From IMG/VR virus record IMGVR_UViG_3300045974_000806, positions 32,001 to 96,000 of that record: 64,000 nt of DNA. One strand, written 5' to 3'. The DNA is from a virus. The notes beneath the pieces are model-generated. The model saw only the letters and a program-made list of their open reading frames with translations, did not search any database and was not told where the DNA came from. A program made the position numbers and the translations under genes. Numbering within the stretch: position 1 is the first letter of the stretch; the number at the start of each line of letters is the position of its first letter. Below are positions 1 through 64,000 of this stretch, one piece after another.

Positions 1-111
1 CTGGACGAGACGCCCAGCCTGGACGAGATTGCCGCGCTCCGGAAGCAGTTGGATGACATGGAGGCGGACGTTCGCGCGGACCTGGGCCGGCGCAAGGCGG
101 TGCGGTCATGA
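1..111 (+). CDS. 3' end of a hypothetical protein (truncated by window start)
   Basis: Frame 1 is open from base 1 to TGA at 109-111, overlapping the next ATG (ATGA). Confidence 0.6.
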   Translation: MDETPSLDEIAALRKQLDDMEADVRADLGRRKAVRS

Positions 112-515
112 GCGGCCCGTGGCTCCCTCCGTTGCCGTTGTCTTACGTGCCGCCCGCCACCCCGGACGGCCCCAGCAAGAGCGCGCCCGGGCAGAAGAAA
201 CGGAAGAACTACGGGCCGGAGAGTGAGATGTGGGACGCGCTGAAGGGAACGCGCGTCCACATCCGCCTGCTGGACGGTGACCTTTGCTGGGGCGTCCTGG
301 CCTGGGTGGACGTGTTCACCATTGCCGTGGACCTTGACTCGTTCCTGGCGGGGAAGCGCCTCGACTACGCGGCAAGCCGTGTCAACCCACCGCGCCGGAG
401 GATGATCTACAAGCACGCCATCTCCGACGTGGGCGAGTCCCGCTCCCAGGTTCCGGAAGAGGACCCGGAAGGCCGGCACACCATTCCCCTGGACTCGGAC
501 GTGCGCCGGCCATGA
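108..515 (+). CDS. Hfq-like (Sm-fold) RNA-binding protein
   Basis: VHIRLLDGDLCWGVLAWVDVFTIAV (Sm1-like) and MIYKHAISDV, matching the Hfq Sm2 signature MVYKHAISTV. Confidence 0.75.
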   Translation: MSGPWLPPLPLSYVPPATPDGPSKSAPGQKKRKNYGPESEMWDALKGTRVHIRLLDGDLCWGVLAWVDVFTIAVDLDSFLAGKRLDYAASRVNPPRRRMIYKHAISDVGESRSQVPEEDPEGRHTIPLDSDVRRP

Positions 516-1126
516 GCGCGCTGGCCTTCACCCTGGTGGAGGATTGGAACGTCTACCTGATGCAGACGTTCCACGTTCACCAGATGCGCGCCCAGGGGCG
601 CTACATCGGGACCCGCCGGCCCAATGCGGCCAACGTGGCCATGATGGATGCCATGGTGGAATGGTGCCGCGGCCGGGCCATTGAGCCGCGCCAGTGGCTG
701 TTCTTCCTGTTCAAGCGCACCAACTGGCGGTTCCCCCCGAAGTGGCAAGAGGGCTACCTGATGAGCGAGGCGGCGGCAAAGAAGTTCCGGAAGCCGGCCA
801 AGTACAGCCTTGCGTTCTTCCGCCGGCGGATGGGCGCCGCGGCGGTGGTGGATGACGCCGCCTATGACCCCAACCGGGACATCACGCCGGCAACGGAAGC
901 CCTCAAGGCCCGCTACGCGGAAAGCGGGCAGCAGATGCGGTGCCTGGATGAAACGCTGGTGCGCACCGCCGGCTTCCATCCGCAGTCCCGCGTGTGCGCC
1001 GCGTGCAAGCTGTCCCAGGAATGCGCCCTGGCCCTGGAAGCCGCGGCACCGTTTGCCATCCTGGCCCTCCGTTCCGGAATAATCACCAGCAGCGAAGCTG
1101 AAAGACAGGCCGTCCTCCATGACTGA
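512..1126 (+). CDS. hypothetical protein with C-terminal Cys cluster
   Basis: ATGA-coupled ORF with phage-like codon usage; CAACKLSQEC. Confidence 0.7.
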   Translation: MSALAFTLVEDWNVYLMQTFHVHQMRAQGRYIGTRRPNAANVAMMDAMVEWCRGRAIEPRQWLFFLFKRTNWRFPPKWQEGYLMSEAAAKKFRKPAKYSLAFFRRRMGAAAVVDDAAYDPNRDITPATEALKARYAESGQQMRCLDETLVRTAGFHPQSRVCAACKLSQECALALEAAAPFAILALRSGIITSSEAERQAVLHD

Positions 1127-2621
1127 TGCGCCACCGCCCATCCGGCGCCGCGGAATCCAGAACCCCCAGCAGCCGGGCCTCACGTCCCAGGACACGGAGC
1201 ACCTTCCCCTGGACGCGGACTTCCAGGGCGTGCTCATCAAGATGCTGTTGGAGGACCACGACCTTGCCGCGGGCCTGGGTGGGCACCTCCACCCCACGTT
1301 CTTTGCAAGCCCGGTCCACCGGTGGGCCTGGGACTATTGCCTCCGGTACAAGCAGGACATTGGCGGCTACCCAACGCTGAACTTCCTTGTGTCCTCCGCC
1401 GGCCAGATGCCCGGCAGCGGCCCGCTGTTCTCCGCCACCCTGGCCCAGATTCGGGACCGGCCCATCACGGACGAGGTGGCCGTGCGCACGCAGGCCGTGG
1501 ACTTCATCCGCCGCAGCGTGTTCAAGCGCGCGGTGCTGGACAGCAAAGACCTGTTCAACGCCGGCAAGTACGGCGCCGCCTATGACCTCATGAAGGAACG
1601 CATGGGCGTGCTGGATGCCGTGAGCATTGAGCCGGTGAGCCGCGCGTGGTTCTCGGAAGAGTTCGTGTCCCGCCACATCGAACGCCAGGACCCCACCTAT
1701 CAGGCCAGCGCCATTGCCACCGGCATCCCGCCGCTGGATGGCCGGCCACCCCAGGGCGTGCTGGACGGCGGGTTGCACCTGGGTGAACTGGGCCTGTGGA
1801 TTGCCTATCCCAAGGCCGGCAAGACCACCATGTTGATCAACCTGGGCGCGGTGGCCGTGCGCACGCAGCGCAAGAGGACGCTCCACATTGTGCTTGAGGG
1901 CAGTCTTTCCTACGTGGAGGCCCGCTATGACAGCGTGTTCACCGGTGAACTCTACGTCAACGTGAAGCGGGGCGAGGTGGACGCCCAGAAGTACGCGCGC
2001 GCGTTTGCGGAGATGCAGGAACTCCGGCGCATGCTTGTCATCCGCGACTTCACAAAGACGGGTGACGCCAACATCACGCACGTGGACGGGGAACTGCGGG
2101 ACCTTGCCCGCGGCTTTGGGTTCCAGCCGGAATTGATCGTGCTGGACTACGTGGACCTGCTCCAAGCCAAGTACCGCTATGAGCGCGAGGTGGAGGCGGC
2201 CAAGGCGGCCATGCAAGACTTGAAGAACCTTGCCAACCGCGGCTACGCGGTGTGGAGCGCGTCCCAGGTCCAACGCCCGACGGACGATGAGTACCAGCAC
2301 CGCCAGCACACCCTGGTGAGCAAGAACATTGCGGACTGTTACGCCAAGGTGCGCATTGCTGACTTTGTGGGGAGCATCAACCAGACGGTGGCGGAGCGGG
2401 AACAGGGCGTGATGCGCCTCTTTGCGGAACTGTACCGGGACGGCCCCAGCGGCGTGAACATCCAGATCAACACGGACTTCACCACCATGACGTTCAGCGG
2501 CGGTTCCGCGGTCGTCACGCCGGCACCTGGGCCTGAGCGTTCAACGGACGCGTCAGTGCAGGCAACCAAGCCCATGCTCTACAAGACCGGAGGCTACCAA
2601 CAGAAGCGCGGAGTGACGTGA
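1119..2621 (+). CDS. dnaB: DnaB-like replicative helicase
   Basis: Walker A AYPKAGKTT, VLDYVDLL, WSASQVQR; next to primase. Confidence 0.92.
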   Translation: MTDAPPPIRRRGIQNPQQPGLTSQDTEHLPLDADFQGVLIKMLLEDHDLAAGLGGHLHPTFFASPVHRWAWDYCLRYKQDIGGYPTLNFLVSSAGQMPGSGPLFSATLAQIRDRPITDEVAVRTQAVDFIRRSVFKRAVLDSKDLFNAGKYGAAYDLMKERMGVLDAVSIEPVSRAWFSEEFVSRHIERQDPTYQASAIATGIPPLDGRPPQGVLDGGLHLGELGLWIAYPKAGKTTMLINLGAVAVRTQRKRTLHIVLEGSLSYVEARYDSVFTGELYVNVKRGEVDAQKYARAFAEMQELRRMLVIRDFTKTGDANITHVDGELRDLARGFGFQPELIVLDYVDLLQAKYRYEREVEAAKAAMQDLKNLANRGYAVWSASQVQRPTDDEYQHRQHTLVSKNIADCYAKVRIADFVGSINQTVAEREQGVMRLFAELYRDGPSGVNIQINTDFTTMTFSGGSAVVTPAPGPERSTDASVQATKPMLYKTGGYQQKRGVT

Positions 2622-3691
2622 TGGATGAACTGACCCTGGCCCTTCAACGGTTTGACCTGCTGGCCTACGTGGAGGCCAAGGGCGCGGTGAAGGACGGCCG
2701 TGACGAGATGGTGTTGTTTTGCCCGCAGTGCGAGACGGAGAAGCTGACCGTGAACCCGCACAACCGCATGTGGCGGTGCTTCCGGTGTGAGTACCTGACG
2801 GAGACGGGCGCGCTGCACGGCGCCAAGCCCCGGGGCAACGTGTTCCAACTGGTGGAGTGGCTGGAAGGCACGTCCAAGCGTGACACCGCGCGGTTCATCC
2901 TTGAGCGCGCTTCCGGACAGACCGCGGACGCCATGGCCGGCCCCCTGGTGACGGACTTTGCACCGGTGGTGACGCACGCGCTCAAACGCCCCACGGGCCT
3001 TCCGGAATCTTGTGTTGCAATCACCGCAATCTTGCCGTACATGAAACGGCGCGGCATCACATTGGAGGACGCGGCGATGTTTGGCTTGGGGCATGTGCCG
3101 GCGGAGGCGGGCGGGTGGTTGGCCAACCGGATCATCTTTCCGGTGTGGGACCGCGGCCAGTGTCTCTATTGGCAGGCCCGCGCGTGCTGGGACGTGCATG
3201 AGCACGTGGCCCGCTGGCCCGGTGACAAGTTCCGGAAGAGCCTGAACCCGTCCAGTGAGCGCAACGGCCAGTTCTTCCTGGGTTCGTCTGACGTGGTGGG
3301 CAACTTGGAGAGCGCAGTGGCGTGCAGCCCGCGCCCGGTGATCGTGGAAGGCCCCACGTCCGGAATCCGCACAGGCCCGGACGCCATGTGGACGTTCGGC
3401 AAGAACCTCTACCCGGCCCAGGTGGTGCGGATGGTGGAGCACGGCGTGCGCGCGGTGGACTTCATGTGGGACGGCCCGTCCGCTCCGGACGCCGCCGGCG
3501 TGCGCAAGGAGCCCCTGGGCGCGTGGCCGGACATGCTGCGCCACGCCCCCACGCTGGTGAGTGCCGGCATTGACGTGCGCGTGGTGTTCATCCCCCAGGG
3601 GGACCCGGGCGACTATTCCAGGGCAGAAGTGGCGGAGATGCGGCGGGTTTGGTCCCGCCCGTTCGCGGAGGTGTCAACGTGGTCGCTGTGA
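2618..3691 (+). CDS. DNA primase (Zn finger + TOPRIM)
   Basis: CPQC...WRCFRC, RIIFPV, IVEG, WDG, DPGD. Confidence 0.9.
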   Translation: MMDELTLALQRFDLLAYVEAKGAVKDGRDEMVLFCPQCETEKLTVNPHNRMWRCFRCEYLTETGALHGAKPRGNVFQLVEWLEGTSKRDTARFILERASGQTADAMAGPLVTDFAPVVTHALKRPTGLPESCVAITAILPYMKRRGITLEDAAMFGLGHVPAEAGGWLANRIIFPVWDRGQCLYWQARACWDVHEHVARWPGDKFRKSLNPSSERNGQFFLGSSDVVGNLESAVACSPRPVIVEGPTSGIRTGPDAMWTFGKNLYPAQVVRMVEHGVRAVDFMWDGPSAPDAAGVRKEPLGAWPDMLRHAPTLVSAGIDVRVVFIPQGDPGDYSRAEVAEMRRVWSRPFAEVSTWSL

Positions 3692-3930
3692 AGAAGAAGC
3701 GCGCCGGGAAGTTCCAGCATCCGGAACGGCGCAAGATGACTGTCCTGCTGGCTCCGGAACTGTATCGGGGCCTGGAAGACGTCTGCCAAAGCATGGGCGC
3801 GTCAAAGAACACCGTGGCGCTCATGGGCATTGCCTGGATGACGTATCTTCTCCATGGGATGCGTGAAGGGGACACGCGGATGGCCAAGCACGTGTTGTTG
3901 AAGCACCTTGAAACATGCCTTCCTGGGTGA
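3679..3930 (+). CDS. ribbon-helix-helix-like small DNA-binding protein
   Basis: SD GGAGGT before GTG 3679; KMTVLLAPELYRGLEDVCQSMGASKNTV pattern. Confidence 0.5.
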   Translation: MVAVKKKRAGKFQHPERRKMTVLLAPELYRGLEDVCQSMGASKNTVALMGIAWMTYLLHGMREGDTRMAKHVLLKHLETCLPG

Positions 3931-3979
3931 GCCGGGAAGTGCTTTGGCCCGGCCGGACGGCCCGGGCGCGGAGTGATGG

Positions 3980-4435
3980 ATGGACCAGACCAAGGCGGTG
4001 CGCGCCCTCGCGCGCAAGTTCCGGCGTTCCAGCGATGACGACTGGGATGGCCTGACACAGGAAGACTGGGAGCAGGAACTCCGGATTGCGTGGTGGCTGG
4101 CGGAGAAGTCCGGAAAGCCACCGGTGCTGGGCGCCTACTTCCGCGCCAGGGAATTGCAGCGCACCCGCTGGGCCGCGTTCCGGATGCGTGAAAGGGTCCT
4201 GGCGGTGCAGCACCTCCAAAAGGAGGCGGACCCGCTGACGGACCCCGCCCAACACACGTCGGCTTGTATCCGGAATGCCCACAGCCTACTGTCTCCGGAA
4301 CTGTGGGACGTGATGAACTGCATGGGCGCTGGGATGTCCACACCTGAAGTGGCGGCGGAGTTCGGTTGGACCCGCGCCACAGCAGGCCGGCGCATCCAAG
4401 CGGCCCGGGAGCAGGCCCACCACATCCTGAAGTAG
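3980..4435 (+). CDS. phage sigma-factor-like protein (ECF-sized)
   Basis: EDWEQELRIAWW (region 2-like) and GMSTPEVAAEFGWTRATAGRRIQAAR (region 4 HTH). Confidence 0.65.
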   Translation: MDQTKAVRALARKFRRSSDDDWDGLTQEDWEQELRIAWWLAEKSGKPPVLGAYFRARELQRTRWAAFRMRERVLAVQHLQKEADPLTDPAQHTSACIRNAHSLLSPELWDVMNCMGAGMSTPEVAAEFGWTRATAGRRIQAAREQAHHILK

Positions 4436-4444
4436 GAGCGGACC

Positions 4445-5464
4445 ATGCCGGTGCAGATCAAGCGCGACGAACGGACGGACGAATCCCTGGTGACGGACCA
4501 ACCCTGTTACGGGGAGATGTTCGCCGCGGATGACCCGGAGTGCCGGCACAACTGCGCCGCGCGGGACCTGTGCATGGACCGGACCCTGCGCGCCACCATT
4601 CCGGAACGCATGGGCCTCAAGCAGGTCCCCAACGTGCCGGCCAGCTACACCGCCCAGCGCATTGCCCTGGTGCTGGATTCGACGGAGCAGACCGCCCAGG
4701 CCCTGGTGGACCTGCGCCGCGGGAAGACCCCGGATCTTGCGCTGGGCATCACCACCCCAGAAGACGACGACACCGCGGCGGACATTGATGCCGTGGTTGA
4801 CATGGTGTCCACCATGCAGGCACAACCGCCTGCCATTCCGGAACATCCGGAACCCGCACCCAAGGAGACGGCGATGAAGAAGCCGGAGAAGAAGAAGGCC
4901 GCCGCGAAGGTGGCAAAGAAGCCGGCGGCAAAGAAGGCCGCCCCCAAGAAGACCCCCGCCCCCAAGAAGGCCAAAGTGAAGACGGCCAAGGCCATCAAGG
5001 GTGAGGCGGACGAAGCGTCCCTGGGCGCCTGGACGCGTGAGCGCGCGCGTTCCGCCTGGGTGCGCGGACTGCCCCCTGGCGCCGCGTTTGAGCGTGAGTT
5101 CCACGGCAAGGTCTACACCCTCAAGGTGGACCTGACAGACCGCCGCTACCTGCTGAACGGCAAGCCCTTCCCCACCGTCTACGCGGCCACCGCCGCGGTG
5201 GTGGGCAAGGCCGAGTCCGCCACGGCAGACGGCGGGACCCGCACCATGCCGGCGTGGTCCTCCCAGCGGTTCTGGGCTCCCAAGAGCAAGGCCAAGGGCA
5301 AGGCCGCCGGCAAGAAGGCCGCGCCCGTCAAGAAGGCCAAGGGCAAGGCCGTCAAGGTCAAGCCGGTGAAGGCGCCCCAGGTTCCGGAAGCCCCCAAGGC
5401 GCCGGCCCTGCCCCCGCCCATCACCAAGCCTTCCGCGGTTCCGGAACTGGCCCTGGCCGGCTGA
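4445..5464 (+). CDS. putative DNA-binding protein: Cys cluster, Lys/Ala/Pro histone-like tracts, DUF2924-like domain
   Basis: CYGEMF..C...C.....C; KKPAAKKAAPKK tracts; LPPGAAFEREFHGKVYTLKV...YLLNGKPFPTV...WSSQRFW. Confidence 0.6.
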   Translation: MPVQIKRDERTDESLVTDQPCYGEMFAADDPECRHNCAARDLCMDRTLRATIPERMGLKQVPNVPASYTAQRIALVLDSTEQTAQALVDLRRGKTPDLALGITTPEDDDTAADIDAVVDMVSTMQAQPPAIPEHPEPAPKETAMKKPEKKKAAAKVAKKPAAKKAAPKKTPAPKKAKVKTAKAIKGEADEASLGAWTRERARSAWVRGLPPGAAFEREFHGKVYTLKVDLTDRRYLLNGKPFPTVYAATAAVVGKAESATADGGTRTMPAWSSQRFWAPKSKAKGKAAGKKAAPVKKAKGKAVKVKPVKAPQVPEAPKAPALPPPITKPSAVPELALAG

Positions 5465-5580
5465 GATACGCAACGTCGGTCAGACCGGACTTGGACCGAC
5501 GTTATGTATCAGTTCCTGCAACAACCCCGTGACCTGACGGGCCGCGCTGCATGGTGAGTGCAGGCGGCAGCAGGGGAGGT
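5465..5580 (+). promoter_or_regulatory. structured intergenic leader upstream of DNA polymerase
   Basis: 10-bp perfect inverted repeat (5472-5481/5494-5503), further stems at 5515-5574, then SD GGAGGT at 5575-5580. Confidence 0.45.
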
Positions 5581-5588
5581 GGTTCCCA

Positions 5589-7643
5589 TTGTTCGCGCAA
5601 CTGCGTGCGTTTGAATACCAGCGTGACGACCCGCGCCACCGCGTCATCCGCACGGTGCCGGAGTTCCAGAACGCCATCCACTGGCTTGCCCAGCAGCCCA
5701 CCCTGGCGGTGGACACGGAAACCTCCGGCCTCGCTTGGTACAGAGACGCCAGCGTGTGCGGCGTTGCCATGGGCGCAATGCGCGAGGGTGCGCCGCAATG
5801 CTTCTACTTCCCGGTGAGGCACCAGACCGGGGAGGTGCAACTTCCCCCGGACATTGTGTTTGCCGCGGTGCGGGACATCCTGGCCAACCCGGCCCTGGAA
5901 ACCATCTGGCACAACAAGAAGTTCGACCAACACATGCTCCGTCGGGAGCGCGTCCACATCCTGGGCCGTGCCCGGGACACCATGGTGGAGGCGCAACTGG
6001 CGGACGAGAACGCGCCCCTGGCCCTCAAGGCCCGCGCCCTGGCGGACCTGGGCGACAAGCGCGCCCACGCGTTTGAGGACACCCTGGACCGCGCGGTGGG
6101 CCGGCTGGCCAAAGAGGCCAAGTGCAAGAAGACAGAGTTCAGGGACCGCTACGGATACGCGCGCGTGGATGTGATGCTGGCCGGCATCTACGCGTGCTGG
6201 GACATCGACTTCACCCTGGGCCTCGCCAACACGTATGACCGCCGCGGCATCCGGCAGTTCTTCCGGAACACGTATGAGACGGAGATCGCGTTGATCGACG
6301 TCCTGTGCGAGATGGAAGAGAACGGGATGCCCGTCAACCGGGACTACCTTGAGTGGCTGGCCGGCGAGACGGATGCAGCCAAGGACGCGCTGCTCCCCCA
6401 GATCCACGCCGCGGCCGGTGGCTACGTGTTCCGTCCGGAAGAGGACGCGGAGGTGGTTCACGTCCTGACCAAGCGCCTGGGCGTGCAACTCACAAAGGAG
6501 ACAAAGGCCAGCAAGAAGGCGCGGTGGAACAGCGACGAGGAACACGTGCCAGTGTTCACCGTGGACGCGGAGGTGCTGGGCGCGCTGGCCGCGGAACACC
6601 CCGTGTGCAAGCTGATCCTCGACTACCGGGAGGCCGCGAAGATTCGCGGCACGTACACCACGTCCATCATTGAGCGCATTGGTCATGACGGGAACGTGCA
6701 TGGCGACTTCAAGCAACTGGGCACCAACACCGGCCGCATGAGCAGTGAGAAGCCCAACCTTCAGAACGTCAGCAGCGACAGCAATGACCGCGCAATCGCG
6801 CACAGCGGCCTGCCCCTGAAGAAAGGCGGCCAGGACCCGTGGAGCATCAAGCGCGCGTTCACCAACCGCGGCCCAGGGAAGCGCCGCATCTACAACGACT
6901 ATTCGCAGATCGAATTGCGCGTGCTGGCCTACTACTCGCGGGACCCGGTGATGATGGAGACGTACCTTGACCCCAAGGGCGACATCCACACGCGCACGTC
7001 CATGGAGGTGTTTGGGTCCGCGGATGAAGAGATGCGCCGGGACGCCAAGGTGATCAATTTTGGCCTCTCCTACTGCATGAGCGCCATTGGCTACGCGCGC
7101 AACACGGGCAAGTCCGAGGCCCAGGGCGAAGAGGACATGGAGAGGTTTTTCCGTCGGTACGGCCGCATTGAGCCGTTCCGTGAAGAGTTCTGGCGCCTGT
7201 GCCGGCAGAACGGCGCGGCTTCCGGCACCGCCCCACACTTCCAGAATATGTTCGGCAGGCCACGCCGCATTCCGGACCTGAACTCGCGCAACAAGTGGGA
7301 ACGCATGCGCGCGGAGCGGCAAGCAATCGGGTCCCTCATCCAGGGGACCGCCGCGGAACTCACCAAGGAATCCCTGGTGCGCATCTGGCGGTGGGAACAG
7401 AAGGCGCGCACGGGCCTCATGCTGTGCAGCACGATTCACGACGAGATTAGCTTTGACGTTGACGAGGTGCTGACGGAGCCAGTCCTGGCGGCCGTGGTGC
7501 CAATGCTTGAGACGTTTCCGCAGTTCAACCCGGTTCCCATCCTTGTTGACTCTTCCTACAGCGACACGGATTGGAGCGAGAAAAAGAAGTTCAAGAAGGG
7601 ATTGGTGAAGCATGTTTGGGAACCAGCAAACAGTGACGCTTGA
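5589..7643 (+). CDS. polA: family A DNA polymerase with 3'-5' exonuclease
   Basis: DTETSG, HNKKFD, YACWD (exo); DYSQIELR, KVINFGLSY, IQGTAA, HDE (pol). TTG start with good SD. Confidence 0.95.
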   Translation: MFAQLRAFEYQRDDPRHRVIRTVPEFQNAIHWLAQQPTLAVDTETSGLAWYRDASVCGVAMGAMREGAPQCFYFPVRHQTGEVQLPPDIVFAAVRDILANPALETIWHNKKFDQHMLRRERVHILGRARDTMVEAQLADENAPLALKARALADLGDKRAHAFEDTLDRAVGRLAKEAKCKKTEFRDRYGYARVDVMLAGIYACWDIDFTLGLANTYDRRGIRQFFRNTYETEIALIDVLCEMEENGMPVNRDYLEWLAGETDAAKDALLPQIHAAAGGYVFRPEEDAEVVHVLTKRLGVQLTKETKASKKARWNSDEEHVPVFTVDAEVLGALAAEHPVCKLILDYREAAKIRGTYTTSIIERIGHDGNVHGDFKQLGTNTGRMSSEKPNLQNVSSDSNDRAIAHSGLPLKKGGQDPWSIKRAFTNRGPGKRRIYNDYSQIELRVLAYYSRDPVMMETYLDPKGDIHTRTSMEVFGSADEEMRRDAKVINFGLSYCMSAIGYARNTGKSEAQGEEDMERFFRRYGRIEPFREEFWRLCRQNGAASGTAPHFQNMFGRPRRIPDLNSRNKWERMRAERQAIGSLIQGTAAELTKESLVRIWRWEQKARTGLMLCSTIHDEISFDVDEVLTEPVLAAVVPMLETFPQFNPVPILVDSSYSDTDWSEKKKFKKGLVKHVWEPANSDA

Positions 7644-8133
7644 CGCCTACGTGCAGCGGCTTTCACAGATGACGGAGCCGGTGACCATGTGGACCCTGGA
7701 CGCCAACGGCGAGGTGATTCCACACTTTCAGGTGGATGGCGCGATCATCCAGAACCTGATGGTGGATGAAGCCACGCTCCGCTCCCAGGTGGACCGCATT
7801 GCGAGTGAACAGATGCACTGGGGGCGCATCACCGCGCGCCAGCAGCGGTGCCACGCGGTGCGGGAACGCCAACTCCGCCAGTGGAAGGCGCGCGTGGAAT
7901 TGGAGTTCCGGAAGGCCCAGGACGACCTGGGCAAGAAAACCACGGAGGCCATGGTGGAAGCCCACTACAGGACCGCCCCGGAATACGCGGTGGTTCAGGT
8001 GAACGTGGAGGCTTGCGCGGAGGCGGCCATGGTGGCGGACGTGATCTACTCCGCGTTCCGCAGCAAGCGGGAGATGCTGCGCACGGACATTGTGCGCGTC
8101 CCCGACGGCAGCCTGCAACGTCTTTCACCCTAG
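7612..8133 (+). CDS. helical protein, possibly a UvsY-like recombination mediator
   Basis: KTTEAMVEAHYRTAPEY; sits between pol and ssb/recA. Function is inferred. Confidence 0.4.
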   Translation: MFGNQQTVTLDAYVQRLSQMTEPVTMWTLDANGEVIPHFQVDGAIIQNLMVDEATLRSQVDRIASEQMHWGRITARQQRCHAVRERQLRQWKARVELEFRKAQDDLGKKTTEAMVEAHYRTAPEYAVVQVNVEACAEAAMVADVIYSAFRSKREMLRTDIVRVPDGSLQRLSP

Positions 8134-8164
8134 GTGAGACGTTTCCGGCCCAGGACACTACCTA
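8134..8164 (+). promoter_or_regulatory. class-2 repeated promoter-like motif GTGAGACGTTT-N11-CACTACCTA (copy 1)
   Basis: Same 31-bp layout at 26418 and 29604, each just upstream of an SD and ATG. Confidence 0.7.
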
Positions 8165-8186
8165 CAAAGAAGAGAGGGAATCACCC

Positions 8187-9647
8187 ATGAACAACCCCTA
8201 CCAGCAGCAGCCCCCGCAGCAGTTCCCCCAGCAACCCCAACAGCAACAGCAGTGGGCGCAGCCGCAGATGGCCGGCCCGCCCATGCAGCAGCAGATGCCG
8301 CAGCAGCAGTGGATGGGCCAGCCCGGAATGCCCATGCCCCAGCAGCAGTGGATGGGCCAGCCCGGAATGCCCATGCCCCAGCAGGCTCCCCAGGGCATGC
8401 CCATGCCCTCCCAGGCTCCGGCGGCACCACCGCCCCCGCTGCCCACCGTGCAGTCCCTCCCCCAGTACCAAGGCACGGACGCCGCCATGGTGGCCGCCGC
8501 CTACGCCGCGGCGGAGGAAGAGCGCGCCCGCCAGACGGAAGCGCGCAACCGCCAGGGCCTGTCCTACTGGGATGGCCCCAAGTGCCCCACCGGCCAGAAG
8601 TGGGGACAGGCCCCCAAGGGCGCCAAGGCCACCGCCTACGTGTGGCTGTGCCCCACGGCGGTGCCGGGCACGCTCCCCTTCCGGAAGGTGGACACGCACT
8701 TTTGGAAGTCCGCGGCATACCCCAAGGGCGTGAGCATCCTGTGCCTGGGCGCCGCGTGCCCGCTCTGCACGGCCCGCAACCTGTTGTTCTCCACGGGCAA
8801 CGCCGCGGATGCAGAGAAGGCCAACGCCATGCGGCGCGCGCGCACGCAGGCGTATTGGAGCATCATCTCCCTGGACGACCCCTATGAGATGCTTGACACC
8901 AAGACGGGCCAGATGGCGCCCCTGGTGTGGCGCATGCCCGGCGGGACCCACCAAGACCTGATGGACTGCTTCAAGATGGTGGAGGAGATGACCCGCAAGA
9001 CCAACGCGGCCGTCCCCGTGGGTTCCGGAATGGACCTGTGCGTCAACCCCCAGCACGGCCGCGCGTTCGCCGTGACCAAGGAGAAAGTGGGGGCCGCCGA
9101 GATGAATATTGAGTGGAAGATCCAGCAGTGTGACAGCAGCGCGCTCCCCCAGCAGTTCTGGCCGGCGCTCTACAACCTCAAGCCCCTGGACAACTTGGAC
9201 CGCGCTCCCACGCAGGACATTGTGCGGCAGGCCATGACGGACCTGGGCTTGCCGTGGTTCCCCACGGTCACGCAACTGTGGCAGGCCCTCCCGGCAGCCG
9301 CGGCCCCCGCCGCCGGCGCACCCCAGCAGCCCCAGGCCGGCGGGTTCATGCAGCAGCCCGTCCAGGCCATCCCTGGCGGCGCCATGCAGGCCATGCAGCA
9401 GCAGGTCCCGGTCATGCAGCAGGCCCCCCAGCCCATGATGCAGCAGCAGCCCCAGCAGCAGTGGGCAGGCCAGATGCCGGCCCAGGGCATGACGCAGATG
9501 GGCGGACCCCAGATGCCACAGGCCCAGGTGTTCCAGGCCGGCCCCACGGTGCAGCAGATGAACGCGGTCTACGGCCCGCCCGGCCAGCAGCAGCAGCCCC
9601 AGCAGCAGAACGTCCCGCAACTCATCCAGCAACTCCACGGGCGGTGA
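8187..9647 (+). CDS. gp32-like single-stranded DNA-binding protein with Q/P/M-rich termini
   Basis: HFWK...CLGAACPLC Zn motif, YWSII, NPQHGRAFAVTK; directly upstream of recA. Start placed at ATG 8187 after SD. Confidence 0.7.
   Translation: MNNPYQQQPPQQFPQQPQQQQQWAQPQMAGPPMQQQMPQQQWMGQPGMPMPQQQWMGQPGMPMPQQAPQGMPMPSQAPAAPPPPLPTVQSLPQYQGTDAAMVAAAYAAAEEERARQTEARNRQGLSYWDGPKCPTGQKWGQAPKGAKATAYVWLCPTAVPGTLPFRKVDTHFWKSAAYPKGVSILCLGAACPLCTARNLLFSTGNAADAEKANAMRRARTQAYWSIISLDDPYEMLDTKTGQMAPLVWRMPGGTHQDLMDCFKMVEEMTRKTNAAVPVGSGMDLCVNPQHGRAFAVTKEKVGAAEMNIEWKIQQCDSSALPQQFWPALYNLKPLDNLDRAPTQDIVRQAMTDLGLPWFPTVTQLWQALPAAAAPAAGAPQQPQAGGFMQQPVQAIPGGAMQAMQQQVPVMQQAPQPMMQQQPQQQWAGQMPAQGMTQMGGPQMPQAQVFQAGPTVQQMNAVYGPPGQQQQPQQQNVPQLIQQLHGR
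8301..8378 (+). repeat. tandem 39-bp duplication encoding QQQWMGQPGMPMP x2
   Basis: cagcagcagtggatgggccagcccggaatgcccatgccc occurs twice. Confidence 0.85.
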
Positions 9648-9650
9648 CAC

Positions 9651-10808
9651 ATGGCAACCAAACGCAAGGTGACCCGCGGCGGCCTTTCCGGAAAGAAGGC
9701 GCCGGCCCGCGTGAAGCTGAAGGCGGACATCCACGCAGACCTTGCCCAGGCCATCCAGGGCAAGGACAACTTTGCCCACGTCCTGCGGCTGAATGATGAC
9801 CGCGTGGTGGGCACGGTGCGGCGCTACGTGTCCACGCGCTCCCTGGCCATCAACAAGGCCGTGGGAGGCCGCGGGTTCCCTTGCGGGCGGTTGATTGAGA
9901 TTTACGGGCAGACGGGATGCGGCAAGACCACGCTGGTGCAGCACGTGATGGCGGAGGTGCAGGCGACGGACGGCGTGGTCACGCTCTTTGAGCCGGAAGT
10001 GAAGTTGGACAAGCGGTACGCGGCCAACCTGGGCGTGGACAACGGCAAGGTCCACGTCATTGAGCCGGAAGAGAAGAAGGCCAAGGACGGGTCCGTGGTG
10101 TTCTCCGGTGAGCGCACCATTGAGGCCGGCGTGGAGGCCACGCGCCGCACGCTGGACTTTTGGATGGAGAAGGGCGGCAAGGGCCTGCTGGCCATGTTCT
10201 GGGACAGCATTGCATCCGCGGCCACGGAGGAAGAGATGGCCAACCCGCACACGGCCCAGCCCGGCGTTGCGGCCAGGGAACTCCGCCGCGCCATGCGAAA
10301 GTTGATGGGCAAGGTGGCCCGGAGTGACGCGCTGTGGGTGGTGGTGAACCAGCAGTATGAGAAGATCGGCGGGTTCTCACGCACGCCCGGCGTGAAGCGT
10401 TCCACCTACGGTGGCGGCGGAATCCCGTACCACGCAAGCCTGCGCCTGGAACTCATTGTCACCGGCCAACTCAAGGACACCAAGGGCAACGTGGTGGGCG
10501 TGGAGTGCCTGTGCAAGGTCATGAAGAACCATCTGTCCGGCGAGGAAGGGTCCACCGCGCCGGCCAAGGATGAAGCGTTCGCCATTCAGTGGGGCCGCGG
10601 CATCTGCAACGCCTGGACGCTGTTGGAGAAGCTGAAAGCCAACCGGTACATCCAATTCGGCGGGGGCTGGTACACGTACCAAGTGAGCGGTGGCCAGCCC
10701 GTGCAGTGGCAGGGCGGATGGCAGGGCCTGGAAGCCCTGCTGACGGAGAACCCCGCGCTCTACGCCGAGATGGCCAACGTCTACAACAACTGCCCCGGAG
10801 GGGTGTGA
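9651..10808 (+). CDS. recA: RecA/UvsX recombinase
   Basis: GRLIEIYGQTGCGKTT, WDSIA, VNQ, GGGGIPYHASLRL, KVMKN. Confidence 0.93.
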   Translation: MATKRKVTRGGLSGKKAPARVKLKADIHADLAQAIQGKDNFAHVLRLNDDRVVGTVRRYVSTRSLAINKAVGGRGFPCGRLIEIYGQTGCGKTTLVQHVMAEVQATDGVVTLFEPEVKLDKRYAANLGVDNGKVHVIEPEEKKAKDGSVVFSGERTIEAGVEATRRTLDFWMEKGGKGLLAMFWDSIASAATEEEMANPHTAQPGVAARELRRAMRKLMGKVARSDALWVVVNQQYEKIGGFSRTPGVKRSTYGGGGIPYHASLRLELIVTGQLKDTKGNVVGVECLCKVMKNHLSGEEGSTAPAKDEAFAIQWGRGICNAWTLLEKLKANRYIQFGGGWYTYQVSGGQPVQWQGGWQGLEALLTENPALYAEMANVYNNCPGGV

Positions 10809-11068
10809 TGGCGGCAAACAAGAAGCGCCTCTTTGCGCGCGCGTCGGACGGTGTGGCCCACGTGCTCACGGAAACCTATGCCAACGACACCTTTGACGCC
10901 GCGTGCGGCGCCGCGGGCCTCATGCTGGTGTCGATATGGCCGGAGCAGCGGGGCGCCACCGTTGACCGGCAATGCCTCATGTGCCCCTGGGAACGCGACG
11001 GCCACACCAAGCGCCGCGTTCCGGAACAACTCACGTTGCCGGGAATCCCGCCGGCGAGGACCCTCTGA
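10808..11068 (+). CDS. small hypothetical protein
   Basis: TGATG coupling on both sides. Confidence 0.55.
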   Translation: MAANKKRLFARASDGVAHVLTETYANDTFDAACGAAGLMLVSIWPEQRGATVDRQCLMCPWERDGHTKRRVPEQLTLPGIPPARTL

Positions 11069-11346
11069 TGCCCCTGTTCACGTTCGTGTGCCCCGACTGC
11101 GGCACGGAGAAGGAAGTCCTGATGAAGGCGTCAGAGCGCGAGACGGAGGTGGTGTGGTGTCCGGACAAGGACTGCGGCCAGGAAGACCCGGAGACGGCCC
11201 CGTCCCGCATGAAGTGGAAGGGCATTGAGGGCGCCACGGTGGTGCGCGCCAACGGCGCCTACAAGTTCCAGTTGATTGACGGCAGCGGCGGCCGGCACAC
11301 GTCCCCCAAGGCGGAAAGCCGCGCCAACCGCCCACGGAGGGCCTGA
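11068..11346 (+). CDS. FmdB-like zinc-ribbon protein
   Basis: MPLFTFVCPDCG...CPDKDCG. Confidence 0.7.
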   Translation: MPLFTFVCPDCGTEKEVLMKASERETEVVWCPDKDCGQEDPETAPSRMKWKGIEGATVVRANGAYKFQLIDGSGGRHTSPKAESRANRPRRA

Positions 11347-12317
11347 TGCTCTACTTCAGCGACCTGCACATGCGCCCGGAATCCGAGGACACGTGCTTTG
11401 CGGTGTTGGAAGCCATGCTGGCCGCGGAGGCCCAGACGGGCCACGCGGTGGGCTTCCTGGGTGACTTCTGGCACGTGCGCTACAGCGTGCCCGTCTACCT
11501 GTTGAACCGCGTGCGGGAGACGTTGAAGCGGTTCCGGAACCTCTACATCCTCCCCGGCAACCACGATCAATACGACGTGGCCGGCCGGCACGCGTTGGAG
11601 GTGTTCCAAGACCTGCCCAACGTGCGCGTGTTCAGTGAGCCCACGTGGGACGTCCACACGGGATGCTGGCTGCCCTACCGGAAGCATCCGGAGGAACTGG
11701 CGCGCTGGGTGGCCAACAACCCGCGGCCGGAAGGGTGCCCGGACGTGGCCCACCTCCACCACGGCATTGTGGGCGCGTCCATGAACAACCACGCGGTGGC
11801 CGGCGAGGCGGACGGACTGCATCCGGAAGCCCTCCCGTTTGCGCGCGTCTACTGCGGGCATTGGCACCGGCACCAGACCATTGCCCAGTGCGTCTACGTG
11901 GGCTCCCAGTGGCAGACGCGCTCTGACGAGTCCGGACAGGTCAAGGGCATGGTGATGTCTGACACCGCCGGCTCCGCGGCCACGTCCACGCGGTTCCAGT
12001 TCATCCCGGTGAACCTGGGGCCGGCGTTCCACCGCGTGGAGGCGTTCACGGCGCAAGAGATTGCCGGCATACACGCGGGTGACACGGTGCGCGTGCCTTC
12101 CGGAACCAGCGCCAAGATGGTCAAGGCGCTCACGGACCTGGGCGCGGAGGTGTTCATGGAGCCGGCCGCCCCGGCCCAGGTGGGGCCGCGCCTGGGCGTG
12201 GCTCCGGGCGCCCCGCTGCGCACGCAGGCGGAGAAGTACGTGGGCACGCAGACCCTTCCGGAAGGGTTCACCGCCGCGGACCTGATGGCCGTGTTTGACG
12301 AGGTGGCCAATGGCTGA
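11346..12317 (+). CDS. sbcD: SbcD/Mre11-like metallophosphoesterase nuclease
   Basis: SDLH, LGD, GNHD, GHWH motifs. Confidence 0.9.
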   Translation: MLYFSDLHMRPESEDTCFAVLEAMLAAEAQTGHAVGFLGDFWHVRYSVPVYLLNRVRETLKRFRNLYILPGNHDQYDVAGRHALEVFQDLPNVRVFSEPTWDVHTGCWLPYRKHPEELARWVANNPRPEGCPDVAHLHHGIVGASMNNHAVAGEADGLHPEALPFARVYCGHWHRHQTIAQCVYVGSQWQTRSDESGQVKGMVMSDTAGSAATSTRFQFIPVNLGPAFHRVEAFTAQEIAGIHAGDTVRVPSGTSAKMVKALTDLGAEVFMEPAAPAQVGPRLGVAPGAPLRTQAEKYVGTQTLPEGFTAADLMAVFDEVANG

Positions 12318-12852
12318 ACCCGTGGTCTTTGGCGATGATCGGCTTCCTCCCCGTTTCTGGGACAAGGCGGTGGTGGAACCCACGGGGTGCTGGCGCTGGG
12401 ATGCGTCGTGCAACTCCAAGGGCTACGGCCTCTACAGCGTTGGCCAGGGTGTGCTGTGGCTGGCCCACCGTGCGGCGTTCACCGCGCTCCGGGGAGTCAT
12501 TCCGGAAGGGTTGCAGATTGACCACCTGTGCCGGAACAAGCGGTGCGTCAATCCAGACCACCTTGAGGCCGTCACCGCGCAAGTCAACGTGCAGCGCGCC
12601 TCTGCGGCTCCGGAGTCCATTGCGCGCGTTGCTGCCAGGGTTGAAGCACGGACGCACTGCGCGCAGGGCCATCCCCTGTCCGGGGACAACGTGCGTTTGG
12701 TGAAGGACCGCAAGGGCAATGTGTCCCGGCAATGCCGTATCTGCCTGCGCGCCCACAACGTGAAGAAGAGGAAACTGGTGCAGGCTGATCCTGAGAAGCG
12801 GGCCGCCCGTAACGCGTACAGCCGCCAGTATTACAAGGAGCACTCCGCATGA
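12310..12852 (+). CDS. HNH homing endonuclease
   Basis: CWRW, AHR, IDHLCRNKRCVNPDHLEAVT...N, THCAQGH...CRIC. Confidence 0.9.
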   Translation: MAEPVVFGDDRLPPRFWDKAVVEPTGCWRWDASCNSKGYGLYSVGQGVLWLAHRAAFTALRGVIPEGLQIDHLCRNKRCVNPDHLEAVTAQVNVQRASAAPESIARVAARVEARTHCAQGHPLSGDNVRLVKDRKGNVSRQCRICLRAHNVKKRKLVQADPEKRAARNAYSRQYYKEHSA

Positions 12853-14933
12853 AACCCCTTGCGCTCTACATCCAGAACTACGGTTCCTTCTACGGGCGGC
12901 ACCACATCAACCTCGCAGACCGCGGGAACGTGTCCGTCCTGGGCGAGAACTGCGACGACCCGCGGGCCAAGTCCAACGGTTCCGGAAAGTCCACGTGGAG
13001 TGACGCCTGGGACTGGTGTTGGTTCGGGGAGCACCCGCGCGGGGACTCCGCGGACAGCGTGGTGAACGACGAGGCCAAGGCCGGCTGCTGTGTGACCACG
13101 GACCTGTTGGATGACGCCGGCCGGCTCATCCGCGTCACGCGCGTGCGGGAATGCGCCGGCGTGGGGAACGGCCCGCGGCTGTGGGTGGACGGCAAGGAGA
13201 TCACCGCCCTGGACGGCAAGGAGACGCAGCGCCTGATTGAGCAGCACCTGGGCCTGGACCGCACGGTGTTCCACGCCGCGGTGATGTTCGGCCAGGAAGA
13301 CACGTTTAAGTTTGCCGACGCGACGGACGGCCAACGCAAGGACGTGCTGACCCGCATCCTTCCGGAACTGGCGGAGGTGGACGGCTACCTCAAGCGCGTG
13401 GATGACCTGCTGGTGGCCGCCCGCGGAGATGAACAGCGCGCCGCGGTGAAGGCCGGCGCCGCGGATGCCGCCCTGCAATCCATCCAAGGCCAGGACTTTG
13501 ATGGGGCCATCCGGTCCTGGGAAGCGCAGCGCGCGGAGCGCCTGGGCTACCTGGGCGCGCTGTCCAATGAACTGGGTGACCGCGTGTCCGCTGCCCAGGC
13601 CCAGGTGGACCTTGCCCGGAACCTGCCGGCAGTGCCCCCGCCGGTCCCGGTCCCAACCGTCACGCCGGCGCCCCTTCCGGAGTACCAAGCAGCCCAGGAC
13701 GCCGCGGCCCTGGCCTCCCGGGAATCGGAGGCCGCCAGCGCCCGCCGGAACGCGGCCAACAACGCCTTGGTGGAGAAGCAGGTGCTGGCCCGGGAGATTC
13801 AGGCCACCCTCCGCCGGCTGGAAGCGGCCACGGTGGGCCAGTGCTCCCAATGCGGCCAGCCCATCACCAAGGAGCATCTGGCCAAGGAGGTGGCCCTGGC
13901 CAAGGCCCGGTGGGATGCCGTGTGCGTGGAGGGGACCGCGGCCAAGGCCCGTTTCGAGGAAGCCAACCAGCAGGCCCAGGCCGCGGCGGACGCATGGACC
14001 GCGGCCGTGAACCATCACACCGCCCTCCACCGGCAGTGGCTGGACGTGCAGCAGCAGGCCCAGCAGGCCCACGCGGTGGCCCAGGCCACCCGGAACCAGC
14101 AGGTTCAGGCCGCCCAGCGCGCCCAGGACGCCTTCCGCCAAGCCGGCAAGGCGCTCCAACAGGCCCAGGGTGACCTGCAACGCACGCAGCAAGAGGCGGC
14201 CACCCTGGCGCAGGCCACCAACCCGTTCCAGCAGCAGCGCGCCGCCTGGGCCGCCCAGGTGATGTCCGCCCAGGTGGTGCAGGCCACGGAACGCGCCGCG
14301 GTGGACTTCTTCCGGAAGCGCGTCCAGGCCCTTGAGTTCTGGAAGGTGGGCTTTGGGGCAAAGGGCCTGAAGTCTTTCCTGCTGGACGGCAAGGTGGCGG
14401 AGATGGCCGCGGAGGCCAACCGGTGGGTGTCTTTGCTCACCGGCGGGACCACCTGGGTGGAGTTCAGCACGCAGCGGCAGGTGGGCAAGGGGAAGGCCGC
14501 CAAGCTGGTGGAGGACTTCTCCGTGCGCGTGTTCCGGAGCAACCCGGATGGGACCGTCACGCAGCGCAACTACCGGTCATGGAGCGGCGGGGAGAAGTAC
14601 CGCGTTGCGTTGGGCGTGGACTTTGGACTGGCCCGCCTGATCGCCAAGCGCGCCCGGTGCTCCTATGACGTGTTGGTGCTGGATGAACTGTTCCAGCGCA
14701 GCCTGGACGCGACGGGCAAGGACGCGGTGGCGGAACTGCTGCAAGCCCTGGCCCTGGAAAAGAGTTCCATCTTTGTGATTGACCATTCAGAGAACTTGAG
14801 TTACGCCAACCTCTTTGAAACCCGGATGGTGGTGCGGAAGATCGGCCGCCGGTCACGGGTGGTGGATGGGCTGAACTACGGCGTGGAACTCGGACCCGAC
14901 AATTCGCTCACGGCGCATCCGGCGTTCCCATGA
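12849..14933 (+). CDS. sbcC: SbcC/Rad50-like ATPase
   Basis: NGSGKS, coiled coil with CSQC hook, WSGGE, LVLDE. Confidence 0.92.
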   Translation: MKPLALYIQNYGSFYGRHHINLADRGNVSVLGENCDDPRAKSNGSGKSTWSDAWDWCWFGEHPRGDSADSVVNDEAKAGCCVTTDLLDDAGRLIRVTRVRECAGVGNGPRLWVDGKEITALDGKETQRLIEQHLGLDRTVFHAAVMFGQEDTFKFADATDGQRKDVLTRILPELAEVDGYLKRVDDLLVAARGDEQRAAVKAGAADAALQSIQGQDFDGAIRSWEAQRAERLGYLGALSNELGDRVSAAQAQVDLARNLPAVPPPVPVPTVTPAPLPEYQAAQDAAALASRESEAASARRNAANNALVEKQVLAREIQATLRRLEAATVGQCSQCGQPITKEHLAKEVALAKARWDAVCVEGTAAKARFEEANQQAQAAADAWTAAVNHHTALHRQWLDVQQQAQQAHAVAQATRNQQVQAAQRAQDAFRQAGKALQQAQGDLQRTQQEAATLAQATNPFQQQRAAWAAQVMSAQVVQATERAAVDFFRKRVQALEFWKVGFGAKGLKSFLLDGKVAEMAAEANRWVSLLTGGTTWVEFSTQRQVGKGKAAKLVEDFSVRVFRSNPDGTVTQRNYRSWSGGEKYRVALGVDFGLARLIAKRARCSYDVLVLDELFQRSLDATGKDAVAELLQALALEKSSIFVIDHSENLSYANLFETRMVVRKIGRRSRVVDGLNYGVELGPDNSLTAHPAFP

Positions 14934-15469
14934 GGTTTGTAATGTTTCCGGATGGCGTTGAGTGGCGCACAGTCAGAGGGTTCCCAACCTACCGGGTGAC
15001 GGCGGATGGTGAGGTGTGGAGCTACCACAAACACTCCGCTGGTGATGGCTGGAAACGATTGACAGCGTGTCCGGATTCCGGAGGTTACATGGTGGTGGGA
15101 CTGACGCGCGGTGGGCGGTACGGCGAGGCTTCCGGAAAGAAGACCACCTGCAAGGTGCACCGGTTGGTGTTGCAGGCGTTCCGTGGTCCGTGCCCACGCG
15201 GTTACGAGGCGCGGCACTTTCCGGACTTTTCAAAGGACAACAACCGTTTGGACAACCTTGCTTGGGCGCCCCCGGAAGTGAACCAAGCGGAGCGAAAGCT
15301 GGCCAGGGGCGAACATTCAGGCCGGGCCAAGCTCACGGAGGCGGACGTGCGGGAGATGCGCCGGCTCCGGAATGCCGGCATGCTTTTGCGGGAACTGGCG
15401 GAGAAGTTTGGCGTCAACACGCGGACCACATGGTGCGCGGTCACCGGCAAGACATGGAGTCATCTGTGA
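14930..15469 (+). CDS. NUMOD4-HNH homing endonuclease
   Basis: EWRTVRGFPTYRVTADGEV, VHRLVLQAF, DNNRLDNLAW, AKLTEADV C-terminal HTH. Confidence 0.88.
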   Translation: MRFVMFPDGVEWRTVRGFPTYRVTADGEVWSYHKHSAGDGWKRLTACPDSGGYMVVGLTRGGRYGEASGKKTTCKVHRLVLQAFRGPCPRGYEARHFPDFSKDNNRLDNLAWAPPEVNQAERKLARGEHSGRAKLTEADVREMRRLRNAGMLLRELAEKFGVNTRTTWCAVTGKTWSHL

Positions 15470-15864
15470 ACAGCGGCATGAACAGGCAGCAACGCAGGGC
15501 GACGGCAGCACAGCATCCTACCTATTGGAGATTGACCCCGCTTTTCCAGGGTGAGGACGGCAAGCTGGTGGAGGGCGGCCAGAACTACGTCATCCACACC
15601 GCGCCCAACAACATGGTGGTGGTGCAGGTCCCCACGGATGCATGCACCGTGGAGATGGCCCAGCGCACGGAGCGGGAACTGATGGACAAGCTGCAACGGG
15701 ACGTCATTGTGACGTCGGACAACGTGAAGTTCATGAAGGTGGAGCCGGTGGACCGCGCGGAGATCGCGGAACTGCTCAAGGCGGACAACGGGGAGGGTGC
15801 CATGAAGGAAGCCATGCGCGAGTCCCCCACCCCACCCCAGGGGACGCCGGCGGTGCCCAAGTGA
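15466..15864 (+). CDS. hypothetical protein
   Basis: GTGA-coupled ORF with typical codon usage. Confidence 0.6.
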   Translation: MNSGMNRQQRRATAAQHPTYWRLTPLFQGEDGKLVEGGQNYVIHTAPNNMVVVQVPTDACTVEMAQRTERELMDKLQRDVIVTSDNVKFMKVEPVDRAEIAELLKADNGEGAMKEAMRESPTPPQGTPAVPK

Positions 15865-16460
15865 CCCGCCGCAGCCGCACCGCTCTTCCGGAACCGTCCG
15901 TGATGGTCATGGGCGTGGACACCGCCATTGCCAACGTGGGCTGGTGCGTGGCGCGCATGACGTCCACGGCCCTGGCGCCCGTGGCCATGGGCGTCATCCG
16001 GACGCAGCCCAACGCAAAGAAGCTGGGCATCCGCGTGGGTGATGACGACTGGGCACGTTCCAAGACGATTGCCCACGCCCTGCGGGAGGTGGTGAAGCAG
16101 CACCGCCCGCACATCCTGGCGGTGGAGGCGTGGAGCCCCCCACGCAACGCCGCGGCCGTGGGCAAGATTGGCCGCGTGTTCGGCGTGCTGGTGGACATGA
16201 GCCTCACGGATGACCTTCCGGTGCTGCACGCCACGCCGCAAGAGATCAAGAAGGCGGTGACGGGCAAGGCCAGCGCGGAGAAGGGCGAGGTGATTGCCGC
16301 GTTGGAAGAGATGTTCCCCGGCACCCTGGCCCTGGTGCATCATCTGCCCGCCGGCGTGCATGAACACGCGTTTGACGCCCTGGGCGCGCTGGTGACGTGC
16401 TGGGAGAACGAACCCATGAAGGTGCTGCGGCAGGTGACCGCCATCCGGGCGGGGAGGTGA
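15861..16460 (+). CDS. ruvC: RuvC-like Holliday junction resolvase
   Basis: MGVDTAIANVGW, LAVE, IKKAVTGKASAEK, HAFDA. Confidence 0.88.
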   Translation: MTRRSRTALPEPSVMVMGVDTAIANVGWCVARMTSTALAPVAMGVIRTQPNAKKLGIRVGDDDWARSKTIAHALREVVKQHRPHILAVEAWSPPRNAAAVGKIGRVFGVLVDMSLTDDLPVLHATPQEIKKAVTGKASAEKGEVIAALEEMFPGTLALVHHLPAGVHEHAFDALGALVTCWENEPMKVLRQVTAIRAGR

Positions 16461-16463
16461 GCC

Positions 16464-16829
16464 GTGTTGATCCTTGTGACCAAACAGACGGTGCTGATGG
16501 ACGTGAGCCGGCTGATGATTGAGCGGCTTGCCCGCGCGTTGCGCGTGGAGCCATCCCTGGTGAAGGTGAACTGGGTGCAGGAAAACGGCAGCATCTCTCC
16601 GCGCATTGACGTGGAATTGCCGCCCATCATCCCGCCGGCGGACGTGGACGTGACTGACCCGGTGGCCATGGCGGCGTGGGAGGCCGGCAACGCGGACCTC
16701 CCGGGCATCTATGACTTCCTGAAGGCCCGCGGCATCGACAATCCGGAGGCCATCATCAAGCACCAAGTGGCCGTGTCCATGGCGGACTTGAAGGCCCGGA
16801 TGGGAGCGTTCCGGAAGGTGGCGGCATGA
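16464..16829 (+). CDS. hypothetical protein
   Basis: SD GGAGGT; in operon. Confidence 0.6.
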   Translation: MLILVTKQTVLMDVSRLMIERLARALRVEPSLVKVNWVQENGSISPRIDVELPPIIPPADVDVTDPVAMAAWEAGNADLPGIYDFLKARGIDNPEAIIKHQVAVSMADLKARMGAFRKVAA

Positions 16830-17482
16830 GCCCGGCAAAGAAGAAGGTGGCCCGCAAGGCCATCACGGTTCCGGAAGTGAAGCTGACCACCGCACAGCGG
16901 CGGGAACTGCGCAGCAAGCTGTTGCTGCTCTACATCTCCGCCGTCACCAAGCCCATGTTGCCGGACCTGTTGCGGCGTGCGGAGTTCCAGGGACTGCCCA
17001 TCAAAACGGTGGAGGACTGGAAGTACGAGGACCGGTGGGAGGAACAACGCAAGGCGTTCCAGGCCAGCCTGTTTGCCCAGGTGAAGACCCGCATTGGGGA
17101 CCGCCTTGCGCAGACCACGTTGCAGATGCTGGAAGAACTGGCCCCCATCAAGGACCGCCTGATTGCCCGCTTGGCCACGGAGACGTTTGACGACCTGTCC
17201 GCGGACAAGCTGTTGAAGGCGTTTTGCACCGTGCTGGAACTCCAAGCGCGGCTCACGGAACAGGCCGTTGGGCTCATCACCCCGACGCAAGGAACACAAG
17301 AGGCACCCCATGATGCAAGCATTCCAAGCCCTGTTGTCGCTTCCGGAATCACCGACCTCACCGTTGACGAAGCGCGCGAGGCGGCGTTCGCCATCATGCG
17401 CCGCCGGCGTGAGGCCGCGTTCAACGCCGCCAAGCCTGCGGGGGGAACGGGACCCAATGGTGCGCCTCACGGCCCTGGATGA
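16826..17482 (+). CDS. hypothetical helical protein with HTH-like N-terminus
   Basis: TVEDWKYEDRWEEQR; ATGA-coupled. Confidence 0.55.
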   Translation: MSPAKKKVARKAITVPEVKLTTAQRRELRSKLLLLYISAVTKPMLPDLLRRAEFQGLPIKTVEDWKYEDRWEEQRKAFQASLFAQVKTRIGDRLAQTTLQMLEELAPIKDRLIARLATETFDDLSADKLLKAFCTVLELQARLTEQAVGLITPTQGTQEAPHDASIPSPVVASGITDLTVDEAREAAFAIMRRRREAAFNAAKPAGGTGPNGAPHGPG

Positions 17483-17681
17483 CTTCCTGTGGGCGTCCAT
17501 GGGTGAGGCCATGAACCGGGCCGCCGCCAAGGGCGCCACGCCGCGGGAACTCATGGTGGCGCTCCACGCGGTGTTCCTGCGCGCGGCTCACTCCCAGCCG
17601 GAGGCCACCCTGGACAGCACGCTGCAAACGGGAATCGAGTACCACCGCGCCGTCTACCTCGCTCCGGAAAGGGTCTAACCC

Positions 17682-18803
17682 ATGCTGCTGCGTGAGGCGT
17701 TGTTGCGGGCGGCCCCGTTCGCCGCGGAAGAGGGACCCCTGGCCCACGTGGTGGTGGTGCCGGCGGTGTTCCTGGCCCATCACCCGGTGGAGTTCGTGGG
17801 CGCCCACGCGCTCCCCTTTGAGCCGGCCCGCGTCCAGGCCACCAACGGGACCACCGGTGTGATCATCCCGCTGGACCCGGGCACGGACGTCCCCTACGTG
17901 GCCATGCACGCCGGCGCGCTCAAGAAGGTGCTCCAACTGCTGCCCAAGGGCGCGGACTTCACGCTGGCGCCCCTGGGCCACAACGTGGCGGTGTCCTGGG
18001 ACGGGACCGGCTGTTCCGTGGCCGCCCTTCCGGACCCTGGCGCCGCGTTGCCGCCCCTCAAGCTGCCCGGGCAGATGCGCGCGGTGCTCCCCCAGACGCT
18101 CCGGAGCATGCACCGCGTGCTGCATTGCGCCATTGAGGACCCGGACAGGCCGCTGCTGGGCAACGTCCACCTCACGCCCTGGTGGGCGGAGGCCACGGAC
18201 CAAAACCGCGTGGCCAGGACCACGCATGCTGGACTGGTGCCGCACGGGATGCTGGTGCCCCCGGACCTGTTCCGGACATGGAAAGACCCGGGCGTCCTGG
18301 GCGTGTCCATGGCCACCGTGGGTGACACGCTGTGGGTGCAGATTGGAGAGGAACTGCGGCACGCCAAGGTGGGCCTGGACGCGGACTTCTTCAACCTTGA
18401 CCCGTTGCTGGTGGAGGCCCCGTGCTTCCGCGCCCAGGTGCTGGGGCCGGCCATGGTGGATGCCATCAAGCGCGCGGCAAAGACGTCCCCCATCAACGTG
18501 CTTGAACTGGTGTTTGGCCCGGGCGCGTGCAGCGTGGCCGGCCTCACCGCGGACGGTGACCCCAGCGCCCGGGAGGTGATTCCCACCGTGGGGAACGCCG
18601 GGGACGTCACGGTGCGCATGACTCTCCGCGCCAGCTATGTGCGGGACGCGGTGACCGCGGCGGTGGACAAGGGCAAGGAGTCCATTGTCCTGAAGTACCT
18701 GCACGCCAGCGCGCCCCTGCGCGTGGAGCGCGGCCCGTTCTCTGAAATGGTTTGGCCCCTGTTCATTCCGGAAGTAGGAGGCACCAATGCAAAGGACGCT
18801 TGA
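17682..18803 (+). CDS. DNA sliding clamp (DnaN/beta-like)
   Basis: 373 aa; VQATNG, RPLLGNVHL..AEATDQNRVA, LRASYVRDAV, SAPLRV..MVWPL match the beta-clamp three-domain pattern. Confidence 0.72.
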   Translation: MLLREALLRAAPFAAEEGPLAHVVVVPAVFLAHHPVEFVGAHALPFEPARVQATNGTTGVIIPLDPGTDVPYVAMHAGALKKVLQLLPKGADFTLAPLGHNVAVSWDGTGCSVAALPDPGAALPPLKLPGQMRAVLPQTLRSMHRVLHCAIEDPDRPLLGNVHLTPWWAEATDQNRVARTTHAGLVPHGMLVPPDLFRTWKDPGVLGVSMATVGDTLWVQIGEELRHAKVGLDADFFNLDPLLVEAPCFRAQVLGPAMVDAIKRAAKTSPINVLELVFGPGACSVAGLTADGDPSAREVIPTVGNAGDVTVRMTLRASYVRDAVTAAVDKGKESIVLKYLHASAPLRVERGPFSEMVWPLFIPEVGGTNAKDA

Positions 18804-19305
18804 GGTGGCGCTGACCCAGTTGGACGTGGTGGAGGCCACCGGCAACAATGATGGCGTGCCGGCCGTGCGCTACAACCGCGGGGAGTGTGTCCCCTGGTGC
18901 GCCGCGTTCGCGCTCTACTGTAACGCCAACAGTATGGACGCCAAGGTGGTGCGCACCGACAAGGAATGGTGGGCGCTGCGCGCGGTGCAGGCGTTCGAGG
19001 ACGAGATGCGCAACCGTGGCTGGTGGTTCAGCCGGATGGCCAGCCTGAAGCCCCAGGCCAATGACCTCATCTTCTTTGGGGACCGCGGCGCATCGGACGC
19101 GTCATTCACCGGCCGGCACATGGGCGTGATTGAGCGCGTGGAGACGCACGTGTCCAGCCTCAACCTGCCATCCACGGCCTGGATGGTGATCCACACCGTG
19201 GAGGGCAACCTGGGCAACCGCGTGCAGCGCGTGGTCCACGACCTGTCCAACCCAAAGACCTCCGCACGCATCACGGGCTACGCGCACTTCCCAGCCTCCC
19301 CGTGA
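18787..19305 (+). CDS. CHAP-family peptidoglycan hydrolase
   Basis: PWCAAF (Cys), HMGVI (His), TVEGN. Confidence 0.8.
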   Translation: MQRTLEVALTQLDVVEATGNNDGVPAVRYNRGECVPWCAAFALYCNANSMDAKVVRTDKEWWALRAVQAFEDEMRNRGWWFSRMASLKPQANDLIFFGDRGASDASFTGRHMGVIERVETHVSSLNLPSTAWMVIHTVEGNLGNRVQRVVHDLSNPKTSARITGYAHFPASP

Positions 19306-19310
19306 TCTTG

Positions 19311-19352
19311 TGCTTTCTGTCCTTGACGCAATCTTGCCGTATCTGGTAACCC
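19311..19352 (+). promoter_or_regulatory. sigma70-like promoter candidate (variant of class 1)
   Basis: TGCTTTCTGT then TTGACG in an AT-richer intergenic gap. Confidence 0.45.
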
Positions 19353-19400
19353 TGACCAACCCGCGTGCGCGTGATGCGCATGCACCTTGAGGAGTGTCCT

Positions 19401-20267
19401 ATGGCCGCAAAGAAGAGCAAGAAGACTGAAGCCCCCGCCACGTCCCCCGCCGCCGGCTCACCGCCCGCGGCCACCGCGTTCACCGTTGGCCAGCAGAAGG
19501 TGTTGAGCCTGCTCACCGGCGTCCTGTCCAACCGCGCGGCCACCCTGGGTGAACTGCAAACGGCCCTGGCGGCCGTGGGGGAGGATGCCGGCGCCGTGCT
19601 CCAAGGGCTGCAAGCCCGCGGGCTGGTGGTGCCCGCCGCCGGCGGCGTGATGGCCGCCCGGGATGCCGCGGGGAACTTCTGCGTGATGTCCGGCAACCCG
19701 CCGGCGGCTTCCGGAACCCCGGAACAGGCCCCGCCCCCGCCGCCCCCTGCCCAGGTCCCGCCCCCCGCGGCCGTGGCCCACGTTCCGGAATCCCATCCCT
19801 GGGAGGAATCCGCGGAAGAGGAAGAGGAGGGCGGGGACGACCTGTCAGAGGCCCTGTTGGAGAAGATGGAAGAGCAGACGGAACTGTTGAAGCGCATCTG
19901 CACGCTGTTGGAGCGCACGCCGGCAGCGGCCCAGGCCCCCGCGGCCCCGGGCCTTCAGTCCTGGCCGCCGGCCGTGGCCGCCCCGCCCCTCCCGCCGCCC
20001 CCGCCCACGCAGGGGATGGCTCCGCCCCCACCGCCGGCCCAGGTGGCCCAGCAGGCCATGCCGCCCCCGGTGTTCAACGTCCAGGCCCAGTTCCCCCAGG
20101 CCGGCCAGTTCCAGGCCCCCATGATGGCCCAGGTTCCCCCGGGCTACATGATGACCCCCCAGGGCATTGTGCCCATGCAGATGCAGCAGCAGCCGCAGCA
20201 GATGCAGACCATGGCCAACGGTGGCGGGCAGGTGGCCGCCTGGGTTCCCCCTGGTGCCCCGCGCTGA
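19401..20267 (+). CDS. hypothetical protein, wHTH-like N-terminus and P/Q/M-rich tail
   Basis: SD GAGGAG before ATG 19401; low-complexity C-terminal half. Confidence 0.65.
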   Translation: MAAKKSKKTEAPATSPAAGSPPAATAFTVGQQKVLSLLTGVLSNRAATLGELQTALAAVGEDAGAVLQGLQARGLVVPAAGGVMAARDAAGNFCVMSGNPPAASGTPEQAPPPPPPAQVPPPAAVAHVPESHPWEESAEEEEEGGDDLSEALLEKMEEQTELLKRICTLLERTPAAAQAPAAPGLQSWPPAVAAPPLPPPPPTQGMAPPPPPAQVAQQAMPPPVFNVQAQFPQAGQFQAPMMAQVPPGYMMTPQGIVPMQMQQQPQQMQTMANGGGQVAAWVPPGAPR

Positions 20268-20279
20268 AAGGACTCCGCC

Positions 20280-20621
20280 ATGACCACCACCTCCAAGTTC
20301 GTCAAGCATGACGCCGGCAAGAACCTGCTGGGATGCCTGCCACCGCGGGCGTTGATGTCCATTGGCCGCGTGCTCACCCTGGGCGCGGCCAAGTACAGCC
20401 GCGATAACTGGCACAAGGTCCGCGAACGGTCCCGCTATTACGACGCCCTGTTGCGGCATCTGTTCGCGTGGTGGGCCGGCGAGGACAAGGACCCGGAGTC
20501 CGGGGAAAGCCACCTTGCCCACGCCGGCTGCTGCCTGATGTTCCTGCTGGAATTGGAGGAGGTGGGCTTGGCGGAGGATGACCGCCCGCACTTCCGGAAC
20601 GACAAGCGGGTGAAGCCATGA
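20280..20621 (+). CDS. dATP/dGTP diphosphohydrolase-like protein (DUF5664 family)
   Basis: KHDAGK, GAAKY..DNW, YDALLRHL, DPESGESHLAHA. Confidence 0.82.
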   Translation: MTTTSKFVKHDAGKNLLGCLPPRALMSIGRVLTLGAAKYSRDNWHKVRERSRYYDALLRHLFAWWAGEDKDPESGESHLAHAGCCLMFLLELEEVGLAEDDRPHFRNDKRVKP

Positions 20622-20917
20622 GTTATTGGTCTGGCGACGAGGACGAGGAAGCGACGGTGGACATCTTCAAGGGCGTCACCGTCCAGCGTGAGACGGAGAA
20701 GGCTGTCCTTGTCACGCTTCCGGAGTTCGGCGGTGACAAGGACGTGCAGGTGTGGGTCCTCAAGTCCGTCATCACCGACGACTCGGAGGTGCATGACGTG
20801 GAGTGCTACAACGCCAACGGCCCAGGCAAGCTGGTGGTGAAGGGCTGGTGGACGGAGAAGGCCCTGGACAGCCACAAGAAGGCCAAGGCCATCCGCGCCA
20901 AGGGGAGGCCGGCATGA
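20618..20917 (+). CDS. hypothetical protein
   Basis: ATGA-coupled; ETEKAVLV...WVLKSVI. Confidence 0.6.
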   Translation: MSYWSGDEDEEATVDIFKGVTVQRETEKAVLVTLPEFGGDKDVQVWVLKSVITDDSEVHDVECYNANGPGKLVVKGWWTEKALDSHKKAKAIRAKGRPA

Positions 20918-21035
20918 CGCGCCCGTGGAGGCCCTGGGGAATCCGCACGCACCCGTTCATCCGGTGGCTGTGGTTCGTGTTCATGGGCGTGCTGGGACTG
21001 GCCACGGGCGTGTTGCTTGACGCCCTGTTCCGGAG

Positions 21036-21680
21036 GTGGCCGTGAGTTCAACAAACAGGGGCGCCACGCGCCAGGAACTGGACTACTACCGCACGGACCC
21101 GGCGGAGATCGCCGTGTTCCTGCGGGAATGGTTCAACGACGTGCCCAGCGCGCGTGAGTTGCTGACCACGGGCACCGTGCTGGACCCATGCGCCGGCGGG
21201 AACGTCAAGCCCGTGCAGTGGGAATACAAGAAGGGCGAGGTGGCCACCATCCAGCCGTCCACGATGTCCTATCCGGAGGCCATTGCGGCGGTGACGGGCA
21301 ACGTGGTGGTGACCAATGACGTGCGCCCGGACTCGCCGGCCATGATGCACCATGACTTCCTGACGGGGGACCTGGGCCTGTCAAAGCAGCCGGAGGTGAT
21401 CATCACCAACCCACCGTTCAGCATTGCCCAGCAGGTGATTGAGAAGTCCCTGACCATGGTCCCCGTGGGCGGGCTGGTGGTGATGCTGCTGCGCTTGAAC
21501 TTCTTTGGGAGTGACAAGCGGTTCCCGTTCTTCCAGGGGAAGATGCCCCAACGCGCCTACGTGCATCACCGGCGCATGGGCTTCACGCCCGACGGGAAGA
21601 CGGACTCCATTGAGTACATGCACGCGGTGTGGCACCGCGCGCGCGTTCCCAGCCCCGCCACCACCCTGCGCGTCATTTGA
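21036..21680 (+). CDS. DNA amino-methyltransferase (N6A/N4C type)
   Basis: VLDPCAG (SAM binding) and IITNPPF (catalytic). Confidence 0.85.
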   Translation: MAVSSTNRGATRQELDYYRTDPAEIAVFLREWFNDVPSARELLTTGTVLDPCAGGNVKPVQWEYKKGEVATIQPSTMSYPEAIAAVTGNVVVTNDVRPDSPAMMHHDFLTGDLGLSKQPEVIITNPPFSIAQQVIEKSLTMVPVGGLVVMLLRLNFFGSDKRFPFFQGKMPQRAYVHHRRMGFTPDGKTDSIEYMHAVWHRARVPSPATTLRVI

Positions 21681-22351
21681 GGCAACCATGAAAGAGACAA
21701 AGACGGATGACCTCGCGGCCCCTGGTGGCCGGCTCACCACCGACGAGGAAGCGCGCGGATGGCTGCTGGAATTGATCACCACCACGCGTGAGGCCCGGGC
21801 CGCATGCGACGGTGCAAGCAGCGCCGCGGACATGCGCCGGCTGCACAGCCGCTTTCTGGTGAAGCACGGCGCGGCCCTGGGCGCGCTGATGACCTGCTAC
21901 CGGTGCGGCCTGCTGAGTGACGTTGGCTACCATGAGATGCGCAAGGAAGTGCTGGACACCCTGACGCCCACCGTCATCACGGTGGTGCCTTTCACCGGAG
22001 GAAAACATGGTTGAACCGAAGAACGAGATCCCCCTGGACGCAATGCAGTTCAAGGACCCGCCGGAACTGACCGCCGGCAAGGTCCCTCCCATGGTGGGCG
22101 AGGGTATCAACGCGGTGATGCGCGTCCTGCCCAAGGTGCGCTCCCCCCTCCCCCAGGGGCTGTCCGATTCGGACATGATTGGCGTCCTTGAACGCCGCTC
22201 CCAGGTGGTGCAGGAACTGGCGTTTGCCCGCGGCATGGTTGAGGGCATGCTGTTGGCCGCGGCCGGCTACGGGTCCATCACCAAGGACCAGTTCCGTGAG
22301 CAGATGACCGTGCTACACACGGTGCTGGCCCAGCGCCCCCCGGAGTGATGC

Positions 22352-22591
22352 ATGCGCACCCACGCCACAAAGAACCAGACGTTGGTGGATGAGTTTGGGG
22401 AGCGCCTGCTGTCCGCGCTTCTCCGTCGTCACATGACCCGGGCGGACCTGTGCGTGAAGTCCGGGCTCAAGTACGACTCCGTGACCAAGCTGGCCCGCGG
22501 GACCCGCGCTCCCAACCTGCGCACCGTCGCATCCATCGCCACCGCCCTGGGCGTGACGGTGGCCCAGTTGCTTGAGGAGATGTCCACGTGA
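22352..22591 (+). CDS. XRE-family HTH regulator
   Basis: MTRADL..KSGL....VTKLARGTRAPNLRTVASIATALGV. Confidence 0.85.
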   Translation: MRTHATKNQTLVDEFGERLLSALLRRHMTRADLCVKSGLKYDSVTKLARGTRAPNLRTVASIATALGVTVAQLLEEMST

Positions 22592-22823
22592 CGTGTGAAC
22601 ACTGTGGGGAGGTGCCAGCGGAGGGTTCCGGAATCCCGCACCAGAACGTGTGCCCGCGCTTCACGTGCGCGCTGTGCGGTGCCAAGTTCGCGGTGTTTCC
22701 GGAACCCACCAAGAAGCTGTTTGGCACCTCCCCCCGGTGCGTGGCGTGCAAGAACGCGCCGGCCCCCAAAGGGGCGGCGTGGCGTGATAGTGTTTGACGT
22801 CCGTTGGCTTTGGTGGGGTCTGA

Positions 22824-23255
22824 ATGCAGCGCGTGCGGATGACGGAAGAGGAACTGCTGGCCGGCCTGGGCATCCTGGGCGTGACCCTGGAACAGTTCCA
22901 GCACCCCCTCCGGGCGAACAGCCAGGACGAGGGCGCGCGCCGGCTGGCGGACCTGAAGGCCAACGTGAAGCGCGCCTTCCGGAAGGCCGCCCTGGACCTG
23001 CATCCAGACCGCACGGGCGGTGACGAGGAAAAGGCCGGCCGCTTCAAGCTGGCATCCTCGGTGGCGGAGGTGGTGGAGGCGTTGACGCTCCACGTCCAGC
23101 GGCCCAGGCCCCCACCACCGGTCCCGCGCGGCGGCGTGGTGATCATCAACATGCAGCCCGGCGTCCACGTGCGCTGGACCACCGGCTCCGCTTCTACAGG
23201 CTCCGCCACCACCACCACGACCAATGGTTGGCCGTGGGACGCGGGCGGCTTTTGA
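22824..23255 (+). CDS. J-domain (DnaJ-like) protein
   Basis: KRAFRKAALDLHPDRTGGDEEKAGRFK with HPD motif. Confidence 0.78.
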   Translation: MQRVRMTEEELLAGLGILGVTLEQFQHPLRANSQDEGARRLADLKANVKRAFRKAALDLHPDRTGGDEEKAGRFKLASSVAEVVEALTLHVQRPRPPPPVPRGGVVIINMQPGVHVRWTTGSASTGSATTTTTNGWPWDAGGF

Positions 23256-23915
23256 GAGGGTGTCACCATGGACAAGATCATGAACAAGTTCTCCGTTTCC
23301 GACATGGCGTGGGTTCCCAAGGCTCTGAAGGCCATCGACCTGGGCGAGGGTGTTTGCGTGTCCGTCACCGGCCCGGACGCCAAGCTGATCATGCAGCACG
23401 TGCAGGACATCACCGCACGCCTGCCCATCATGAGCCTGTTCAACGCCGTGCAGCGTTTTGTCCCTGCCGTCGGCGCGGTCCACATTGACCCGCTGGTGGT
23501 GGTGCCCGTCCTGGCGTCCCTGGGCGCGCTGGGCGCCGCGGCCGGCTCCGTGGCGTTCGTCGCCGGCGTGGGCGTGGCGCACGGCATGAAGCTGGCGTTC
23601 ACCTATGACATGGGCAGCCTGCTGGACCCCATGGATGACGCCCTGAGCATCACGCTGACCAAGTGAGCGGCCCGCACCTTCCCACCGTCGCACGCTGGCA
23701 CCTCCCGGGCTCTTCCCGCCGGGAGGCGCTGTGCGGCGTCACGCTGCTGCCCTCCGCCAGCGTGCTGATGCCGGAACTGGTGGCTCACATCCACCACCCG
23801 GACTTTGACCTGCCCCTGTGCCCCCTGTGCCAGGAAGCCCAGGCCCCCACCCCACCCGGAACCTGATCACTTCCGGAACCCAAACCGGTGCAGATCCGCC
23901 TACTTGCGGAAAGTG

Positions 23916-23955
23916 TGCTTTTTGTCTTGTCTTCCGGAACCCACGGGCGCAACGT
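23916..23955 (+). promoter_or_regulatory. class-1 (early-type) sigma70 promoter, copy A
   Basis: TGCTTTTTGTC-TTGTCT-17 nt starting TCCGGAA-CAACGT. Confidence 0.7.
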
Positions 23956-23988
23956 CCCATCCCGCAAGACCAACCACGGAGCCACCCC

Positions 23989-24600
23989 ATGCTGAACTTC
24001 GCCGCCCTCTCTGCCGACCCCCACGCCCTGGCCGCCCTGGATGACCTGCTGGCCAGCAACACGGGCTTCCCCACGTTCCAGGCCCTACTGGACGCCAAGG
24101 GCTCCTACCGCCCCACCGTGGACGTCTCCACGCCGGAGATGGCCTTCCTGGCGGATGCGTATGACGCGGCCATGACCGCCCGCGGTGACGCCCGCCGCGC
24201 CTACCGCACGGGCAACCGCGTTGCGGCCCTGGTGGAGCGCACCGCGTTTGTGCCGGCCGCGGCCCTGGTGCCCGGGGAGGAGATTGAGGTGGAGGCGAAC
24301 CAAGGTATGCGCCCCGCCGTGGTCCTGGCCGTCCTGGGCCAGCGCGCCCTGGCGGAATACACCATGCCGGCTGGCACCACCGCGCTGATGGTCCTCGACC
24401 TGGGCAAGAGCGCGCGGATGTTCACGCAGGCCGCCACCTCCCCCTCCTACCGGACCTGCCCGCGCAAGTGGCTGGTGGCCATGGTGGCCGCCGGCACGCA
24501 GTGGGAGGGCAACGGGCAGCAAGGCGGCGCCCTGTCCTTTGCCAAGGCCCTGGAACTGGCCGGCGTGTCCTCAACGCCCGCCCAGAAGGAGTTGTTCTAA
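23989..24600 (+). CDS. hypothetical early protein ending in QKELF
   Basis: First gene after promoter A; SD GGAG. Confidence 0.7.
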   Translation: MLNFAALSADPHALAALDDLLASNTGFPTFQALLDAKGSYRPTVDVSTPEMAFLADAYDAAMTARGDARRAYRTGNRVAALVERTAFVPAAALVPGEEIEVEANQGMRPAVVLAVLGQRALAEYTMPAGTTALMVLDLGKSARMFTQAATSPSYRTCPRKWLVAMVAAGTQWEGNGQQGGALSFAKALELAGVSSTPAQKELF

Positions 24601-25480
24601 TGCGCGGTGACCTGTTGGAGACGGTGCTGGACGATTCCGCGGCCCTGGGTGATTCCGGAAAGCTGCGCCGCCTGGAAGCCCGGTGGCGCCAGCGCGCGGC
24701 CATGATGGCCCAGGACGGGTCCCTGGTGACCTGCCACGCCTGGGAAGAGGCCGCGGACGCCGCCCTGGCCCGGGCCGTGGCGGTGGAGTCCCGCCTGGGC
24801 GGCCGGGTGGACTCCGCCCTGTCCTGGGAGCGTTGGTCTGAGGCCGCGGTGCTGCGCTTCCGCGGAGGTGAGCCATGAACCCCTCCCACGCTGCCCAGGA
24901 TGCCCCCAGCGGGCTTCCGGAAGTCCTGGCCTTGCACTGCCCCACCTGCGCCCGTGCGCAGCGCCCTGCGCCCCTCATGCGCGCTGCAACGCTGCTGTGC
25001 CGGCGGACCTGCCCCGGCTGCCGGACCCGGTGGGTGCTGAAGGTGACCGTGATGCGGGTGACCGCCCTGGGCGCCATGCACCACCTTGAGTGGACCGTTG
25101 CCGCTTGAAGATCACCGTGGGATAAGGCCGGCCCGGAGGTGGTGCTCTGGTACGGGCCGGCCTGACCGAGACTGAGGCGGAACTTCTCCGGCTACTCCAC
25201 CACGCCCGCGGGTGTGATGGGGTCCGGTGCTCTACCTGCGCCCGGATTGACCTGCGGCTGCAAGATGGCCTGCCCCACGCCACGGATGACCCCACCGCCC
25301 GCTTCTACGTGGTGGCCGCCGGCCTGGACCAACTGGTGCGCCATCTGGAAGGCGTCTACGGCATGATGGAGGGCGCCCTGCTGCCCCCAGGAACCCGCCG
25401 GGCCATGCACGTGGCCGTTGAGGGGACCCACCGCATCCTGAGCCTGCTGCGCCTGCCCGCGGGCAAGGAGGAGAACCCCC

Positions 25481-25756
25481 TTGACTCAAGCCCCCCAACG
25501 CCGCCCCCGGACCCCGTTGCAGACCGCCCAGCGCGAGGCGGCATCCCTCCGCCAGGAACTGGAAGACCTCCGGCTACGTTTCGCCATCCTGTCACGGGAC
25601 AAGTCATTGTCCGACGAGCGATTGTCCTCCACTTCAAAGGCCCTTGATCGCCTGGACGCGGAACTGGCCGCGGTGCGGGCTCAAAGCGCGGCCCTGATGC
25701 TTTGGGCCACCGGTGGAATCAAAGGCGCCAAGCAGGTCAACCGGGAGTCCGCTTGA
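25481..25756 (+). CDS. small coiled-coil protein
   Basis: TTG start after SD AGGAGGAG; heptad pattern. Confidence 0.55.
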   Translation: MTQAPQRRPRTPLQTAQREAASLRQELEDLRLRFAILSRDKSLSDERLSSTSKALDRLDAELAAVRAQSAALMLWATGGIKGAKQVNRESA

Positions 25757-25809
25757 AGTGACGCCGGAGGCCCAGCGGTGGCATGATTCGCGTGGAAAGG
25801 GGAAGACCC

Positions 25810-26421
25810 ATGCGGATGTTCCTGTTGGTGCTGTTCCTGGCGGTGGTGGGTGGCAACGCAAGCGCGCAAAGTGATGCGTCCGTTCCGGATGCCCAGGTGG
25901 TGATGGACGCCGCGGTGGTGAACGTGGTGCCGGACCTGACGGCCCAGGTGGCCATCCCGTTGCCTCCCCCTGGTGCGATTCCGGAAGCCTCCCCACAAGA
26001 GGTGCTGTCCCTGGTGCGCCTGTTCACCAACGCGGTGAAGCACAAGGACTACGCCCTGGCCGCGGCGTTTGCCCTCATGGTCCTGGCCTGGGGACTCCGG
26101 AAGATGTTCCCGCGCCTGCCCCCACAGTTCATCCCGCTGGTGACCCTGCTGCTGTCCAGCGTGCCCACCATTGTGGTGGTGCTGAAGAGCCCCACGGTGA
26201 CCTGGGATGAGGCGCTGACCACGCTCTTTGTGGTGTGGTTCATGAGCGCCGGCCAGTGGGAGAACGCGGTGAAGGCGGCCCGGGACGGCGTGCCGGTGGT
26301 GCTGGCGTGGCTGTCCAAGCTGGCCCCGAAGAAGGAAGCGCCGGCCCCGGTGGACGTCACCGCGGTGGTGCCCGCACCTGCGCCCCTGCCCGTTCCGGAA
26401 GACAAAACGCCCAAGGCGTGA
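25810..26421 (+). CDS. membrane protein with signal peptide and about 3 TM segments
   Basis: MRMFLLVLFLAVVGGNASA signal-like sequence; hydrophobic helices. Confidence 0.7.
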   Translation: MRMFLLVLFLAVVGGNASAQSDASVPDAQVVMDAAVVNVVPDLTAQVAIPLPPPGAIPEASPQEVLSLVRLFTNAVKHKDYALAAAFALMVLAWGLRKMFPRLPPQFIPLVTLLLSSVPTIVVVLKSPTVTWDEALTTLFVVWFMSAGQWENAVKAARDGVPVVLAWLSKLAPKKEAPAPVDVTAVVPAPAPLPVPEDKTPKA

Positions 26422-26448
26422 GACGTTTTGGCCCCTGCCCACTACCTA
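26418..26448 (+). promoter_or_regulatory. class-2 promoter-like motif (copy 2)
   Basis: GTGAGACGTTTTGGCCCCTGCCCACTACCTA upstream of dcd. Confidence 0.7.
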
Positions 26449-26469
26449 TGGGAAAGGAGGCACAAAACC

Positions 26470-27042
26470 ATGCTGCTGAATGACTGCGAGATCGCGGCCC
26501 TGGCCGTTGAGCAAAAGATGATCACCCCGTTCTGCCCGGAGAACGTGTCCGAGAAGTACGGGAACAAGGTGGTGTCCTACGGCCTGTCATCCGCCGGCTA
26601 TGACATCCGGCTGGCGGATGAGTTCGCCGTGTTCAGCCCAGTCCGGGTGACGGGCGCGGTGGACGTGAAGGCGTTCAACACGGACGCCCTGGTGCGCTTC
26701 AACGCGGATGTTTGTGACATCCCCGCGCACAGCTACGTGCTGTGCCGCAGCCTGGAAACATTCCGGATGCCGGAGGACGTGGCCGCCACGTGCGTGGGCA
26801 AGTCCACCTACGCACGCGTGGGATTGATCGTGAACGTCACGCCGCTTGAGCCTGGGTGGGAAGGCAACCTGACGTTGGAGATCAGCAACAGCAGCCCGTG
26901 CCCCGTGCGCGTCTACGCCGGCGAGGGCATTGCCCAGTTGCTGTTCCACCGCCTGAGCGGCCGTCCGTCGGTCACGTACCGTGACAAGGGCGGCAAGTAC
27001 ATGGGCCAGCATGGCGTCACGCCCCCAAAGATGAAAGCCTGA
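26470..27042 (+). CDS. dcd: dCTP deaminase
   Basis: SYGLSSAGYDIRL, GKSTYARVG, TPLEPGWEGNLTLE, KYMGQ. Confidence 0.95.
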   Translation: MLLNDCEIAALAVEQKMITPFCPENVSEKYGNKVVSYGLSSAGYDIRLADEFAVFSPVRVTGAVDVKAFNTDALVRFNADVCDIPAHSYVLCRSLETFRMPEDVAATCVGKSTYARVGLIVNVTPLEPGWEGNLTLEISNSSPCPVRVYAGEGIAQLLFHRLSGRPSVTYRDKGGKYMGQHGVTPPKMKA

Positions 27043-27433
27043 GCCCATGGCGGACCCGCTCCGGAATCCTGGCCGCGGGGACGTGGTGGAATTGACGGAT
27101 GGGAGCATGCGCGTGGTCCTGCGTGCGGATGAGGTGGCCATCACGTTCTGGGACCTTCCGGCCCAGCGCGTGTGGACCACATCCATGAAGGGCTGGCGCC
27201 AGCGGGCCAAGGGCGGCCGGGTCATCCTGGGCGCGGAGAGAGACAGCTACCAGCACCTGTTGGAGTGAAGCCATGGAAGACCCGCGGTGGCTGCAATGGG
27301 TGTGGCGCGTGCTCCGGCGCGTGGACATCCACGTGGACTTCATCACCACGGAAGAAGCGGCCCAGGAACTGCTGGGGCGCGAGGTTCGGTTCATCTGGCG
27401 GCCGGTGATCCACACCGGCGAGGAGGAGTGACC

Positions 27434-28069
27434 ATGTATGTGGCTGTTGAGGGAATCATTGGAGCAGGCAAGAGCACCCTGGCCCAGCATCTGGCCAAAC
27501 GCATGGACTGGCGCATGCTGGCGGAACCCATCGACGGGAACCCGCTGCTGGGCAAGTTCTACGAGGACAGCGCGCGGTGGGCGTTCACCATGCAGATCCG
27601 GATGCTGCATGACCGCTACCGACTCCAACAGGTGGCCGCGCATGACCACCAACCGTGCGTGCTGGACCGGTCCCTCCCAGGTGACCGCGTGTTCGCCAAG
27701 CTGCAAGTGGACTACGGCAACATGCACCCCTTGGAGTGGGAAACCTACGAACGCTGCTACTACGCCATGAGCGCCATCCGCCCGCCCATGGTGATGGTCT
27801 ACCTGCGCGTGAACCCCGACGTGGCCATGCAGCGGATGGTGACCCGCGCGCGGGACGTGGAGCGGCACTTGCCGGTGGAGTACCTGCGGGACCTCGCGCG
27901 TGGGTATGACGACCTGATTGCCCAGATTGAATCCGGAAAGCACGCCTGGGGCCGCGGCATCTCTGTGCTCACGGTGAACTGGGACAAGCAGATCACCGGA
28001 CGTGACTACGTGGACACGCTGGACGCCCTGGTGCCGCAACTCACCGCGGCCATGGAGGGGCGTGTCTGA
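27434..28069 (+). CDS. deoxynucleoside kinase
   Basis: VEGIIGAGKST, EP, DRS..GD.VF, YLR, RAR..E. Confidence 0.9.
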   Translation: MYVAVEGIIGAGKSTLAQHLAKRMDWRMLAEPIDGNPLLGKFYEDSARWAFTMQIRMLHDRYRLQQVAAHDHQPCVLDRSLPGDRVFAKLQVDYGNMHPLEWETYERCYYAMSAIRPPMVMVYLRVNPDVAMQRMVTRARDVERHLPVEYLRDLARGYDDLIAQIESGKHAWGRGISVLTVNWDKQITGRDYVDTLDALVPQLTAAMEGRV

Positions 28070-28395
28070 TGCCGGCGGCCCCGCACCTGCGTTCCAGCAC
28101 GGCCAGGCAACTGCGCACGTCATGGCAGTTGCTGGCCCTGATAGCGGAGCGCCCGCGGACGGAGACGGAACTGGCCAAGCACCTGGGGGTGCCCCGCACC
28201 CTGGTGTGGCGCCACGTCCAGGCCATGCGCCAAGCCGGCATGCCCTTGGAAGCCGTGCCGGACCCCGCCTGGGGAGGAAAGCGCCGGCTGTGGCGCCTGT
28301 CCGGAATCATTCCCTGGCGGGTTCCGGAACGCGGCCTGGACCCGGAGATCAAGCCTGATCCGGCCGAGTGCTTTTTGTCTTGCCTTCCGGAATGA
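28069..28395 (+). CDS. winged HTH (HTH_11-like) protein
   Basis: ELAKHLGVPRTLVWRHVQAMRQAG. Confidence 0.7.
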   Translation: MPAAPHLRSSTARQLRTSWQLLALIAERPRTETELAKHLGVPRTLVWRHVQAMRQAGMPLEAVPDPAWGGKRRLWRLSGIIPWRVPERGLDPEIKPDPAECFLSCLPE

Positions 28396-28409
28396 AGCCG
28401 GACTAGGGT
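28369..28409 (+). promoter_or_regulatory. class-1 promoter, copy B
   Basis: TGCTTTTTGTC-TTGCCT-18 nt starting TCCGGAA-TAGGGT. Confidence 0.72.
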
Positions 28410-29603
28410 TCCGGGTTGCCGGAAGGACCGGCCACAAAAACGGAGCCACCATGACCACCGCCACGTTCGTCCCCTCCTGCTTCTTCCTGCGCTCTGACGT
28501 CGTTGTCATCGGTTCCAACCCGGAAAGCGCGGACATGGACAACCCGCGCGGGAGCCTGTTTGGCTACGCGGTCTACGTGGTGGCGGAAGCGTCCAACGGG
28601 GAGCGCATGGCGCATGACCACACGTTCACGGCCAGCCGAGAGAAGGATGCCCTGGCCCGCGGGGAGGCCCTGCTGGCCCGCATCCAGGCCGCGGTCTTTG
28701 GTCACGGCCGAGACATTGACCCCGCGTGCTGGACGCCGTGTGAAGCGGCCTACGGCTCCAACGCCTACGTGGCGGAGGTGGCCATGATGAGCCGGGAAGA
28801 GCGCGCCCAATGACCTGAGCGGCCGGCATAGCAGGACGGGAGAAGGGCGCCGACTGGGGCGCCCGGACCCGTTGAGGAGGTGCCCTGTGAAGCGCGCCAG
28901 TTACCGTGAAGGAATCGAGTGCATTGCCCTGAACGATGAGCCCACCAGCCTGGAAGTGGAGGACATGGAGGCCATGGCGTCCGTGATGCTCCAAGCGGTC
29001 CTGTTCGGCGTCACGCAAGAGCGCGTGGCCAAGGACGTGGTGCGCTTCCGGAAGAAGCTGGCCAAGGCGGAGGCGCGCTTGAGCAAGCTGCACAAGATCC
29101 CCACGCCGGTGGTGAGCGGCCCCTGGGTGCTGGTGCATGCCGTGGGCAAGGCGCCCGTGTTCGTGGGGGAGCAAGTGGCCAGCCGGGCCGGCTTTCCGGA
29201 CACGGTGCTGGGCGGCACCCCACCGCAGCACCCCGCCAGCACCGGCCGCGTGGCCGTGAAGCACGCCGGCGAGTTCTTCCCCAGCGTGTTTGGGATGACC
29301 TGGGTGCGCAGGGGTGAGGGCACCTCCCATGGGTGACGCCTGCAAGCACATTGGCCAGTGGCGCATGTACAAGGACACGGAGGGCTCCACGGTGACCCGC
29401 CGCGTCCTGTGCCTGGACTGCGGCGCCTGTCTGTACCGGGAGGACTGGCCGCTGGCGGACGTGGAGGAACACGTGGCCCAGGTGAAGCGGGCCGCCAAGG
29501 CCGCCATTGCCGCCGCCCGCGGCCCCCTCCGCACCTGCATCCACTGCAAGCGCGCCTTGGATGCGGCCGGGGAATGCAGGGATTGCCCAGCACGCCGCCG
29601 GCG

Positions 29604-29634
29604 GTGAGACGTTTCAGGCCCAGAACACTACCTA
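29604..29634 (+). promoter_or_regulatory. class-2 promoter-like motif (copy 3)
   Basis: GTGAGACGTTTCAGGCCCAGAACACTACCTA. Confidence 0.7.
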
Positions 29635-31643
29635 CAGAAGAGAAGGGAGAAACAGATGAACCCAACGGAGGCTTTCATGATGCCAGGAACCTGTGACGGA
29701 TGCGGCGAGTCCCTGTGCCCCACCCACCACGTTTGCCATGCGTGTTCGGAAGGGGAGGCCAGTTTCACCCCGGACAAGCCCATCACGGAGCAGGTGGAGG
29801 AGTTCTCCAAGCTGGTGGTGGCCGCCCAACGGGTCCACGCGTCCCTGACCAGCACGCCGGAGGTGAATTGGCAGGCGTTCATCCCTGGTGGCCCCGCGCT
29901 GCACAAGGCGTGGCGCGCGGACATCACCAAGCTGGCCGGCACCCTGAACCGCGCCATCCGTGACGGCGCCCCGGGTGAGACGGGCACGCGCGTCCTGACC
30001 GTGGCCCTGTCCCTCACGGAACTGAACCTGTCCGCCAAGCAGGTCACGCTGAACGGCAAGCCGGTGGTGGGCGTGCGCATCCGCGGACCCATCCGCGCGG
30101 TGGAGTACGTCATCCTGGCCGTGGTGGCCGCACAACAGACGGCACCGCGCTCCAAGTACCTCCAACGCGTCCTGGGCGCCCTGATGCGGCTCTACGTGAA
30201 TGGCGCAGGCCAGGACATCTACCCACCCATGAAGCCGCACCTGATGCACGCCCAAGCGTTTCCGGAAGGCACCGCGGAACTGCACATGCGCGCTGGTGAC
30301 CCGGAAGGGGAGGGGTGAGCCCATGGTGATGCCGCGTGAGACGGTGAAGGGCGGAGCGCCGGCAACGTGCCCGGAGTGCAACCGCACCGTGGTTCCGGAA
30401 GTGCTCCACAGCCCGGCCGGCTACTACGTGGGGACCATGTGCGGGTGCGGCCCGTACAGCCGGGAGTCCACCTATTTCGCCACGGAGCCGGCCGCGGCCC
30501 AGGCCCAGGCCCTGGCCAGCGGGAGGTATGGACGATGATCACCCGGGAGCGGCTACGCCAGATGACCGCGGACTTGGACAGCGTTGGGTTCTTCCGGAAC
30601 GAGACAACGGAGGAACTACGCGCGCTGGTGTCGAGCGTCGAGTTCGCCAAGGACGTGGCGGAGCAGGACTGCAACTATGGGGACGGATGCCACGGCACGC
30701 ACTCCCCGCGGAGCACGCCGGCACGCCACGGCCGTTGCACCGCATGCGCCGCGCGGCTGGCCCTGGGCCTGCCGGCGTCCGCGGAAGGTGTCTACCCATG
30801 ACCATGGCCCAGGAAAGCTACGTTGAGCGCCCGTTCGTCATCCAGCACGTGGACCACCCCGGTGACTACGTGTTGTTCTGGAAGGGCAACCGCGCCGGCT
30901 ACACGGTGAACTTGGATGAGGCCGGCCGCTACACGGAAGAGGAAGCGCGCAACATTGTGATGGGCCGTCCGGAAGTGGACGTGGCGCTGATGTTCAAGGA
31001 CGTGGAGGCGGAAGTCCGGCGCGTGGTGCTGCGGGACCGGGCCTACTTCCTGACCAAGGTCTACGTGCCCAAGAACATCCACCCGCACACCGTGGTGGTG
31101 TCCCGCCGCGGTGGGCCGGATGACCTGTTCACCAACATCACCGTCGGAGGCAAGCCATGAGTGGATGGATGTTGCCATGTGGCCAGTGCATGGCCTGCAA
31201 GACTTCCGGAAGCGCCGCGTGCGAACGGCCGCTGAACTATGAGCCCAACGCCATCAAGTGGCGCCCAGGTGACCGCGTGCTGCATGACGCGGACGCCAAG
31301 AACGCAGGCATGTTGATGCGCGTCCTGGCCAGGAACCGCAACGGCATGGTGCGCACGGAATACCTCGACCCCGTGTTGCAGAAGCGGTGGGGCAAGGGCC
31401 GGCGCTCCACGCTGATCAACCCGTTGGAGGCGCTGCATGATCCGGAACGGTTCGGCGTGTTCGAGGACCGCGCCCACGCTGCATGGCACCGGGAGAAGGC
31501 CGCCCAGTTGCGCGTGGCCATGGAGGAATCCACCGCGCTGCTGGACCGCGGACAGGTGACCCAGGCCGTCAAGGTGTTGGAGCGTTCCGGAGTCATGCAT
31601 TGCCCCCAGTGTGAGTGCTGACCAACCAAAGGAGAGGAAGCCT

Positions 31644-32402
31644 ATGCATGCTCATTCAGAGGTTGTGCGCTTGAGTGAAGAACTGTCCAAGTATTTTTCA
31701 GAGATGCCTCTGCTGCCCCATCGCACGGGCTACACGCTGCACTCATACGGCGTGGCAGCCAATGGTGTTCCCTGGTGGCTGCTGCTCCACAACCGGGGAA
31801 AGTTTTTGCTGCGCCTTGACGGGGATGCCGCGGTGGAATGCTTTGATGACTTTGCAGCGGAAGGTGGGGCTGCGATTGAGCATATTGAGGACGTGCGCCT
31901 GGAAGCCGCGGAGACGGTCATTCGTCGGTTATACGCGCTGCGGTTTGCCATTGAAGAGTTGATGCCAGAAGCACGCCGGCGAGTGCTCCACAAGGGGAAG
32001 GTGTTTGCATCCCATGCGGATGTTGCCCTGGCCGCGGGCACTGGGAAGCGGCTCTATTGGGTGACGGACCCTTGGCACGACGAGGATTGGTTCGTGGTGG
32101 CGCACTCCCGTGCGGAAGCTGAAGCGTTTTACGTGGACTACGAGGGCATGACGTATGGAGACGCGCACGCAGAGTTCCTGAAGCGCATTCCGGAAGAGGC
32201 GTCCGTGCCGCAGGTACCATCCCATCCGGAGGTGGGGACCTTGAGGGAGTGCGGGCTCCGGAACGGTTCCAAGTCCACCTCTCAGCGGACCTGGGTGGAC
32301 CCGGTAACGCAGCGTGCTTTTGAAGAGGGTGGGTTGCAGTCCGGCATTGACGGGGCGCTGGCCATGCGGGCACGGGACAGCAGTGGGGAGCACATCCAAT
32401 GA
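31644..32402 (+). CDS. hypothetical protein with lower GC and atypical codons
   Basis: SD GGAGAGG; visibly more A/T-ending codons than its neighbours. Confidence 0.65.
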   Translation: MHAHSEVVRLSEELSKYFSEMPLLPHRTGYTLHSYGVAANGVPWWLLLHNRGKFLLRLDGDAAVECFDDFAAEGGAAIEHIEDVRLEAAETVIRRLYALRFAIEELMPEARRRVLHKGKVFASHADVALAAGTGKRLYWVTDPWHDEDWFVVAHSRAEAEAFYVDYEGMTYGDAHAEFLKRIPEEASVPQVPSHPEVGTLRECGLRNGSKSTSQRTWVDPVTQRAFEEGGLQSGIDGALAMRARDSSGEHIQ

Positions 32403-32834
32403 AGCGCGCGGTGATGCAGACCTGGGAACTGTATTGGAGTCCGGAAGGGAAGCGCATTGCCACCGTGCAGGCCAAGGACGCGCGCGCGGCAATCCGGAAG
32501 GCGCCCATGCCCTGGCGCCGCTACCTGGGGGAGATTTACGCCACCCCCGTGGGAGGTGCGTGATGGTGCAAGTCCTGACGGGTGACATCCTCTTTGACTT
32601 GCTCCAACACGTGCCGGTGCCGGCCACGGGCGGATGGGCCGGACCTGGGCACCTGCAAGCGGCCCTGGACGCGTTCCGGAACAAGGGCGCCCCTCCGGAA
32701 CTTGAGGCCGCGGCCCTGTCCCGTGAGGTGGGAAGCTACGCGCTGGAATATGCGCTCATGAGGCCGGCAGATCGCATTGACCAAGGGACCTTGTTGAAGG
32801 CGGTGCGCGTTGTGCGCGGGAAGGAGTGGCGGGC

Positions 32835-33020
32835 ATGAGTGACCTCAAGGCGCTGTTGCGGGAGTGCTCCAAGCTGGGCGTCCCGTTCGAGACAACCAAC
32901 GGAGGGCACATCAAGTTCCTGTGCCCAGGTGGCGTGGTGTTTGCGGCCAGCACGCCGTCCGATTGCCGCGCGGTGAAGAACATCCGGACCATGCTCAGAC
33001 GCAAGGGGGTGGCGCTGTGA
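32835..33020 (+). CDS. HicA-like small protein
   Basis: ETTNGGHIKF....STPSD.RAVKNIR..LRRKG. Confidence 0.55.
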   Translation: MSDLKALLRECSKLGVPFETTNGGHIKFLCPGGVVFAASTPSDCRAVKNIRTMLRRKGVAL

Positions 33021-36000
33021 TGACCCGTGAAGAGGCAGACAGGCTTGTGTGGCGCGTGCTTGACACGTCCGTATGGACGGAGAGCATGCCCGTCACGCAG
33101 GCGGAACGCATGGTGCAGCACGGCGCGGCGTATGACGCGCTCATTGCCGCGCTGACCGCGCCGCCGGCCGGCTTCCCCCTGCCTTTGCCGGAGGGACAGC
33201 TTTTGGCATGGGAAGAAGGCCACCCACCACGGACCCACTACTGCCTGAGCCCCCACTGCATCCCGTGCCGCCAGCCCTGGCTGCTTCCAGCGGCCAAAGG
33301 AGGGGGCAAGTGACCGTGACCCATGATGAGGCCCGGAGGCTGGTGGACCGGTTCCACCGCGCGCTCCACGCCCAGATGCTGCTGAACATCACGCGCACGT
33401 TGAGCCTGCGCCAGGACCATCCGGGTGAGCCGGCGTGGGAAGCCGCGGTGTCAGAAGCGCATGATGCGGAGGACATGCTGCTGCGCGCCCTGGTGAAGGA
33501 GCACACGCCGGCATCCCCCACGCCGCGGCATGAGCCGGGCTCCAAGGGGACCTGTCTGGTGCCCCTGGGCAACGGCATGGTGTGCGGTGAAGCCGTCTAT
33601 GACAGCCGCGGCGGGACCGTGTGCCGTTCCGGACACGGCGGTGGGCCGTTCCTGCCGCCCTGGGGAGTTGCCGGATGATCATTCCCGCCAACATTCCGGA
33701 ACTGTGCGCGTCCATCGGATTGCAGGCCCACGTGCTGACCCTCAAGGGTGCCACGGCCACGGACGGAGAGAAGGCGTTGCTCCACTACTACGAGTGGCGC
33801 GTGAGCCAACTGGCGGCCCAGTACGGGCGTGAGCGTGTGTTGCAGTGGATGAAGGGGAGCGTGGCCAATGACGGATGACAAGCGGTGCCGCTACTGCGAA
33901 GCGCGCCCGGCCATCAAGGTGCCCAAGCGTGCCAGCACCTTCCCCCAGGCCCCGCCCGCCGGCGTGCTGTGCATGCGCTGCTACCAAGTCATCCGGAAGG
34001 GATGGCACCAACGCTACAAGTGGACCGCGGAGCCGTGGAAGTGGCGCGCGTTCCGGAAAGGGATTCCCCAATGACGGATGAGACGAAAGAGCAGCACCAC
34101 GTTGCTTCCCTGTTGGCCCGGGTGAGTTCGGAGAACGCGCAACTGCGCACGGCCAACGCCGCCCTGCTGAAGGGCCTGGACAAGGAAACCAAGGAACGCG
34201 CCGGCGTGGAGGCGGAGTTGGATGGAGTCCGCGCGCACATGGAGAAGGAAGCGGAGGCCCACCGCGTGGAGCGCAACCAGTTCCACAAGGACTGGGAGGC
34301 CCTGCGCGCGGAGAACAGCCAACTGCGCGCGGAACTGGCGTTCCTGGGCGTGGCGGGGACCGCCGCCTGGACGCCCCTGGCCGTCAAGTGCCGAGTGCTC
34401 CGCACCCATGGTGCGCAGGACCCCACGCAGGACCCGGTGGAGCGCATGCTCACCACGCTGACGCAGGATGACGAACTGGATGCCCGCGGCCTGCCCCGCT
34501 ACCCATGGGACCACACAAGCAGCGGCTACAAGGACGCGCGCGCCACGGTGACCAACCACATCCGCGGCCTGGAAGCGCAACTGGCGGAGGCCAAGGACCG
34601 CTACAGCACCTTTGTGGTGGGCGCTGCCCAGCGTGAAGCGGACCTGCACGCGCTCTACGAGGCCGCGGCTGCCCCGGACTTGGTGGAACTGGCCACCGTG
34701 CGTGAGGTGGTGTCCGCCCTGGTGGAGGACCGCAAGCGGAACACCGCGGAACTGACGGACCAACGCGCCCAGACGCAATCATGGTTCCGGAAGGCCCGCA
34801 CCCTGGAAGAGGAGGTGGCCGCGCTGAATGAGGCGCATGCGGCGGAACGGATGCAGACGTCCCTGGAACGGGACACGCTGTCCACCGCGGTAGCCACCAT
34901 GGACCGCGCCCTCAAAGCGACGGAGCAGGCCCTGGCGTTTGCCCTGTCCGGCAACCCGTGCCCGGACCCGTACTGTGCGCAGAAGGGATGCGAGAACAGC
35001 CTGCCCGGATGCTGCACACGCCACGCACGTGAGATGGCAAAGCCCAAGGTCAAGTAAGCATCAAACACCCACAGCATTCCGGAAGACAACCGTGGATTCC
35101 GGATAGGAGGACAAGACGCATGCATCCCAATGAAGCAAGGTTCTGGGCGTTCCATCACGACAACCCGGACGTGTTTGAAACCCTCAAGGCCCTGGCCCGG
35201 AAGGCCAAGCACGCCGGCGCGGGCCAGTACGGCATTGCCGCGCTGTTTGAGGTGTTGCGGTGGAGCCGGCTCATGGACGGCAAGCGGGACGGGGAAGAGT
35301 TCAAGCTGAACAACAACTACAAGGCGTTCTACGCGCGCCTGCTGATGGCGGAGTGCCCGGACCTCGCCGGCTTCTTTGAGACGCGGGAACAGGTGGCCGC
35401 ATGAACCCGGAACCGTGGACGTGGAAGCGCGTGCTGGCCCAGGCCATCCCAATGGCGCTGGTGATGATTTACGCGGTGGTGAACATCCTGCTGGGGGCCA
35501 AGTGATGCAGACCTGTGAGACGTGCAAGCACTGGGTGGAGCCGGGCGTGGGTGATGGACCCCCTGGCATGCGGGACGTTGTGCGCCCGGTGGATGGCGCC
35601 ACCATGGAGCCCATGGCCATGCCCTGGGAGGTGCGGTGGTGCCAGTCCCCGCGGCTGCTGTTCCATGAGCGGCCCCCGGAACGTGCCGCCGCCACGCTGT
35701 TGGATGGCAGCGGCTACATGGCCGGCCTGTTCACCGGCCCAGACTTTGGATGCACGCTGCATGAGGCCGTGCTGGATGAGGCCGTGCTGGATGAGGCCCG
35801 GCTGGTGGACCTGCGCGCGGAGTGCGTGCGGCTGGTGGAGGCCGGCAAGGTGCTCACGGAAGAGTTCAACGCGTTGCGTGGACCCATCAACGTGGCGCCG
35901 CTGCAAGAGCGCCTGCGCAAGGTGGCCGCCATGCTGGGCATTCCGGAAGAGCCGACGGCACCGGTGAGGGCGGCCCACGTGGACGTGCTGGTGGTGGACA

Positions 36001-38498
36001 CACTGACCCCGGATGAGATGGCCCTGCTGGGGAAGCTGAACGCGGTGGAGCGCCTGAACGCCGCGGAGGCCCAGCGCCTGCGCATGTTCCGCCGCGGTGA
36101 GTCCCCATGCCTGTGCGCGTGCAATGGGCCGTCCTTTGCTGGCACGTGCGGCTGTGTCTGCCATGCGGCGGAGGTGGGTCATGGTTGACATCCCACTCCG
36201 GGTGTTCACGCTGTCCTTTGAGGAACAGGTGCTGCTGGGCAAGGACCGGAACCGCGCGAAGCTGACGGAAGAGGAATACCGGGTTCTTCGCGCATCACGG
36301 AACCGGGCATGGCAGGTGCTTGAGAAGGAGCGCGCGGCCAAGCGCAAGTGGGGCGTGTGCCGGGAGTGCCACGCCAGGGTGCGCCTGCTTGATTCCGGAA
36401 AGGCCCGCATCCATGAGGTGCGGGTCTTCACGGAGTTTGCAACCACCGTGCGCCGGAGCATGGCCCGGGCCATGACGTGCGCCGGTAGCTACCGCTCCAC
36501 GCTTCCGGACACCGCGGCCATCCCCAGCATAAGCGTGACGCGCTTGTTTGAGGAGTTGAGTCTCATGCGCTCCACGCGGCGTGGCTTGGTGAACACGGGT
36601 GAATGGTTCCCAGCCCGGAAAGACCTTGAGGCCGCCCTGCGCGCCGCGGGGTATGAGGTGGAGACGTGAGGACATCCTGCGCGGTCCCTGTGTGGCGTTG
36701 GGAGGGCAACGGCCGGGCCTGGACGGACCCCAACACGCGTGTGTTGGTCCGGACGTACACCGCGGCCCCAACCCTGTTGCTGACGGTTGACGTTTGGTGG
36801 CTCCGCATGCGCGGATTCACCGTTGTGTGGAGGTGGGCATGTTGAGCGCGCACGCAAAGCTGCTGGACCGGATGGAGAAGCTGCAAGCCGCCTACGCGGT
36901 CCTGAAGAAACCTCCGGAAGGGCTGTGGCTGACCTGGGATGACGCCCAGGCCATCCTGGCGTTCATGGCCGGCGTTCCCACCACCACCATCTGCGACCAG
37001 TGCCAGCGCGTCCAGATGCTGATGCCCGCCCCTGGTGCCCGCACCGGGATTGTCCCTGTCCAGGCCGGCGGAGGTGGCATTGCCCTGGCCGTGGTGGAGC
37101 AGGACCCGCACGCCCACCTCCGCGGCTGCGGCGTGGCGGCCAACGGCTACCACGCACCGGCGGACGGTGGAGGCCATTGCGCGCTGTGCGGGACCATTGG
37201 CCCCTGGCACGCGACTGGGGGCAACACGTGAGCCCCCTGGACACCCTGGTGGACGCCCTGGTGGCATCCGTGCGCGCCCAGGCAGTGGCGGACTGGGCAA
37301 CCGCCTACGGGAATGCGGAGCCGGACCCCAAGGCGCCCGGCGTGGTGGTAACCGCCCGGAAGGCCCTGGTGGACTACGTGCGGGGTTTGGAGGCCCAGGT
37401 GGATACCTGGGACCGGCTGGCCCTGGAAGCGGACGTGGAGGCCGCCCAGGCCCCTTCCGTGGACCCCGCGGACGTGCAGCGGGTGGTGGCGCGGGCGGAG
37501 CGGCTGGCCCAGAACGCCCAGGTGAGCGGCATGGTGGACCACGCGGTGGCCATGGCATCCGCTATGGCCGGCCACGCGGGCGTGCGGTCCCAGGAATGCT
37601 GGGAGTGCGGCATCCTGCCCGGGATCTTGGACACGGTGGAGGTATGGGTGCGGGCGTTCCTGGCACCGGACACCACCACCGCCCAGGTGCAGTTCCACCT
37701 GGGTTGCTACAAGGGCTGCCAGGAATGCCACGTGGTGGAGGGGCACCTTCTCTGGTGCTCACAACGGAGGGAAGCATGAGCCCAGGACAGATGGCCGCGG
37801 AGTGTGCCCGCGTGCTGCAAGGCGGCATGGAGCGCGTGACGTTCGTGGTGGACCGCAAGCCCACGCGTTCCGGAAGGGTGCGCCTCACGCCCAAGTCCGG
37901 ACCCTGGGGTGAGGTGGCGTGCGTCAACGCGGATGGCGCCACGGTGGCGTGGTTCAAGGCCCTGGACGTCCTGGCCTGGATGGGCGCCAACGGCATGGTC
38001 AAGATCACCGTGGTGCCCAAGGCGCCGGGCGTGCCGCCCGCGGCCGTGAGGAAGGTTCCGGAACATGCCTAAGAGCCCCATCCCCGGCGTGACCGTCTAC
38101 GCGCATCCCAAGCACCGCAAGGAGGTGGCCGCGGAAGTCCGGAAGGGCAACGTGCCCGCGCGCCACGCCTGGGCCGCCGGCCCGGACATCACCACGCTGA
38201 CGCCGGCGGAGATGGCCGCGGTCACCTACGCGCTGTTGCAGGCCCAGGGGGAGCGGCTGGCCGCGGAATGGTGGGGCACGTTCCTGGCCGGCATCCGCCG
38301 CGGGCTTGAGGTGACCACCGCGGCCCGCGTGGCCCTGGAACGCTGGGACATCGGATGATCCGGGTCATCTACACAACCAGCCCGGACGAGGGCGCGGAGG
38401 CGGACGGTTCCCAATGGGTGCGCGCGTCCATGGCCTGGACGGCCGTCAAGCTGTGCTTCCTGGCCGGCGTGATGCTTGGCGCCCTGATCCGGAGTGTA

Positions 38499-38538
38499 TG
38501 CTTTTTGTATTGACTTCCGGAATGGCCGGCTCTAGCGT
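38499..38538 (+). promoter_or_regulatory. class-1 promoter, copy C
   Basis: TGCTTTTTGTA-TTGACT-17 nt starting TCCGGAA-TAGCGT. Confidence 0.78.
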
Positions 38539-40355
38539 CCCCCTCTGCCGGAACAAACCGGCCTTGACCCGGAGCCGCCCATGACCACCGCCACCCTGCC
38601 CGCCCTGAAGACCGTCCCCGCCTTTGACGTCATTGAAGCCTGGGTGGATGCCCAGGAACTGGCCGCGGCCCGCAAGGCCCTGGCGGAGAAGAACGCCACG
38701 CTGTCCAGCGTGAAGCTGACGGACGCCCAGGTCCGCACCCTGCGCTACATCCTGGCCAAGGGCGGCGTGAGCCTGGATGCCCTGCACATGGGCAGCGTGA
38801 AGACCTGGGGCGAGTGCCGCAAGACCACGGTGTTCAACCTGTTCCGCATGGGTCTGGTGGAGCGCACCGGCACGCTCTACTTCGTGAGCGCCGCGGGCTG
38901 CATGGCCGTCAACAAGGCGGAGGGCTGAACCATGGCGCGCTACCTGGGCAAGTGCCGGACGTGCAAGACGGTGCTCCGCGCGGAGGCCACCGGGCGTGTC
39001 CAGGCCGTGGCCGGCAAGCAGCGCACGGTGTTCACGTTCCCCAACGGGGAGCAGGCCCAGGACACCAAGCGCACGTTCGTGGAGTGCTGGACCTGTACCG
39101 CGGCCGGCGTGTCCCGCGGCGGCCTTCCGGTCCACGTGGAACTCCGCCGCGTGGTGGGCGTGAAGACGGATGCGCCGTGCAGCGCCAAGTGCCTTGCGTC
39201 CACGGGCTTCAACTGCGAGTGCGCGTGCGGCGGTGCCAACCACGGAAGCGGGCACTGACCGCGCCGTCAAGTGTGGCGGGCGCCGGCCCTTGCCCGTACA
39301 GTGGCCGGATGCCAATGCCGGACCTTCCGGACATCATGCTGGACGTCACGCCCACCCTGGCCCTGGAACGCAGGGACGGGATGTGGCGCTACGTGTCCAA
39401 GTCCGGCCATGACCTGACCGCAGTGCTGAATGAACTTGAGAAGCAGGCCGCGCGCCTGGACCACCGCAGCAAGCTGTGCCTGGAAGCGGCTGCCCTTCTC
39501 CGCGCCCAGGCCAACCACCAAGGGAGTCATCCATGACGCTTCACCTCGTCCAGGGGGAAGGTTCCCCCGCCATGCCCCCGCACGCAGCCCACTATCCGCC
39601 CAGGTGCGCCCTGGTGCTCAGGGAGCAGGCCCAGCACGCGGGATACGAGGTGGAAGAGGGATGCACGGATGACGGCTGGTATGTGACCCTGGTGCGGCCC
39701 GGCCAGGAACTCCACGCCCTGGGGACCACGCCGCACGCGGCCCTGGAACGCGCCCTGGCCATGGCCACCTCCCACGCGCTCCACAGCCGGCACGCATCCC
39801 GGCAAGCCGCACGGTGAGCACCATGGACCCGCAACGCTTGGCCTCCGCCCTGGCGGCCCTGGACGTGGTGTTGGACCGGACCACGCACGCCGCGGTGTGC
39901 GGCCTCTATGACAACCCGCCGGGGGACGCCTGCACGTGCGGGCTCAACACGGCGCGCGTGGAGGTGGAGATGCTGGCGCATGAGTTGGACGCCAGCCTGA
40001 CGCCCCCGCCGGCCCCCACGTTGGAGGCCCTGCGGGAGGAATGGGTGGGCACCGTGCTCAAGGACGCCGGCCTCACGGACGGGTGCCTGCGCGACATGCC
40101 GGACGGCGCCCTGGTGTGCATTGACGGCGGGGAGTTGCTGCACGCCCAGGACTGGCTGAAGCGGGACCATCTGTGGACGCAGCAAGCGGGCACCAAGCTG
40201 TCCAGCAGCACGGCCCTGCTGGCCATGGCCCGCCGCAACAGCGCCACCATCCGGGTGATGGCGGTGCTGGACCCGCCCCCGCCCTTCCAAGGCATCCTGG
40301 GCCACGGCTGACCCAACCTTCCGGAAGCACGGCCGCGGTGGTACTGCTGGCCCCC

Positions 40356-42107
40356 ATGGACCTTCCGGAAGCCACGCCGCCAACCGCGGCCCTGTCCCCG
40401 TTTGACGTGCTCTACATGCAGGAGTCCTGCGCCTACTTCGCGCACCAGATGCTGCGCGGCCCCGCGGACCCGCCCTACAACGGCAAGTTCCTTGTGAGCC
40501 AACACCATGAGGCGTGGGACAGGCTGGTGCATGGCAACAAGCGCCTGTGCGTGCTGGCGCCCCGCGACCACGGGAAAACCTATTTCTTCGACTTCGCCTA
40601 TCCAATCTGGAAGGCGGCGCACAACCCGCATGGCCGCGGCTACATCTTCTCCGCCACGCAGGACCAAGCGGTGCGAATCCTCTCGGACATCAAAGACGAG
40701 ATCGAGGACAACCCGCGCCTGCGCCACCTCATGCCGCAACCACGTGAGACGTGGAGCAAGACCGCCATCAAGCTGGCCAACGGCCACCGCATCTTTGCCC
40801 GCGGCTACGGCACCAAGATCCGCGGCGCGCATCCCAACTGGATTGTGGTGGATGACGGGCTGAACGACGAGGACGCCTATTCGGAACTGGTGCGCCAGAA
40901 GCACATTGACTACTTCCTGACGGCCATCAGCAACATGATCGTGCCCAACGGCCAGATCGTGGTGGTGGGCACGCCCTTCCACGCGCTGGACCTCTACGGC
41001 AAGGGCGACGGGCGCCTGGGCGACAACCCGGAGTATGCGTTCCGGAGGTTCCCCGCCCTGGACTCCGCCGGCAACCCGTTGTGGCCAGACCGGTATGACG
41101 CCACCGCGTTGCAGCGGAAGCGCCGCGAGATCGGCAGCGTGCGGTTCACGCGTGAGTTCCTGTGTGAGCCCATCTCCGACGACATGAGCATCTTCCCTGG
41201 CCGCCTGTTCGTCGGGGACCCGGTGGAGCAGTTCACCGTGCGCCTGGGTGAGCCCATCGCGCGCTGGCGTGAACTGGGCATCACGTCCGTGTTCATCGGC
41301 GTGGACCTCGCAATCAGCACCACCACGTCCGCGGACTATACGGTGGTGGTGGTGCTGGGCGTGGACAAGTTTGGCAACCGGTGGGTGATGGACATCTTCC
41401 GGAAGCGCGGCATGCCCTACCAGCAGCAACTCTCCGTCGTGCAGGCCATGGGCAAGCGGTATGACGCGGACCTGATATTCATCGAGTCCAACCAGATGCA
41501 GCGCGTGGTGGGTGACGACCTGATTAGGCTCACGGACCTGCCCATCAAGAAGTTCAACACCACGGGCCGCGGCAAGGGCCTGAAGCATCCAACCACCAAC
41601 ACGGTGAGCGCCAACAAGAACACCCTGGAAGGCGGCGTGCCCGTGTTGCGCGTGCTGTTGGAGAACCAAAAGTTCCGGATTCCCCGCGGGGACGCACGCA
41701 GCGTGGAACTGACGGACCAGTGGATCAGTGAGATGAAGTCCTTCACGTGGCTGGAAGGCAAGCTGAAGGGCGTGGGCGGGCATGATGACACCGTGATGGC
41801 CCTGTGGATTGCTGACCAAGCGGTGCGCTCCGGCGGGTTCTCATTCAGCACGGGCGCGGAGAAGGATGACGCCGCGTCCCTGGCGGAACTCATGAAGGAG
41901 CAGACGGAGGAGCCGGAGGAGGAAAAGGACGCGCCCACGGAGGAGGCCGCGGCCCGGGCCTTCCTTGAGGGCATTGTGGGGGCGGACGAGGGGGAGATTG
42001 ACGCGGCCCTGGAAGCAACGCATGCAGCCAACCTTGTGGATGAAGAGGCGGTGGACGCGGTAGGCTCCGTTTGGTCCCGCTTGCCTGGGCTTTCCGGAAG
42101 GTTCTGA
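40356..42107 (+). CDS. terL: terminase large subunit
   Basis: APRDHGKT, IRGAHP.WIVVDD, VGTP, GVDLA, IESN, HDDTVMALW. Confidence 0.93.
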   Translation: MDLPEATPPTAALSPFDVLYMQESCAYFAHQMLRGPADPPYNGKFLVSQHHEAWDRLVHGNKRLCVLAPRDHGKTYFFDFAYPIWKAAHNPHGRGYIFSATQDQAVRILSDIKDEIEDNPRLRHLMPQPRETWSKTAIKLANGHRIFARGYGTKIRGAHPNWIVVDDGLNDEDAYSELVRQKHIDYFLTAISNMIVPNGQIVVVGTPFHALDLYGKGDGRLGDNPEYAFRRFPALDSAGNPLWPDRYDATALQRKRREIGSVRFTREFLCEPISDDMSIFPGRLFVGDPVEQFTVRLGEPIARWRELGITSVFIGVDLAISTTTSADYTVVVVLGVDKFGNRWVMDIFRKRGMPYQQQLSVVQAMGKRYDADLIFIESNQMQRVVGDDLIRLTDLPIKKFNTTGRGKGLKHPTTNTVSANKNTLEGGVPVLRVLLENQKFRIPRGDARSVELTDQWISEMKSFTWLEGKLKGVGGHDDTVMALWIADQAVRSGGFSFSTGAEKDDAASLAELMKEQTEEPEEEKDAPTEEAAARAFLEGIVGADEGEIDAALEATHAANLVDEEAVDAVGSVWSRLPGLSGRF

Positions 42108-42110
42108 CCA

Positions 42111-45100
42111 ATGGTTGCAGACCGCATTGCAGGCACCGCAGACCGCATGGGCGCCATGATGCCCCGTGCCCAGTCCCAGCGGTTCGTGGTGACCCAATAC
42201 GGCGCCCCGCCGGAGCCCATGACCCCAGGGCAGGTTCCCGGCGTCACGCCCATCCCTGGCCTGTTCAGCCTGCCGGCCGCGGACCCTACGCCGGCCGCCC
42301 TGCTGGATGACCGCCCGGTGGTGACCGTGGAGGGCGTGACGCGGGACCTGGGCCTGGACCCGGCCCAGGACAACGCGCTCCGGAAGTACGTGCAGACCAT
42401 CATCACCGCGGACAATGAGGCGGTGCTGCGCCAGCAGGTGGTGAGTTACGCCATGACCGCCGGCTTTGACCCGGACACGCGGCGCATCCTGCTGGCCAGG
42501 GTGCTCAAGTTCTACGCGTCCAAGGGCAAGAGCCAGGGCAAGCTGGCCATCCTGAAGCAGGCCGTGCGCGGGCTCCGGAATAAGCCCAGCGGCGCGGAGG
42601 CCACCATGGAGAAGGCCGGCCCGTTCATTGGCCCCAAGGGCGGGAAGTGGGCGGACGCGGCCCACAAGGTTCCGTGGGTGGACCAAGCGGCGGACCTCAA
42701 GCCCCATGGGACCATGCAGCCGCATGAAGTCCTGGCGGAACTGAAGGCCCAGGACCGCGCCGGCAAGCACGGCAAAGAGCAGGACGCCGCCGCCTACCAC
42801 GTTCCGGAAGAGGAGCACGTGCTGGTGGACGTGCCTGTGGACCACACGCTGGACCATGACGTTTACGACAGGGACACGGGAGACTCCGGCGGGCTGGACA
42901 GCAGGACCGGAACGCACCTGGGGGCGCACAAGAAGGCGCGCGTGGAAGACTACGCAGCGCGCACCACCAAGGCCCCGCCCATCCACCTCACCTATGGCGC
43001 CCGCGCCCAGCAGAAGGCGCATGGTCAAGCCGGCGTGATGCAGGGCAACCACCGCCTGGAAGCGGCCAAGCAACGCGGGGACGGCACCATCACCGCCATG
43101 ATGCCCAGGTCGCACTTTGAAGCCTGGAAGGCGCACCGGGAGAAGCGGTTCGTGGAGGGCCATGCCCACTGGCGGGACGTGGAACTGCCCGCCTTTCGTG
43201 AGCGTGATGGGCTGGACAAGTCCCAGTTCGACGAGGATGACACCATGCAGAAGAGCAGCGGCCCGTTCATCGGTCCCAACGGCGGCAAGTGGCGGGATGC
43301 GAAGCACACGCAGCACTGGACCGCGGAGGATGAGCGCGCCCACCGCGGCCCCAACCCGCACGTCCAGCACGTGCCCTGGGACAGTGGGACGCACGACAAG
43401 CCAACCAACAAGCCAATGCCCGCGGGCGCCTCGCATGGCACCTACGCCACCGCCGACAAGCCGGGCTACGCCACCGTTGTGACTGACCGCGCGGCAGCGG
43501 ACGCCTGGGACAAGGAGACGCGCGCCGCGGCGGAGGCCGCAGACCGGTCTGCGGACATCCATCGCATGGTGCCCAGGCCGGTGGGCGTCATGCACTACCC
43601 CACCAAGGGTGAGACGGGCAGCGTCCCCATTGCATCCCAGCACGGCCTCTACACGGTGCATCCGGAGACGGGCGTCATGCCCATTGTGGACCGCGGCTGG
43701 ACGCAATCCCGCCCAGGCCCACGCAAGCGTGCTTGGACCGTCAGCCACGCGCCTTCGGGCCTGCGCGTGAAGCAGACCTTGACCTCCCGGGAAGCCGCGG
43801 AGGCCCTGGCCCGGCACATGGCGAAGCACGCGCCCACCGCCGGCGCGTCATGGGTGCTGGGGCACACGCCGGCCAAGGAAGATCCGGAACTGCAACACAT
43901 TGTGACCACGCGCGCCGCCCACCTCACCCAGGTGAAGGCGGAGAAGGACGCCAAGGAGGCCGTGTCCCGTGAGGCATCTGACCGGGCCTACCGGGAAGCT
44001 GAAGCCCGCGAGAAAGCGGACGAGGAGCGCCTTTTGGTCCCCACGGCCGCGGTGGACTACGCGGTGACGGATGCCAAGGCGCACGCCAAGGACGCCCCGC
44101 CGGCGTTCCGGAGGGAGCACGACAACGGCGTGGAGTTCGCGGCCAAGATCGTGGCGGACAAGCAGTTCCGTGACCCGGCGTTCTCGGACACGCGCAAGCA
44201 GATGGCCACCACGGACAACATGCACGGCAAGGGCATGGTCCTGGCGGCCCACGTGGCCCACCTTCCGGAAGACGAGGCCCATTCCTGGCTGACGCGCATG
44301 GCCCAGGACAAGGCCCTGGGGAAGCCCAAGGGCCGCGGTGGCCATGGCGGTTCCGCGGGTGAGCACTTCCGGAACCTCAAGTCCAACAGCCCGTTCTGGC
44401 ACGGCGTCTACGCGTTTGGGCACCACCTGCAAGTGGGCGTGGACCCGGAGCGCCGGGCCGGCTTCAACAAGGACAACAAGGCCCGGCTGGCGGCGGCCCA
44501 CCCGGGCGTGGTGGAGCAGCGCCTGGAAGCGCCGGCCCCGGAGCGTGACCCCGCGCATGACTACGGCTTCACGCCCAACACCGCGGAGGTGGTGCCCGCC
44601 GGCGACCCCGGCGTGAACTGGGGTCCGGACGCAGCCACCAAGGACGCATGGTCCCGCGAGGCCCAGACAGCCCTGGACAACATCAGCGAGATGCACGCCG
44701 CCCCGCCCACGTTCACCATTCCGGAACACCCTCCGGAACCCGTGGTGGTGGCCATGCCCACCGCCGCGGACGTGGCCCCCACCCGCGCGCCCAGGGGCAA
44801 GGCCGCCAAGGCGCCGGCCAAGCAGATGGACCTGTTTGGGAAGGCCACGGCGTTCCACGTGGACCCGCTGCTGGCACTGGCCACCGTGCTGTCCAAGGCC
44901 GCCACCCCGTTCCTGGGGCCGCACGGCGGGAAGTGGGCCAACGCCGCGCACACCATCCCGTGGAGTGACAAGGTGCATGGGGAGAAGGCCAGCGCCACGC
45001 CCCACGCCGCGTTCCACCCGGACATCAAGGCCCTGGGGGAGATGACCCGCACCGGCCGCGCGGACCCGGACCTGCTGGCCCGGCTGCACAAGCTGGCCCA

Positions 45101-45860
45101 GGACCCCCAGCACACCCAACAGGTGCATGAGGCCGCCAAGCACAGCCTGGGCAACGCCAAGGAACTCCACAGCGCCATGGAGCCCAACCGGGATGAGGTG
45201 CGCGTGAAGTACATGCAGGGCGGCGGCCCAGGTGCCCAGACGGCCATGGAGGACGTGGCCCTGGGCCAGCGGTCCCTGGACAACCTGTCCGGCCACCTTG
45301 AGAAGCTGACCGCGGCCACCAAGCCCGCGGCCGGCGCGCGCAAGCCCAAGGCCCCCAAGGGCCAGGGGGACCTGTTTGGTGGAGCCGCGCCGGCCCCGGC
45401 ACCCAAGCCGGCCGCCAAGCCCAAGGACACCTCCCAGGGGGACCTGTTTGGCGGAGGCACGGAGAAGTCCGCGCGGTTCGTGGTGGGCGAGGAGTACCTG
45501 GGCAAGGCGGACCCGCGCGGTGGGAAGTACCACGCACGCGTGACGGACAAGGAGTCCGGCAAGCACCGCTACTTCTACGACGAGGGCAAGTTCAAGCAGA
45601 GCGGCCACGCCCCGGTGATGGGCGCCACCGCCATGAGGGACAAGGCGCGCAAGGACATCATGGACGCGGTGGGAGGAAGCCGGGAGGGCGTGAAGCCTGG
45701 GGACCTGAAGCTGGACCCCCGCTATCCGGAAACCCTGGTGACGGACTTGATCAAGGAACTGACCGACGGCAACCACCTGAACCTGTCCGGAGACACGTTG
45801 AAGCGCCCCGGTGAGCCGGTGACCATCCGTCCGGAAACCGTCCGCACCAGCATGGGCTGA
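42111..45860 (+). CDS. large multidomain head-region protein (3 GPFIG tags, ParB/Srx-like domain)
   Basis: Between terL and portal; PPIHL...QGNHRLEAA; tags at about 42606, 43245 and 44889. Confidence 0.75.
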   Translation: MVADRIAGTADRMGAMMPRAQSQRFVVTQYGAPPEPMTPGQVPGVTPIPGLFSLPAADPTPAALLDDRPVVTVEGVTRDLGLDPAQDNALRKYVQTIITADNEAVLRQQVVSYAMTAGFDPDTRRILLARVLKFYASKGKSQGKLAILKQAVRGLRNKPSGAEATMEKAGPFIGPKGGKWADAAHKVPWVDQAADLKPHGTMQPHEVLAELKAQDRAGKHGKEQDAAAYHVPEEEHVLVDVPVDHTLDHDVYDRDTGDSGGLDSRTGTHLGAHKKARVEDYAARTTKAPPIHLTYGARAQQKAHGQAGVMQGNHRLEAAKQRGDGTITAMMPRSHFEAWKAHREKRFVEGHAHWRDVELPAFRERDGLDKSQFDEDDTMQKSSGPFIGPNGGKWRDAKHTQHWTAEDERAHRGPNPHVQHVPWDSGTHDKPTNKPMPAGASHGTYATADKPGYATVVTDRAAADAWDKETRAAAEAADRSADIHRMVPRPVGVMHYPTKGETGSVPIASQHGLYTVHPETGVMPIVDRGWTQSRPGPRKRAWTVSHAPSGLRVKQTLTSREAAEALARHMAKHAPTAGASWVLGHTPAKEDPELQHIVTTRAAHLTQVKAEKDAKEAVSREASDRAYREAEAREKADEERLLVPTAAVDYAVTDAKAHAKDAPPAFRREHDNGVEFAAKIVADKQFRDPAFSDTRKQMATTDNMHGKGMVLAAHVAHLPEDEAHSWLTRMAQDKALGKPKGRGGHGGSAGEHFRNLKSNSPFWHGVYAFGHHLQVGVDPERRAGFNKDNKARLAAAHPGVVEQRLEAPAPERDPAHDYGFTPNTAEVVPAGDPGVNWGPDAATKDAWSREAQTALDNISEMHAAPPTFTIPEHPPEPVVVAMPTAADVAPTRAPRGKAAKAPAKQMDLFGKATAFHVDPLLALATVLSKAATPFLGPHGGKWANAAHTIPWSDKVHGEKASATPHAAFHPDIKALGEMTRTGRADPDLLARLHKLAQDPQHTQQVHEAAKHSLGNAKELHSAMEPNRDEVRVKYMQGGGPGAQTAMEDVALGQRSLDNLSGHLEKLTAATKPAAGARKPKAPKGQGDLFGGAAPAPAPKPAAKPKDTSQGDLFGGGTEKSARFVVGEEYLGKADPRGGKYHARVTDKESGKHRYFYDEGKFKQSGHAPVMGATAMRDKARKDIMDAVGGSREGVKPGDLKLDPRYPETLVTDLIKELTDGNHLNLSGDTLKRPGEPVTIRPETVRTSMG

Positions 45861-45916
45861 CGCGCACGCTGGAACGGAATGCGGTATGAAGGTGGGCAAC
45901 CCCGTTGGAGACTTCC

Positions 45917-48367
45917 ATGACCGTGACCAAAGAAGAGAAGGCCGCCAAGCTGGCCAAGGCCATTGCAGCGGCCAAGGCGCATCAGGAAGAGCAGGCCAAG
46001 GCCCGCACGCTGGCCAAAGCCGCGCCGCCCCCGCATGCGCCCGCGGAAGGGCACACCATGCCGGAGGACCCGGGGAGCAAGAAGATTGAGCAGGACGAAA
46101 CCAAGCTGGCCAACATCCAGGCCGGCGTGGATGAGAAGACCACCACGGAAGCGCGCAAGGAAGGCGACGACGAACAGACGGAGAAGGGCTGCGGCCCGTC
46201 CGTGGTGAAGGCGCCCCTGTCCAAGGGCCTGGGGGACTGGCTGGCCAAGGCCGGCGAGGAAGGGGACGCCGGCCCATCATCCGGAGCGGATGACGCGGCG
46301 GAGGATGACAAGAAGGAGAAGGCCGCGGAGGACAAGGTGGCCCAGGAAACGGGCGACACCGACCCGGCCCAGGACGCCGCCAAGGAGAAGATGCAGGAAC
46401 GCATGGACAAGGCCCGCCACGGCTTCACCGGCACCCCCAAGCTGACCACCGGAACCACGGAGCCGGCGGAGCCTGGGGAGCGCAAGGAGCCGTCCCTTCC
46501 GGAAGCACCGCCGCCCACCAAGGAAGCCCAGGTGCAGCGCGCCACGCCGCCCAGCAAGGTCAACAAGGTCATGCCCAACGCCAAGCCCGTCCGCGGCAAG
46601 CCCGCGGTGGCCAGCAAGGCGCCACCGGAAGAGAACGGCCAGCAGGGCGCCATTGCCGCCCAGGACAAGCCGGCCCCCGTGCCCGCCCCGGTCAAGAAGT
46701 CCCTGGGCCTGGGCGAGTGGCTGTCCAAGGCGGTTCCGGACATGACCATCCTGCCCATCCCCATGGGGGAGGACACGGACGACGGCGGCGGGACGGCGGA
46801 CGGTGACGTGGACGCGGTGACCCTCATGCAGCCGGCGTGGCAGGACAATGAGGCCCAGTGGGACATTGACCGGCTGGCCGTGGAAGCGGTGGACGAGGAG
46901 GAAGGCGTGCAGAAGGGCGTGTTCATTGGACCCAACGGTGGGAAGTGGGACGACGCGGCGCACAAGCGCCACCACACAGAAGGGGGCGCACCTTCCGGAA
47001 CCAGCACCCCCAACCACGTGCTGGGCAAGACCACCTCCGGCAAGGACATCCATCAGGACCACAAGCATCCGGACCACGCTGCGTTCACCGCCCATGACCA
47101 TCTGGACGCGGTGAAGGTGCAAGAGTCCCAACGCTCCCAGGCCATCAACCTCGCGCGCAAAGCCCCGGCCGGCTCCGCCAAGGCCACCGCGCTGTATGGG
47201 GAAGCGAACCACGCCGCGGACGCAGCAACGCATCACGCTGACGCGGCGCGTGCGGCGCACCCTGGCACGTCCGCCGGCGCAAAGGCGCTGCATGACGCGG
47301 CCAACGTGGCCACCAAGACGGCGGACAAGAAGGGGACCGCGGACGCGCACTTCAAGGCCGCCCGCGCGCATCAGGCAGCCGCGGACGCCCACGCGCCCCT
47401 GGACCACGCCGGCCGCAAGTGGCCCGGTGGGTATGAAACCGCGGGCAAGCACGCCGACCACGTGAAGCAGGCCGCGGAGCACCATGACAAGGGCACCACC
47501 ATGCAGCGCGCCGCCTTGGCGGCCAACATCAAGAAGAGCGAGGGAGACATGGACGGACTTTCCGGATGGTTGAAGAAGGCAGGCATTCCTGGCGCCGCGG
47601 ATGAGAGCGGCGGCGTGGCCCAGCATGATTGGAAAGAGGGCACGCCGGACATTGAGCCCGGGGAGCAGGCCAACGGGCATTGGATGGGTGGCGACGGAGA
47701 AAAGAGCCCGCCCCCGTCTGACGGCACGCACATCCGGAACCAGCGCCCAGGTGGCGGCAAGTCCGAAGGCATCCCGGGGACGGAAGGCGCCCCCAGCGTG
47801 GACAGCGAGTCCCTGTCCGCGGATGACGGCCCGGTTGGCAAGATGCCCACGGGTGAGCCCGGCGTTGTGACCGTGAAGGTCCCGGTTCCGGAAGCATCCA
47901 TGGAGAAGGGCAACCTCCGGAACGTGGAGGATGAGGTGGCCGCGTCCCGCAATGCCGCGCTCCGGAAGGCGGCCATTGAGGGCAGCAAGTCCATCCGCGT
48001 GGGCCAGGACGGCGTGCGCTTCACGGCGCCGGCGGTTCCGGAAGCCCCCAAGCCGCTGCTCAAGGGCCTGGGCGCGGCCGTCTATTCGGACGGCGAGGAC
48101 CAGCAGATTGCGGCCATGCTTGAGAAGGGCCAGGGCTACTACGGTGGCGGGTCCGCCCCCAGCATCCCCGCGGTGTCCATGCTCCGGAAGTCCGCCTGTG
48201 GGAACTGCGGCGCTCCGCAGCCGGCATGGCTCACGCGCTGCGGCAACTGCGGCGTTGACGCCGGTGGCGGGAACATGGTCAAGGCCGAAGCACCGCGGGG
48301 ACGCCTCACGCTGCGGCAGGCCAATGTCCTGCGCCTGCCCAACGGCGCCACCATCCCCAAGGTCTGA
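45917..48367 (+). CDS. low-complexity head-region protein with many K(A/S/G) sites and a C-terminal double CxxC
   Basis: GLxxWLxKA x3, one FIGPNGGKW tag, His/Ala-rich segment, CGNC...CGNC. Confidence 0.72.
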   Translation: MTVTKEEKAAKLAKAIAAAKAHQEEQAKARTLAKAAPPPHAPAEGHTMPEDPGSKKIEQDETKLANIQAGVDEKTTTEARKEGDDEQTEKGCGPSVVKAPLSKGLGDWLAKAGEEGDAGPSSGADDAAEDDKKEKAAEDKVAQETGDTDPAQDAAKEKMQERMDKARHGFTGTPKLTTGTTEPAEPGERKEPSLPEAPPPTKEAQVQRATPPSKVNKVMPNAKPVRGKPAVASKAPPEENGQQGAIAAQDKPAPVPAPVKKSLGLGEWLSKAVPDMTILPIPMGEDTDDGGGTADGDVDAVTLMQPAWQDNEAQWDIDRLAVEAVDEEEGVQKGVFIGPNGGKWDDAAHKRHHTEGGAPSGTSTPNHVLGKTTSGKDIHQDHKHPDHAAFTAHDHLDAVKVQESQRSQAINLARKAPAGSAKATALYGEANHAADAATHHADAARAAHPGTSAGAKALHDAANVATKTADKKGTADAHFKAARAHQAAADAHAPLDHAGRKWPGGYETAGKHADHVKQAAEHHDKGTTMQRAALAANIKKSEGDMDGLSGWLKKAGIPGAADESGGVAQHDWKEGTPDIEPGEQANGHWMGGDGEKSPPPSDGTHIRNQRPGGGKSEGIPGTEGAPSVDSESLSADDGPVGKMPTGEPGVVTVKVPVPEASMEKGNLRNVEDEVAASRNAALRKAAIEGSKSIRVGQDGVRFTAPAVPEAPKPLLKGLGAAVYSDGEDQQIAAMLEKGQGYYGGGSAPSIPAVSMLRKSACGNCGAPQPAWLTRCGNCGVDAGGGNMVKAEAPRGRLTLRQANVLRLPNGATIPKV

Positions 48368-48385
48368 CCACAAAGGGAGCGCCAC

Positions 48386-50380
48386 GTGGGTTTCTTCCGT
48401 GACCTCGCAATGGCCACCGCCCGGGTGACCCTGGAAACACTTCAGAAGGCACCACGGGCGGCCCAGGGCGAGGAAGAAGACGAGGAGGCCCCTCCCAAGG
48501 GCGCCGGCAAGAAACCGCCCCCAGGCCCGGCCCAGGAAGCCCAGGGCACGCCTGGGGACGGTCCTGACGGGCAGGATGACCCGGAACCCCCGGAGGGCAA
48601 GGACGCAGAGGACGTGGTGGGGGAGGTGATGCAGCCGGGCTTGCAGACGCCCACGCAGCAGACCCCTGTCACGGCCATGGCCAAGCCCCGTTCCATTCCG
48701 GAACTGGAAGAGGCCCTGAGTGACCCCAAGTCCCTGTTCTGGGACCCGTTCGCCATTGTGGACGCCCTTGGGTACAAGGACCGCCCCTCGCCACTGAGTT
48801 ACCAGACCCTGCAAAGCATGGTGTGGCGCATGCCGGTGGTGCAGGCCATCATCCAGACCCGCATCAAGCAGGTGGCCAACTTTGCCCGCGTGCAGCAGGA
48901 CCGCTACACGGTGGGCTTCCGTGTGGCCCAGCGTGACGCCAAGGCCAGCGCCTCCAAGGGCACGGAGCAACGCTCCCAGCAGTTGGAGCGGTGGCTGCTC
49001 ACCACCGGCGTGACGGACAACCCCGCCGGCCGCGATTCGTTCAGCGCGTTCCTGCAAAAGATCGTGCGGGACACGCTGACCTATGACCAGATGACCTGGG
49101 AGGTGGTGCCGGCGCGTTCCGGAAAGCCCGCGGAGTTCTACGCGGTGGACGCGTCCACCATCCGGATTGCGGACACCACCAAGCTGTTTGTGGACCCGGA
49201 GGACAAGGACGTGGTGCGCTACGTCCAAATCTATGACGGGCTGGTGGTGTCGGAATACAGCAGCCAAGAGATGTGCTTCGCCGTGCGCAACCCGGCCACC
49301 AACATCCGCTTGCAGCAGTACGGACAAAGCGAATTGGAGATGCTGATCACTACCATCACGTCCCTGCTGTGGGCCTTCGATTACAACATGAAGGCGTTCA
49401 GCCAGGGCACGTCCGTCAAGGGGATCATCAACTTCAAGGGCGCGGTTCCGGAGAAGCAACTCCGCGCGTTCCGTCGTCAGTGGTACAGCATGACGGCCGG
49501 CGTGGAGAACGCGTTCAAAACGCCCATTGTGAACTCTGACGACCTGCAATGGGTCAACATGCAGATGTCCAACAGGGACATGGAATACAACGCCTACGTG
49601 GACTTCCAGATCAAGCTGGCGTGCGCCGTCTACGGGATTGATCCCATGGAGATCAACTTCCGCTACGGCGACAGCGGCGGCGCCAAGTCAATGTTTGAGT
49701 CCGGCAACGCCAACAAGCTGGCCGCGTCCAAGGACAAGGGCCTCAAGCCGCTGTTGGAGTTCCTTGAGCACCACATCAATCAGTCCCTCATCTGGCCGCT
49801 GGACGAGGACTTCACGTTTGAGTTCGTGGGCCTGGAAGCGGACAGCAAGAGCGACGAAGCGGACCTCATCACCAAGCAGATCAAGACGTTCAAGAAGGTG
49901 AACGAGATCCGCGCGGAAGAGGGCCTGCCGCCGGACCCCAACGGGGACATCATCCTTGACCCCACGTACCTTCAGCACCTGCAAATGCAGCAGGCCCAGC
50001 AGCAGCAGGACGAGATGGCCGCGCAAGGGCTCATGCCTGACGGCACGCCCATGGGCCAGGACCCGACCGCGGAAGGCGGCGACGGGGAAGACGGGCCTCC
50101 GGGCGACGACGGGGAGGACGGCCCGCCCAAGGGCGGCTCACCGTTCGGCAAGCCCCCCGCGGCCAAGGCCGGCATCACGGACGGCAAGGTGGGCGTGAGC
50201 GCCGCGCCCAAGCCTCCCAAGCCGACGGAGAAGAGCATGGAGGCCCGGCGCCTTGACCCATTGTCTGCGGCCGTGGTCCGGACGCTGACCCGGACTCCGG
50301 AAGGCCGGCGTGAACTGGCGGCGCTCCGGAAGTCCATGGGCGAGGAAGACCGAAAGCTGATCATTGAAGTGGAGGTGTGA
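48386..50380 (+). CDS. portal protein
   Basis: IVRDTLTYDQ, YAVDASTI, YGQSELE, KGII, RDMEY, DKGLKPLL..IN, NEIRAEEGLPP. Confidence 0.9.
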   Translation: MGFFRDLAMATARVTLETLQKAPRAAQGEEEDEEAPPKGAGKKPPPGPAQEAQGTPGDGPDGQDDPEPPEGKDAEDVVGEVMQPGLQTPTQQTPVTAMAKPRSIPELEEALSDPKSLFWDPFAIVDALGYKDRPSPLSYQTLQSMVWRMPVVQAIIQTRIKQVANFARVQQDRYTVGFRVAQRDAKASASKGTEQRSQQLERWLLTTGVTDNPAGRDSFSAFLQKIVRDTLTYDQMTWEVVPARSGKPAEFYAVDASTIRIADTTKLFVDPEDKDVVRYVQIYDGLVVSEYSSQEMCFAVRNPATNIRLQQYGQSELEMLITTITSLLWAFDYNMKAFSQGTSVKGIINFKGAVPEKQLRAFRRQWYSMTAGVENAFKTPIVNSDDLQWVNMQMSNRDMEYNAYVDFQIKLACAVYGIDPMEINFRYGDSGGAKSMFESGNANKLAASKDKGLKPLLEFLEHHINQSLIWPLDEDFTFEFVGLEADSKSDEADLITKQIKTFKKVNEIRAEEGLPPDPNGDIILDPTYLQHLQMQQAQQQQDEMAAQGLMPDGTPMGQDPTAEGGDGEDGPPGDDGEDGPPKGGSPFGKPPAAKAGITDGKVGVSAAPKPPKPTEKSMEARRLDPLSAAVVRTLTRTPEGRRELAALRKSMGEEDRKLIIEVEV

Positions 50381-50382
50381 CC

Positions 50383-50778
50383 ATGCGCATGAAGCACAAG
50401 GTGAACGTCGTGGTCACGGAGGACGTGAACGGCAAGAACAAGCTGTTCGCTCCGGATGACGCGCTGGCGGAGGTGACGCTGGACGGCTTCACGGAGGTGT
50501 CCATGGGCACGGTGGGCCTGGACGCCAATGCGGCGTTCAACGTGCCCCTGGGCGGCATCAGCAACGTCCGCGGGCTCTACCTCAAGTCTTCTGGGGACTT
50601 TGCCCTGGTGCTCAACGGCGGTGCCCCGGTGAACATCACGCGCGGCGTGGCCACCGCCAACGGCAGCAAGGCTGCCAGCGCCAAGGTGTTCCTTGAGGCC
50701 GCGCTCACCAGCATCAGCCTCACCAACGGTGCCCTGGCCAGCAGTCTAAGCTACCTTGTCTGGGGCGACCCCCTGTAA
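50383..50778 (+). CDS. hypothetical beta-rich, probably virion protein
   Basis: SD GGAGGT; follows portal. Confidence 0.6.
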   Translation: MRMKHKVNVVVTEDVNGKNKLFAPDDALAEVTLDGFTEVSMGTVGLDANAAFNVPLGGISNVRGLYLKSSGDFALVLNGGAPVNITRGVATANGSKAASAKVFLEAALTSISLTNGALASSLSYLVWGDPL

Positions 50779-51022
50779 CCCATGAGGTGACATCCATGAA
50801 CGCCACCGCCACGCGCGCGCCGGACGGCTCCGCCCCCAAGTCCGGGGAATGGTGCCTCACGCCGGACAAGCAGCGCATTCAAGTTGTGTGTCCCATGTGC
50901 GTCCCGCCCTGCGTGGCTCACGTGGGCCTGGACCACGTGAGCCACATCAACATGGTGCTCAACGTGTGCGCCGGCTGTCAGCAGATCACCACCATCACCC
51001 TGGAAGGGTATCCGGTTCCGGA

Positions 51023-54000
51023 ATGAAGCTGCGCCTGGAAGCAGACCCCGCTGAACTCCAAACCCGTGGGGACGTGCTGCTCACCAGCCTGTCCCACGCG
51101 GTGGAGCCGCACGCCCCGGCCCTGGCGGAGTCCTTGCGCAAGGCCATTCCGGAACGCCCGCCGGTGGTGTCAAAGCACCGCGCGCTGCGGGAACTCACCC
51201 GGGACGTCCAAGGGCTCTACGCGGACACGGTGGAGCGCATGCTGGCGGAGGTGGGGCAGGCCCTGGACCGCCGCGTGGAAGAGATGACCACCGGCAGCGG
51301 GGACGGCTCCCTCATGAAGGGCGGCCCGTTCATTGGTCCCCAGGGTGGCTTGTGGGCAGACCCCAAGCACACGGTCCACTGGGACCCGGACGTGCATGGA
51401 AGCACGCACCACCCAGTGGCCTGGGCCGTGCCCATCCACGCCAAAATCTCCGGAGAAGAGAACCACGTTGCCATGTACCACGTGACCCACAAGGGCAACG
51501 GCAACGTCATGGTGAGCCGGCACAAGGACGGCCAGTACGGCCAGACCATGCCCGTGGAAAGCCTCAAGCACTTCCGGAACGACCTGTCCGCGGTGGTGGA
51601 CCTTCCGCCTTCCGGAAACCCGGACATTGACGCCGTGACGTCGGGCAAGGCCAAGTTCCTGGGCAAGGGCGACGATGGAATGGCCTTCCACGTTGGGGAC
51701 AAGGTGGTGAAGGTTTCCTCCACGGTCCCCTACCATCCGGACAACCCTGGCCACCGTTCCCCGGAAGGCGCCGCGGACATGCTCCGCGCCCAGGTGGACG
51801 TGGGCAACCATCTGGCGGACCTGGGCGTGCCGTGCATCCAGCGCAGTGAGTTCATCAAGCACGGGGACAAGGGCTTCCAGATCAAGCCGTGGGTGCGCAT
51901 TCCGGAGAAGTTCACCCGGGCGCAGTTGGACAAGATCCAGGGTGCCGTCATTGCCATGCACGAGGCCGGCTACGCCATGCATGACCAGATTCAGCCGGGC
52001 CTGGATGACAAGGGGGAGCCGGTCCTGTTTGACATCGGCAAAGCCGCGCCGCTCGACAAGGAGGGGACGCAGGGCCGCAAGTGGGCCATCGAAGATGACG
52101 TGAGCCACCTTCAGCGTCTCTACGAAAAGAGCGGCGTGGACTTCATCAACCGGAATACGCCGCAGGCCAAACAAGACTTTGACAAGGTGGTGGCCATGTC
52201 CGTCCCGAAGAAGGACGGAAAGCGCGGTGGGGCCGGCCTCTACGCAGACCTGCTGACGATGCAAGGCAAAAAGCTGTTGCGCGCCACCGAGGGGACCGAC
52301 GAGCACATTGGCCACGTGGTGAACTTTGTGGAAGCCCTGCGGGACGTGCGCGACAACCATGGTCCCATCCACCCCAAGCTGCTGGACGAGGCCCGCAAGA
52401 TCATTCCGGAAGACTGGCATGACATGCTGGACGGCCTGGACAAAGAGAAGGCGGCCAAGGCCGGCTACGCGGACGCGGATGACCTGCACAAGTCCGGGCC
52501 GTTCATCGGCCCCAACGGTGGGCTCTGGGCGGACGCAAAGCACACCATCCACTGGGACCCCGCGAAGCACGGCCCAGGCACGCCCGTCCGCTACGGCATG
52601 AGCCTCCGGCCGCCGGGCCTGGGCGCGCTGCCCTCCGGCGTGAAGTGGGACCTTGTGGCCCGCGGGAAGCACCCCGCCAGTTCATTCCCTGGCCGGCCTG
52701 ACCTGCCGGTGTCTGAGCACCACCTGCACGGGGAAGTGGAACTCCCAGGCCACCTTGACCCGGAGCGCGCCGCGGCCATGGACATGGTGCGCATCAGCCC
52801 CGCGCCCGTGGAGGCCCCGCCGGCGCGCGCGGCCAAGCCGGAGCAGTTGGGCCTGTTCAGCATGCCCGCCAAGCCCCCGGAGCCGGAGGACAAGCCGTCC
52901 AGCCGGCGCCTGCTGGCCATTGTGGACAATGACCCGGCCCTCACCCAGGAACAGAAGCTGGCGCCCACCGCGGAGGTGATGAAGGCCATCCTGGCCAAGC
53001 CGGCCAGCGACCCGGGCCAGTGGAAGCTGCCCGCCGGCGCGCGCTTTGACCCGTGGGAGCCCAAGGCCGTTCCGGAAGACGCGGAGTGGGAGCACCCGGA
53101 CTTTGGTTCCGGAACCGGCGCCGCACCGTGGCAGCAAGGCGACGACTGGAAGCCGGACTTCCACAAGTATGACGTCCTGCTGGTGAACAGCAGCGCCGGC
53201 AAGGACTCCCAGGCCATGCTGTCCCACGTGGTGGCCCAGGCAGACGCCGCGGGCTTCCCGCGTGAGAAGATCGTGGTGGTGCATTGCGACCTGGGCCGCG
53301 TGGAGTGGGAAGGCACCAAGGAACTGGCCATTCAGCAGGCCCAGCACTACGGCCTGCGCGTGGAGGTGGTGCAGCGCACCCAGAACGACCTGCTTGAGCA
53401 GATTGAGGAGCGCCACGGGGACCTGACCCAGCGGCAAGAGGACGTGGGCAAGCTGGTCGCGGCCGGCATCCGGACCTGGGCGGACCTTGCGGCCATGGAC
53501 CCGGCCACGGTGCAGAAGCACCTGGGCGAGGGGAAGGGCGCCTCCAAGTGGGAGGCCCAGCACCGGGCGGAAGAACTGGTGGACAAGGCCCAGAAGAAGC
53601 TGGAAGCGGCCCAGGAATGGGAGCCGCTGCACAACGCCCACCAAGCGGCCCTGGCCCAGCACGCGGAGGACATGACGGCCTATGAGGCCCGCGTGGCCGC
53701 CAACCCCAAGGACAAGAAGAACAAGCCCAAGGCCCCCAAGAAGCCCAAGGGCAAGCCGGTGTTCGCCGCGGACCCGGTGGACTTTGGGAAGGCCATTGCG
53801 TGGCCCAGCAGTGATGCCCGGTTCTGCACGTCCGACCACAAGCGCGCGGAGGTGAAGAAACTCATGACGCGCCTTGCCGACGAGCACCGGGAGAAGAACG
53901 GCCCCAAGTCCAAGCCGCGCATCCTGAACGCCCTGGGCCTGCGCGCCCAGGAAAGCGACTCCCGGGAGGCCATGCCGTCCTTTGAGCGCGAGGAAGAGAC

Positions 54001-56785
54001 GGGCAAGCGCACCGTGGACCGCTGGTATCCCATCCACCGGTGGAAAGAGGACCGCGTGTGGAGCACCATCGCGGAGTCCGGCGTGCCGTTCCACAAGGCG
54101 TACAGCCTGGGCATGCGCCGGCTGTCCTGTGCCTTCTGCGTGTTTGCGCAGAAGGAAGACTTGATGATTGCCGCCAAGCACAACCCGGACCTGTTCCAGT
54201 CCTATCTGGACTTGGAGCAGCGCGTGGGGTCCGGCTTCACGGCGGACCTGTCCCTGGCGGACGTGGCGGACGAGATCAAGCGCCGGCGCGCGGAGGGCAT
54301 GGAACTCGACGAGACGGCCAAGTGGGTGAAGAAGGCCCTGGCCCAGTGGGAAGAGGTTCCGGAAGCACTCATCAAGGCGGAGTTGGAGAAGGCGGAGCCC
54401 GACTTCCACGCCGCCATCCTGACCGCGGCGTTTGCCCGCCTGGGCGCAGACGCCCCGGTGGTGGGCGTCACCATCGACTGGAAGACCACGGGCGCCTGCG
54501 TGCATCTCGACGACCACGCGGACAGCCACCACGTCCTGTGGATGCCGTATCCGGAAGCGTACAACGCGTCCATGACCGTGGCGCAATTCGCCATGGACCA
54601 CGGCCTGTCCCTGGAAGAGAACAACGCGCCCGCGCCCCTTCCGGAACTCGACGAGGACGCAATGGACAAGGCCGCGACGGATGCGGATGACCTGTCCAAG
54701 TCCGGCCCGTTCATTGGTCCCCAGGGTGGGCTCTGGGCAGACCCCAAGCACACCATCCACTGGGACCCGGCCCTCCACGGACCCGTGGCCGCCAACCGCA
54801 AGGTGGTGGTGCATCACGCCGGCGCGGAACTGCAAGGCAAGGCCAAGTTCGGCCACGGCTACCACGCGGACCTGCATTACAAGGGGCAGAAGTACACCGT
54901 GAAGTTCAACCACGTGGACGGCAAGTTCTCCGGCGAGGTTCACCTCCCGGGCGGGCAGGTCCACCACGTGTCCAGCGCAAACCAAGCGGCGGACGCGGTG
55001 GTGCTCCACAGCGCCGGCCTGGACCACACGCTGAACAGCACGGAAGTCCGGAAGCGCGGGCTGGCCTATTCCGCGGACAGGTTGCTCAAGCCCACCAAGG
55101 ACGTGCCGGCCGCCGCGGAGCCGGAGGCCACGCCGGAACCCGCCAAGGTGGAAGCGCCGGCGCACAAGCCGCTGCCCCTGCCCCCTGGCGTTCCGGAAAC
55201 CACCATCCCGCCCCCGGGCACGCACCTGGGCACCATCCACCAAGGGGAACTGGACAACACCGTGGCGCCGGCACCTGCGCCCGCGGCGGAGCCGTCCCTG
55301 TTCGCCATGGACCCGCCCGCCCCACCGCCCCCGCCGCCCCCGCCGGCCAAGCCCGCGGACCCGCGGCGCACCGCGCTGGGCGGAATCCTGGGCAAGAAGG
55401 CCCCGCTCTACATGGCCGCCACCAAGGGGACCATCCATGAGAAGCAGGCCGCCAAGTACGTGCTGGTGGAGGCGGAAAGCCTCATCCCCAGCCACCAGCC
55501 GCAGAAGGGCTTTGCGGAGCATCCGGCCTACCCCAAGGACGTCCAGACCCGCCCCTATGACCGCGACGAGGGGGACCAGATGAAGGTCCACGGCGCGGCC
55601 GGCGCCATGAACCCGGAGATCGTGTTCACGCCCAGCGTGGACGCCATGCAGGGTCCGCCTGTCATCACGGAGGACGGCGTGGTGTTGGGCGGCAACGGCC
55701 GGACCATGGCCCTGCAACTCCACTACGCGTCGAACGACCCCAAGGCCCAGGAAACCCGGGACTTCCTGGCGGAGAACGCCGGCACCTACGGCTTCACGGA
55801 GGCGGACGTCCGCTCCATGAAGAACCCGGTGGTGGTGCGGCAGGTGGAGACGCCCGACAAGAGCCAGCGCGCGCTGGCCCTGTTGGTCCACCGGTACAAC
55901 GAGTCATCCAGCCAGGAACTGCAACCCCTGGCGGAGAGTGTGGCGGACGCCCGGCGCCTGGACGACACCACCATGTCCGCCCTCACGGCCATTCCGGAGG
56001 ACGGCACCCTCAAGGAGTTCCTGGGCTCCGCGGACTCCCGCCCGTTCGTTTCCGCGCTCCGGAACACGGGCATCATCAACCAGCGCAACGCCACCAAGTA
56101 CGTGGAGGGCGACGGGCTGTTGAACACCGCCGGCAAGAACCTTGCGGAGAGCATCCTGACCGCGGCCGTGCTTCCGGACGTCAAGCTGCTGGAAGACATT
56201 GACGGGCAGGTCCGGAACTCCCTCACGCGCGCGGCACCCTACGTCCTGGCCGCGGCGGCGGGGTCTGACCCGGACTGGGACCTGCGCCCGGCCCTCAAGG
56301 CAGCAGCGCGGGACCTCATCACCATCCGCTCCAAGCACCGGGCGGAGGTGGAGGCCGGCACCGTGCAGTCCGTGGCCAAGCGGGATGCAGAAGGCAAGCC
56401 GGTGAAGGTCAACGGCCAGACGGTCATGGTCAACAAGGAACCCACGGTGGACGAGTTCCTGAGCGGCGGTGCCCAGGGCGCGCTCATTCCGGAGTCCCAC
56501 GCGGTGGACGGCGTGAAGCACGGGGAGGACGTGCTGCGCCTGCTGTTTGAACACGGGGACCGGCCCACCGTGCTGGCCCGGGTGATGTCCGGCTTCCTGG
56601 CGGAGGCCCGGAAGAACCCCAAGGGCCAGGGCGGCATGTTCGGGTCCCTGTCCGCCGGCGACCCCGGGGACACGCTGCGCAAGCTGGCCGCGGCGGTGGA
56701 CAAGAGCCAGGACAGCCCGGAGGACCCGCGCCTGTGGCTGGACGCGGCCATTGACGCCCTGGAATCCGGAATCCTTACGACCTGA
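51023..56785 (+). CDS. about 1920-aa polyvalent protein: kinase-like, DarA_C-like, PAPS-reductase-like and DdrB-ParB-like domains separated by GPFIG tags
   Basis: LGKGDDG..VVK..HD..LFDIG; YGMSLRPPGLGALP; SSAGKDS, HCDLG, FCTSDHK, GLRAQES, RLSCAFC; LIPSH...QTRPY...PPVI..DGVVLGGNGRTMAL. Start placed at ATG 51023. Confidence 0.8.
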   Translation: MKLRLEADPAELQTRGDVLLTSLSHAVEPHAPALAESLRKAIPERPPVVSKHRALRELTRDVQGLYADTVERMLAEVGQALDRRVEEMTTGSGDGSLMKGGPFIGPQGGLWADPKHTVHWDPDVHGSTHHPVAWAVPIHAKISGEENHVAMYHVTHKGNGNVMVSRHKDGQYGQTMPVESLKHFRNDLSAVVDLPPSGNPDIDAVTSGKAKFLGKGDDGMAFHVGDKVVKVSSTVPYHPDNPGHRSPEGAADMLRAQVDVGNHLADLGVPCIQRSEFIKHGDKGFQIKPWVRIPEKFTRAQLDKIQGAVIAMHEAGYAMHDQIQPGLDDKGEPVLFDIGKAAPLDKEGTQGRKWAIEDDVSHLQRLYEKSGVDFINRNTPQAKQDFDKVVAMSVPKKDGKRGGAGLYADLLTMQGKKLLRATEGTDEHIGHVVNFVEALRDVRDNHGPIHPKLLDEARKIIPEDWHDMLDGLDKEKAAKAGYADADDLHKSGPFIGPNGGLWADAKHTIHWDPAKHGPGTPVRYGMSLRPPGLGALPSGVKWDLVARGKHPASSFPGRPDLPVSEHHLHGEVELPGHLDPERAAAMDMVRISPAPVEAPPARAAKPEQLGLFSMPAKPPEPEDKPSSRRLLAIVDNDPALTQEQKLAPTAEVMKAILAKPASDPGQWKLPAGARFDPWEPKAVPEDAEWEHPDFGSGTGAAPWQQGDDWKPDFHKYDVLLVNSSAGKDSQAMLSHVVAQADAAGFPREKIVVVHCDLGRVEWEGTKELAIQQAQHYGLRVEVVQRTQNDLLEQIEERHGDLTQRQEDVGKLVAAGIRTWADLAAMDPATVQKHLGEGKGASKWEAQHRAEELVDKAQKKLEAAQEWEPLHNAHQAALAQHAEDMTAYEARVAANPKDKKNKPKAPKKPKGKPVFAADPVDFGKAIAWPSSDARFCTSDHKRAEVKKLMTRLADEHREKNGPKSKPRILNALGLRAQESDSREAMPSFEREEETGKRTVDRWYPIHRWKEDRVWSTIAESGVPFHKAYSLGMRRLSCAFCVFAQKEDLMIAAKHNPDLFQSYLDLEQRVGSGFTADLSLADVADEIKRRRAEGMELDETAKWVKKALAQWEEVPEALIKAELEKAEPDFHAAILTAAFARLGADAPVVGVTIDWKTTGACVHLDDHADSHHVLWMPYPEAYNASMTVAQFAMDHGLSLEENNAPAPLPELDEDAMDKAATDADDLSKSGPFIGPQGGLWADPKHTIHWDPALHGPVAANRKVVVHHAGAELQGKAKFGHGYHADLHYKGQKYTVKFNHVDGKFSGEVHLPGGQVHHVSSANQAADAVVLHSAGLDHTLNSTEVRKRGLAYSADRLLKPTKDVPAAAEPEATPEPAKVEAPAHKPLPLPPGVPETTIPPPGTHLGTIHQGELDNTVAPAPAPAAEPSLFAMDPPAPPPPPPPPAKPADPRRTALGGILGKKAPLYMAATKGTIHEKQAAKYVLVEAESLIPSHQPQKGFAEHPAYPKDVQTRPYDRDEGDQMKVHGAAGAMNPEIVFTPSVDAMQGPPVITEDGVVLGGNGRTMALQLHYASNDPKAQETRDFLAENAGTYGFTEADVRSMKNPVVVRQVETPDKSQRALALLVHRYNESSSQELQPLAESVADARRLDDTTMSALTAIPEDGTLKEFLGSADSRPFVSALRNTGIINQRNATKYVEGDGLLNTAGKNLAESILTAAVLPDVKLLEDIDGQVRNSLTRAAPYVLAAAAGSDPDWDLRPALKAAARDLITIRSKHRAEVEAGTVQSVAKRDAEGKPVKVNGQTVMVNKEPTVDEFLSGGAQGALIPESHAVDGVKHGEDVLRLLFEHGDRPTVLARVMSGFLAEARKNPKGQGGMFGSLSAGDPGDTLRKLAAAVDKSQDSPEDPRLWLDAAIDALESGILTT

Positions 56786-56796
56786 TCCGGAACCTT

Positions 56797-56837
56797 TGCT
56801 TTTTGTATTGCCTTCCGGAACCGGAGGAACTAAGTGT
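56797..56837 (+). promoter_or_regulatory. class-1 promoter, copy D
   Basis: TGCTTTTTGTA-TTGCCT-17 nt starting TCCGGAA-TAAGTG. Confidence 0.7.
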
Positions 56838-56890
56838 TGGGCTCCACCAAGGACGCGCCTCAAAACAGGGCGCCCACCAAGGAGAACCCA

Positions 56891-58888
56891 ATGATCATCA
56901 CCGCGAAGTGGAACAGCGCCTGCCCCGTTTGCACCAAGCTCATCTCCGCCGGCTCCGCCTGCGACTGGCAGAAGGGCAAGAAGGCCACCCACGTGGCGTG
57001 CGCCTCCGCCGAGGCCAAGGAAACCCTGGAAGCCTCACGCGCCAGCGCCCCGGCCGCCAACGCCACCATCCCGGTCCCTGAAGCCCCCGCCGGCCTGAAC
57101 TACCTCCCCTTCCAGGCCGCGGGCATCCAGTTCGCGCTGGCCCGGTTCGCCGCCGGCAAGAACGGCGTGTTGGTGGCTGACGAGATGGGCCTGGGCAAGA
57201 CCATCCAGGCCCTGGGCGTCTGCAACGGGCTGGCGCCGGCCGCGGAGAAGCCCCTCAATGTGCTGGTGGTGTGCCCCGCGTCCCTGCGCCTGAACTGGGC
57301 ACGTGAGGCGTCCAAGTGGCTGGTGGGCCGCTGGGAGGTGACCACGTTCCTGAAGACGGACAAGGTGCTCACCGCGCGCTCAGACGTCGCCATCCCGTAC
57401 GCGCAGCACTCCCTGACCGTGGTGAATTACGACATCCTGAGCAAGGTGCCCTGTGTCCACGGGACGGAGTGGGACGTCCTGATTGTGGACGAAAGCCACT
57501 ACGCGAAGAACGGGAAGGCCAAGCGGACCCAGTTCCTGGCGGCCATCAAGTCCACCCGCCGCGTGTTCCTGACGGGCACGCCCATCTGCAACCGCCCCTC
57601 TGAACTGGTGTCCCTGCTCACCCAGATTGAGCCCAGCGAGTGGGGCGCCTTTGGGGAACAGAAGGCGTTCTTCAAGTTCGCCTACCGGTTCTGCAACCCC
57701 ACCAAGGTGTGGACCGGCTTCAAGTACGTCACCGACTTCACCGGCGCATCCAACCTTGATGAACTGCAAATCAAGCTGCGCACCGGCGTCATGGTCCGCC
57801 GCATGAAGGCGGACGTGCTGAAGGAACTGCCCCCCAAGACCCGGCAGGTGGTGGTGCTTCCGGAGAACGGCGCCAGCGCCGCGGTGAAGGCGGAGCGCGC
57901 CGCGTTTGGTGAGGACATGGCGGAGCGCCTGACCGCGGTGGCGGATGACGCGGACGCCTACGCGTCCCTAGTGGCGGAACTGACCTCCCCCAAGGCCCCG
58001 TCCTTTGAGGCCATCTCCCTGGCCCGGCAGGCCCTGGCCATTGAGAAGGTGCCCTACGTGGTGGACCACGTGCGGCAGGCCCTGGAAGACAACGACGGCC
58101 ACAAGGTGGTGGTGATGGCGCATCACAAGGCGGTGGTGGACGCCCTGATGGCCGGCCTGGGCGAGTTCGGCGCGGTCAAGATCGACGGGTCCATGGGCGC
58201 GGAGGACCGCGAGGCCAGCGTGACCAAGTTCCAGACCGACGCGGCCACCCGCGTGTTCGTGGGCAGCATCATGGCGGCCGGCGTGGGCATCACGCTCACC
58301 GCGGCCCACCACGTGGTGTTCGCGGAGTTGGACTGGGTTCCGGGCAACGTGTCCCAGGCAGAGGACCGCTGCCACCGCATTGGCCAGCATGACAACGTGC
58401 TGGTGCAGCACCTTGTGTTTGACGGCTCCCTGGACGCGCTGCTGGTGCAGACCATCCTGGGCAAGCAGGCCGTCATCTCCGCCGGCCTGGACACCCAGCA
58501 GGCCGTGGTGGATGCCCCCGCGGCCATGGTGGCCCGCAGCGCCGCCAAGCCGGCCCCCAAGACGGCGGAGGAAGTGGCCGCGGGCAGCGAGTTCACCGCG
58601 GAAGTCCGCGAGGCCACCATGCGCGGCCTCAAGTCCCTGTCCGCGGTGTGTGACGGCGCCCACGACGAGGACGGGATGGGCTTCAACGGCCGTGACAGCG
58701 GCTTTGGCAAGTCCCTGGCCGCCCGCGCGTTCCTGACGGACAGCATGACCCGCGCGGCCATCAAGATGCTGCGCACCTACCGCAACACCCAGTTGTCCGC
58801 GGACGTCACCTCCGTCCTGGCCCCGTTCTGGCCCACCAAGGCCAAGGCGCCCAAGGCCGCCAAGGCGGACGCGCCCGCCGCGGAGTGA
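56891..58888 (+). CDS. SNF2-family helicase/translocase with N-terminal Zn finger
   Basis: ADEMGLGKT, CPASL, VDESH, LTGTP..N, RRMKADVL, QAEDRCHRIGQ; CPVC...HVAC; SD AAGGAG. Confidence 0.92.
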   Translation: MIITAKWNSACPVCTKLISAGSACDWQKGKKATHVACASAEAKETLEASRASAPAANATIPVPEAPAGLNYLPFQAAGIQFALARFAAGKNGVLVADEMGLGKTIQALGVCNGLAPAAEKPLNVLVVCPASLRLNWAREASKWLVGRWEVTTFLKTDKVLTARSDVAIPYAQHSLTVVNYDILSKVPCVHGTEWDVLIVDESHYAKNGKAKRTQFLAAIKSTRRVFLTGTPICNRPSELVSLLTQIEPSEWGAFGEQKAFFKFAYRFCNPTKVWTGFKYVTDFTGASNLDELQIKLRTGVMVRRMKADVLKELPPKTRQVVVLPENGASAAVKAERAAFGEDMAERLTAVADDADAYASLVAELTSPKAPSFEAISLARQALAIEKVPYVVDHVRQALEDNDGHKVVVMAHHKAVVDALMAGLGEFGAVKIDGSMGAEDREASVTKFQTDAATRVFVGSIMAAGVGITLTAAHHVVFAELDWVPGNVSQAEDRCHRIGQHDNVLVQHLVFDGSLDALLVQTILGKQAVISAGLDTQQAVVDAPAAMVARSAAKPAPKTAEEVAAGSEFTAEVREATMRGLKSLSAVCDGAHDEDGMGFNGRDSGFGKSLAARAFLTDSMTRAAIKMLRTYRNTQLSADVTSVLAPFWPTKAKAPKAAKADAPAAE

Positions 58889-58963
58889 AGCGGCCCCTGG
58901 CCCGGTGGCGCCTTCCGGAATGGATGGCCGCCACCGGGTCCCTGCGGTAGTCTCGCGCGCACC

Positions 58964-61900
58964 ATGCCCTTGCTCACCGCGCGCCTCATCCAAGAGATCA
59001 AAGAGATCATCCGGAAGCACCACACGGCGTTCGTGGCCAACGCGTTTGGCAAGGACGTGCTCCCCCCGGAAGCGGTGGAGAAGCTGCGCGCGGCCGGCCT
59101 CATCAGCCAGACACAGGGCAGCAGCCTGGACGACGCCTACCTCTACGGGCAGGTGATGGCCCAGGTGGAGAAGCCGGAGGTGGCCGAGTGGTCCGCCGCC
59201 CAGGTCCGGTCCTACGCGGCCCAGAACCCCGTCCCCCTCACCCAGGTGGAGCGTGAAGCGGTGAAGACGGCCCGGCTCACCGGCGCGGAGTATTGCCAGG
59301 GCCTGGGCAACGTCATTGAGAAGCAGACCGGCCAGTTGCTGATCGAGGCGGACCACGCGCTGCGGGAAGACCTGCAGGGGAAGATTGCGGACGCCACTGC
59401 GGTGAACATTGCCGCGCGCGGCACGGTGAAGGCGCTCAAGACGGACCTGGGCTGGGCCACGCAGGACTGGGCCAGGAACTTGGACCGCATTGCCATCACG
59501 GAGAAGCAGAACGCGATGCAGCAGGGTGTGGCGGATGGCATCCGGAAGCGCGTGGGGGAGGAAGCCCGCGTGTCCATCCGGTGCATGCCGGACGCCTGTG
59601 GCGCGTGCCGGGCGTTCAGCATTGGCCCGGACGGCGCCCCGCGCATCTACCGCCTGAGCCAGTTGGGGCCTCCGGGCTCCAACGTCCACCGCAAGCAGAA
59701 CGCGTGGGTGGCGTGCGTGGGCGCGGTGCATCCGCACTGCCATCCCGCAGGGACCGTGGTTCAGACGCGGCGGGGGCGCATCCCGATTGAGACGGTGGTG
59801 CCGGGGGACATGGTGCTGACGCACCGGGGCCGGTGGATGCCTGTGAGCCACACGTGGGCGTCCCGGTATTCCGGAATCATGTTGCGCGTGAGGACGGAAA
59901 GCGCGGTGGTTGACGTGACTCCGGAGCATCCGTTGTTCCGCTCAAACGGAACCACCGCTTCCGCGCAAAACCTCCAACAGGGTGACAACCTTTTGGACCT
60001 CCGCTTGGACGGAGAACCCGCGCCGTCGGTCCAAGGTGATGCGGACCACGGACCATCCGCGCCGCTTGAGCGCGCGCATCTTGCGCGCATCCTGTTTGGC
60101 CTTTCTCCCGCTGGCGTGCCAGTTGCCGCCGTCAACTTCCACGGCGAGCTTTTCCTGTGGGAAGGCAATGTCCACCAGAAACGTGCCCACAATGAAGCCT
60201 GGGAGCCCAGCCATTCCGACGGCGCAAAGCGCCTCATGGATGAGGCGTTCACCGGGACTTTTGAGTTGACCGCTTTGGGCTTGAAGCACCTTGAGGATGT
60301 GCCCACGGGAGTTCCGTTTGCCACGTCGGGCTGCATGCGCAGCGTTGGCGCGGGCACTACGTTCCTCCGGGCTGGACCGGGCGTTGCGGAGGCGTTGGGC
60401 TTCCCCCATCCCGCGGACGACGTGTCCAGCACGCTCCAAGCGGAGCACCACGGTCCCACGGGCCACCCCCAGCCGCCGGGCAATCTCCTGTACCGGGAGC
60501 AGTTGGTTGAGGTGCAAGTCTACAAGGACCGCTTCATCAATTTCGCGCCGGTACACCATGAGCCCTCCGTGGCTTTCAGTGCCCCGACGGTGCGGCAAGC
60601 TGCGTCCATTGTCAATGTCAGTTCAAACCAGTTTGATGGGTTGGTGTTCAACCTGACCGTTCCGGAAGATCACAGTTACACGGCCAACGGGCTGGCCTCG
60701 CACAACTGCCAGTGCCAGTTGGTCCGCTTGCCCGTGGGCTGGGGATACAACGCGGAAGGGGAGATGGAGCCCGGCGGCCGGTTCGGCGTGGAGGTTCCGG
60801 AAGACGAGGAAGAGGCGGAGAAGGCGTTCCGGATGGAAGTGGAGCACCGGGAGGCCATGCAGAAGGGCGGCACCCTGGACTTCCAGGGCATGCCCATCCG
60901 GATCGAACAGGACGCGGGGGAGGTGCGCCACTGGCGGGACCGTCACGGCGAGTCCGGCAGCACCACCATGCAACACGCCTACGGGGAGATTGTGGGCACC
61001 AAGGGCGCCGACGGTGACCCGGTGGACGTGTTCCTGGGCATGAACCCCAACGCGTCCCACGTCTACGTTGTCCACCAGCGGAAGAAGCGTGCGGACGGGA
61101 CGTTTGGTGGCTTTGACGAGGACAAGGCGTTCCTGGGCTTCTCTTCTCCGGAAGAGGCCAAGGCCGCCTACCTGTTGCACTACGACAACCCGGAGTTCTT
61201 TGGCGGGATGTCCGCGGTGGGCCTGGAAGACTTCCGCGCGCGCGTAGGCGCCCCCGGCCCCCTGGTGGGGGAACCGGTCCACACTCCGGAACTGACCTTC
61301 ACCGTGGCGCTTCCGGAATCCGCGGCGGACATGGCCAAGGCCGCCGTCCGCCCGCCGGCCGTTCCGGACATGACGTTCACCCTGGGCAAGGCGTTTGGCC
61401 AAGCCGCGGCCGGTCACAAGTACATCCGGCGCACGTACACCAAGGGCCATTGGGTCTATGAGTACGCGGAGCAGCACGGCGGGCACGTGAGTAGCCACGC
61501 CACGGACCCGGACAAGGTGATGCTCAAAGTGGAGCCCCACCACGCCAACGCCCTGGCGGCGCTGGCGGAGATGCACGGCATCCATCCGGAACTGGTGCAT
61601 GGGAGCACGCACGTCATGCTGCCCCTCACCCACGCCCAGGCTGATTCCATCCACCACGGTGAGACGGGCACGCCCATCCCGGCCGCCATGCTGCCCACGC
61701 CGGCCCTGGCCACCGTGCTGCCCTTCCCCACGCCCGCTCAGGTGGCCCCCGTGGCTCCGGCACCCCTGGCCCCGACCGTGGCGCCTGCGCCGGCTCAGGT
61801 GGCTCCGCGGGCACGCCCGGCCCCGGCCCAGCAGATGGGCCTCTTTGACACCATGCCCGCGGCCCAGGCCGTCACGCAGTCCCCGGTGACCCATCCGGCC

Positions 61901-64000
61901 CCCACGCCCCTGGCGGTGGCCGCCATTCCGGAGAAGAAGTGGGGCGTGGTGGGTTCCACCGCGTTCCGGAATTGGTTCGGGGACTGGACGGTGGGCCAAG
62001 GGTCCAAGGTGGTGAACGCGGACAACACGCCGGCGGAGCAGCACGGAGCCAAGCCGGCAACCATGTTCCACGGCACCGCGGTGGGCGGGTTCACGGAGTT
62101 CCGGAAGGACAAGGACAAGGGCACCAACATCTTTGGGCACGGCTTCTACTTCACGGCGGACAAGGGCATTGCCAAGTCCTACACGGAGAAGGATGCCAAT
62201 GAGGCCAAGGCCGCCGCCACGGGTTTCTTGGACAAGGAAGGCGAGCCCATCACGCACCTGACCAAGAAGCAGGCCGCGGAACTGGCGGAGAAGGCCGCGG
62301 GCAACGCCAACCCCAACTGGGACTACAACATCCTGCACGCGGTGAAGGCCGCCGCGGAGCCGGACGGCCGCGTCAATGTGGCCACCCTGTTGAAGGAGTT
62401 CTGGAACCCCACCGGAGTGGAGACGGACGGCGGCTACAAGCAGCCCAAGCGTGAAGTGATGCCCATGGGCGGCGTGCGCTTGGTGGGCGGCATCCAGGGC
62501 CTCTTTGGGAAGAACCGCGCCGGTGAATACCACGTCAAGCCGGTCATTCCGGAGTCCCAGGTCTTTGAGGTGTACCTCAACATCCGGAACCCGGTGGACA
62601 TGGACAAGGCCATGACCCGCGCGGACTTTGCGGAGTACGCGGCGTTCACGCACCGGCGTGCGTTGGAGCGTCTGAACAAGGAGTTGGAGCAGGACAAGGC
62701 CCGCGTGGAGACGAAGCGCGGGGAGATGGCGTCCGCCAAGGTGAAGCTGGCCGCGCTGGCCCCCACGCCCCCGCAGCCTACGGAGATGCGGGTTCCGGAA
62801 GGCAAGCGGAAGGCCGTCCCCATGCCGGTGGAGGAGTGGACCGGTGAGATGCGCCGGGCGATTGATGACCCCACGCATGGACAGCACGCAATGGCCCAGG
62901 CGTTTGCTTCCTGGGAGCACGCAAAGAACGAACGGGAGTTCCTGTCCCAGGCCGCGGCCGGGGAGGGCTATGACGGGTTCAACAACGCGGTGGCGCATTC
63001 CGTCCGCACCCAGGCCCGCATTGATGCCGTCCGGCGTGAGGTTCCCGGGGAGTTCCTGCACGGCGTGCAGATGGATGACGTGGCCCCGCGTGAGCACCGC
63101 CTCTCAGACCAAAGTGAGAGCGCCGCCAGCTATGATGACTTTGTGGCGGTGAAGCGCAGCATCAAGGGGGACCGCACCAAGCCGGAGATGGTCACCTACG
63201 GCGGCACGTCCCGCGCCCGGGCCGGCATCCTCTACGTGGGGGAGCAGAAGCCGGGCGCCATCACCTGGGGTGAGATGCATTGGTTGATGTCCAACGGGCA
63301 TGAGGCGTCCAGCCCGCGCGCGGACTTCGACGAGTGGGCGCGCGCCACGGGAAAGGATGGCGTTCACCACACCGGCGGATGGAACATTGGCACCCACGCG
63401 CATGACGTGTGGATTGCGTTTGAACCCAACCAGATCAAGTCCTCCACGGCCAACACCACGTTTGACCCGGCCTCCAATGACATGGAGAAGGCCGGCCCTT
63501 ACGTTGGCCCGCACGGCGGGCTTTGGGCGGACCCCAAGCACACCATCCATTGGTCCGCGGTCCCGCACTGGGCGCAGAAGATGGCCGCCAGCCACGCCGC
63601 GGAGATCAAGCCACACCCCACGGACCCGCACAGCCTGGAAGTGGCCGTGCCGGTGAAGCACGCTCCGGAACTGGGCTACCAGCAGGGCCAGCACGCGGTG
63701 CCCCACAACGTGAAGCTGTCCGCGGACCTCAAGCAGGCCACGTTGCAGGTCCCCGCCCTCCCGGTGGCGCCGGACGTTCAGGCGCTTGGACGTCCAGACG
63801 TCCAGACGCCCGCCCCGGCTCCCACGCCCCCGCCTGCCCCTGTGGCACCGCCCCCGCCGCCCGCGCCCCTGGCCGGCGTGGCGCCCACGGGCAAGCCCAA
63901 GCGCAAGGGCATCACCGTGGCCCAGTTGGATATGTTTGCGCCCGCTCCGGCTGCGACGGCTCCCGTCGCACCGGTGGTGCAGGCGCCGGCAACCCCTGCT
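58964..64000 (+). CDS. MuF-like head protein with intein, then InPase-like and ADP-ribosyltransferase-like domains (runs off window)
   Basis: Translated by hand: no stop from ATG 58964 to the window end. RIAITE, CGAC, HPH|CQC; YGEIVGTKGADGDPVDVF...FDEDKAFLGF; FRNWFGDW, FHGT, GFYFT, YLNIRNP, FEPNQIKS. Confidence 0.88.
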   Translation, partial: MPLLTARLIQEIKEIIRKHHTAFVANAFGKDVLPPEAVEKLRAAGLISQTQGSSLDDAYLYGQVMAQVEKPEVAEWSAAQVRSYAAQNPVPLTQVEREAVKTARLTGAEYCQGLGNVIEKQTGQLLIEADHALREDLQGKIADATAVNIAARGTVKALKTDLGWATQDWARNLDRIAITEKQNAMQQGVADGIRKRVGEEARVSIRCMPDACGACRAFSIGPDGAPRIYRLSQLGPPGSNVHRKQNAWVACVGAVHPHCHPAGTVVQTRRGRIPIETVVPGDMVLTHRGRWMPVSHTWASRYSGIMLRVRTESAVVDVTPEHPLFRSNGTTASAQNLQQGDNLLDLRLDGEPAPSVQGDADHGPSAPLERAHLARILFGLSPAGVPVAAVNFHGELFLWEGNVHQKRAHNEAWEPSHSDGAKRLMDEAFTGTFELTALGLKHLEDVPTGVPFATSGCMRSVGAGTTFLRAGPGVAEALGFPHPADDVSSTLQAEHHGPTGHPQPPGNLLYREQLVEVQVYKDRFINFAPVHHEPSVAFSAPTVRQAASIVNVSSNQFDGLVFNLTVPEDHSYTANGLASHNCQCQLVRLPVGWGYNAEGEMEPGGRFGVEVPEDEEEAEKAFRMEVEHREAMQKGGTLDFQGMPIRIEQDAGEVRHWRDRHGESGSTTMQHAYGEIVGTKGADGDPVDVFLGMNPNASHVYVVHQRKKRADGTFGGFDEDKAFLGFSSPEEAKAAYLLHYDNPEFFGGMSAVGLEDFRARVGAPGPLVGEPVHTPELTFTVALPESAADMAKAAVRPPAVPDMTFTLGKAFGQAAAGHKYIRRTYTKGHWVYEYAEQHGGHVSSHATDPDKVMLKVEPHHANALAALAEMHGIHPELVHGSTHVMLPLTHAQADSIHHGETGTPIPAAMLPTPALATVLPFPTPAQVAPVAPAPLAPTVAPAPAQVAPRARPAPAQQMGLFDTMPAAQAVTQSPVTHPAPTPLAVAAIPEKKWGVVGSTAFRNWFGDWTVGQGSKVVNADNTPAEQHGAKPATMFHGTAVGGFTEFRKDKDKGTNIFGHGFYFTADKGIAKSYTEKDANEAKAAATGFLDKEGEPITHLTKKQAAELAEKAAGNANPNWDYNILHAVKAAAEPDGRVNVATLLKEFWNPTGVETDGGYKQPKREVMPMGGVRLVGGIQGLFGKNRAGEYHVKPVIPESQVFEVYLNIRNPVDMDKAMTRADFAEYAAFTHRRALERLNKELEQDKARVETKRGEMASAKVKLAALAPTPPQPTEMRVPEGKRKAVPMPVEEWTGEMRRAIDDPTHGQHAMAQAFASWEHAKNEREFLSQAAAGEGYDGFNNAVAHSVRTQARIDAVRREVPGEFLHGVQMDDVAPREHRLSDQSESAASYDDFVAVKRSIKGDRTKPEMVTYGGTSRARAGILYVGEQKPGAITWGEMHWLMSNGHEASSPRADFDEWARATGKDGVHHTGGWNIGTHAHDVWIAFEPNQIKSSTANTTFDPASNDMEKAGPYVGPHGGLWADPKHTIHWSAVPHWAQKMAASHAAEIKPHPTDPHSLEVAVPVKHAPELGYQQGQHAVPHNVKLSADLKQATLQVPALPVAPDVQALGRPDVQTPAPAPTPPPAPVAPPPPPAPLAGVAPTGKPKRKGITVAQLDMFAPAPAATAPVAPVVQAPATPA
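59942..60559 (-). CDS. HTH + Vsr/DUF559 (EDxHD-like) endonuclease encoded antisense inside the intein
   Basis: EIARRLGVARGTV (HTH); KSPGE, VDIAFPQEKLAVEVDGGNWH, QDARK..LKRRGWSVVRI; GGAGG upstream of ATG 60559. Confidence 0.85.
   Translation of the reverse strand: MVYRREIDEAVLVDLHLNQLLPVQEIARRLGVARGTVVLRLERAGHVVRGMGEAQRLRNARSSPEERSARANAAHAARRGKRNSRGHILKVLQAQSGQLKSPGERLIHEALCAVGMAGLPGFIVGTFLVDIAFPQEKLAVEVDGGNWHASGRKAKQDARKMRALKRRGWSVVRITLDRRRGFSVQAEVQKVVTLLEVLRGSGGSV
60587..60615 (-). promoter_or_regulatory. candidate promoter for the antisense endonuclease
   Basis: Minus strand TTGACA (60615-60610), 17 nt, CACCGT (60592-60587), about 28 nt before the ATG. Confidence 0.55.

Follow-up and report, generated by a model that had tools for sequence, protein, structure and literature searches.

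Highly iterated palindromes (HIPs) are a feature of cyanobacterial chromosomes that has gone without explanation for three decades. Other short words over-represented in chromosomes are Chi and the DNA uptake sequences, which are read by RecBCD/AddAB or by the competence machinery. Cluster A mycobacteriophages carry stoperators, 13-bp repressor sites found about 25-35 times per genome and oriented to transcription. HIP1 is GCGATCGC, its 1-nt deviants concentrate at the outer positions, and cyanobacterial chromosomes also contain alternate HIPs with cognate methyltransferases (Elhai 2015, PMC4390886). The spacing of HIPs is reported to be quasi-periodic and evener than random (PMC13756078). In the literature, we found no report of a HIP in a phage and no paper in which TTCCGGAA is described as a word iterated through a genome.

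Here, we describe the 8-letter palindrome TTCCGGAA in an uncultured phage. The window, a stretch of 64,000 nucleotides with a GC content of 65-69%, covers bases 32001-96000 of a 110,271-bp IMG/VR virus record. By exact search it contains 91 perfect copies dispersed from 451 to 62800 (no strand assigned; the last copy is at 62793-62800), compared to 0.52 on average and never more than 3 in dinucleotide-preserving shuffles. This result confirms the original prediction of roughly 90 copies against about 0.5 expected, and all of its example coordinates are correct. The copies start at 451, 785, 1072, 3000, 3230, 4599, 4836, 5382, 5439, 6261, 7906, 8679, 9023, 9686, 11019, 11532, 12098, 12256, 12500, 12980, 13360, 14310, 15130, 15886, 16809, 16869, 17341, 18766, 19709, 19783, 20592, 22626, 22697, 22977, 23871, 23932, 24653, 24915, 25979, 26393, 28322, 28385, 29046, 30260, 30393, 30592, 31204, 32188, 32674, 33694, 34051, 34785, 35077, 35941, 36393, 37868, 38056, 38515, 40319, 40363, 41397, 42092, 42802, 44263, 44367, 44719, 46497, 46993, 47886, 48036, 48696, 49117, 51016, 51147, 51572, 51610, 52404, 53070, 53107, 54357, 54639, 55191, 56813, 58913, 59869, 60660, 60795, 61311, 61964, 62099 and 62793.

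Across the full 110,271-bp genome, TTCCGGAA is the commonest 8-mer (155 copies, compared to 0 for the reversed control word) and is over-represented about 150-fold. Its core TCCGGA is over-represented 10-fold (364 copies versus 37 expected, zero-order). The density is one copy per 709-711 bp and each tenth of the genome holds 13-20 copies. Over the whole genome the copies show neither clustering nor short-range periodicity; their spacing has a CV of 0.88, compared to 0.99 ± 0.08 when sites are placed at random (P = 0.07). No conserved flanks are found outside the 8 bases, the flanking positions having background composition: the copies are scattered one by one and do not form repeats. A REP/MITE-like dispersed repeat or mobile element was rejected because the flanks carry no information and a longer intergenic element is present at only 4 of the 155 copies.

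This four-copy element, GCTTTTTGTnTTGnC followed by TTCCGGAA, is found on the + strand at 23902-23940, 28355-28393, 38485-38523 and 56783-56821, the last three closing with the palindromes that start at 28385, 38515 and 56813. With a T-run and a -35-like TTGnCT, it looks like a promoter holding the palindrome inside its spacer. TGATCCGG precedes three of the four copies, and a search of IMG/VR with the 23-mer of the element gave no match.

The word is present in all three frames and between genes, as originally noticed: 129 copies lie in genes (29, 60 and 40 by codon phase) and 26 in intergenic DNA, which makes up 10.5% of the genome and carries the word at 1.7 times the coding density. Accessory genes unique to this phage are as rich in the word as the rest (31 copies over 20.5 kb), and the HNH genes and the intein are at genomic density.

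Shuffling of the genes demonstrates that the enrichment acts on DNA and that neither protein sequence nor dicodon bias explains it. The 129 copies in genes compare to 11.7 ± 3.0 in a synonymous shuffle keeping the proteins and the codon usage of each gene, and to 1.8 ± 1.3 in a codon-order shuffle. Wherever the tripeptide F-R-[KN] occurs it is spelled with TTCCGGAA (29 of 29), and so is [LIVF]-P-E in 60 of 77 cases; the peptides compatible with the word are themselves 2-7-fold enriched. Codon choice is conditioned by neighbours, across three codons. NTT codons are found in 55 of 55 cases before CCG-GAA compared to 9% elsewhere, TCC-GGA usage is 69% if an A starts the next codon and 14% otherwise, and T at the preceding third position is 68% versus 8%. 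The original prediction was therefore right that protein sequence is not the explanation, and the possibility it had raised, that a dicodon-aware null would erase the enrichment, is contradicted by both shuffles and by the context dependence of codon choice. The maximal-order Markov expectation (146 versus 155) is of no help here, as such a model already takes in the sub-words that form the signal.

Among known systems, the analogy to HIP1 proposed at the outset fits in several respects. Both are 8-bp palindromes at about one per kb, both occur in intergenic DNA as well as in all frames of the genes, and both have an abundant inner hexamer and an orphan methyltransferase in the genome. Deviants at the two outer positions are frequent (ATCCGGAA 26, CTCCGGAA 40, GTCCGGAA 16; TTCCGGAC 27, TTCCGGAG 25, TTCCGGAT 18), while each inner 1-nt deviant has only 0-8 copies, compared to 16-40 for the outer ones. 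TTCCGGAA thus shares three properties of HIPs: density, occurrence in all frames and non-coding DNA beyond codon expectation, and outer-position deviants (Elhai 2015). It differs from HIP1 in being another word, in a phage rather than a cellular chromosome, and in having relatives whose equivalent words are not palindromes and whose genomes lack the methyltransferase.

Chi and uptake sequences share with the phage word a length of 8-10 bp, genome-wide enrichment at the DNA level and lineage-specific dialects. They are, however, asymmetric and read on one strand, with Chi skewed in orientation, whereas the phage word has the same count palindromic or asymmetric. The enrichment of the phage word, 100-150-fold, is far above that of Chi. 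A Chi-like hotspot was rejected, since TTCCGGAA is palindromic and the asymmetric words of two relatives are mixed in orientation. Stoperators resemble the word in being DNA-binding sites scattered across a phage genome, also inside genes, but the word amounts to 155 orientation-free sites saturating the synonymous opportunities.

Next, we compared the phage to five relatives (G011-G015), 97-110-kb myoviruses, giving six genomes in total. By polymerase the nearest relatives are P0002 (67% identity) and P0003 (58%); among cultured phages there is no close relative by DNA, and DNA polymerase identity is below 30%. The related phages carry sister words in both orientations, TTCTGGAA/TTCCAGAA(A) or CGTCTGGA/TCCAGACG, and do so almost as densely, with one site every 0.7-0.85 kb. 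For example, G011 has 66 TTCTGGAA and 75 TTCCAGAA compared to 1.8 expected, and G012 has 66 CGTCTGGA and 63 TCCAGACG compared to 3.8 expected. The sister words are found in all phases and in both orientations to transcription, 4-10-fold above synonymous-shuffle nulls, and those with a TCC[A/G]G core are found in relatives of 52-67% GC. Per roughly 100 kb, there are 155 sites in this phage, 141 in G011 and 129 in G012. These counts are similar for palindromic and non-palindromic words, which fits counting of double-stranded sites better than strand-specific reading. The asymmetric words of G011 and G012 show no orientation switch, the orientations being mixed along the whole genome.

The sister words are also conserved. 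Between G012 and G013 (71% nucleotide identity), 38% of the word 8-mers are conserved compared to 9.7% of other 8-mers, a 4-fold difference. At all 8 aligned site pairs read, the TG or CA form is identical in both genomes; these forms are thus inherited, and the idea that they arose as sequencing errors at a modified cytosine was rejected. Decay from TCCGGA sites is not favoured for the relatives' words either, given this conservation and the extra asymmetric information they hold (AAA or CG on one side). Between the phage and its 40-49% relatives, site positions are rarely shared (1 of 20, 0 of 11 and 2 of 25), so that the continuity of the word family is deduced from word similarity and not from descent of sites.

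The core hexamer itself behaves in opposite ways within this group. TCCGGA is found 364 times in this phage, 7 times in G013 and never in G012 or G015, where about 33-37 copies per genome are expected. Purging of palindromic hexamers is seen in all these genomes, each lineage having its own set and many of the hexamers being down to zero, and the absence of TCCGGA from G012 and G015 looks like restriction avoidance. In this phage the sign is reversed, both TCCGGA and TTCCGGAA being over-represented.

A candidate protector of TCCGGA is P0121 (21036-21680, + strand, 214 aa), an orphan gamma-type amino-methyltransferase; no other DNA methyltransferase is recognisable in the phage. P0121 combines motif I VLDPCAGGN with motif IV NPPF (IITNPPF) and matches phrog_799 'DNA methyltransferase' (E 2.7e-39), with no match in Pfam or PDB. 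Among the six genomes it is present in this phage alone and absent in G011-G015. The original prediction had named this enzyme as a candidate partner of the word. Its identity as a DNA methyltransferase stands, but it cannot be the primary cause, because G011-G013 lack it and have equally dense sister words, which are conserved between G012 and G013. In low-GC phage loci with 41-45% P0121 homologues, many of them near-duplicates, TCCGGA is found 0 times versus about 11 expected in total, which does not favour TCCGGA as the target of the P0121 family.

The other partner named there, as candidate reader of the word, is P0122 (4445-5464, + strand). Its translation is Lys/Ala/Pro-rich and resembles histone H1; Cys residues cluster at the N-terminus, and there is one small globular domain. 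P0122 matches no family in Pfam or PHROG. Its matches in G011 and G012 span just about 89 residues, and G015 has none. No tRNA was found in the three phage loci scanned (genome 1-34000 and 94001-110271), and no sign of a Z-genome (PurZ) was found.

Based on these data, we tentatively favour, with somewhat less than even confidence, TTCCGGAA as a selected double-stranded DNA tag, read by a putative clade-conserved factor and protected in its palindromic version by the methyltransferase. A directional force on double-stranded DNA would keep the word in place whatever the reading frame, gene class or strand. Words of one family, xTC-YR-GAx, would run through a clade of 97-110-kb myoviruses, TTCCGGAA being the member carried by this phage. 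We infer a reader, most likely phage-encoded, that would bind the dispersed sites on double-stranded DNA, with selection keeping the site number near a set-point. Here the word may have become a perfect CG-centred palindrome; in this form it contains the Type II restriction site TCCGGA, which two relatives have purged, and P0121 is predicted to methylate TCCGGA, probably at the adenine, making the 364 sites safe.

A mutational or repair drive would also give saturation and conservation. As in Elhai's model for cyanobacterial HIPs, a TCCGGA methyltransferase (P0121 or the host's), together with biased mismatch repair or nicking, would convert near-matches to TTCCGGAA, which would accumulate as a by-product. 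The density of about one per kb in all frames and the outer-position deviants are those of HIP1 (PMC4390886), and the orphan P0121 agrees with this model. So does a minus-strand ORF (59942-60598) with a Vsr-fold domain (DUF559, 28.6 bits, above cut-off); no Vsr family was found among the + strand ORFs scanned against Pfam. The palindrome is, in addition, a genome-wide repeat in bacterial MAGs (3692, 3349 and 1481 copies). Nevertheless, relatives without the methyltransferase hold equally dense, conserved and non-palindromic words. P0121 is an amino-methyltransferase and no C5-methyltransferase is found in six frames of the phage genome (no match to PF00145), which leaves Vsr-type repair of deaminated m5C without a phage-encoded substrate; PF01555 likewise has no match in six frames. 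TCCGGA neighbours show no transition-specific depletion: the inner-C transition neighbours (TCTGGA and TCCAGA) reach 0.88 of the null, a value below which some of the transversion neighbours fall. A signature of Vsr very-short-patch repair was accordingly rejected. No methyltransferase common to the phage and the TTCCGGAA-repeat bacteria was found, P0121 being absent there. The C5-methyltransferases of these bacteria are not orthologous, and those in G006 and G008 adjoin MvaI/BcnI-type and Eco47II-type restriction enzymes. We consider such a drive doubtful, if with a sizeable chance of being correct.

The word may also mirror the host. A high-GC host would carry the same word to mark its own DNA, in the manner of HIPs, Chi or uptake sequences, and the phage would share its mutational or repair environment or be selected to mimic it, each relative mirroring the word of its own host. 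The genomic density of the word in accessory genes, in HNH genes and in the intein is in line with this reading, and the full density of accessory genes fits a cause at the level of the host or the gene pool as well as it fits a tag. The three MAGs, unrelated bacteria among the matches listed, span two phyla (they are Bacteroidota and Ruminococcus MAGs), and unrelated IMG/VR fragments of matching mid GC hold the word (L082: 9 copies of the octamer and 35 of the hexamer over 12.3 kb; L094: 5 and 25 over 7.8 kb). Many further IMG/VR 'pair' matches (e.g. G001, G004 and L473) proved to be local tandem or protein repeats, not genome-wide words. On the other hand, six high-GC genomes, among the matches listed, show no enrichment (27-223 copies compared to 21-104 for controls), and two IMG/VR scans reveal no other high-GC viral contig at the level of this phage. 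The TCC[A/G]G-core words across relatives of 52-67% GC point to inheritance with the phages, and non-palindromic words without an orientation switch argue against Chi-like end protection. We judge host mirroring rather improbable.

Finally, that TTCCGGAA is a coding by-product (caused by bias in codons or dicodons, by recurring peptide motifs or by the need to make up for the many purged palindromes) has next to no chance of being right: this genome is heavily purged, and the palindromes still permitted in it, CCGCGG, GCCGGC and TGGCCA among them, are in several cases about 2-fold above the synonymous-shuffle null; peptide content does favour the word, since that null exceeds the codon-order null, but the 11-fold excess over a protein-preserving null in three phases, the higher intergenic density, the codon context and the dispersed singleton sites already refute it.

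Returning to the selected tag, we also consider a broader and more speculative version, unlikely as it stands. The whole clade of roughly 100-kb myoviruses may label its genomes with an 8-9-bp address word that evolves (xTC-YR-GAx, one site every 0.7-0.85 kb), read by a phage protein to tell phage from host DNA. Its spelling would co-evolve with host restriction: TG/CA-centred in relatives facing a TCCGGA-cutting enzyme, a palindrome with its own methyltransferase here.

A word comparable to HIP is now found in a 110-kb phage, with other spellings in its relatives, and the TTCCGGAA repeat in Bacteroidota and Ruminococcus MAGs extends iterated words beyond cyanobacteria. The 364 TCCGGA sites here compared to none in two relatives suggest that keeping a selected DNA word trades off directly against avoiding restriction, a combination of which we know no earlier description. 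In this phage only about 100 genes could encode a reader, and the different spellings of the relatives open the question to comparison.

We found 91 copies of the palindrome TTCCGGAA in the window by exact search, compared to 0.52 expected and a maximum of 3 in dinucleotide-preserving shuffles, matching an earlier by-eye tally of about 90 perfect copies. The window spans bases 32001–96000 of a 110,271-bp record graded complete in IMG/VR, and the whole record contains 155 copies and none of the reversed control word. TTCCGGAA is the top-ranking 8-mer of the phage genome, despite being a 50% A+T word in a 67% G+C sequence. The core hexamer TCCGGA is found 364 times genome-wide (zero-order expectation 37), with T as the 5′ base in 62% of the cores and A as the 3′ base in 65%, and the flanks outside the eight positions are close to background composition. 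One-base deviants of TTCCGGAA number 16–40 copies each at the two outer positions and 0–8 at the six inner positions.

The copies are evenly spread (13–20 per genome tenth, mean spacing 709 bp), slightly more evenly than random (CV 0.88 compared to 0.99, P = 0.07), and no short-range clustering or periodicity was found in the whole-genome spacing analysis. A 20.5-kb block of small genes without counterpart in relatives (window ~18.8–39.3 kb) holds 31 copies and is thereby as dense in the word as the genome overall. TTCCGGAA is also part of a promoter-like intergenic element, GCTTTTTGTnTTGnC + TTCCGGAA, present at window positions 23902–23940, 28355–28393, 38485–38523 and 56783–56821. In all four copies TTGnCT stands between a leading T-run and the palindrome, and three of the four have TGATCCGG about 15 nt upstream. 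From its sequence the element looks like a terminator tail followed by a promoter with a −35-like TTGnCT. The phage also encodes, at 3980–4435, a small protein that matches sigma-70 region 4.

The phage encodes a tail sheath, a tube-initiator and baseplate J, together with a DnaB-like helicase, a primase, a family A DNA polymerase, a RecA/UvsX-like protein, Mre11/Rad50-like proteins, RuvC, an HNH endonuclease, a terminase, a portal, giant polyvalent proteins and an intein. This combination of tail, replication and packaging genes identifies it as a 110-kb myovirus. No close cultured relative was found by DNA or DNA polymerase comparison. Its uncultured relatives in the protein database form a large clade with contigs of 97–113 kb, dozens of them complete genomes, and the nearest two have 67% and 58% polymerase identity. 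The giant late-region proteins (42111–64000 and beyond) contain LPD1, ddrB-ParB, ART-PolyVal, SNF2, ResIII and inorganic pyrophosphatase domains, and a PAPS-reductase domain is found somewhere among the late genes. Antisense to the intein-bearing giant gene, a minus-strand ORF (59942–60598) combines an HTH with a Vsr-fold nuclease domain (DUF559 at 28.6 bits, above cut-off; MTES_1575 at 35.9 bits, just under cut-off); it is a candidate homing endonuclease encoded on the other strand. A nucleotide-pool gene set, at 20280–20621 and in the small-gene block at ~22000–39300, comprises a MazZ-like dATP/dGTP diphosphohydrolase N-terminal domain (E 3.7e-32), a deoxynucleoside kinase, a dCTP-deaminase-like protein and a dUTPase. 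A search of six frames of the genome found no adenylosuccinate synthetase of the PurZ kind, and there is consequently no evidence for a 2-aminoadenine genome; some other non-canonical base may still be present.

TTCCGGAA is all but missing from the polymerase-gene loci of 13 clade members, several of which have their own hugely over-represented word. The related phage G011 (96.8 kb, 58.5% GC) has 66 copies of TTCTGGAA and 75 of TTCCAGAA compared to 1.8 expected, and G012 (110 kb, 58.5% GC) has 66 of CGTCTGGA and 63 of TCCAGACG compared to 3.8 expected. In both genomes the words occur in all phases and in both orientations relative to transcription, at 4–10 times the synonymous-shuffle nulls, and no switch of orientation along the genome was found. 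G013 (106.8 kb) has 49 copies of CGTCTGGA and 63 of TCCAGACG, and G015 (109 kb, 64% GC) only a weaker excess of TCCAGA and TCTGGA (~20 expected each) that is in part codon-explained. For loci other than G011, G012 and the present phage, enrichments are measured against zero-order expectations. By this measure, clade loci L254 and L255 have a dominant palindrome GCTCGAGC with CTCGAG and GAGCTC, in L256 a ~12-nt word with CCTCAAGCTC inside it recurs about 24 times on a single strand, and L258 has TCGACG-type words.

Oriented on TCCAGA, the logos read T-TCCGGA-A in this phage, T-TCCAGA-AAA in G011 and [G/T]-TCCAGA-CG in G012. A common formula for these words is xTC-YR-GAx, with a CG centre in this phage and TG/CA centres in the relatives, and the TCC[A/G]G core is common to relatives spanning 52–67% GC. 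Densities are nearly equal: 1.41 sites per kb in this phage, 1.46 in G011 and 1.17 in G012. G012 and G013 align over 51.7 kb at 71% nucleotide identity; in this comparison conservation is 38% for word sites and 9.7% for all other 8-mers, and for the core hexamer 47% compared to 15.6%. The TG or CA form is identical at all eight aligned site pairs read, so the forms are inherited; this agreement also rules them out as artefacts of a modified base. Between this phage and relatives at 40–49% identity only 3 of 56 site positions coincide (0.2 by chance). Accordingly, sites turn over while density is kept.

Under the synonymous-shuffle null a dozen palindromic hexamers are purged from this genome, with 0–3 copies compared to 20–61 expected; among them, GGGCCC, GTGCAC, CAGCTG, GGATCC, AGGCCT, AGCGCT, GTCGAC, CGATCG and TCGCGA have none and CTGCAG has one, with 25–61 expected for these ten. 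TCCGGA stands at z = +34, and CCGCGG, GCCGGC and TGGCCA are about twofold over the null. Relatives purge their own, different sets (in G015, GCGCGC and CGCGCG are both at 0, compared to 117 expected). TCCGGA itself is purged in G012 (0, 34 expected) and G015 (0, 36 expected), depleted in G013 (7) and neutral in G011 (36, 30 expected). Among six genomes checked, this phage alone has P0121, a 214-aa protein (21036–21680, plus strand) that carries the amino-methyltransferase motifs I (VLDPCAGGN) and IV (NPPF) and has a match to phrog_799 ‘DNA methyltransferase’, and it is likewise the one with 364 TCCGGA. P0121 may therefore protect TCCGGA. Counting against this, ten low-GC IMG/VR loci (among L346–L372) with 41–45% P0121 homologues contain no TCCGGA, although ~11 are expected in total and many of these loci are near-duplicates of one phage type.

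The original prediction drew an analogy with cyanobacterial HIP1 and gave a methylation/repair-driven motif as one of its readings. The density and the outer-position deviant pattern do fit those described for HIP1 by Elhai (PMC4390886). However, such a drive leaves unexplained both the relatives without P0121 and the missing C5-methyltransferase (no other methyltransferase family was detectable in six frames of the phage genome), and the neighbours of TCCGGA show no transition-specific deficit. We retain it as a second candidate, but a doubtful one.

The phage could also mirror a word of its host, and its accessory genes do carry TTCCGGAA at full density. We scanned species-representative bacterial genomes, followed by whole-genome counts. 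Among the matches listed, TTCCGGAA is a genome-wide repeat (0.6–1.3 per kb) in three MAGs: the Bacteroidota OH_PBB_261 (G006; 3692 copies in 2.9 Mb, control word 108) and UBA1952 (G007; 3349 in 2.7 Mb, control word 28), both named Bacteroidetes bacterium, and uncultured Ruminococcus sp. SRR873597_bin.30 (G008; 1481 in 2.5 Mb, control word 0). G006 alone is extreme among 61 searched genomes of its order. With 45–54% GC, none of the three is the host of this phage. No P0121 homologue was found in them; their C5-methyltransferases are not mutually orthologous, and those of G006 and G008 adjoin MvaI/BcnI-type and Eco47II-type restriction enzymes. Six high-GC bacterial genomes tested showed no TTCCGGAA enrichment, and no further high-GC viral contig with a comparable level turned up in two scans of IMG/VR. 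Host mirroring is a plausible but less likely reading, which we place just behind the HIP1-like drive. Two unrelated mid-GC viral fragments carry a dispersed excess of TCCGGA and TTCCGGAA, L082 (IMGVR_UViG_3300031867_001391, 12.3 kb; 35 TCCGGA, 9 TTCCGGAA) and L094 (IMGVR_UViG_3300029579_000051, 7.8 kb; 25 and 5). These may be phages of repeat-carrying bacteria; no DNA match of L094 was found in G006–G009. Our literature search found no paper on an iterated palindrome in a phage (AGTACT and GTTTAAAC, iterated words of other phages, are leads only), on TTCCGGAA as a genomic repeat, or on the repeat in G006–G008.

Finally, coding constraint is excluded as the source of TTCCGGAA, since synonymous shuffling within genes, which keeps proteins and codon usage, gives 11.7 ± 3.0 copies compared to 129 observed, and codon choice is set across three codons. 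Genes were called heuristically from third-position GC on the plus strand only (98 genes, 90% of the genome); ten minus-strand candidates were left out because their GC profiles are antisense-like. Shuffling codon order gives 1.8 ± 1.3 copies. As originally predicted, the word is found in all three frames (29 copies as TTC-CGG-AAn, 60 as nTT-CCG-GAA, 40 as nnT-TCC-GGA-Ann) and between genes (26 copies, at a density 1.7 times that of coding DNA), and protein sequence does not explain it. Where a peptide permits TTCCGGAA, that spelling is almost always taken: 60 of 77 [LIVF]-P-E and all 29 F-R-[KN] tripeptides are written with it, and these tripeptides are themselves 2–7 times above amino-acid-composition expectation. 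A maximal-order Markov null is circular because the sub-words it conditions on carry the signal, and we therefore tested codon-context dependence instead. Leu, Ile and Val codons end in TT in 55 of 55 cases before CCG-GAA, compared to 9% elsewhere. TCC-GGA makes up 69% of Ser-Gly if the next codon begins with A and 14% otherwise, and T is the third base ahead of TCC-GGA in 68% of cases compared to 8% elsewhere. Likewise, Phe-Arg is TTC-CGG in 29 of 29 cases ahead of Lys or Asn and in 25 of 55 otherwise. The enrichment thus persists in this dicodon-aware check, and the pressure acts on the octamer spanning three codons, not on the codon pair.

An explanation has to account for a word that nearly saturates the DNA and ignores frame, strand and gene class, for the equal density of palindromic and asymmetric spellings, conservation in close relatives with turnover in distant ones, a shared TCC[A/G]G core, and the all-or-none behavior of TCCGGA. 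We tentatively favor a selected docking word on double-stranded DNA, while giving this reading somewhat less than even chances. Candidate readers include P0122 and the conserved, functionally unassigned proteins of the replication module (window 512–1126; genome 30011–31600). A factor inherited with the clade would read the dispersed word on double-stranded DNA and selection would keep the word, with P0121 as a secondary adaptation that would allow the palindromic spelling in this phage.

Follow-up and report, generated by a model that had tools for sequence, protein, structure and literature searches.

Eight copies of one peptide in four head-region ORFs

A short peptide recurs almost unchanged in four large ORFs of the phage DNA studied here, each time ahead of a different protein segment, which raises the question of what it does for the proteins that carry it. 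The window, i.e. the whole stretch analysed (64,000 nucleotides, positions 32,001 to 96,000 of IMG/VR record IMGVR_UViG_3300045974_000806), is part of the 110,271-bp genome of an uncultivated phage. A profile HMM of the peptide, hereafter called the tag, gave exactly eight matches when all six frames of the entire genome were searched. The E-values were about 1e-20 to 1e-23 per copy and 0.25 for the next-best match, and they rule out a chance origin of the eight copies. All eight fall within four ORFs (A, B, E and G) located between terminase and head protease. The first-pass annotation of this DNA had listed the same eight copies and four ORFs, and translation together with the genome-wide HMM search confirmed both these and their coordinates; the motif [LMV]-x-K-[SAG], which it had placed ahead of every copy, was indeed found at 8 of 8.

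After the Lys site the tag has the consensus GP[FY]IGPxGG[KL]WADxxHxxxW (20–22 residues) with invariant Asp, His, Trp and Gly, and it is followed by a Lys/Pro/Gly-rich linker; the spacing between the Lys and the GPF core varies by ±1 residue among the eight copies. All features given with coordinates below lie on the + strand, and a slash marks the predicted cut. ORF A (42111..45860, 1249 aa) carries three tags, A1 at 42606..42677 (MEK/A-GPFIGPKGGKW...), A2 at 43245..43319 (MQK/SS-GPF..., with an extra LDK/S site 11 aa upstream) and the slightly degenerate A3 at 44889..44963 (LSK/AA-TPFLGPHGGKW...). The only tag of the low-complexity ORF B (45905..48367, 820 aa), at 46907..46975 (VQK/G-VFIGPNGGKW...), is the most divergent copy, its final Trp being replaced by His. 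Three further copies are found in ORF E (50849..56785; 1978 aa in the longest frame, 1920 aa from the likely start at 51023), namely E1 at 51311..51382 (LMK/G-GPFIGPQGGLW...), E2 at 52484..52555 (LHK/S-GPF...) and E3 at 54692..54763 (LSK/S-GPF..., with an extra MDK/A site 10 aa upstream). ORF G (3021 aa; 58964..64000, continuing past the window end to L001:10029) has a single tag at 63482..63553 (MEK/A-GPYVGPHGGLW...).

AF2 models of 118 tag copies had pLDDT values of 84–91 across residues 11–40. A Foldseek search with the tag model matched nothing, no Pfam or PHROGs model spans the tag, and a literature search with the motif strings did not find it. At the DNA level the ORF E tags are 74–87% identical to one another and share exact runs of up to 27 nt, the longest seen; most tag pairs within the genome are only 55–68% identical, with exact runs of at most 20 nt. 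Given these values, we rejected DNA-level recombination joints as the main explanation of the tags.

Tagged ORFs resemble polyvalent proteins

The four tagged ORFs are encoded on the same strand between the large terminase gene (40173..42107; Pfam Terminase_6C, 4.8e-8), which forms the upstream edge of the cargo/head block, and the protease and capsid genes. Their tags delimit 12 segments. These had been described as mutually unrelated, and BLASTP of the 12 segments agreed, apart from one marginal match (A3 vs E3, E 0.002). ORF A would yield fragments of 168, 213, 548 and 320 aa and has no domain recognised by Pfam or PHROG, so the ParB-like segment that had been proposed in it was not recovered. 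The module order in ORF E is an N-terminal domain, a kinase-fold module, a possible DarA_C together with PAPS reductase, and ddrB-ParB. Among the identities assigned to these modules beforehand, PAPS_reduct (E 2e-13) and ddrB-ParB (E 4e-19) stood, DarA_C was only marginal (E 0.095), and the kinase-like module proved well founded, its fold being modelled with a mean pLDDT of 82 and every top Foldseek match being a protein kinase. In ORF G an intein, InPase and ART-PolyVal precede the tag and LPD1 follows it, with predicted halves of 1509 and 1512 aa. The tags thus partition the ORFs into segments as had been suggested, but they do not separate every domain, since no tag lies between the intein, InPase and ART within residues 1–1509 of ORF G. 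Residues 1–258 of ORF G, in which an N-terminal Phage_Mu_F domain as in MuF-fused head proteins (SPP1 gp7, Mu F) was looked for, had no Pfam or PHROG match; they resemble the N-terminal parts of related cargo proteins at 55–58% identity. A second repeat in ORF B, GLGxWLxKA, was absent from all 72 related loci searched. ORF F (56834..58888), an SNF2 helicase, is untagged; in relatives this helicase is a module within tagged polyproteins.

When 40 tagged proteins were searched with Pfam, the matches included InPase (15 proteins), ddrB-ParB, Topoisom_I, GNAT, SNF2, LPD1, ART-PolyVal and S-AdoMet_lyase. Taken together, the computations support ORFs A, B, E and G as polyvalent-type cargo proteins within the head-gene block; ORFs E and G each carry several unrelated conflict-type domains, and A and B are grouped with them by the shared tag and position only.

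The tag is N-terminal relative to the cargo. In 34 of 144 proteins it opens the protein behind a leader of 3–20 aa, two proteins start directly with (M)SA-GPF or SS-GPF, and a single copy out of 282 lies near a C-terminus. Homologs of the kinase-fold module occupy varied positions across polyproteins, and in 19 of 32 the end of the tag is at most 15 residues away from the start of the module.

The tag is confined to one phage lineage

Among 1.84 billion proteins the tag occurs in 760 cluster representatives, usually with 2–5 copies per large protein. Its genomic context was taken from IMG/VR and GTDB loci. The tag-bearing IMG/VR loci span a GC content of 32–71%, and in 69 of 72 the tag has genes of this phage's SPO1-type head module (portal, terminase, protease or capsid) within 10 kb. 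The tag is nearly absent from 185,579 bacterial genomes; the three matches are MAG contigs, two of them with the same head genes. No match was found in the 72,556 plasmids of PLSDB. In 50,697 GenBank phage records, queried by tblastn with the consensus tag and with one of the window's copies, there were no matches or only those expected by chance (E ≥2), and no cultured phage with the tag was found among them. The profile search that had been proposed as a check therefore places the tag in the head modules of one phage lineage (69/72 loci), ahead of variable, swappable modules. Across this lineage the tag core is better conserved than the head proteins, its median best match being 80% identical compared with 48% for the portal, 46% for the capsid protein, 49% for the protease and 45% for the terminase.

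The Lys site resembles the cut signal of the head protease

The protease domain matches PHROG 1028 (2e-35) and is 29% identical (E 3e-22) to the A511-type 'peptidase_U35' protease of LMSP-25, with which its catalytic motifs align (...NH... for the His and G[YF]S[VI]EG for the Ser). Pfam's own S78 model did not match this protease, nor did a PDB sequence search with it give a match.

A cut between Lys and a small residue is in line with what is known of such heads. The cut in HK97 heads is also Lys/Ser, and N-terminal sequencing of A511 reportedly revealed a Lys/Ser cut. In the capsid protein alignment, ELEAINK/ALTVG of this phage falls on the A511-type QEDALK/SFTTG. PDB chain 9row_B (439 aa), from the mature capsid of a Staphylococcus phage, begins exactly at the aligned Ser, and the full-length 5lii chain (463 aa) extends upstream of that Ser via ...VVK. 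What this solved structure offers for Lys/Ser is the start of a deposited chain. The motif L-[NR]-K/A at the capsid boundary is kept in 14 of 14 distinct related capsid proteins.

The site counts in the scaffolds point in the same direction. In the protease-scaffold ORF 15 sites were counted (2.0 expected), and the scaffolds of 15 distinct relatives have 5–13 against 0.6–1.9 expected, numbers reached by 0 of 300 shuffles in each case. In the cultured SPO1-like phage Goe16 the scaffold has 11 sites (1.4 expected) and the protease 9 (1.5 expected), so that the scaffolds of this phage, 15 relatives and one SPO1-like phage all show a 5- to 10-fold excess. When dipeptides were tested without bias over the pooled scaffolds, KS ranked first (117 observed vs 29 expected, z 17.6), with KA at z 6.8, and Leu occupied P3 at 121 of the 232 K[SAG] sites.

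In the cargo the Lys site lies 0–5 residues upstream of the tag in 105 of 118 unique copies and in 224 of 282 copies in the representatives, while about 8% of the tags have no Lys site nearby. The conserved site is found only upstream; downstream of the tag there is none. ORF B holds 17 hydrophobic-x-K-[SAG] sites against 3.0 expected, 16 of them beyond the tag's own, and is probably cut into many small pieces. In ORF A, ORF G and the portal the total count of the four-residue site is at background. Non-substrate proteins were not generally poor in the motif, the one exception being the SNF2 helicase of ORF F (0 vs 2.9 expected).

The portal (48386..50380) is of the SPO1 type with long N- and C-terminal tails (Pfam Phage_portal, 1.4e-28; 44% identity to Bacillus phage portals). 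Of the three tail sites pointed out in the first-pass annotation, TEKS is off the motif, and the other two remain as candidate cut sites: LQK/A after residue 21 (48440..48451), which keeps its place in about 40 related portals, and LRK/S 15 aa before the end (50324..50335), L-R-K-S lying 10–25 aa from the C-terminus in most related portals. In this portal alone the two are not an enrichment (2 observed vs 1.8 expected). The 133-aa protein encoded next to it (50377..50778) follows the portal in most tag-bearing relatives, with homologs in at least 25 loci, and had no Pfam or PHROG match.

The hydrophobic-x-Lys-[Ser/Ala/Gly] motif ahead of the tag is hence probably the cut signal of the head protease: at the level of sequence, the predicted cut falls between a Lys and the small residue that follows it, like the cut that matures the capsid protein. 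The earlier view of a polyprotein system processed by a prohead protease gains from this as far as the site itself is concerned, which matches the cut signal of such proteases in the capsid alignment, in the relatives and in the scaffold excess.

A model for packaging, and its alternatives

The explanation that we favour, with a little more confidence than doubt, is that ORFs A, B, E and G encode polyvalent cargo polyproteins that are loaded into a prohead of the SPO1/Herelleviridae type and cut at the Lys site, the tag being kept as a docking handle. The late-expressed polyproteins would enter the prohead, where the hydrophobic-x-Lys/Ser/Ala/Gly motif would be recognised by the S78/U35-type prohead serine protease that the phage itself encodes. 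This enzyme would also trim the capsid protein after K30, degrade the scaffold and probably clip both portal tails. The four precursors would give about 12 pieces, with many more from ORF B, and each predicted cut would leave a tag on the N-terminus of the downstream module. The 20–22 residues after the Lys site may form a small folded, hairpin-like knob on the new N-termini. We infer that this knob most likely serves as a portable handle docking the cargo to a conserved inner surface of the prohead (scaffold, inner face of the capsid, protease or portal). If it does, any module gaining the header would be packaged. A broader claim, which we hold to be less likely than not, is that the knob is a universal, portable loading and possibly exit signal for a large uncultivated lineage, in which proteins of the form leader-Leu-x-Lys/header would be packaged, released by the head protease and delivered into the host.

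Docking alone does not account for one feature of the tag: one copy should suffice to bring an entire polyprotein into the prohead, and the presence of a tag on each module calls for something more. This arrangement would suit a logic of one tag per cut better than targeting, and the tag may then be an exosite through which the head protease is offered the neighbouring Lys site, serving only to make the linkers between modules cleavable, with no docking involved. Tag and site are paired nearly always one to one, and the very high conservation of the tag would suit binding to the protease, itself 49% conserved. We nevertheless regard an exosite as unlikely, because the sites in capsid, scaffold and portal as well as the 16 further sites in ORF B are tagless, so that the four-residue signal appears sufficient, and because the many proteins that begin with the tag, after a short leader or even without a Lys (MSA-GPF, SS-GPF), have little or nothing to remove. 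One tag per module would likewise be explained if the precursors are cut and the header acts later, on fragments handled singly, either as a leader for exit through portal and tail or as a DNA- or metal-binding handle that holds the fragments on the packaged DNA for co-ejection. The position of the header at the free N-terminus of each fragment fits such a role, as do RGGKW and the invariant Asp, His and Trp followed by the Lys/Pro/Gly-rich linker, but there is no similarity to a known DNA-binding or ejection motif and Foldseek was blank for the tag model; we give a late role a similarly low probability.

Processing may also be absent altogether, the peptide being a structural linker, or a recombination joint for module swaps between co-infecting phages, with the Lys motif as part of it. 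Modules do move among polyproteins along with the tag, and the close DNA similarity of the ORF E tags could be read in this way. The conservation is, however, at the protein level over the whole GC range rather than at the DNA level, at which most copies have diverged, and scaffolds show an independent excess of this Lys motif, which also occurs at the capsid maturation boundary. An unprocessed linker is on these grounds improbable. It is more doubtful still, and in our view hardly credible, that the tag is a self-cleaving element cutting its own upstream bond through the invariant Asp and His. Such residues, with Trp and Gly, do sit in a small folded unit beside the presumed scissile bond, but the identical P3–P1' pattern occurs tagless in capsid, scaffold and portal, and a conserved serine protease gene lies nearby. 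We know of no autoproteolytic motif of the tag's size.

Relation to known systems and implications

The choice of proteins for packaging and injection is understood in few model phages, where the signals are idiosyncratic. The nearest known kinds to the cargo system proposed here are the polyvalent proteins and the capsid-targeting signals of T4 and P1; the header peptide itself is undescribed. For polyvalent proteins, packaging and delivery along with the DNA have been predicted, and processing by built-in peptidase domains (zincin-like MPTases) has been proposed (Iyer, Burroughs, Anand, de Souza, Aravind 2017, PMC5512222). Like the present ORFs and their relatives, they are giant, multi-domain and encoded beside the portal-terminase module, and they share ddrB-ParB, InPase, ART-PolyVal, LPD1, SNF2, kinase and GNAT domains. 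They differ in that a peptidase domain of their own is frequent, if not universal, whereas searches with Pfam and PHROGs detected no peptidase family in ORFs A, B, E and G. Polyvalent proteins also belong to conjugative elements, whereas the tag was not found in plasmids. Word searches of the text of PMC5512222 returned neither a repeated header peptide nor a Lys-type head-protease site.

The internal-protein CTS of T4 (IPIII; Mullaney and Black) and the N-terminal 30-residue signal of P1 DarB (Gonzales et al. 2022, PMC9024508) are short N-terminal peptides by a prohead-protease site on head-loaded, host-delivered proteins, as is proposed for the tag. The T4 signal, however, lies upstream of a Leu-x-Glu cut and is discarded. 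The parallel drawn with T4 in the first-pass annotation needs correcting in this respect, as the predicted Leu-x-Lys cut precedes the tag, which would then stay on the cargo. The P1 Dar proteins have no common consensus signal (PMC9024508), whereas here one nearly invariant peptide is reused, also inside polyproteins. Neither signal has sequence similarity to the tag.

With the Herelleviridae (SPO1, A511, K/812; S78/U35 prohead protease) the phage shares homologous portal, protease and capsid proteins, a mature capsid N-terminus that follows Lys (predicted here), and, in the SPO1-like case, a scaffold rich in the same motif; unlike here, the two head loci examined (Goe16, LMSP-25) are without giant cargo genes between portal and protease. 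In the giant phages phiKZ and SPN3US (PMC10052503, PMC7411985), a short motif likewise directs the prohead protease to many proteins inside the head, and fragments are retained and ejected. Their protease is of another lineage and the motif is of the Glu type. We know of no report of a conserved, repeated header peptide in these phages. Encapsulin cargo-loading peptides, by which a short conserved peptide brings varied enzymes inside an HK97-fold shell, may be compared in function with the docking role proposed here, by analogy only; they are usually C-terminal, unrelated in sequence and involve no protease step.

A nearly invariant peptide, more conserved than capsid, portal and protease, thus marks hundreds of variable enzyme modules in loci of widely differing GC content. 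If it is a loading signal, it would provide a sequence rule by which the injected proteome, and thus candidate anti-defence effectors, could be predicted from metagenomes; it would also explain the gain and loss of modules in polyvalent proteins, and supply a compact tag with which foreign proteins could be brought into capsids. As a universal loading signal it would further explain why anti-defence modules are shuffled so freely, and would amount to a phage version of the encapsulin peptides that could serve as a plug-in tag for protein delivery. For SPO1-type head proteases in general, the site statistics offer a testable cut-site rule, Leu-x-Lys/Ser/Ala/Gly, which would cover scaffold, portal and cargo alike.

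Tag copies and the modules that they delimit

A regular-expression scan of the six-frame translation of the whole genome, and then a scan with an HMM built from the copies, returned exactly eight copies of the 25-residue tag (A1–A3, B, E1–E3 and G, named after the host ORF), at coordinates agreeing with those of the first-pass annotation. Every copy scored E ~1e-20 or better with the HMM, and the best other match was no better than E 0.25. All eight are preceded by the Lys element [LMV]-x-K-[SAG], as that annotation had proposed, with a variation of one residue in either direction in the spacing from the Lys to the GPF core. It had also described an unrelated segment after each tag, and the twelve segments delimited in this way indeed proved mutually unrelated. 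Its domain labels held in part: Pfam placed PAPS_reduct and ddrB-ParB in ORF E and DarA_C matched only marginally, while the kinase-like module after tag E1 was modelled with confidence (mean pLDDT 82) and its top Foldseek matches were all protein kinases. The label 'ParB-like' in ORF A was not confirmed, and no recognisable domain was found in ORF A or ORF B. ORF G contains Hint/intein, InPase, ART-PolyVal and LPD1 domains. Its intein (Hint_2 and Intein_splicing; 59738–60706, approximately residues 259–581) interrupts a conserved N-terminal domain, of which residues 1–258 gave no Pfam or PHROG match.

The source contig is single, 110,271 bp long (the window being its bases 32001–96000), has 67% G+C and carries every gene on one strand. 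The large terminase (40173–42107) is followed by ORF A (1249 aa), ORF B (820 aa, 45905–48367), the portal (48386–50380), a 133-aa gene, ORF E, the SNF2 helicase ORF F (56834–58888) and ORF G (3021 aa), which extends beyond the window end. Just beyond the window lie a fused head protease-scaffold gene (L001:10637–12187, genome 100637–102187; PHROG 1028, 2e-35) and the major capsid protein gene (L001:12255–13691; PHROG 752, 2e-85). Homology assigns both the portal and the capsid protein to the SPO1/Herelleviridae type, with 44% identity to Bacillus phage portals and 36% to SPO1-like capsid proteins, respectively; the capsid protein also matches the solved SPO1 Gp6.1 chain at 6e-77. The longest frame of ORF E (1978 aa, with 50849–51022 as the extra part) begins 58 codons before the database start (1920 aa), but the true start is probably 51023, since homologs of its N-terminal domain align their residue 1–3 opposite residue 56–59 of that frame. 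Protease and scaffold are encoded by one 516-aa ORF here, and in relatives by two distinct ORFs that overlap in different frames (e.g. L008 17694–18557 and 18448–19458). The difference could reflect a fusion here or, in the relatives, a product joined by frameshifting.

The tags come in two flavours, GGKW...PW in the A and B copies (HW/HH in A2/B) and GGLW...HTIHW in the E and G copies. In relatives, tags of the Leu flavour are found chiefly downstream of the portal (19 vs 4), and those of the Lys flavour on both sides (39 vs 30). Tags A2 (43212–43256) and E3 (54659–54703) have a second candidate site 10–11 residues further upstream (LDK/S...MQK/S and MDK/A...LSK/S, the slash marking the candidate cut), and similar K-S...K-A doublets precede tags in several relatives; cutting at both sites would release a short acidic spacer peptide. 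The helicase of ORF F stands alone and untagged, with no candidate cut site (2.9 expected); in many relatives its homolog is built into a tagged polyprotein as an internal module (e.g. a 1998-aa ORF in L008).

Distribution of the tag

A search of 1.84 billion cluster representatives with the eight-copy profile yielded 760 proteins at E<=1e-3 (252 at <=1e-10), the genomic context of which is known only through IMG/VR and GTDB samples. The best 150 of these representatives are mostly large, with 2–5 copies each. The consensus of 282 copies is L-x-K-[AGS]-(G)-GP[YF]IGP[RK]GGKWAD[PA]xHTIPW, then a Lys/Glu/Pro/Gly-rich stretch, and the Lys site lies directly upstream of the tag in 224 of them. In 34 of 144 proteins the tag is found at the protein start after a leader of 3–20 residues, and two proteins open directly with it ((M)SA-GPF or SS-GPF). 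Because a lone copy among the 282 is close to a C-terminus, the peptide reads as a header, never a tail. Pfam analysis of 40 tagged proteins identified InPase in 15, as well as ddrB-ParB, type IB topoisomerase, GNAT, SNF2, LPD1, ART-PolyVal, S-AdoMet lyase, nucleotidyltransferase and other domains.

The IMG/VR carriers comprise 134 stretches in 72 loci with a G+C content of 32–71%, and 69 of the 72 have a clear homolog of the portal, terminase, protease or capsid protein of this phage within 10 kb. A scan of one prokaryotic genome per species (185,579 species), using a pattern that covers about half of the tag variants, gave three matches, all in metagenome-assembled contigs, two of them with the same head genes. 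No copy was found in GenBank phages or PLSDB plasmids. The proposed confinement to head modules is thus borne out in these sequence data, where the tag was not found outside the head modules of this lineage, and it appears as a widespread, lineage-restricted element. Searches of Pfam, PHROGs and the searchable literature brought up no account of the tag. At the extreme start (L079:1–13176) of a 469-kb Acidimicrobiia metagenome-assembled-genome contig, a related portal is accompanied by one ORF with the tag; this may be a prophage or a chimeric assembly, or it may point to the host.

The Lys element as a candidate head-protease signal

The Lys element before the tag is very probably a head-protease signal, because five independent lines agree: capsid alignment, capsid conservation, site enrichment, portal tails and protease homology. 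HK97 gp5 is cut after Lys103. In the capsid alignment, ...ELEAINK/ALTVG of this phage lies opposite ...QEDALK/SFTTG of an A511-type phage; the solved chain 9row_B of a Staphylococcus K/812-type capsid protein (439 aa) has exactly that Ser as its first residue, and the 5lii chain (463 aa) reaches further upstream through ...VVK. N-terminal sequencing of A511 Cps by Loessner and Scherer in 1995 reportedly gave a Lys23/Ser24 boundary. L-[NR]-K/A is kept at the capsid maturation position in all 14 distinct related capsid proteins.

With regard to enrichment, the protease-scaffold protein has 15 [LMIV]-x-K-[SAG] sites against 2.0 expected from shuffles, ORF B has 17 against 3.0 and ORF E has 13 against 6.5, other proteins being at the background level of 0.36 per 100 residues. 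The scaffolds of 15 distinct relatives hold 5–13 sites against 0.6–1.9 expected, never matched in 300 shuffles. An unbiased test of 400 dipeptides in the pooled scaffolds put KS at the top (117 observed, 29 expected, z 17.6) and KA at z 6.8, and P3 was Leu at 121 of 232 sites, compared with an overall Leu content of 9.5%. Because these scaffolds are homologs of one another, the pooled counts lack independence, and it is the per-protein tests that stand. The cultured SPO1-like Bacillus phage Goe16 (L004:4414–5912) has 11 sites against 1.4 expected in its scaffold-like protein and 9 against 1.5 in the adjacent protease, a hydrophobic-x-K-S excess suggesting that the Lys-Ser rule is directly testable in SPO1.

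The variable portal tails of most of ~40 relatives carry hydrophobic-x-K-[AS] 20–35 residues from the N-terminus and L-R-K-S 10–25 residues from the C-terminus. These conserved positions support two of the three portal sites proposed earlier; the third, TEKS, does not match the motif. The protease domain shares 29% identity with an A511-type 'peptidase_U35' protease (E 3e-22), with His and Ser motifs aligned.

ORF B is of low complexity, with 17 candidate sites against 3.0 expected, and has a private repeat, GLGxWLxKA, in three copies (residues ~113, 273 and 556), each with a candidate site at its end; a search of 72 loci from relatives did not find the repeat. In character ORF B resembles a scaffold or an internal core protein, one that would be cut up into small peptides. 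A 99-aa protein encoded well away from the head genes (20618–20917) contains three hydrophobic-x-K-[SAG] sites where 0.5 would be expected, a count reached in 0 of 200 shuffles.

Conservation and possible function of the header

The median best-match identity to the copies of this phage was 80% for the tag core, compared to 48% for the portal, 46% for the capsid protein, 49% for the protease and 45% for the terminase; conservation is far higher in the core than in the head machinery. AlphaFold2 predicted a compact unit for 118 unique copies (pLDDT 84–91 at residues 11–40), in which short beta-bridges link the FI positions to those of [KL]W, and the last Trp is followed by a one-turn helix. A structure search found no solved structure resembling this model. 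Since the conserved candidate cut precedes the tag, with no conserved site after it, the knob would stay on the N-terminus of each downstream fragment. In sequence comparisons the modules have the character of cassettes: homologs of the one with the kinase fold are found at residues 50, 282, 808, 1005 and 1986 of different polyproteins. The preceding tag ends <=15 residues before the module start in 19 of 32 cases, and a ~130-residue domain intervenes in ten more.

We favour a composite signal in which a head-protease site is combined with a retained header that would handle cargo within the prohead, most likely by docking to a conserved interior prohead surface. That the tag is only an exosite serving the protease's cutting, with no docking, is made less probable by the abundance of untagged sites in scaffold, capsid, portal and ORF B, and by N-terminal tags with almost nothing to remove. 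Likewise, a function as a recombination joint for DNA exchange between modules is weakened by conservation at the protein level over a ~40-point range of G+C; most tag pairs within the genome have 55–68% DNA identity, and the E copies, at 74–87%, share exact runs of <=27 nt. A later role of the header, as exit leader or DNA handle, is not distinguished from docking by the present analyses, and it would account better for the retention of a separate tag copy by each module.

The tagged proteins are phage-type polyvalent proteins, ORFs E and G by domain content and ORFs A and B by position and the shared tag. Iyer et al. 2017 (PMC5512222) use this term for such a domain repertoire and propose that a built-in peptidase processes the proteins; the tagged proteins share the repertoire, but Pfam and PHROGs detected no built-in peptidase in ORFs A, B, E or G. 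In function, the closest comparisons are with the targeting sequence of T4 internal proteins and with an N-terminal signal of 30 residues in P1 DarB (PMC9024508). Each of those signals is single and idiosyncratic, and the one in T4 is removed; in this phage a single invariant peptide recurs, at internal positions too, and would be kept.

What the first reader, a model, noticed from the sequence alone, without database searches (positions are those of the whole stretch)
59738..60706. Intein whose endonuclease is encoded on the opposite strand, in codon register
Seen: the MuF-like gene holds a complete stop-free 323-aa intein (Cys1, TPEH, block F, HN/C). Its middle region shows no recognisable in-frame LAGLIDADG or HNH domain. 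The minus strand at 60559-59942 encodes about 205 aa with an HTH and a Vsr/DUF559 nuclease (SPGE, VDIAF, EVDGGNWH, QD, GWSVVRI) on the same codon boundaries. Codon bias flips here: + frame codons often end in A/T and start with G/C, as expected if the minus strand is the selected gene. The last 20 or so nuclease codons overlap the intein's ASAQNLQQGDNLL element, so both strands appear constrained. This is the only credible minus-strand gene in the window. Established: Vsr-like EDxHD enzymes are a homing endonuclease family, and intein nucleases are normally in-frame. Inference: a homing element that expresses its nuclease independently of the late host gene, with the intein splicing out the antisense read-through. 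I cannot confirm it is undescribed; alternative-frame intein nucleases need a literature check.
Basis: partly seen in the sequence, partly recalled or inferred. Interest (0 to 1): 0.95.

Follow-up and report, generated by a model that had tools for sequence, protein, structure and literature searches.

The report
Intein with backwards-encoded homing endonuclease
A self-splicing protein insert (intein) in a phage head-assembly gene carries its DNA-cutting "homing" enzyme as a separate gene on the opposite DNA strand, codon against codon; this is real and under selection, but a 2025 preprint already described the layout, so it is a new example and not a new kind.

Summary
The + strand gene (58964 to beyond 64000) contains a 323-aa intein (59738-60706). 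It has Cys1, TPEH, a terminal HN and a +1 Cys. Only its two ends fold, as a Hint domain. The middle 190 residues are predicted to be disordered.

The same DNA read on the minus strand, in exact codon register, gives a 205-aa protein (60559-59945). It models at pLDDT 93.5 as a helix-turn-helix plus a Vsr-type nuclease. Its best structural match is the homing endonuclease I-Bth0305I, and the E/D/H/D catalytic signature is complete.

All 84 viral loci (window included) and 17 of 19 bacterial loci have the same arrangement: antisense, in register, inside an intein at one MuF site. Substitutions fall on the wobble position of the minus frame in the middle of the intein, and of the plus frame at its ends (dN/dS 0.19 against 1.14). 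Close relatives lack the intein precisely.

Expression, cleavage and splicing were not tested.

This is not new as a kind. Gosselin, Arsenault and Gogarten (bioRxiv 10.1101/2025.01.02.630785) describe "VSR -1 ORF" inteins in MuF-like minor capsid genes of actinobacteriophages, including a relative found here. This scan has also noted the layout before on other DNA. The additions here are its breadth beyond actinophages, the selection tests, and a subtype with the full EDxHD signature.

The parts
58964..59737 (+). N-extein: N-terminal module of a polyvalent head-morphogenesis protein, a divergent MuF-like domain that ends ...VHPH
   Evidence: ORF. No Pfam or PHROG hit. Profile-profile match of the IA(R/I)TE...CxxC core to MuF-type N-exteins: probability 89%, E 2e-6. 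An intein-less ortholog, L104, reads VHPN-CQC without interruption.
59738..60706 (+). Intein, 323 aa, class 1 signature (Cys1, TPEH, terminal HN, +1 Cys at 60707)
   Evidence: Pfam Hint_2 and NCBIfam intein N/C-terminal models. C1, T61, H64 and N323 are invariant in 64 homologs. The model matches solved inteins and Hint domains only.
59738..60007 (+). N-terminal Hint lobe (intein residues 1-90)
   Evidence: AF2 pLDDT 95-98. Host-frame dN/dS 0.35, against 0.76 in the antisense frame.
60008..60577 (+). Read-through 'shadow' linker (intein residues 91-280): the + strand translation of the antisense nuclease gene, predicted disordered
   Evidence: pLDDT 36-49 with no secondary structure. Host-frame dN/dS 1.14. 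The apparent + frame motif VP..A.(D/N)FHG is the codon complement of the nuclease motif AVEV.GG.WH.
60578..60706 (+). C-terminal Hint lobe (residues 281-323, blocks F and G, ...ASHN)
   Evidence: pLDDT 96-98. Host-frame dN/dS 0.26.
59945..60559 (-). Antisense homing-endonuclease gene, 205 aa, in codon register with the intein (stop codon at 59942-59944)
   Evidence: DUF559 and MTES_1575 hits. AF2 pLDDT 93.5, pTM 0.77. Nuclease-frame dN/dS 0.19, and differences per site at codon positions 1/2/3 of 0.028/0.015/0.091 in close pairs.
60564..60568 (-). Shine-Dalgarno-like GGAGG, 4 nt upstream of ATG 60559 (7 nt upstream of the alternative GTG 60556)
   Evidence: Read from the sequence and scored. 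Its function was not tested.
60431..60535 (-). Helix-turn-helix DNA-binding module (nuclease residues 9-43)
   Evidence: Three helices at 9-18, 23-30 and 34-43 in the model. Weak Pfam HTH hits. Resolvase and transposase HTH chains match in the PDB profile search.
59966..60262 (-). Vsr/EDxHD-type nuclease domain (residues about 100-198) with E104, D130, E141, D143, H148 and D157
   Evidence: Profile hits to 3hrl (E 2.7e-9) and to 3r3p, I-Bth0305I (E 1.5e-6). Foldseek top hit is 3r3p, followed by Vsr 1cw0 and 1vsr. Residue conservation.
59945..60007 (.). Doubly constrained zone of about 21 codons: the end of the N-terminal Hint lobe on + (ASAQNLQQGDNLL...) and the last helix and tail of the nuclease on -
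   Evidence: Both models are confident here: intein residues 70-90 and nuclease helix 184-198.
60707..64000 (+). C-extein, starting CQC. It carries InPase (about 60863-61240) and ART-PolyVal (about 62051-62209) domains and runs off the window.
   Evidence: Pfam InPase E 1.8e-33 and ART-PolyVal E 2.7e-15.

Best explanation
This is a mobile intein inserted at the conserved H-P-(N/H) | C-x-C site of a MuF-like module in a 110-kb phage's polyvalent head protein.

Only the two ends of the intein (about 90 and 43 residues) are selected on the + strand, and they form the Hint splicing domain. The DNA between them is a separate gene on the minus strand, read codon against codon. It encodes a 205-aa helix-turn-helix plus Vsr/EDxHD-type nuclease.

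The host ribosome reads through the antisense of that gene as a roughly 190-residue disordered linker. Protein splicing removes this linker together with the intein. The read-through stays open because the nuclease gene never uses TTA, CTA or TCA, the three codons whose complements are stop codons.

The nuclease is translated from its own start (ATG 60559 with an upstream GGAGG). By inference, it cuts intein-less MuF alleles at the HPx-CxC junction, so that repair copies the whole element in.

Shown here: the gene, its fold, its catalytic signature, purifying selection on it, co-evolution with the Hint ends, and presence/absence among close relatives.

Inferred: transcription and translation of the minus strand, the cleavage target, and splicing competence.
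For: **Family.** DUF559 scores above its Pfam cutoff and MTES_1575 gives E 8e-9. A profile of 62 homologs hits 3hrl (E 2.7e-9) and I-Bth0305I 3r3p (E 1.5e-6).

**Fold.**
- The minus-frame protein models at pLDDT 93.5. Its top Foldseek hit is 3r3p, followed by Vsr.
- The + frame middle of the intein has pLDDT 36-49. Its ends score 95-98 and match solved inteins.

**Catalytic residues.** E104, D130, E141, H148 and D157 are present. D130, H148 and D157 align with D196, H213 and D222 of I-Bth0305I, with the same nine-residue spacing from His to Asp.

**Conservation of the layout.**
- All 84 viral loci (window included) have the nuclease in register and antisense inside a 277-1704-aa ORF; 80 of them have cleanly delimited inteins at the same site.
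- 17 of 19 bacterial and MAG loci, labelled with about ten different major lineages, show the same arrangement.

**Selection.**
- In the core, differences per site in close pairs are 0.028/0.015/0.091 at minus-frame codon positions 1/2/3. At the Hint ends the pattern is reversed.
- NG86 dN/dS in the core is 0.19 in the minus frame and 1.14 in the plus frame.
- About 262 TTA/CTA/TCA codons would be expected over 63 nuclease genes under extein codon usage. None is observed.

**One unit.** Pairwise identity of the Hint ends tracks that of the nuclease (rho 0.66) but not that of the extein (rho 0.05).

**Mobility.**
- Of 671 phage records matching the Snoke MuF protein (mostly Guernseyvirinae), 75 carry the intein. 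Many relatives with 74-93% extein identity lack exactly its 816 nt.
- An intein-less ortholog of the window's own gene reads VHPN-CQC.

**Translation signals.** In 41 of 69 loci the start codon is the complement of the block-F His codon, 20 codons from the intein's end, and nearly all of these have GGAGG or GAGG 8 nt upstream.
Against: - There is no direct evidence that the minus strand is transcribed or translated.
- No sigma-70-like promoter was found upstream of the nuclease, either in the window or in two enterobacterial phage relatives.
- Cleavage specificity and splicing are untested.
- In the window itself, the open antisense frame and the composition are uninformative. The case rests on homologs.
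- The close-pair dN/dS uses only 12 non-independent pairs, mostly from one phage group.
- The Jersey-type copies have lost the putative general-base His. So not every member need be an active nuclease.
Confidence: 0.85

Rival explanations
1. The nuclease is a free-standing selfish or competition nuclease that merely lodges inside the intein as a safe harbour. It does not mobilise the intein. For example, it might cut rival phage genomes elsewhere, or serve the phage in some other way.
For: - The preprint's authors propose that such inteins arose when a free-standing HEN invaded an intein.
- Free-standing DUF559 genes exist, such as L100 and L101.
- The Jersey-type copies lack the catalytic His yet remain under purifying selection. 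This hints at a role other than classic double-strand cleavage.
Against: - Every strong relative of this nuclease sits in the same intein, at the same host site and in the same register.
- The nuclease and the Hint ends co-vary, while the extein does not.
- The whole element, not the nuclease alone, is what is present or absent between close relatives.
Confidence: 0.1
2. The minus ORF is a non-expressed shadow or a decaying relic. Its apparent conservation comes from constraints on the + strand.
For: - Long antisense ORFs are common in this 68% GC window.
- The chance that this frame is open here is 0.64.
Against: - The wobble pattern and dN/dS point to the minus frame in the middle of the intein.
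- The minus-frame protein folds at pLDDT 93.5, while the + frame does not fold there.
- In members with 38-52% GC, the chance that the frame is open ranges from about 0.03 down to 1e-6, and is below 1e-3 for most.
- Catalytic residues are invariant or nearly so.
Confidence: 0.03
3. The + frame middle is a genuine in-frame intein domain (a novel endonuclease or linker domain), and the minus-strand similarity to nucleases is secondary.
For: The + frame shows a recurring motif, VP..A.(D/N)FHGD, across 64 inteins.
Against: - That motif is the exact codon complement of the nuclease motif AVEV.GG.WH.
- The region has pLDDT 36-49 and no secondary structure.
- Host-frame dN/dS is 1.14.
- No Pfam model matches the + frame there.
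- Structure search returns Hint-domain proteins and large inteins aligned over about 120 columns or fewer.
Confidence: 0.02

Closest known systems
'VSR -1 ORF' non-canonical inteins in MuF-like minor capsid proteins of actinobacteriophages (Gosselin, Arsenault and Gogarten, bioRxiv 10.1101/2025.01.02.630785)
   Same: - A contiguous intein in a MuF-like head gene, with a Vsr-like nuclease ORF on the antisense strand in the -1 frame.
- The + frame middle has no recognisable structure.
- An HHpred link to 3R3P and a structural link to Vsr.
- Their table lists Gordonia phage Malisha gene 5.
   Different: - The window is a 110-kb, 68% GC metagenomic phage. Its polyvalent protein resembles those of proteobacterial phages.
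- Its nuclease belongs to a shorter subtype: about 200 aa in most members, with one HTH in the window's model. In 8 of the 10 members it ends about 66-75 codons into the intein instead of spanning the N-terminal Hint lobe, and it starts 36-50 codons from the intein's end in most members instead of inside block F.
- This subtype keeps the full E-D-E-D-H-D signature.
- The preprint calls these architectures rare and reports no codon-level selection test. Here they appear in Guernseyvirinae, in many bacterial phyla, and in 1737 protein clusters at E <= 1e-30.
Inteins with an antisense LAGLIDADG endonuclease (Synechocystis DnaX, Chloroflexus SpoVR-like; Gorbalenya 1998 and Gogarten 2002, as cited in the preprint)
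   Same: The endonuclease is encoded on the strand opposite to the intein and its host gene.
   Different: The nuclease is of a different fold (LAGLIDADG, not Vsr/EDxHD), and the host genes differ. The 1998 paper itself is not held in the library, so this comparison rests on the preprint's citation.
'Fractured genes': split inteins with a free-standing Vsr-like endonuclease gene between the halves (Dassa et al. 2009, PMC2677866)
   Same: The same nuclease lineage sits at the position where an intein's endonuclease domain would be, and it is expressed as its own ORF.
   Different: There the host gene and the intein are broken into two genes joined by trans-splicing. Here the intein is contiguous, because the nuclease gene is read through on its antisense strand. 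The word 'antisense' does not occur in that paper, and its uses of 'opposite' do not concern strands.
I-Bth0305I, prototype of the EDxHD homing endonucleases (Taylor et al. 2011, PMC3239194; PDB 3R3P)
   Same: - It is the best structural match to the window's nuclease.
- The catalytic Asp, His and Asp align.
- An N-terminal DNA-binding region precedes a C-terminal Vsr-like domain.
   Different: I-Bth0305I is encoded on the sense strand inside a group I intron of a phage recA gene, and it uses NUMOD-type modules. Sequence identity is only about 22%.
Canonical bifunctional inteins such as PI-SceI, or the TliVMA intein
   Same: A Hint splicing domain with an endonuclease module inserted between the N- and C-terminal lobes. 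The presumed life cycle is homing.
   Different: In canonical inteins the nuclease is an in-frame domain of the same polypeptide. Here the two functions are two proteins made from the two strands.

Membership tests
Intein (Hint-domain protein-splicing element, class 1) | N-terminal Cys/Ser, block B TxxH, C-terminal His-Asn, and a +1 Cys/Ser/Thr | tested here: met
   Cys1, TPEH...SHN and Cys+1 read from the sequence. C1, T61, H64 and N323 are invariant in 64 homologs.
Intein (Hint-domain protein-splicing element, class 1) | Match to curated intein/Hint models, and a Hint fold | tested here: met
   Pfam Hint_2 31.5 bits (cutoff 28.4). NCBIfam intein_Cterm 27.4 (cutoff 15.6). Intein_splicing 31.6 is below its cutoff of 35.8. 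The ends of the model match gp41-1, DnaX, NpuDnaB and RecA inteins, with target TM-scores up to 0.80.
Intein (Hint-domain protein-splicing element, class 1) | Precise in-frame insertion that is absent from homologous alleles | tested here: met
   Ortholog L104 reads VHPN-CQC without interruption. Guernseyvirinae alleles differ by exactly 816 nt.
Intein (Hint-domain protein-splicing element, class 1) | Protein splicing activity | not testable with these tools
   Needs expression of the precursor.
EDxHD / Vsr-like homing endonucleases (I-Bth0305I family) | Vsr-like nuclease fold | tested here: met
   The pLDDT 93.5 model has 3r3p as its top Foldseek hit (probability 1.0, target TM-score 0.64), followed by 1cw0, 1vsr and 3hrl.
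EDxHD / Vsr-like homing endonucleases (I-Bth0305I family) | Conserved catalytic Glu, Asp, His and Asp (D196, H213 and D222 in I-Bth0305I) | tested here: met
   The window has E104, D130, H148 and D157. D130 and H148 align with the mutated D196A and H213A positions of 3r3p, and D157 lies 9 residues after the His, as D222 does. Only the 10-member window subtype keeps D157.
EDxHD / Vsr-like homing endonucleases (I-Bth0305I family) | Site-specific cleavage of the element-free allele | not testable with these tools
   Needs an in vitro cleavage assay on the HPx-CxC junction.
Pfam DUF559 (PF04480) / MTES_1575 (PF18741) | Score above the curated gathering threshold | tested here: met
   DUF559 scores 28.6 against 20.6, so it is met. 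MTES_1575 scores 35.9 against 38.2, just below.
'VSR -1 ORF' antisense-endonuclease inteins (bioRxiv 10.1101/2025.01.02.630785) | A contiguous intein with a Vsr-like ORF on the antisense strand in the -1 (codon-aligned) frame | tested here: met
   The register is exact. A listed member, Malisha gene 5, is a detectable homolog with the same layout.
'VSR -1 ORF' antisense-endonuclease inteins (bioRxiv 10.1101/2025.01.02.630785) | The host gene is a MuF-like minor capsid / head-morphogenesis protein | tested here: inconclusive
   30 of 60 related N-exteins hit Phage_Mu_F, but the window's does not, and it has no PHROG hit either. Profile-profile comparison to MuF-type N-exteins gives 89% probability over 47 columns. 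The insertion motif H-P-(N/H)|C-x-C is shared.

The most novel reading that the evidence does not exclude
The antisense, codon-aligned layout is not a rare accident of actinophages. It may be an old, tightly integrated two-strand design and the main intein type of phage MuF genes across bacterial phyla. In most members the nuclease's ribosome-binding site and start codon are written into the complement of splicing block F. The window represents a second subtype, with a shorter nuclease and the full EDxHD active site. If the minus-strand gene has its own timing, for example early expression opposite a late head gene, the layout would decouple homing from host-gene expression. Converging transcription could then also modulate the head gene.
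Probability: 0.3. Interest if true: 0.55.

Novelty: new member of a known kind. Interest (0 to 1): 0.35.

Why it matters
**Annotation.** About 600 bases here encode two proteins on opposite strands, and the second gene goes unannotated. In all three GenBank phage records inspected, no full-length nuclease gene is annotated; one record annotates only a partial 133-aa ORF on that strand. A single-sequence search of the 5.8-billion-cluster protein set (clusters at 90% identity) found no relative at all.

**Homing endonucleases in inteins.** The case shows how a homing endonuclease can live in an intein without being part of its polypeptide. This bears on the 'splicing first, nuclease invades later' view of intein origins.

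**Tools.** The nucleases form a large, diverse set of compact enzymes with a shared, known target region, which may interest enzyme engineers.

**What is new.** The kind itself was published as a preprint in 2025. The value here is confirmation by independent tests, a wider host range, and a distinct subtype.

Tried and rejected
**Searches that found nothing or failed**
- blastn of 59000-61500 against the phage collection: no match.
- Single-sequence word-index search with the window nuclease: no hit at E <= 1e-5.
- Promoter scans of the window and of two enterobacterial phage relatives: no promoter-like site on the nuclease strand upstream of its start.
So I could not measure how often this intein lacks the nuclease or carries a decayed copy.
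- One script call gave no answer and was rerun.

The genomic context of the 1737 called protein clusters was therefore not checked. The eight clusters sampled come from short contigs, mostly 1-3 kb and at most 4.5 kb.
- Gorbalenya 1998 is not held in the library.

**Literature searches**
- Searches on 'opposite strand', 'antisense' and 'MuF' found nothing relevant.
- The preprint surfaced only after earlier notes of this scan named it.

**Idea rejected**
- The conserved + frame motif in the intein middle is not an in-frame domain. It is the codon complement of the nuclease active-site motif.
Full report
**What is in the window**

The + strand carries one long ORF from 58964 that runs off the window. 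At 59738-60706 it holds a stop-free insert of 323 codons. The insert begins with Cys, has TPEH in block B, and ends in His-Asn followed by Cys. Pfam Hint_2 and the NCBIfam intein C-terminal model score above their cutoffs.

The minus strand has an ORF at 59942..60598 whose codons share the + strand's boundaries, since 59942-58964 is a multiple of 3. It matches DUF559 above threshold, matches MTES_1575 at E 8e-9, and has weak helix-turn-helix hits at its N-terminus. The sequence shows GGAGG at 60564-60568, four bases upstream of ATG 60559.

**Which strand codes in the middle of the intein**

I built two models, each from an alignment of more than 60 homologs.
- The minus-frame protein folds with mean pLDDT 93.5 and pTM 0.77. 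It consists of three short helices, a helical linker, and an alpha/beta domain.
- In the + frame intein, residues 1-90 and 281-323 have pLDDT 95-98. Residues 91-280 have pLDDT 36-49 and no secondary structure.

Foldseek places the + frame model among solved inteins and Hint domains. [quoted passage not shown] A sequence profile of the nuclease family also finds 3hrl (E 2.7e-9) and 3r3p (E 1.5e-6).

The window protein has E104, D130, E141, H148 and D157. D130 and H148 align with the positions mutated in the 3r3p construct (D196A, H213A). D157 lies nine residues after the His, as the catalytic D222 does in I-Bth0305I.

**Is it more than chance?**

In this window alone, an open antisense frame means little. 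The phage is 68% GC and almost never uses TTA, CTA or TCA, so 205 codons stay open on the other strand with probability 0.64. The decisive evidence comes from relatives.

**Relatives**

A tblastn of the nuclease against GenBank phages found 67 records, mostly Jersey-type Salmonella phages and Kagunavirus coliphages, plus Gordonia phage Malisha. In the three I opened, the match lies antisense inside the head-morphogenesis gene next to the portal gene.

A scan of viral contigs that used only nuclease motifs returned 80 loci.
- With the window and those three phages, all 84 have the nuclease in register inside a 277-1704-aa ORF on the other strand. The other two antisense frames are short.
- Every host ORF with that region present carries an intein at one site: N-extein ...H-P-(N/H), then Cys, and at the end (H/S/K)-N followed by C-x-C. 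Eighty have clean boundaries and lengths of 265-370 aa.

A scan of bacterial genomes gave the same layout in 17 of 19 loci. These come from contigs labelled Cyanobacteria, Chloroflexota, Saccharibacteria, Firmicutes, Gemmatimonadota, Armatimonadota, Actinomycetota, Alpha- and Gammaproteobacteria and others. The two exceptions are weak hits to free-standing DUF559 genes.

**Selection**

Column identity is high in the + frame at both ends of the intein and high in the minus frame in the middle.
- In pairs 2-15% diverged, differences per site in the nuclease core are 0.028, 0.015 and 0.091 at minus-frame positions 1, 2 and 3. That is the wobble pattern of the minus frame.
- In both Hint ends, the most variable position is the + frame's third.
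- Nei-Gojobori estimates on 12 close pairs give dN/dS of 0.19 (minus frame) against 1.14 (plus frame) in the core, and 0.26-0.35 in the plus frame at the ends.
- If the nuclease genes used their phages' extein codon usage, about 262 TTA/CTA/TCA codons would be expected over 63 unique genes. None occurs, although the loci range from 38 to 77% GC.

So the minus-strand gene is kept functional and is also kept free of the three codons that would stop the host protein.

**One element, and mobile**

Pairwise identity of the Hint ends correlates with that of the nuclease (rho 0.66) but not with that of the flanking extein (rho 0.05).

671 phage records match the Snoke MuF protein, mostly Guernseyvirinae.
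- 75 cover the intein-containing query.
- Many relatives with 74-93% identical exteins cover only the exteins. They span 1035-1041 nt instead of about 1851-1857, which is the length of the intein.

An intein-less ortholog of the window's own gene (47% identity) reads VHPN-CQC straight through.

**Anatomy of expression signals**

In 41 of 69 unique loci, the best start codon lies exactly 20 codons from the intein's C-terminal Asn. It is the complement of the His codon of block F (HVYNL), and nearly all of these starts have GGAGG or GAGG eight bases upstream, the complement of the Asn-Leu codons.

The window belongs to a different subtype of ten sequences.
- The nuclease is shorter.
- In most members it starts 36-50 codons from the intein's end.
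- In 8 of the 10 members it stops about 66-75 codons after Cys1, rather than running across the N-terminal Hint lobe.
- It keeps the full E-D-E-D-H-D signature.

In the window, only about 21 codons (59945-60007) are confidently structured on both strands.

No promoter-like site was found, and no RNA data could be obtained. Expression therefore remains inferred.

**The host gene**

The window is part of a 110,271-base viral record judged complete. The C-extein carries InPase and ART-PolyVal domains, so the host is a polyvalent protein.

The N-extein has no Pfam or PHROG match, although half of the related N-exteins hit Phage_Mu_F. A profile-profile comparison links its IAITE...CxxC core to the MuF-type set at 89% probability. 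'MuF-like' is thus reasonable, but it is not established by a curated model.

**Comparison with what is known**

My own literature searches on strand and antisense terms found nothing relevant. Earlier notes of this scan on other genomes named a preprint, which I then located and read: Gosselin, Arsenault and Gogarten, bioRxiv 10.1101/2025.01.02.630785.
- It reports inteins with Vsr-like endonucleases on the antisense strand in MuF-like minor capsid genes of actinobacteriophages.
- It notes the unstructured in-frame region, the HHpred link to 3R3P, and signs of horizontal transfer.
- Its Supplemental Table 1 lists Malisha gene 5 as 'VSR -1 ORF', the same locus I had recovered.
- It also cites antisense LAGLIDADG inteins known since 1998.

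The kind is therefore already described. This scan has also met it repeatedly on other DNA.

- The layout is found beyond actinophages, and it is not rare: 1737 protein clusters match the nuclease profile at E <= 1e-30.
- Codon-level evidence that the minus frame is the selected one.
- The start signals built into block F.
- The window's subtype with the full EDxHD signature.

**Verdict**

Independent expression and homing remain untested. This is a new member of a known kind, of moderate interest.

Noticed in passing
L033, L037, L039 (IMG/VR) and L001/L002 (Snoke, vB_StyS-sam), nuclease ORFs: The Jersey/Kagunavirus copies of the nuclease have Ala in place of the putative general-base His (signature E-D-E-F-A-Y). 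Close pairs, which include this group, nevertheless show the wobble pattern of purifying selection, and the intein is patchily distributed among close relatives. These copies may be an altered or non-cleaving variant.
   Followed up: partly
L001 2420-3229 and L002 2420-3229 (+ strand of the loci): In the enterobacterial phages the antisense ORF spans almost the whole intein. Its stop codon is the complement of the intein's second codon (Leu), directly next to Cys1. Whether the C-terminal 70-100 residues that overlap the N-terminal Hint lobe belong to the folded nuclease was not examined.
   Followed up: no
window 59800-60850: GC content dips to 0.61-0.65 across the intein, against 0.68-0.72 in the flanking extein DNA. 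This is consistent with an element acquired from a lower-GC source.
   Followed up: partly
window 56834-58888 (+) and 60707-64000 (+): Directly upstream of the intein-bearing gene lies a 684-aa ORF whose translation has helicase-like motifs (such as DESH). The host gene itself is a polyvalent protein of more than 1679 aa, with InPase and ART-PolyVal domains after the MuF-like module.
   Followed up: partly
L100 3501-3842 and L101 3501-3734: The only two loci from the bacterial genome scan that lack the antisense-in-intein layout are weak matches (39-44 bits) in short ORFs of about 200 aa. They are probably ordinary free-standing DUF559 genes.
   Followed up: no
H83 (Vibrio phage 1.113.A) and H100 (Vibrio phage 1.266.O): Vibrio phages have MuF homologs with an insert at the same place. 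One record is annotated 'hint domain protein' and matches only the C-terminal Hint lobe and the C-extein. Other intein types may occupy this site.
   Followed up: no
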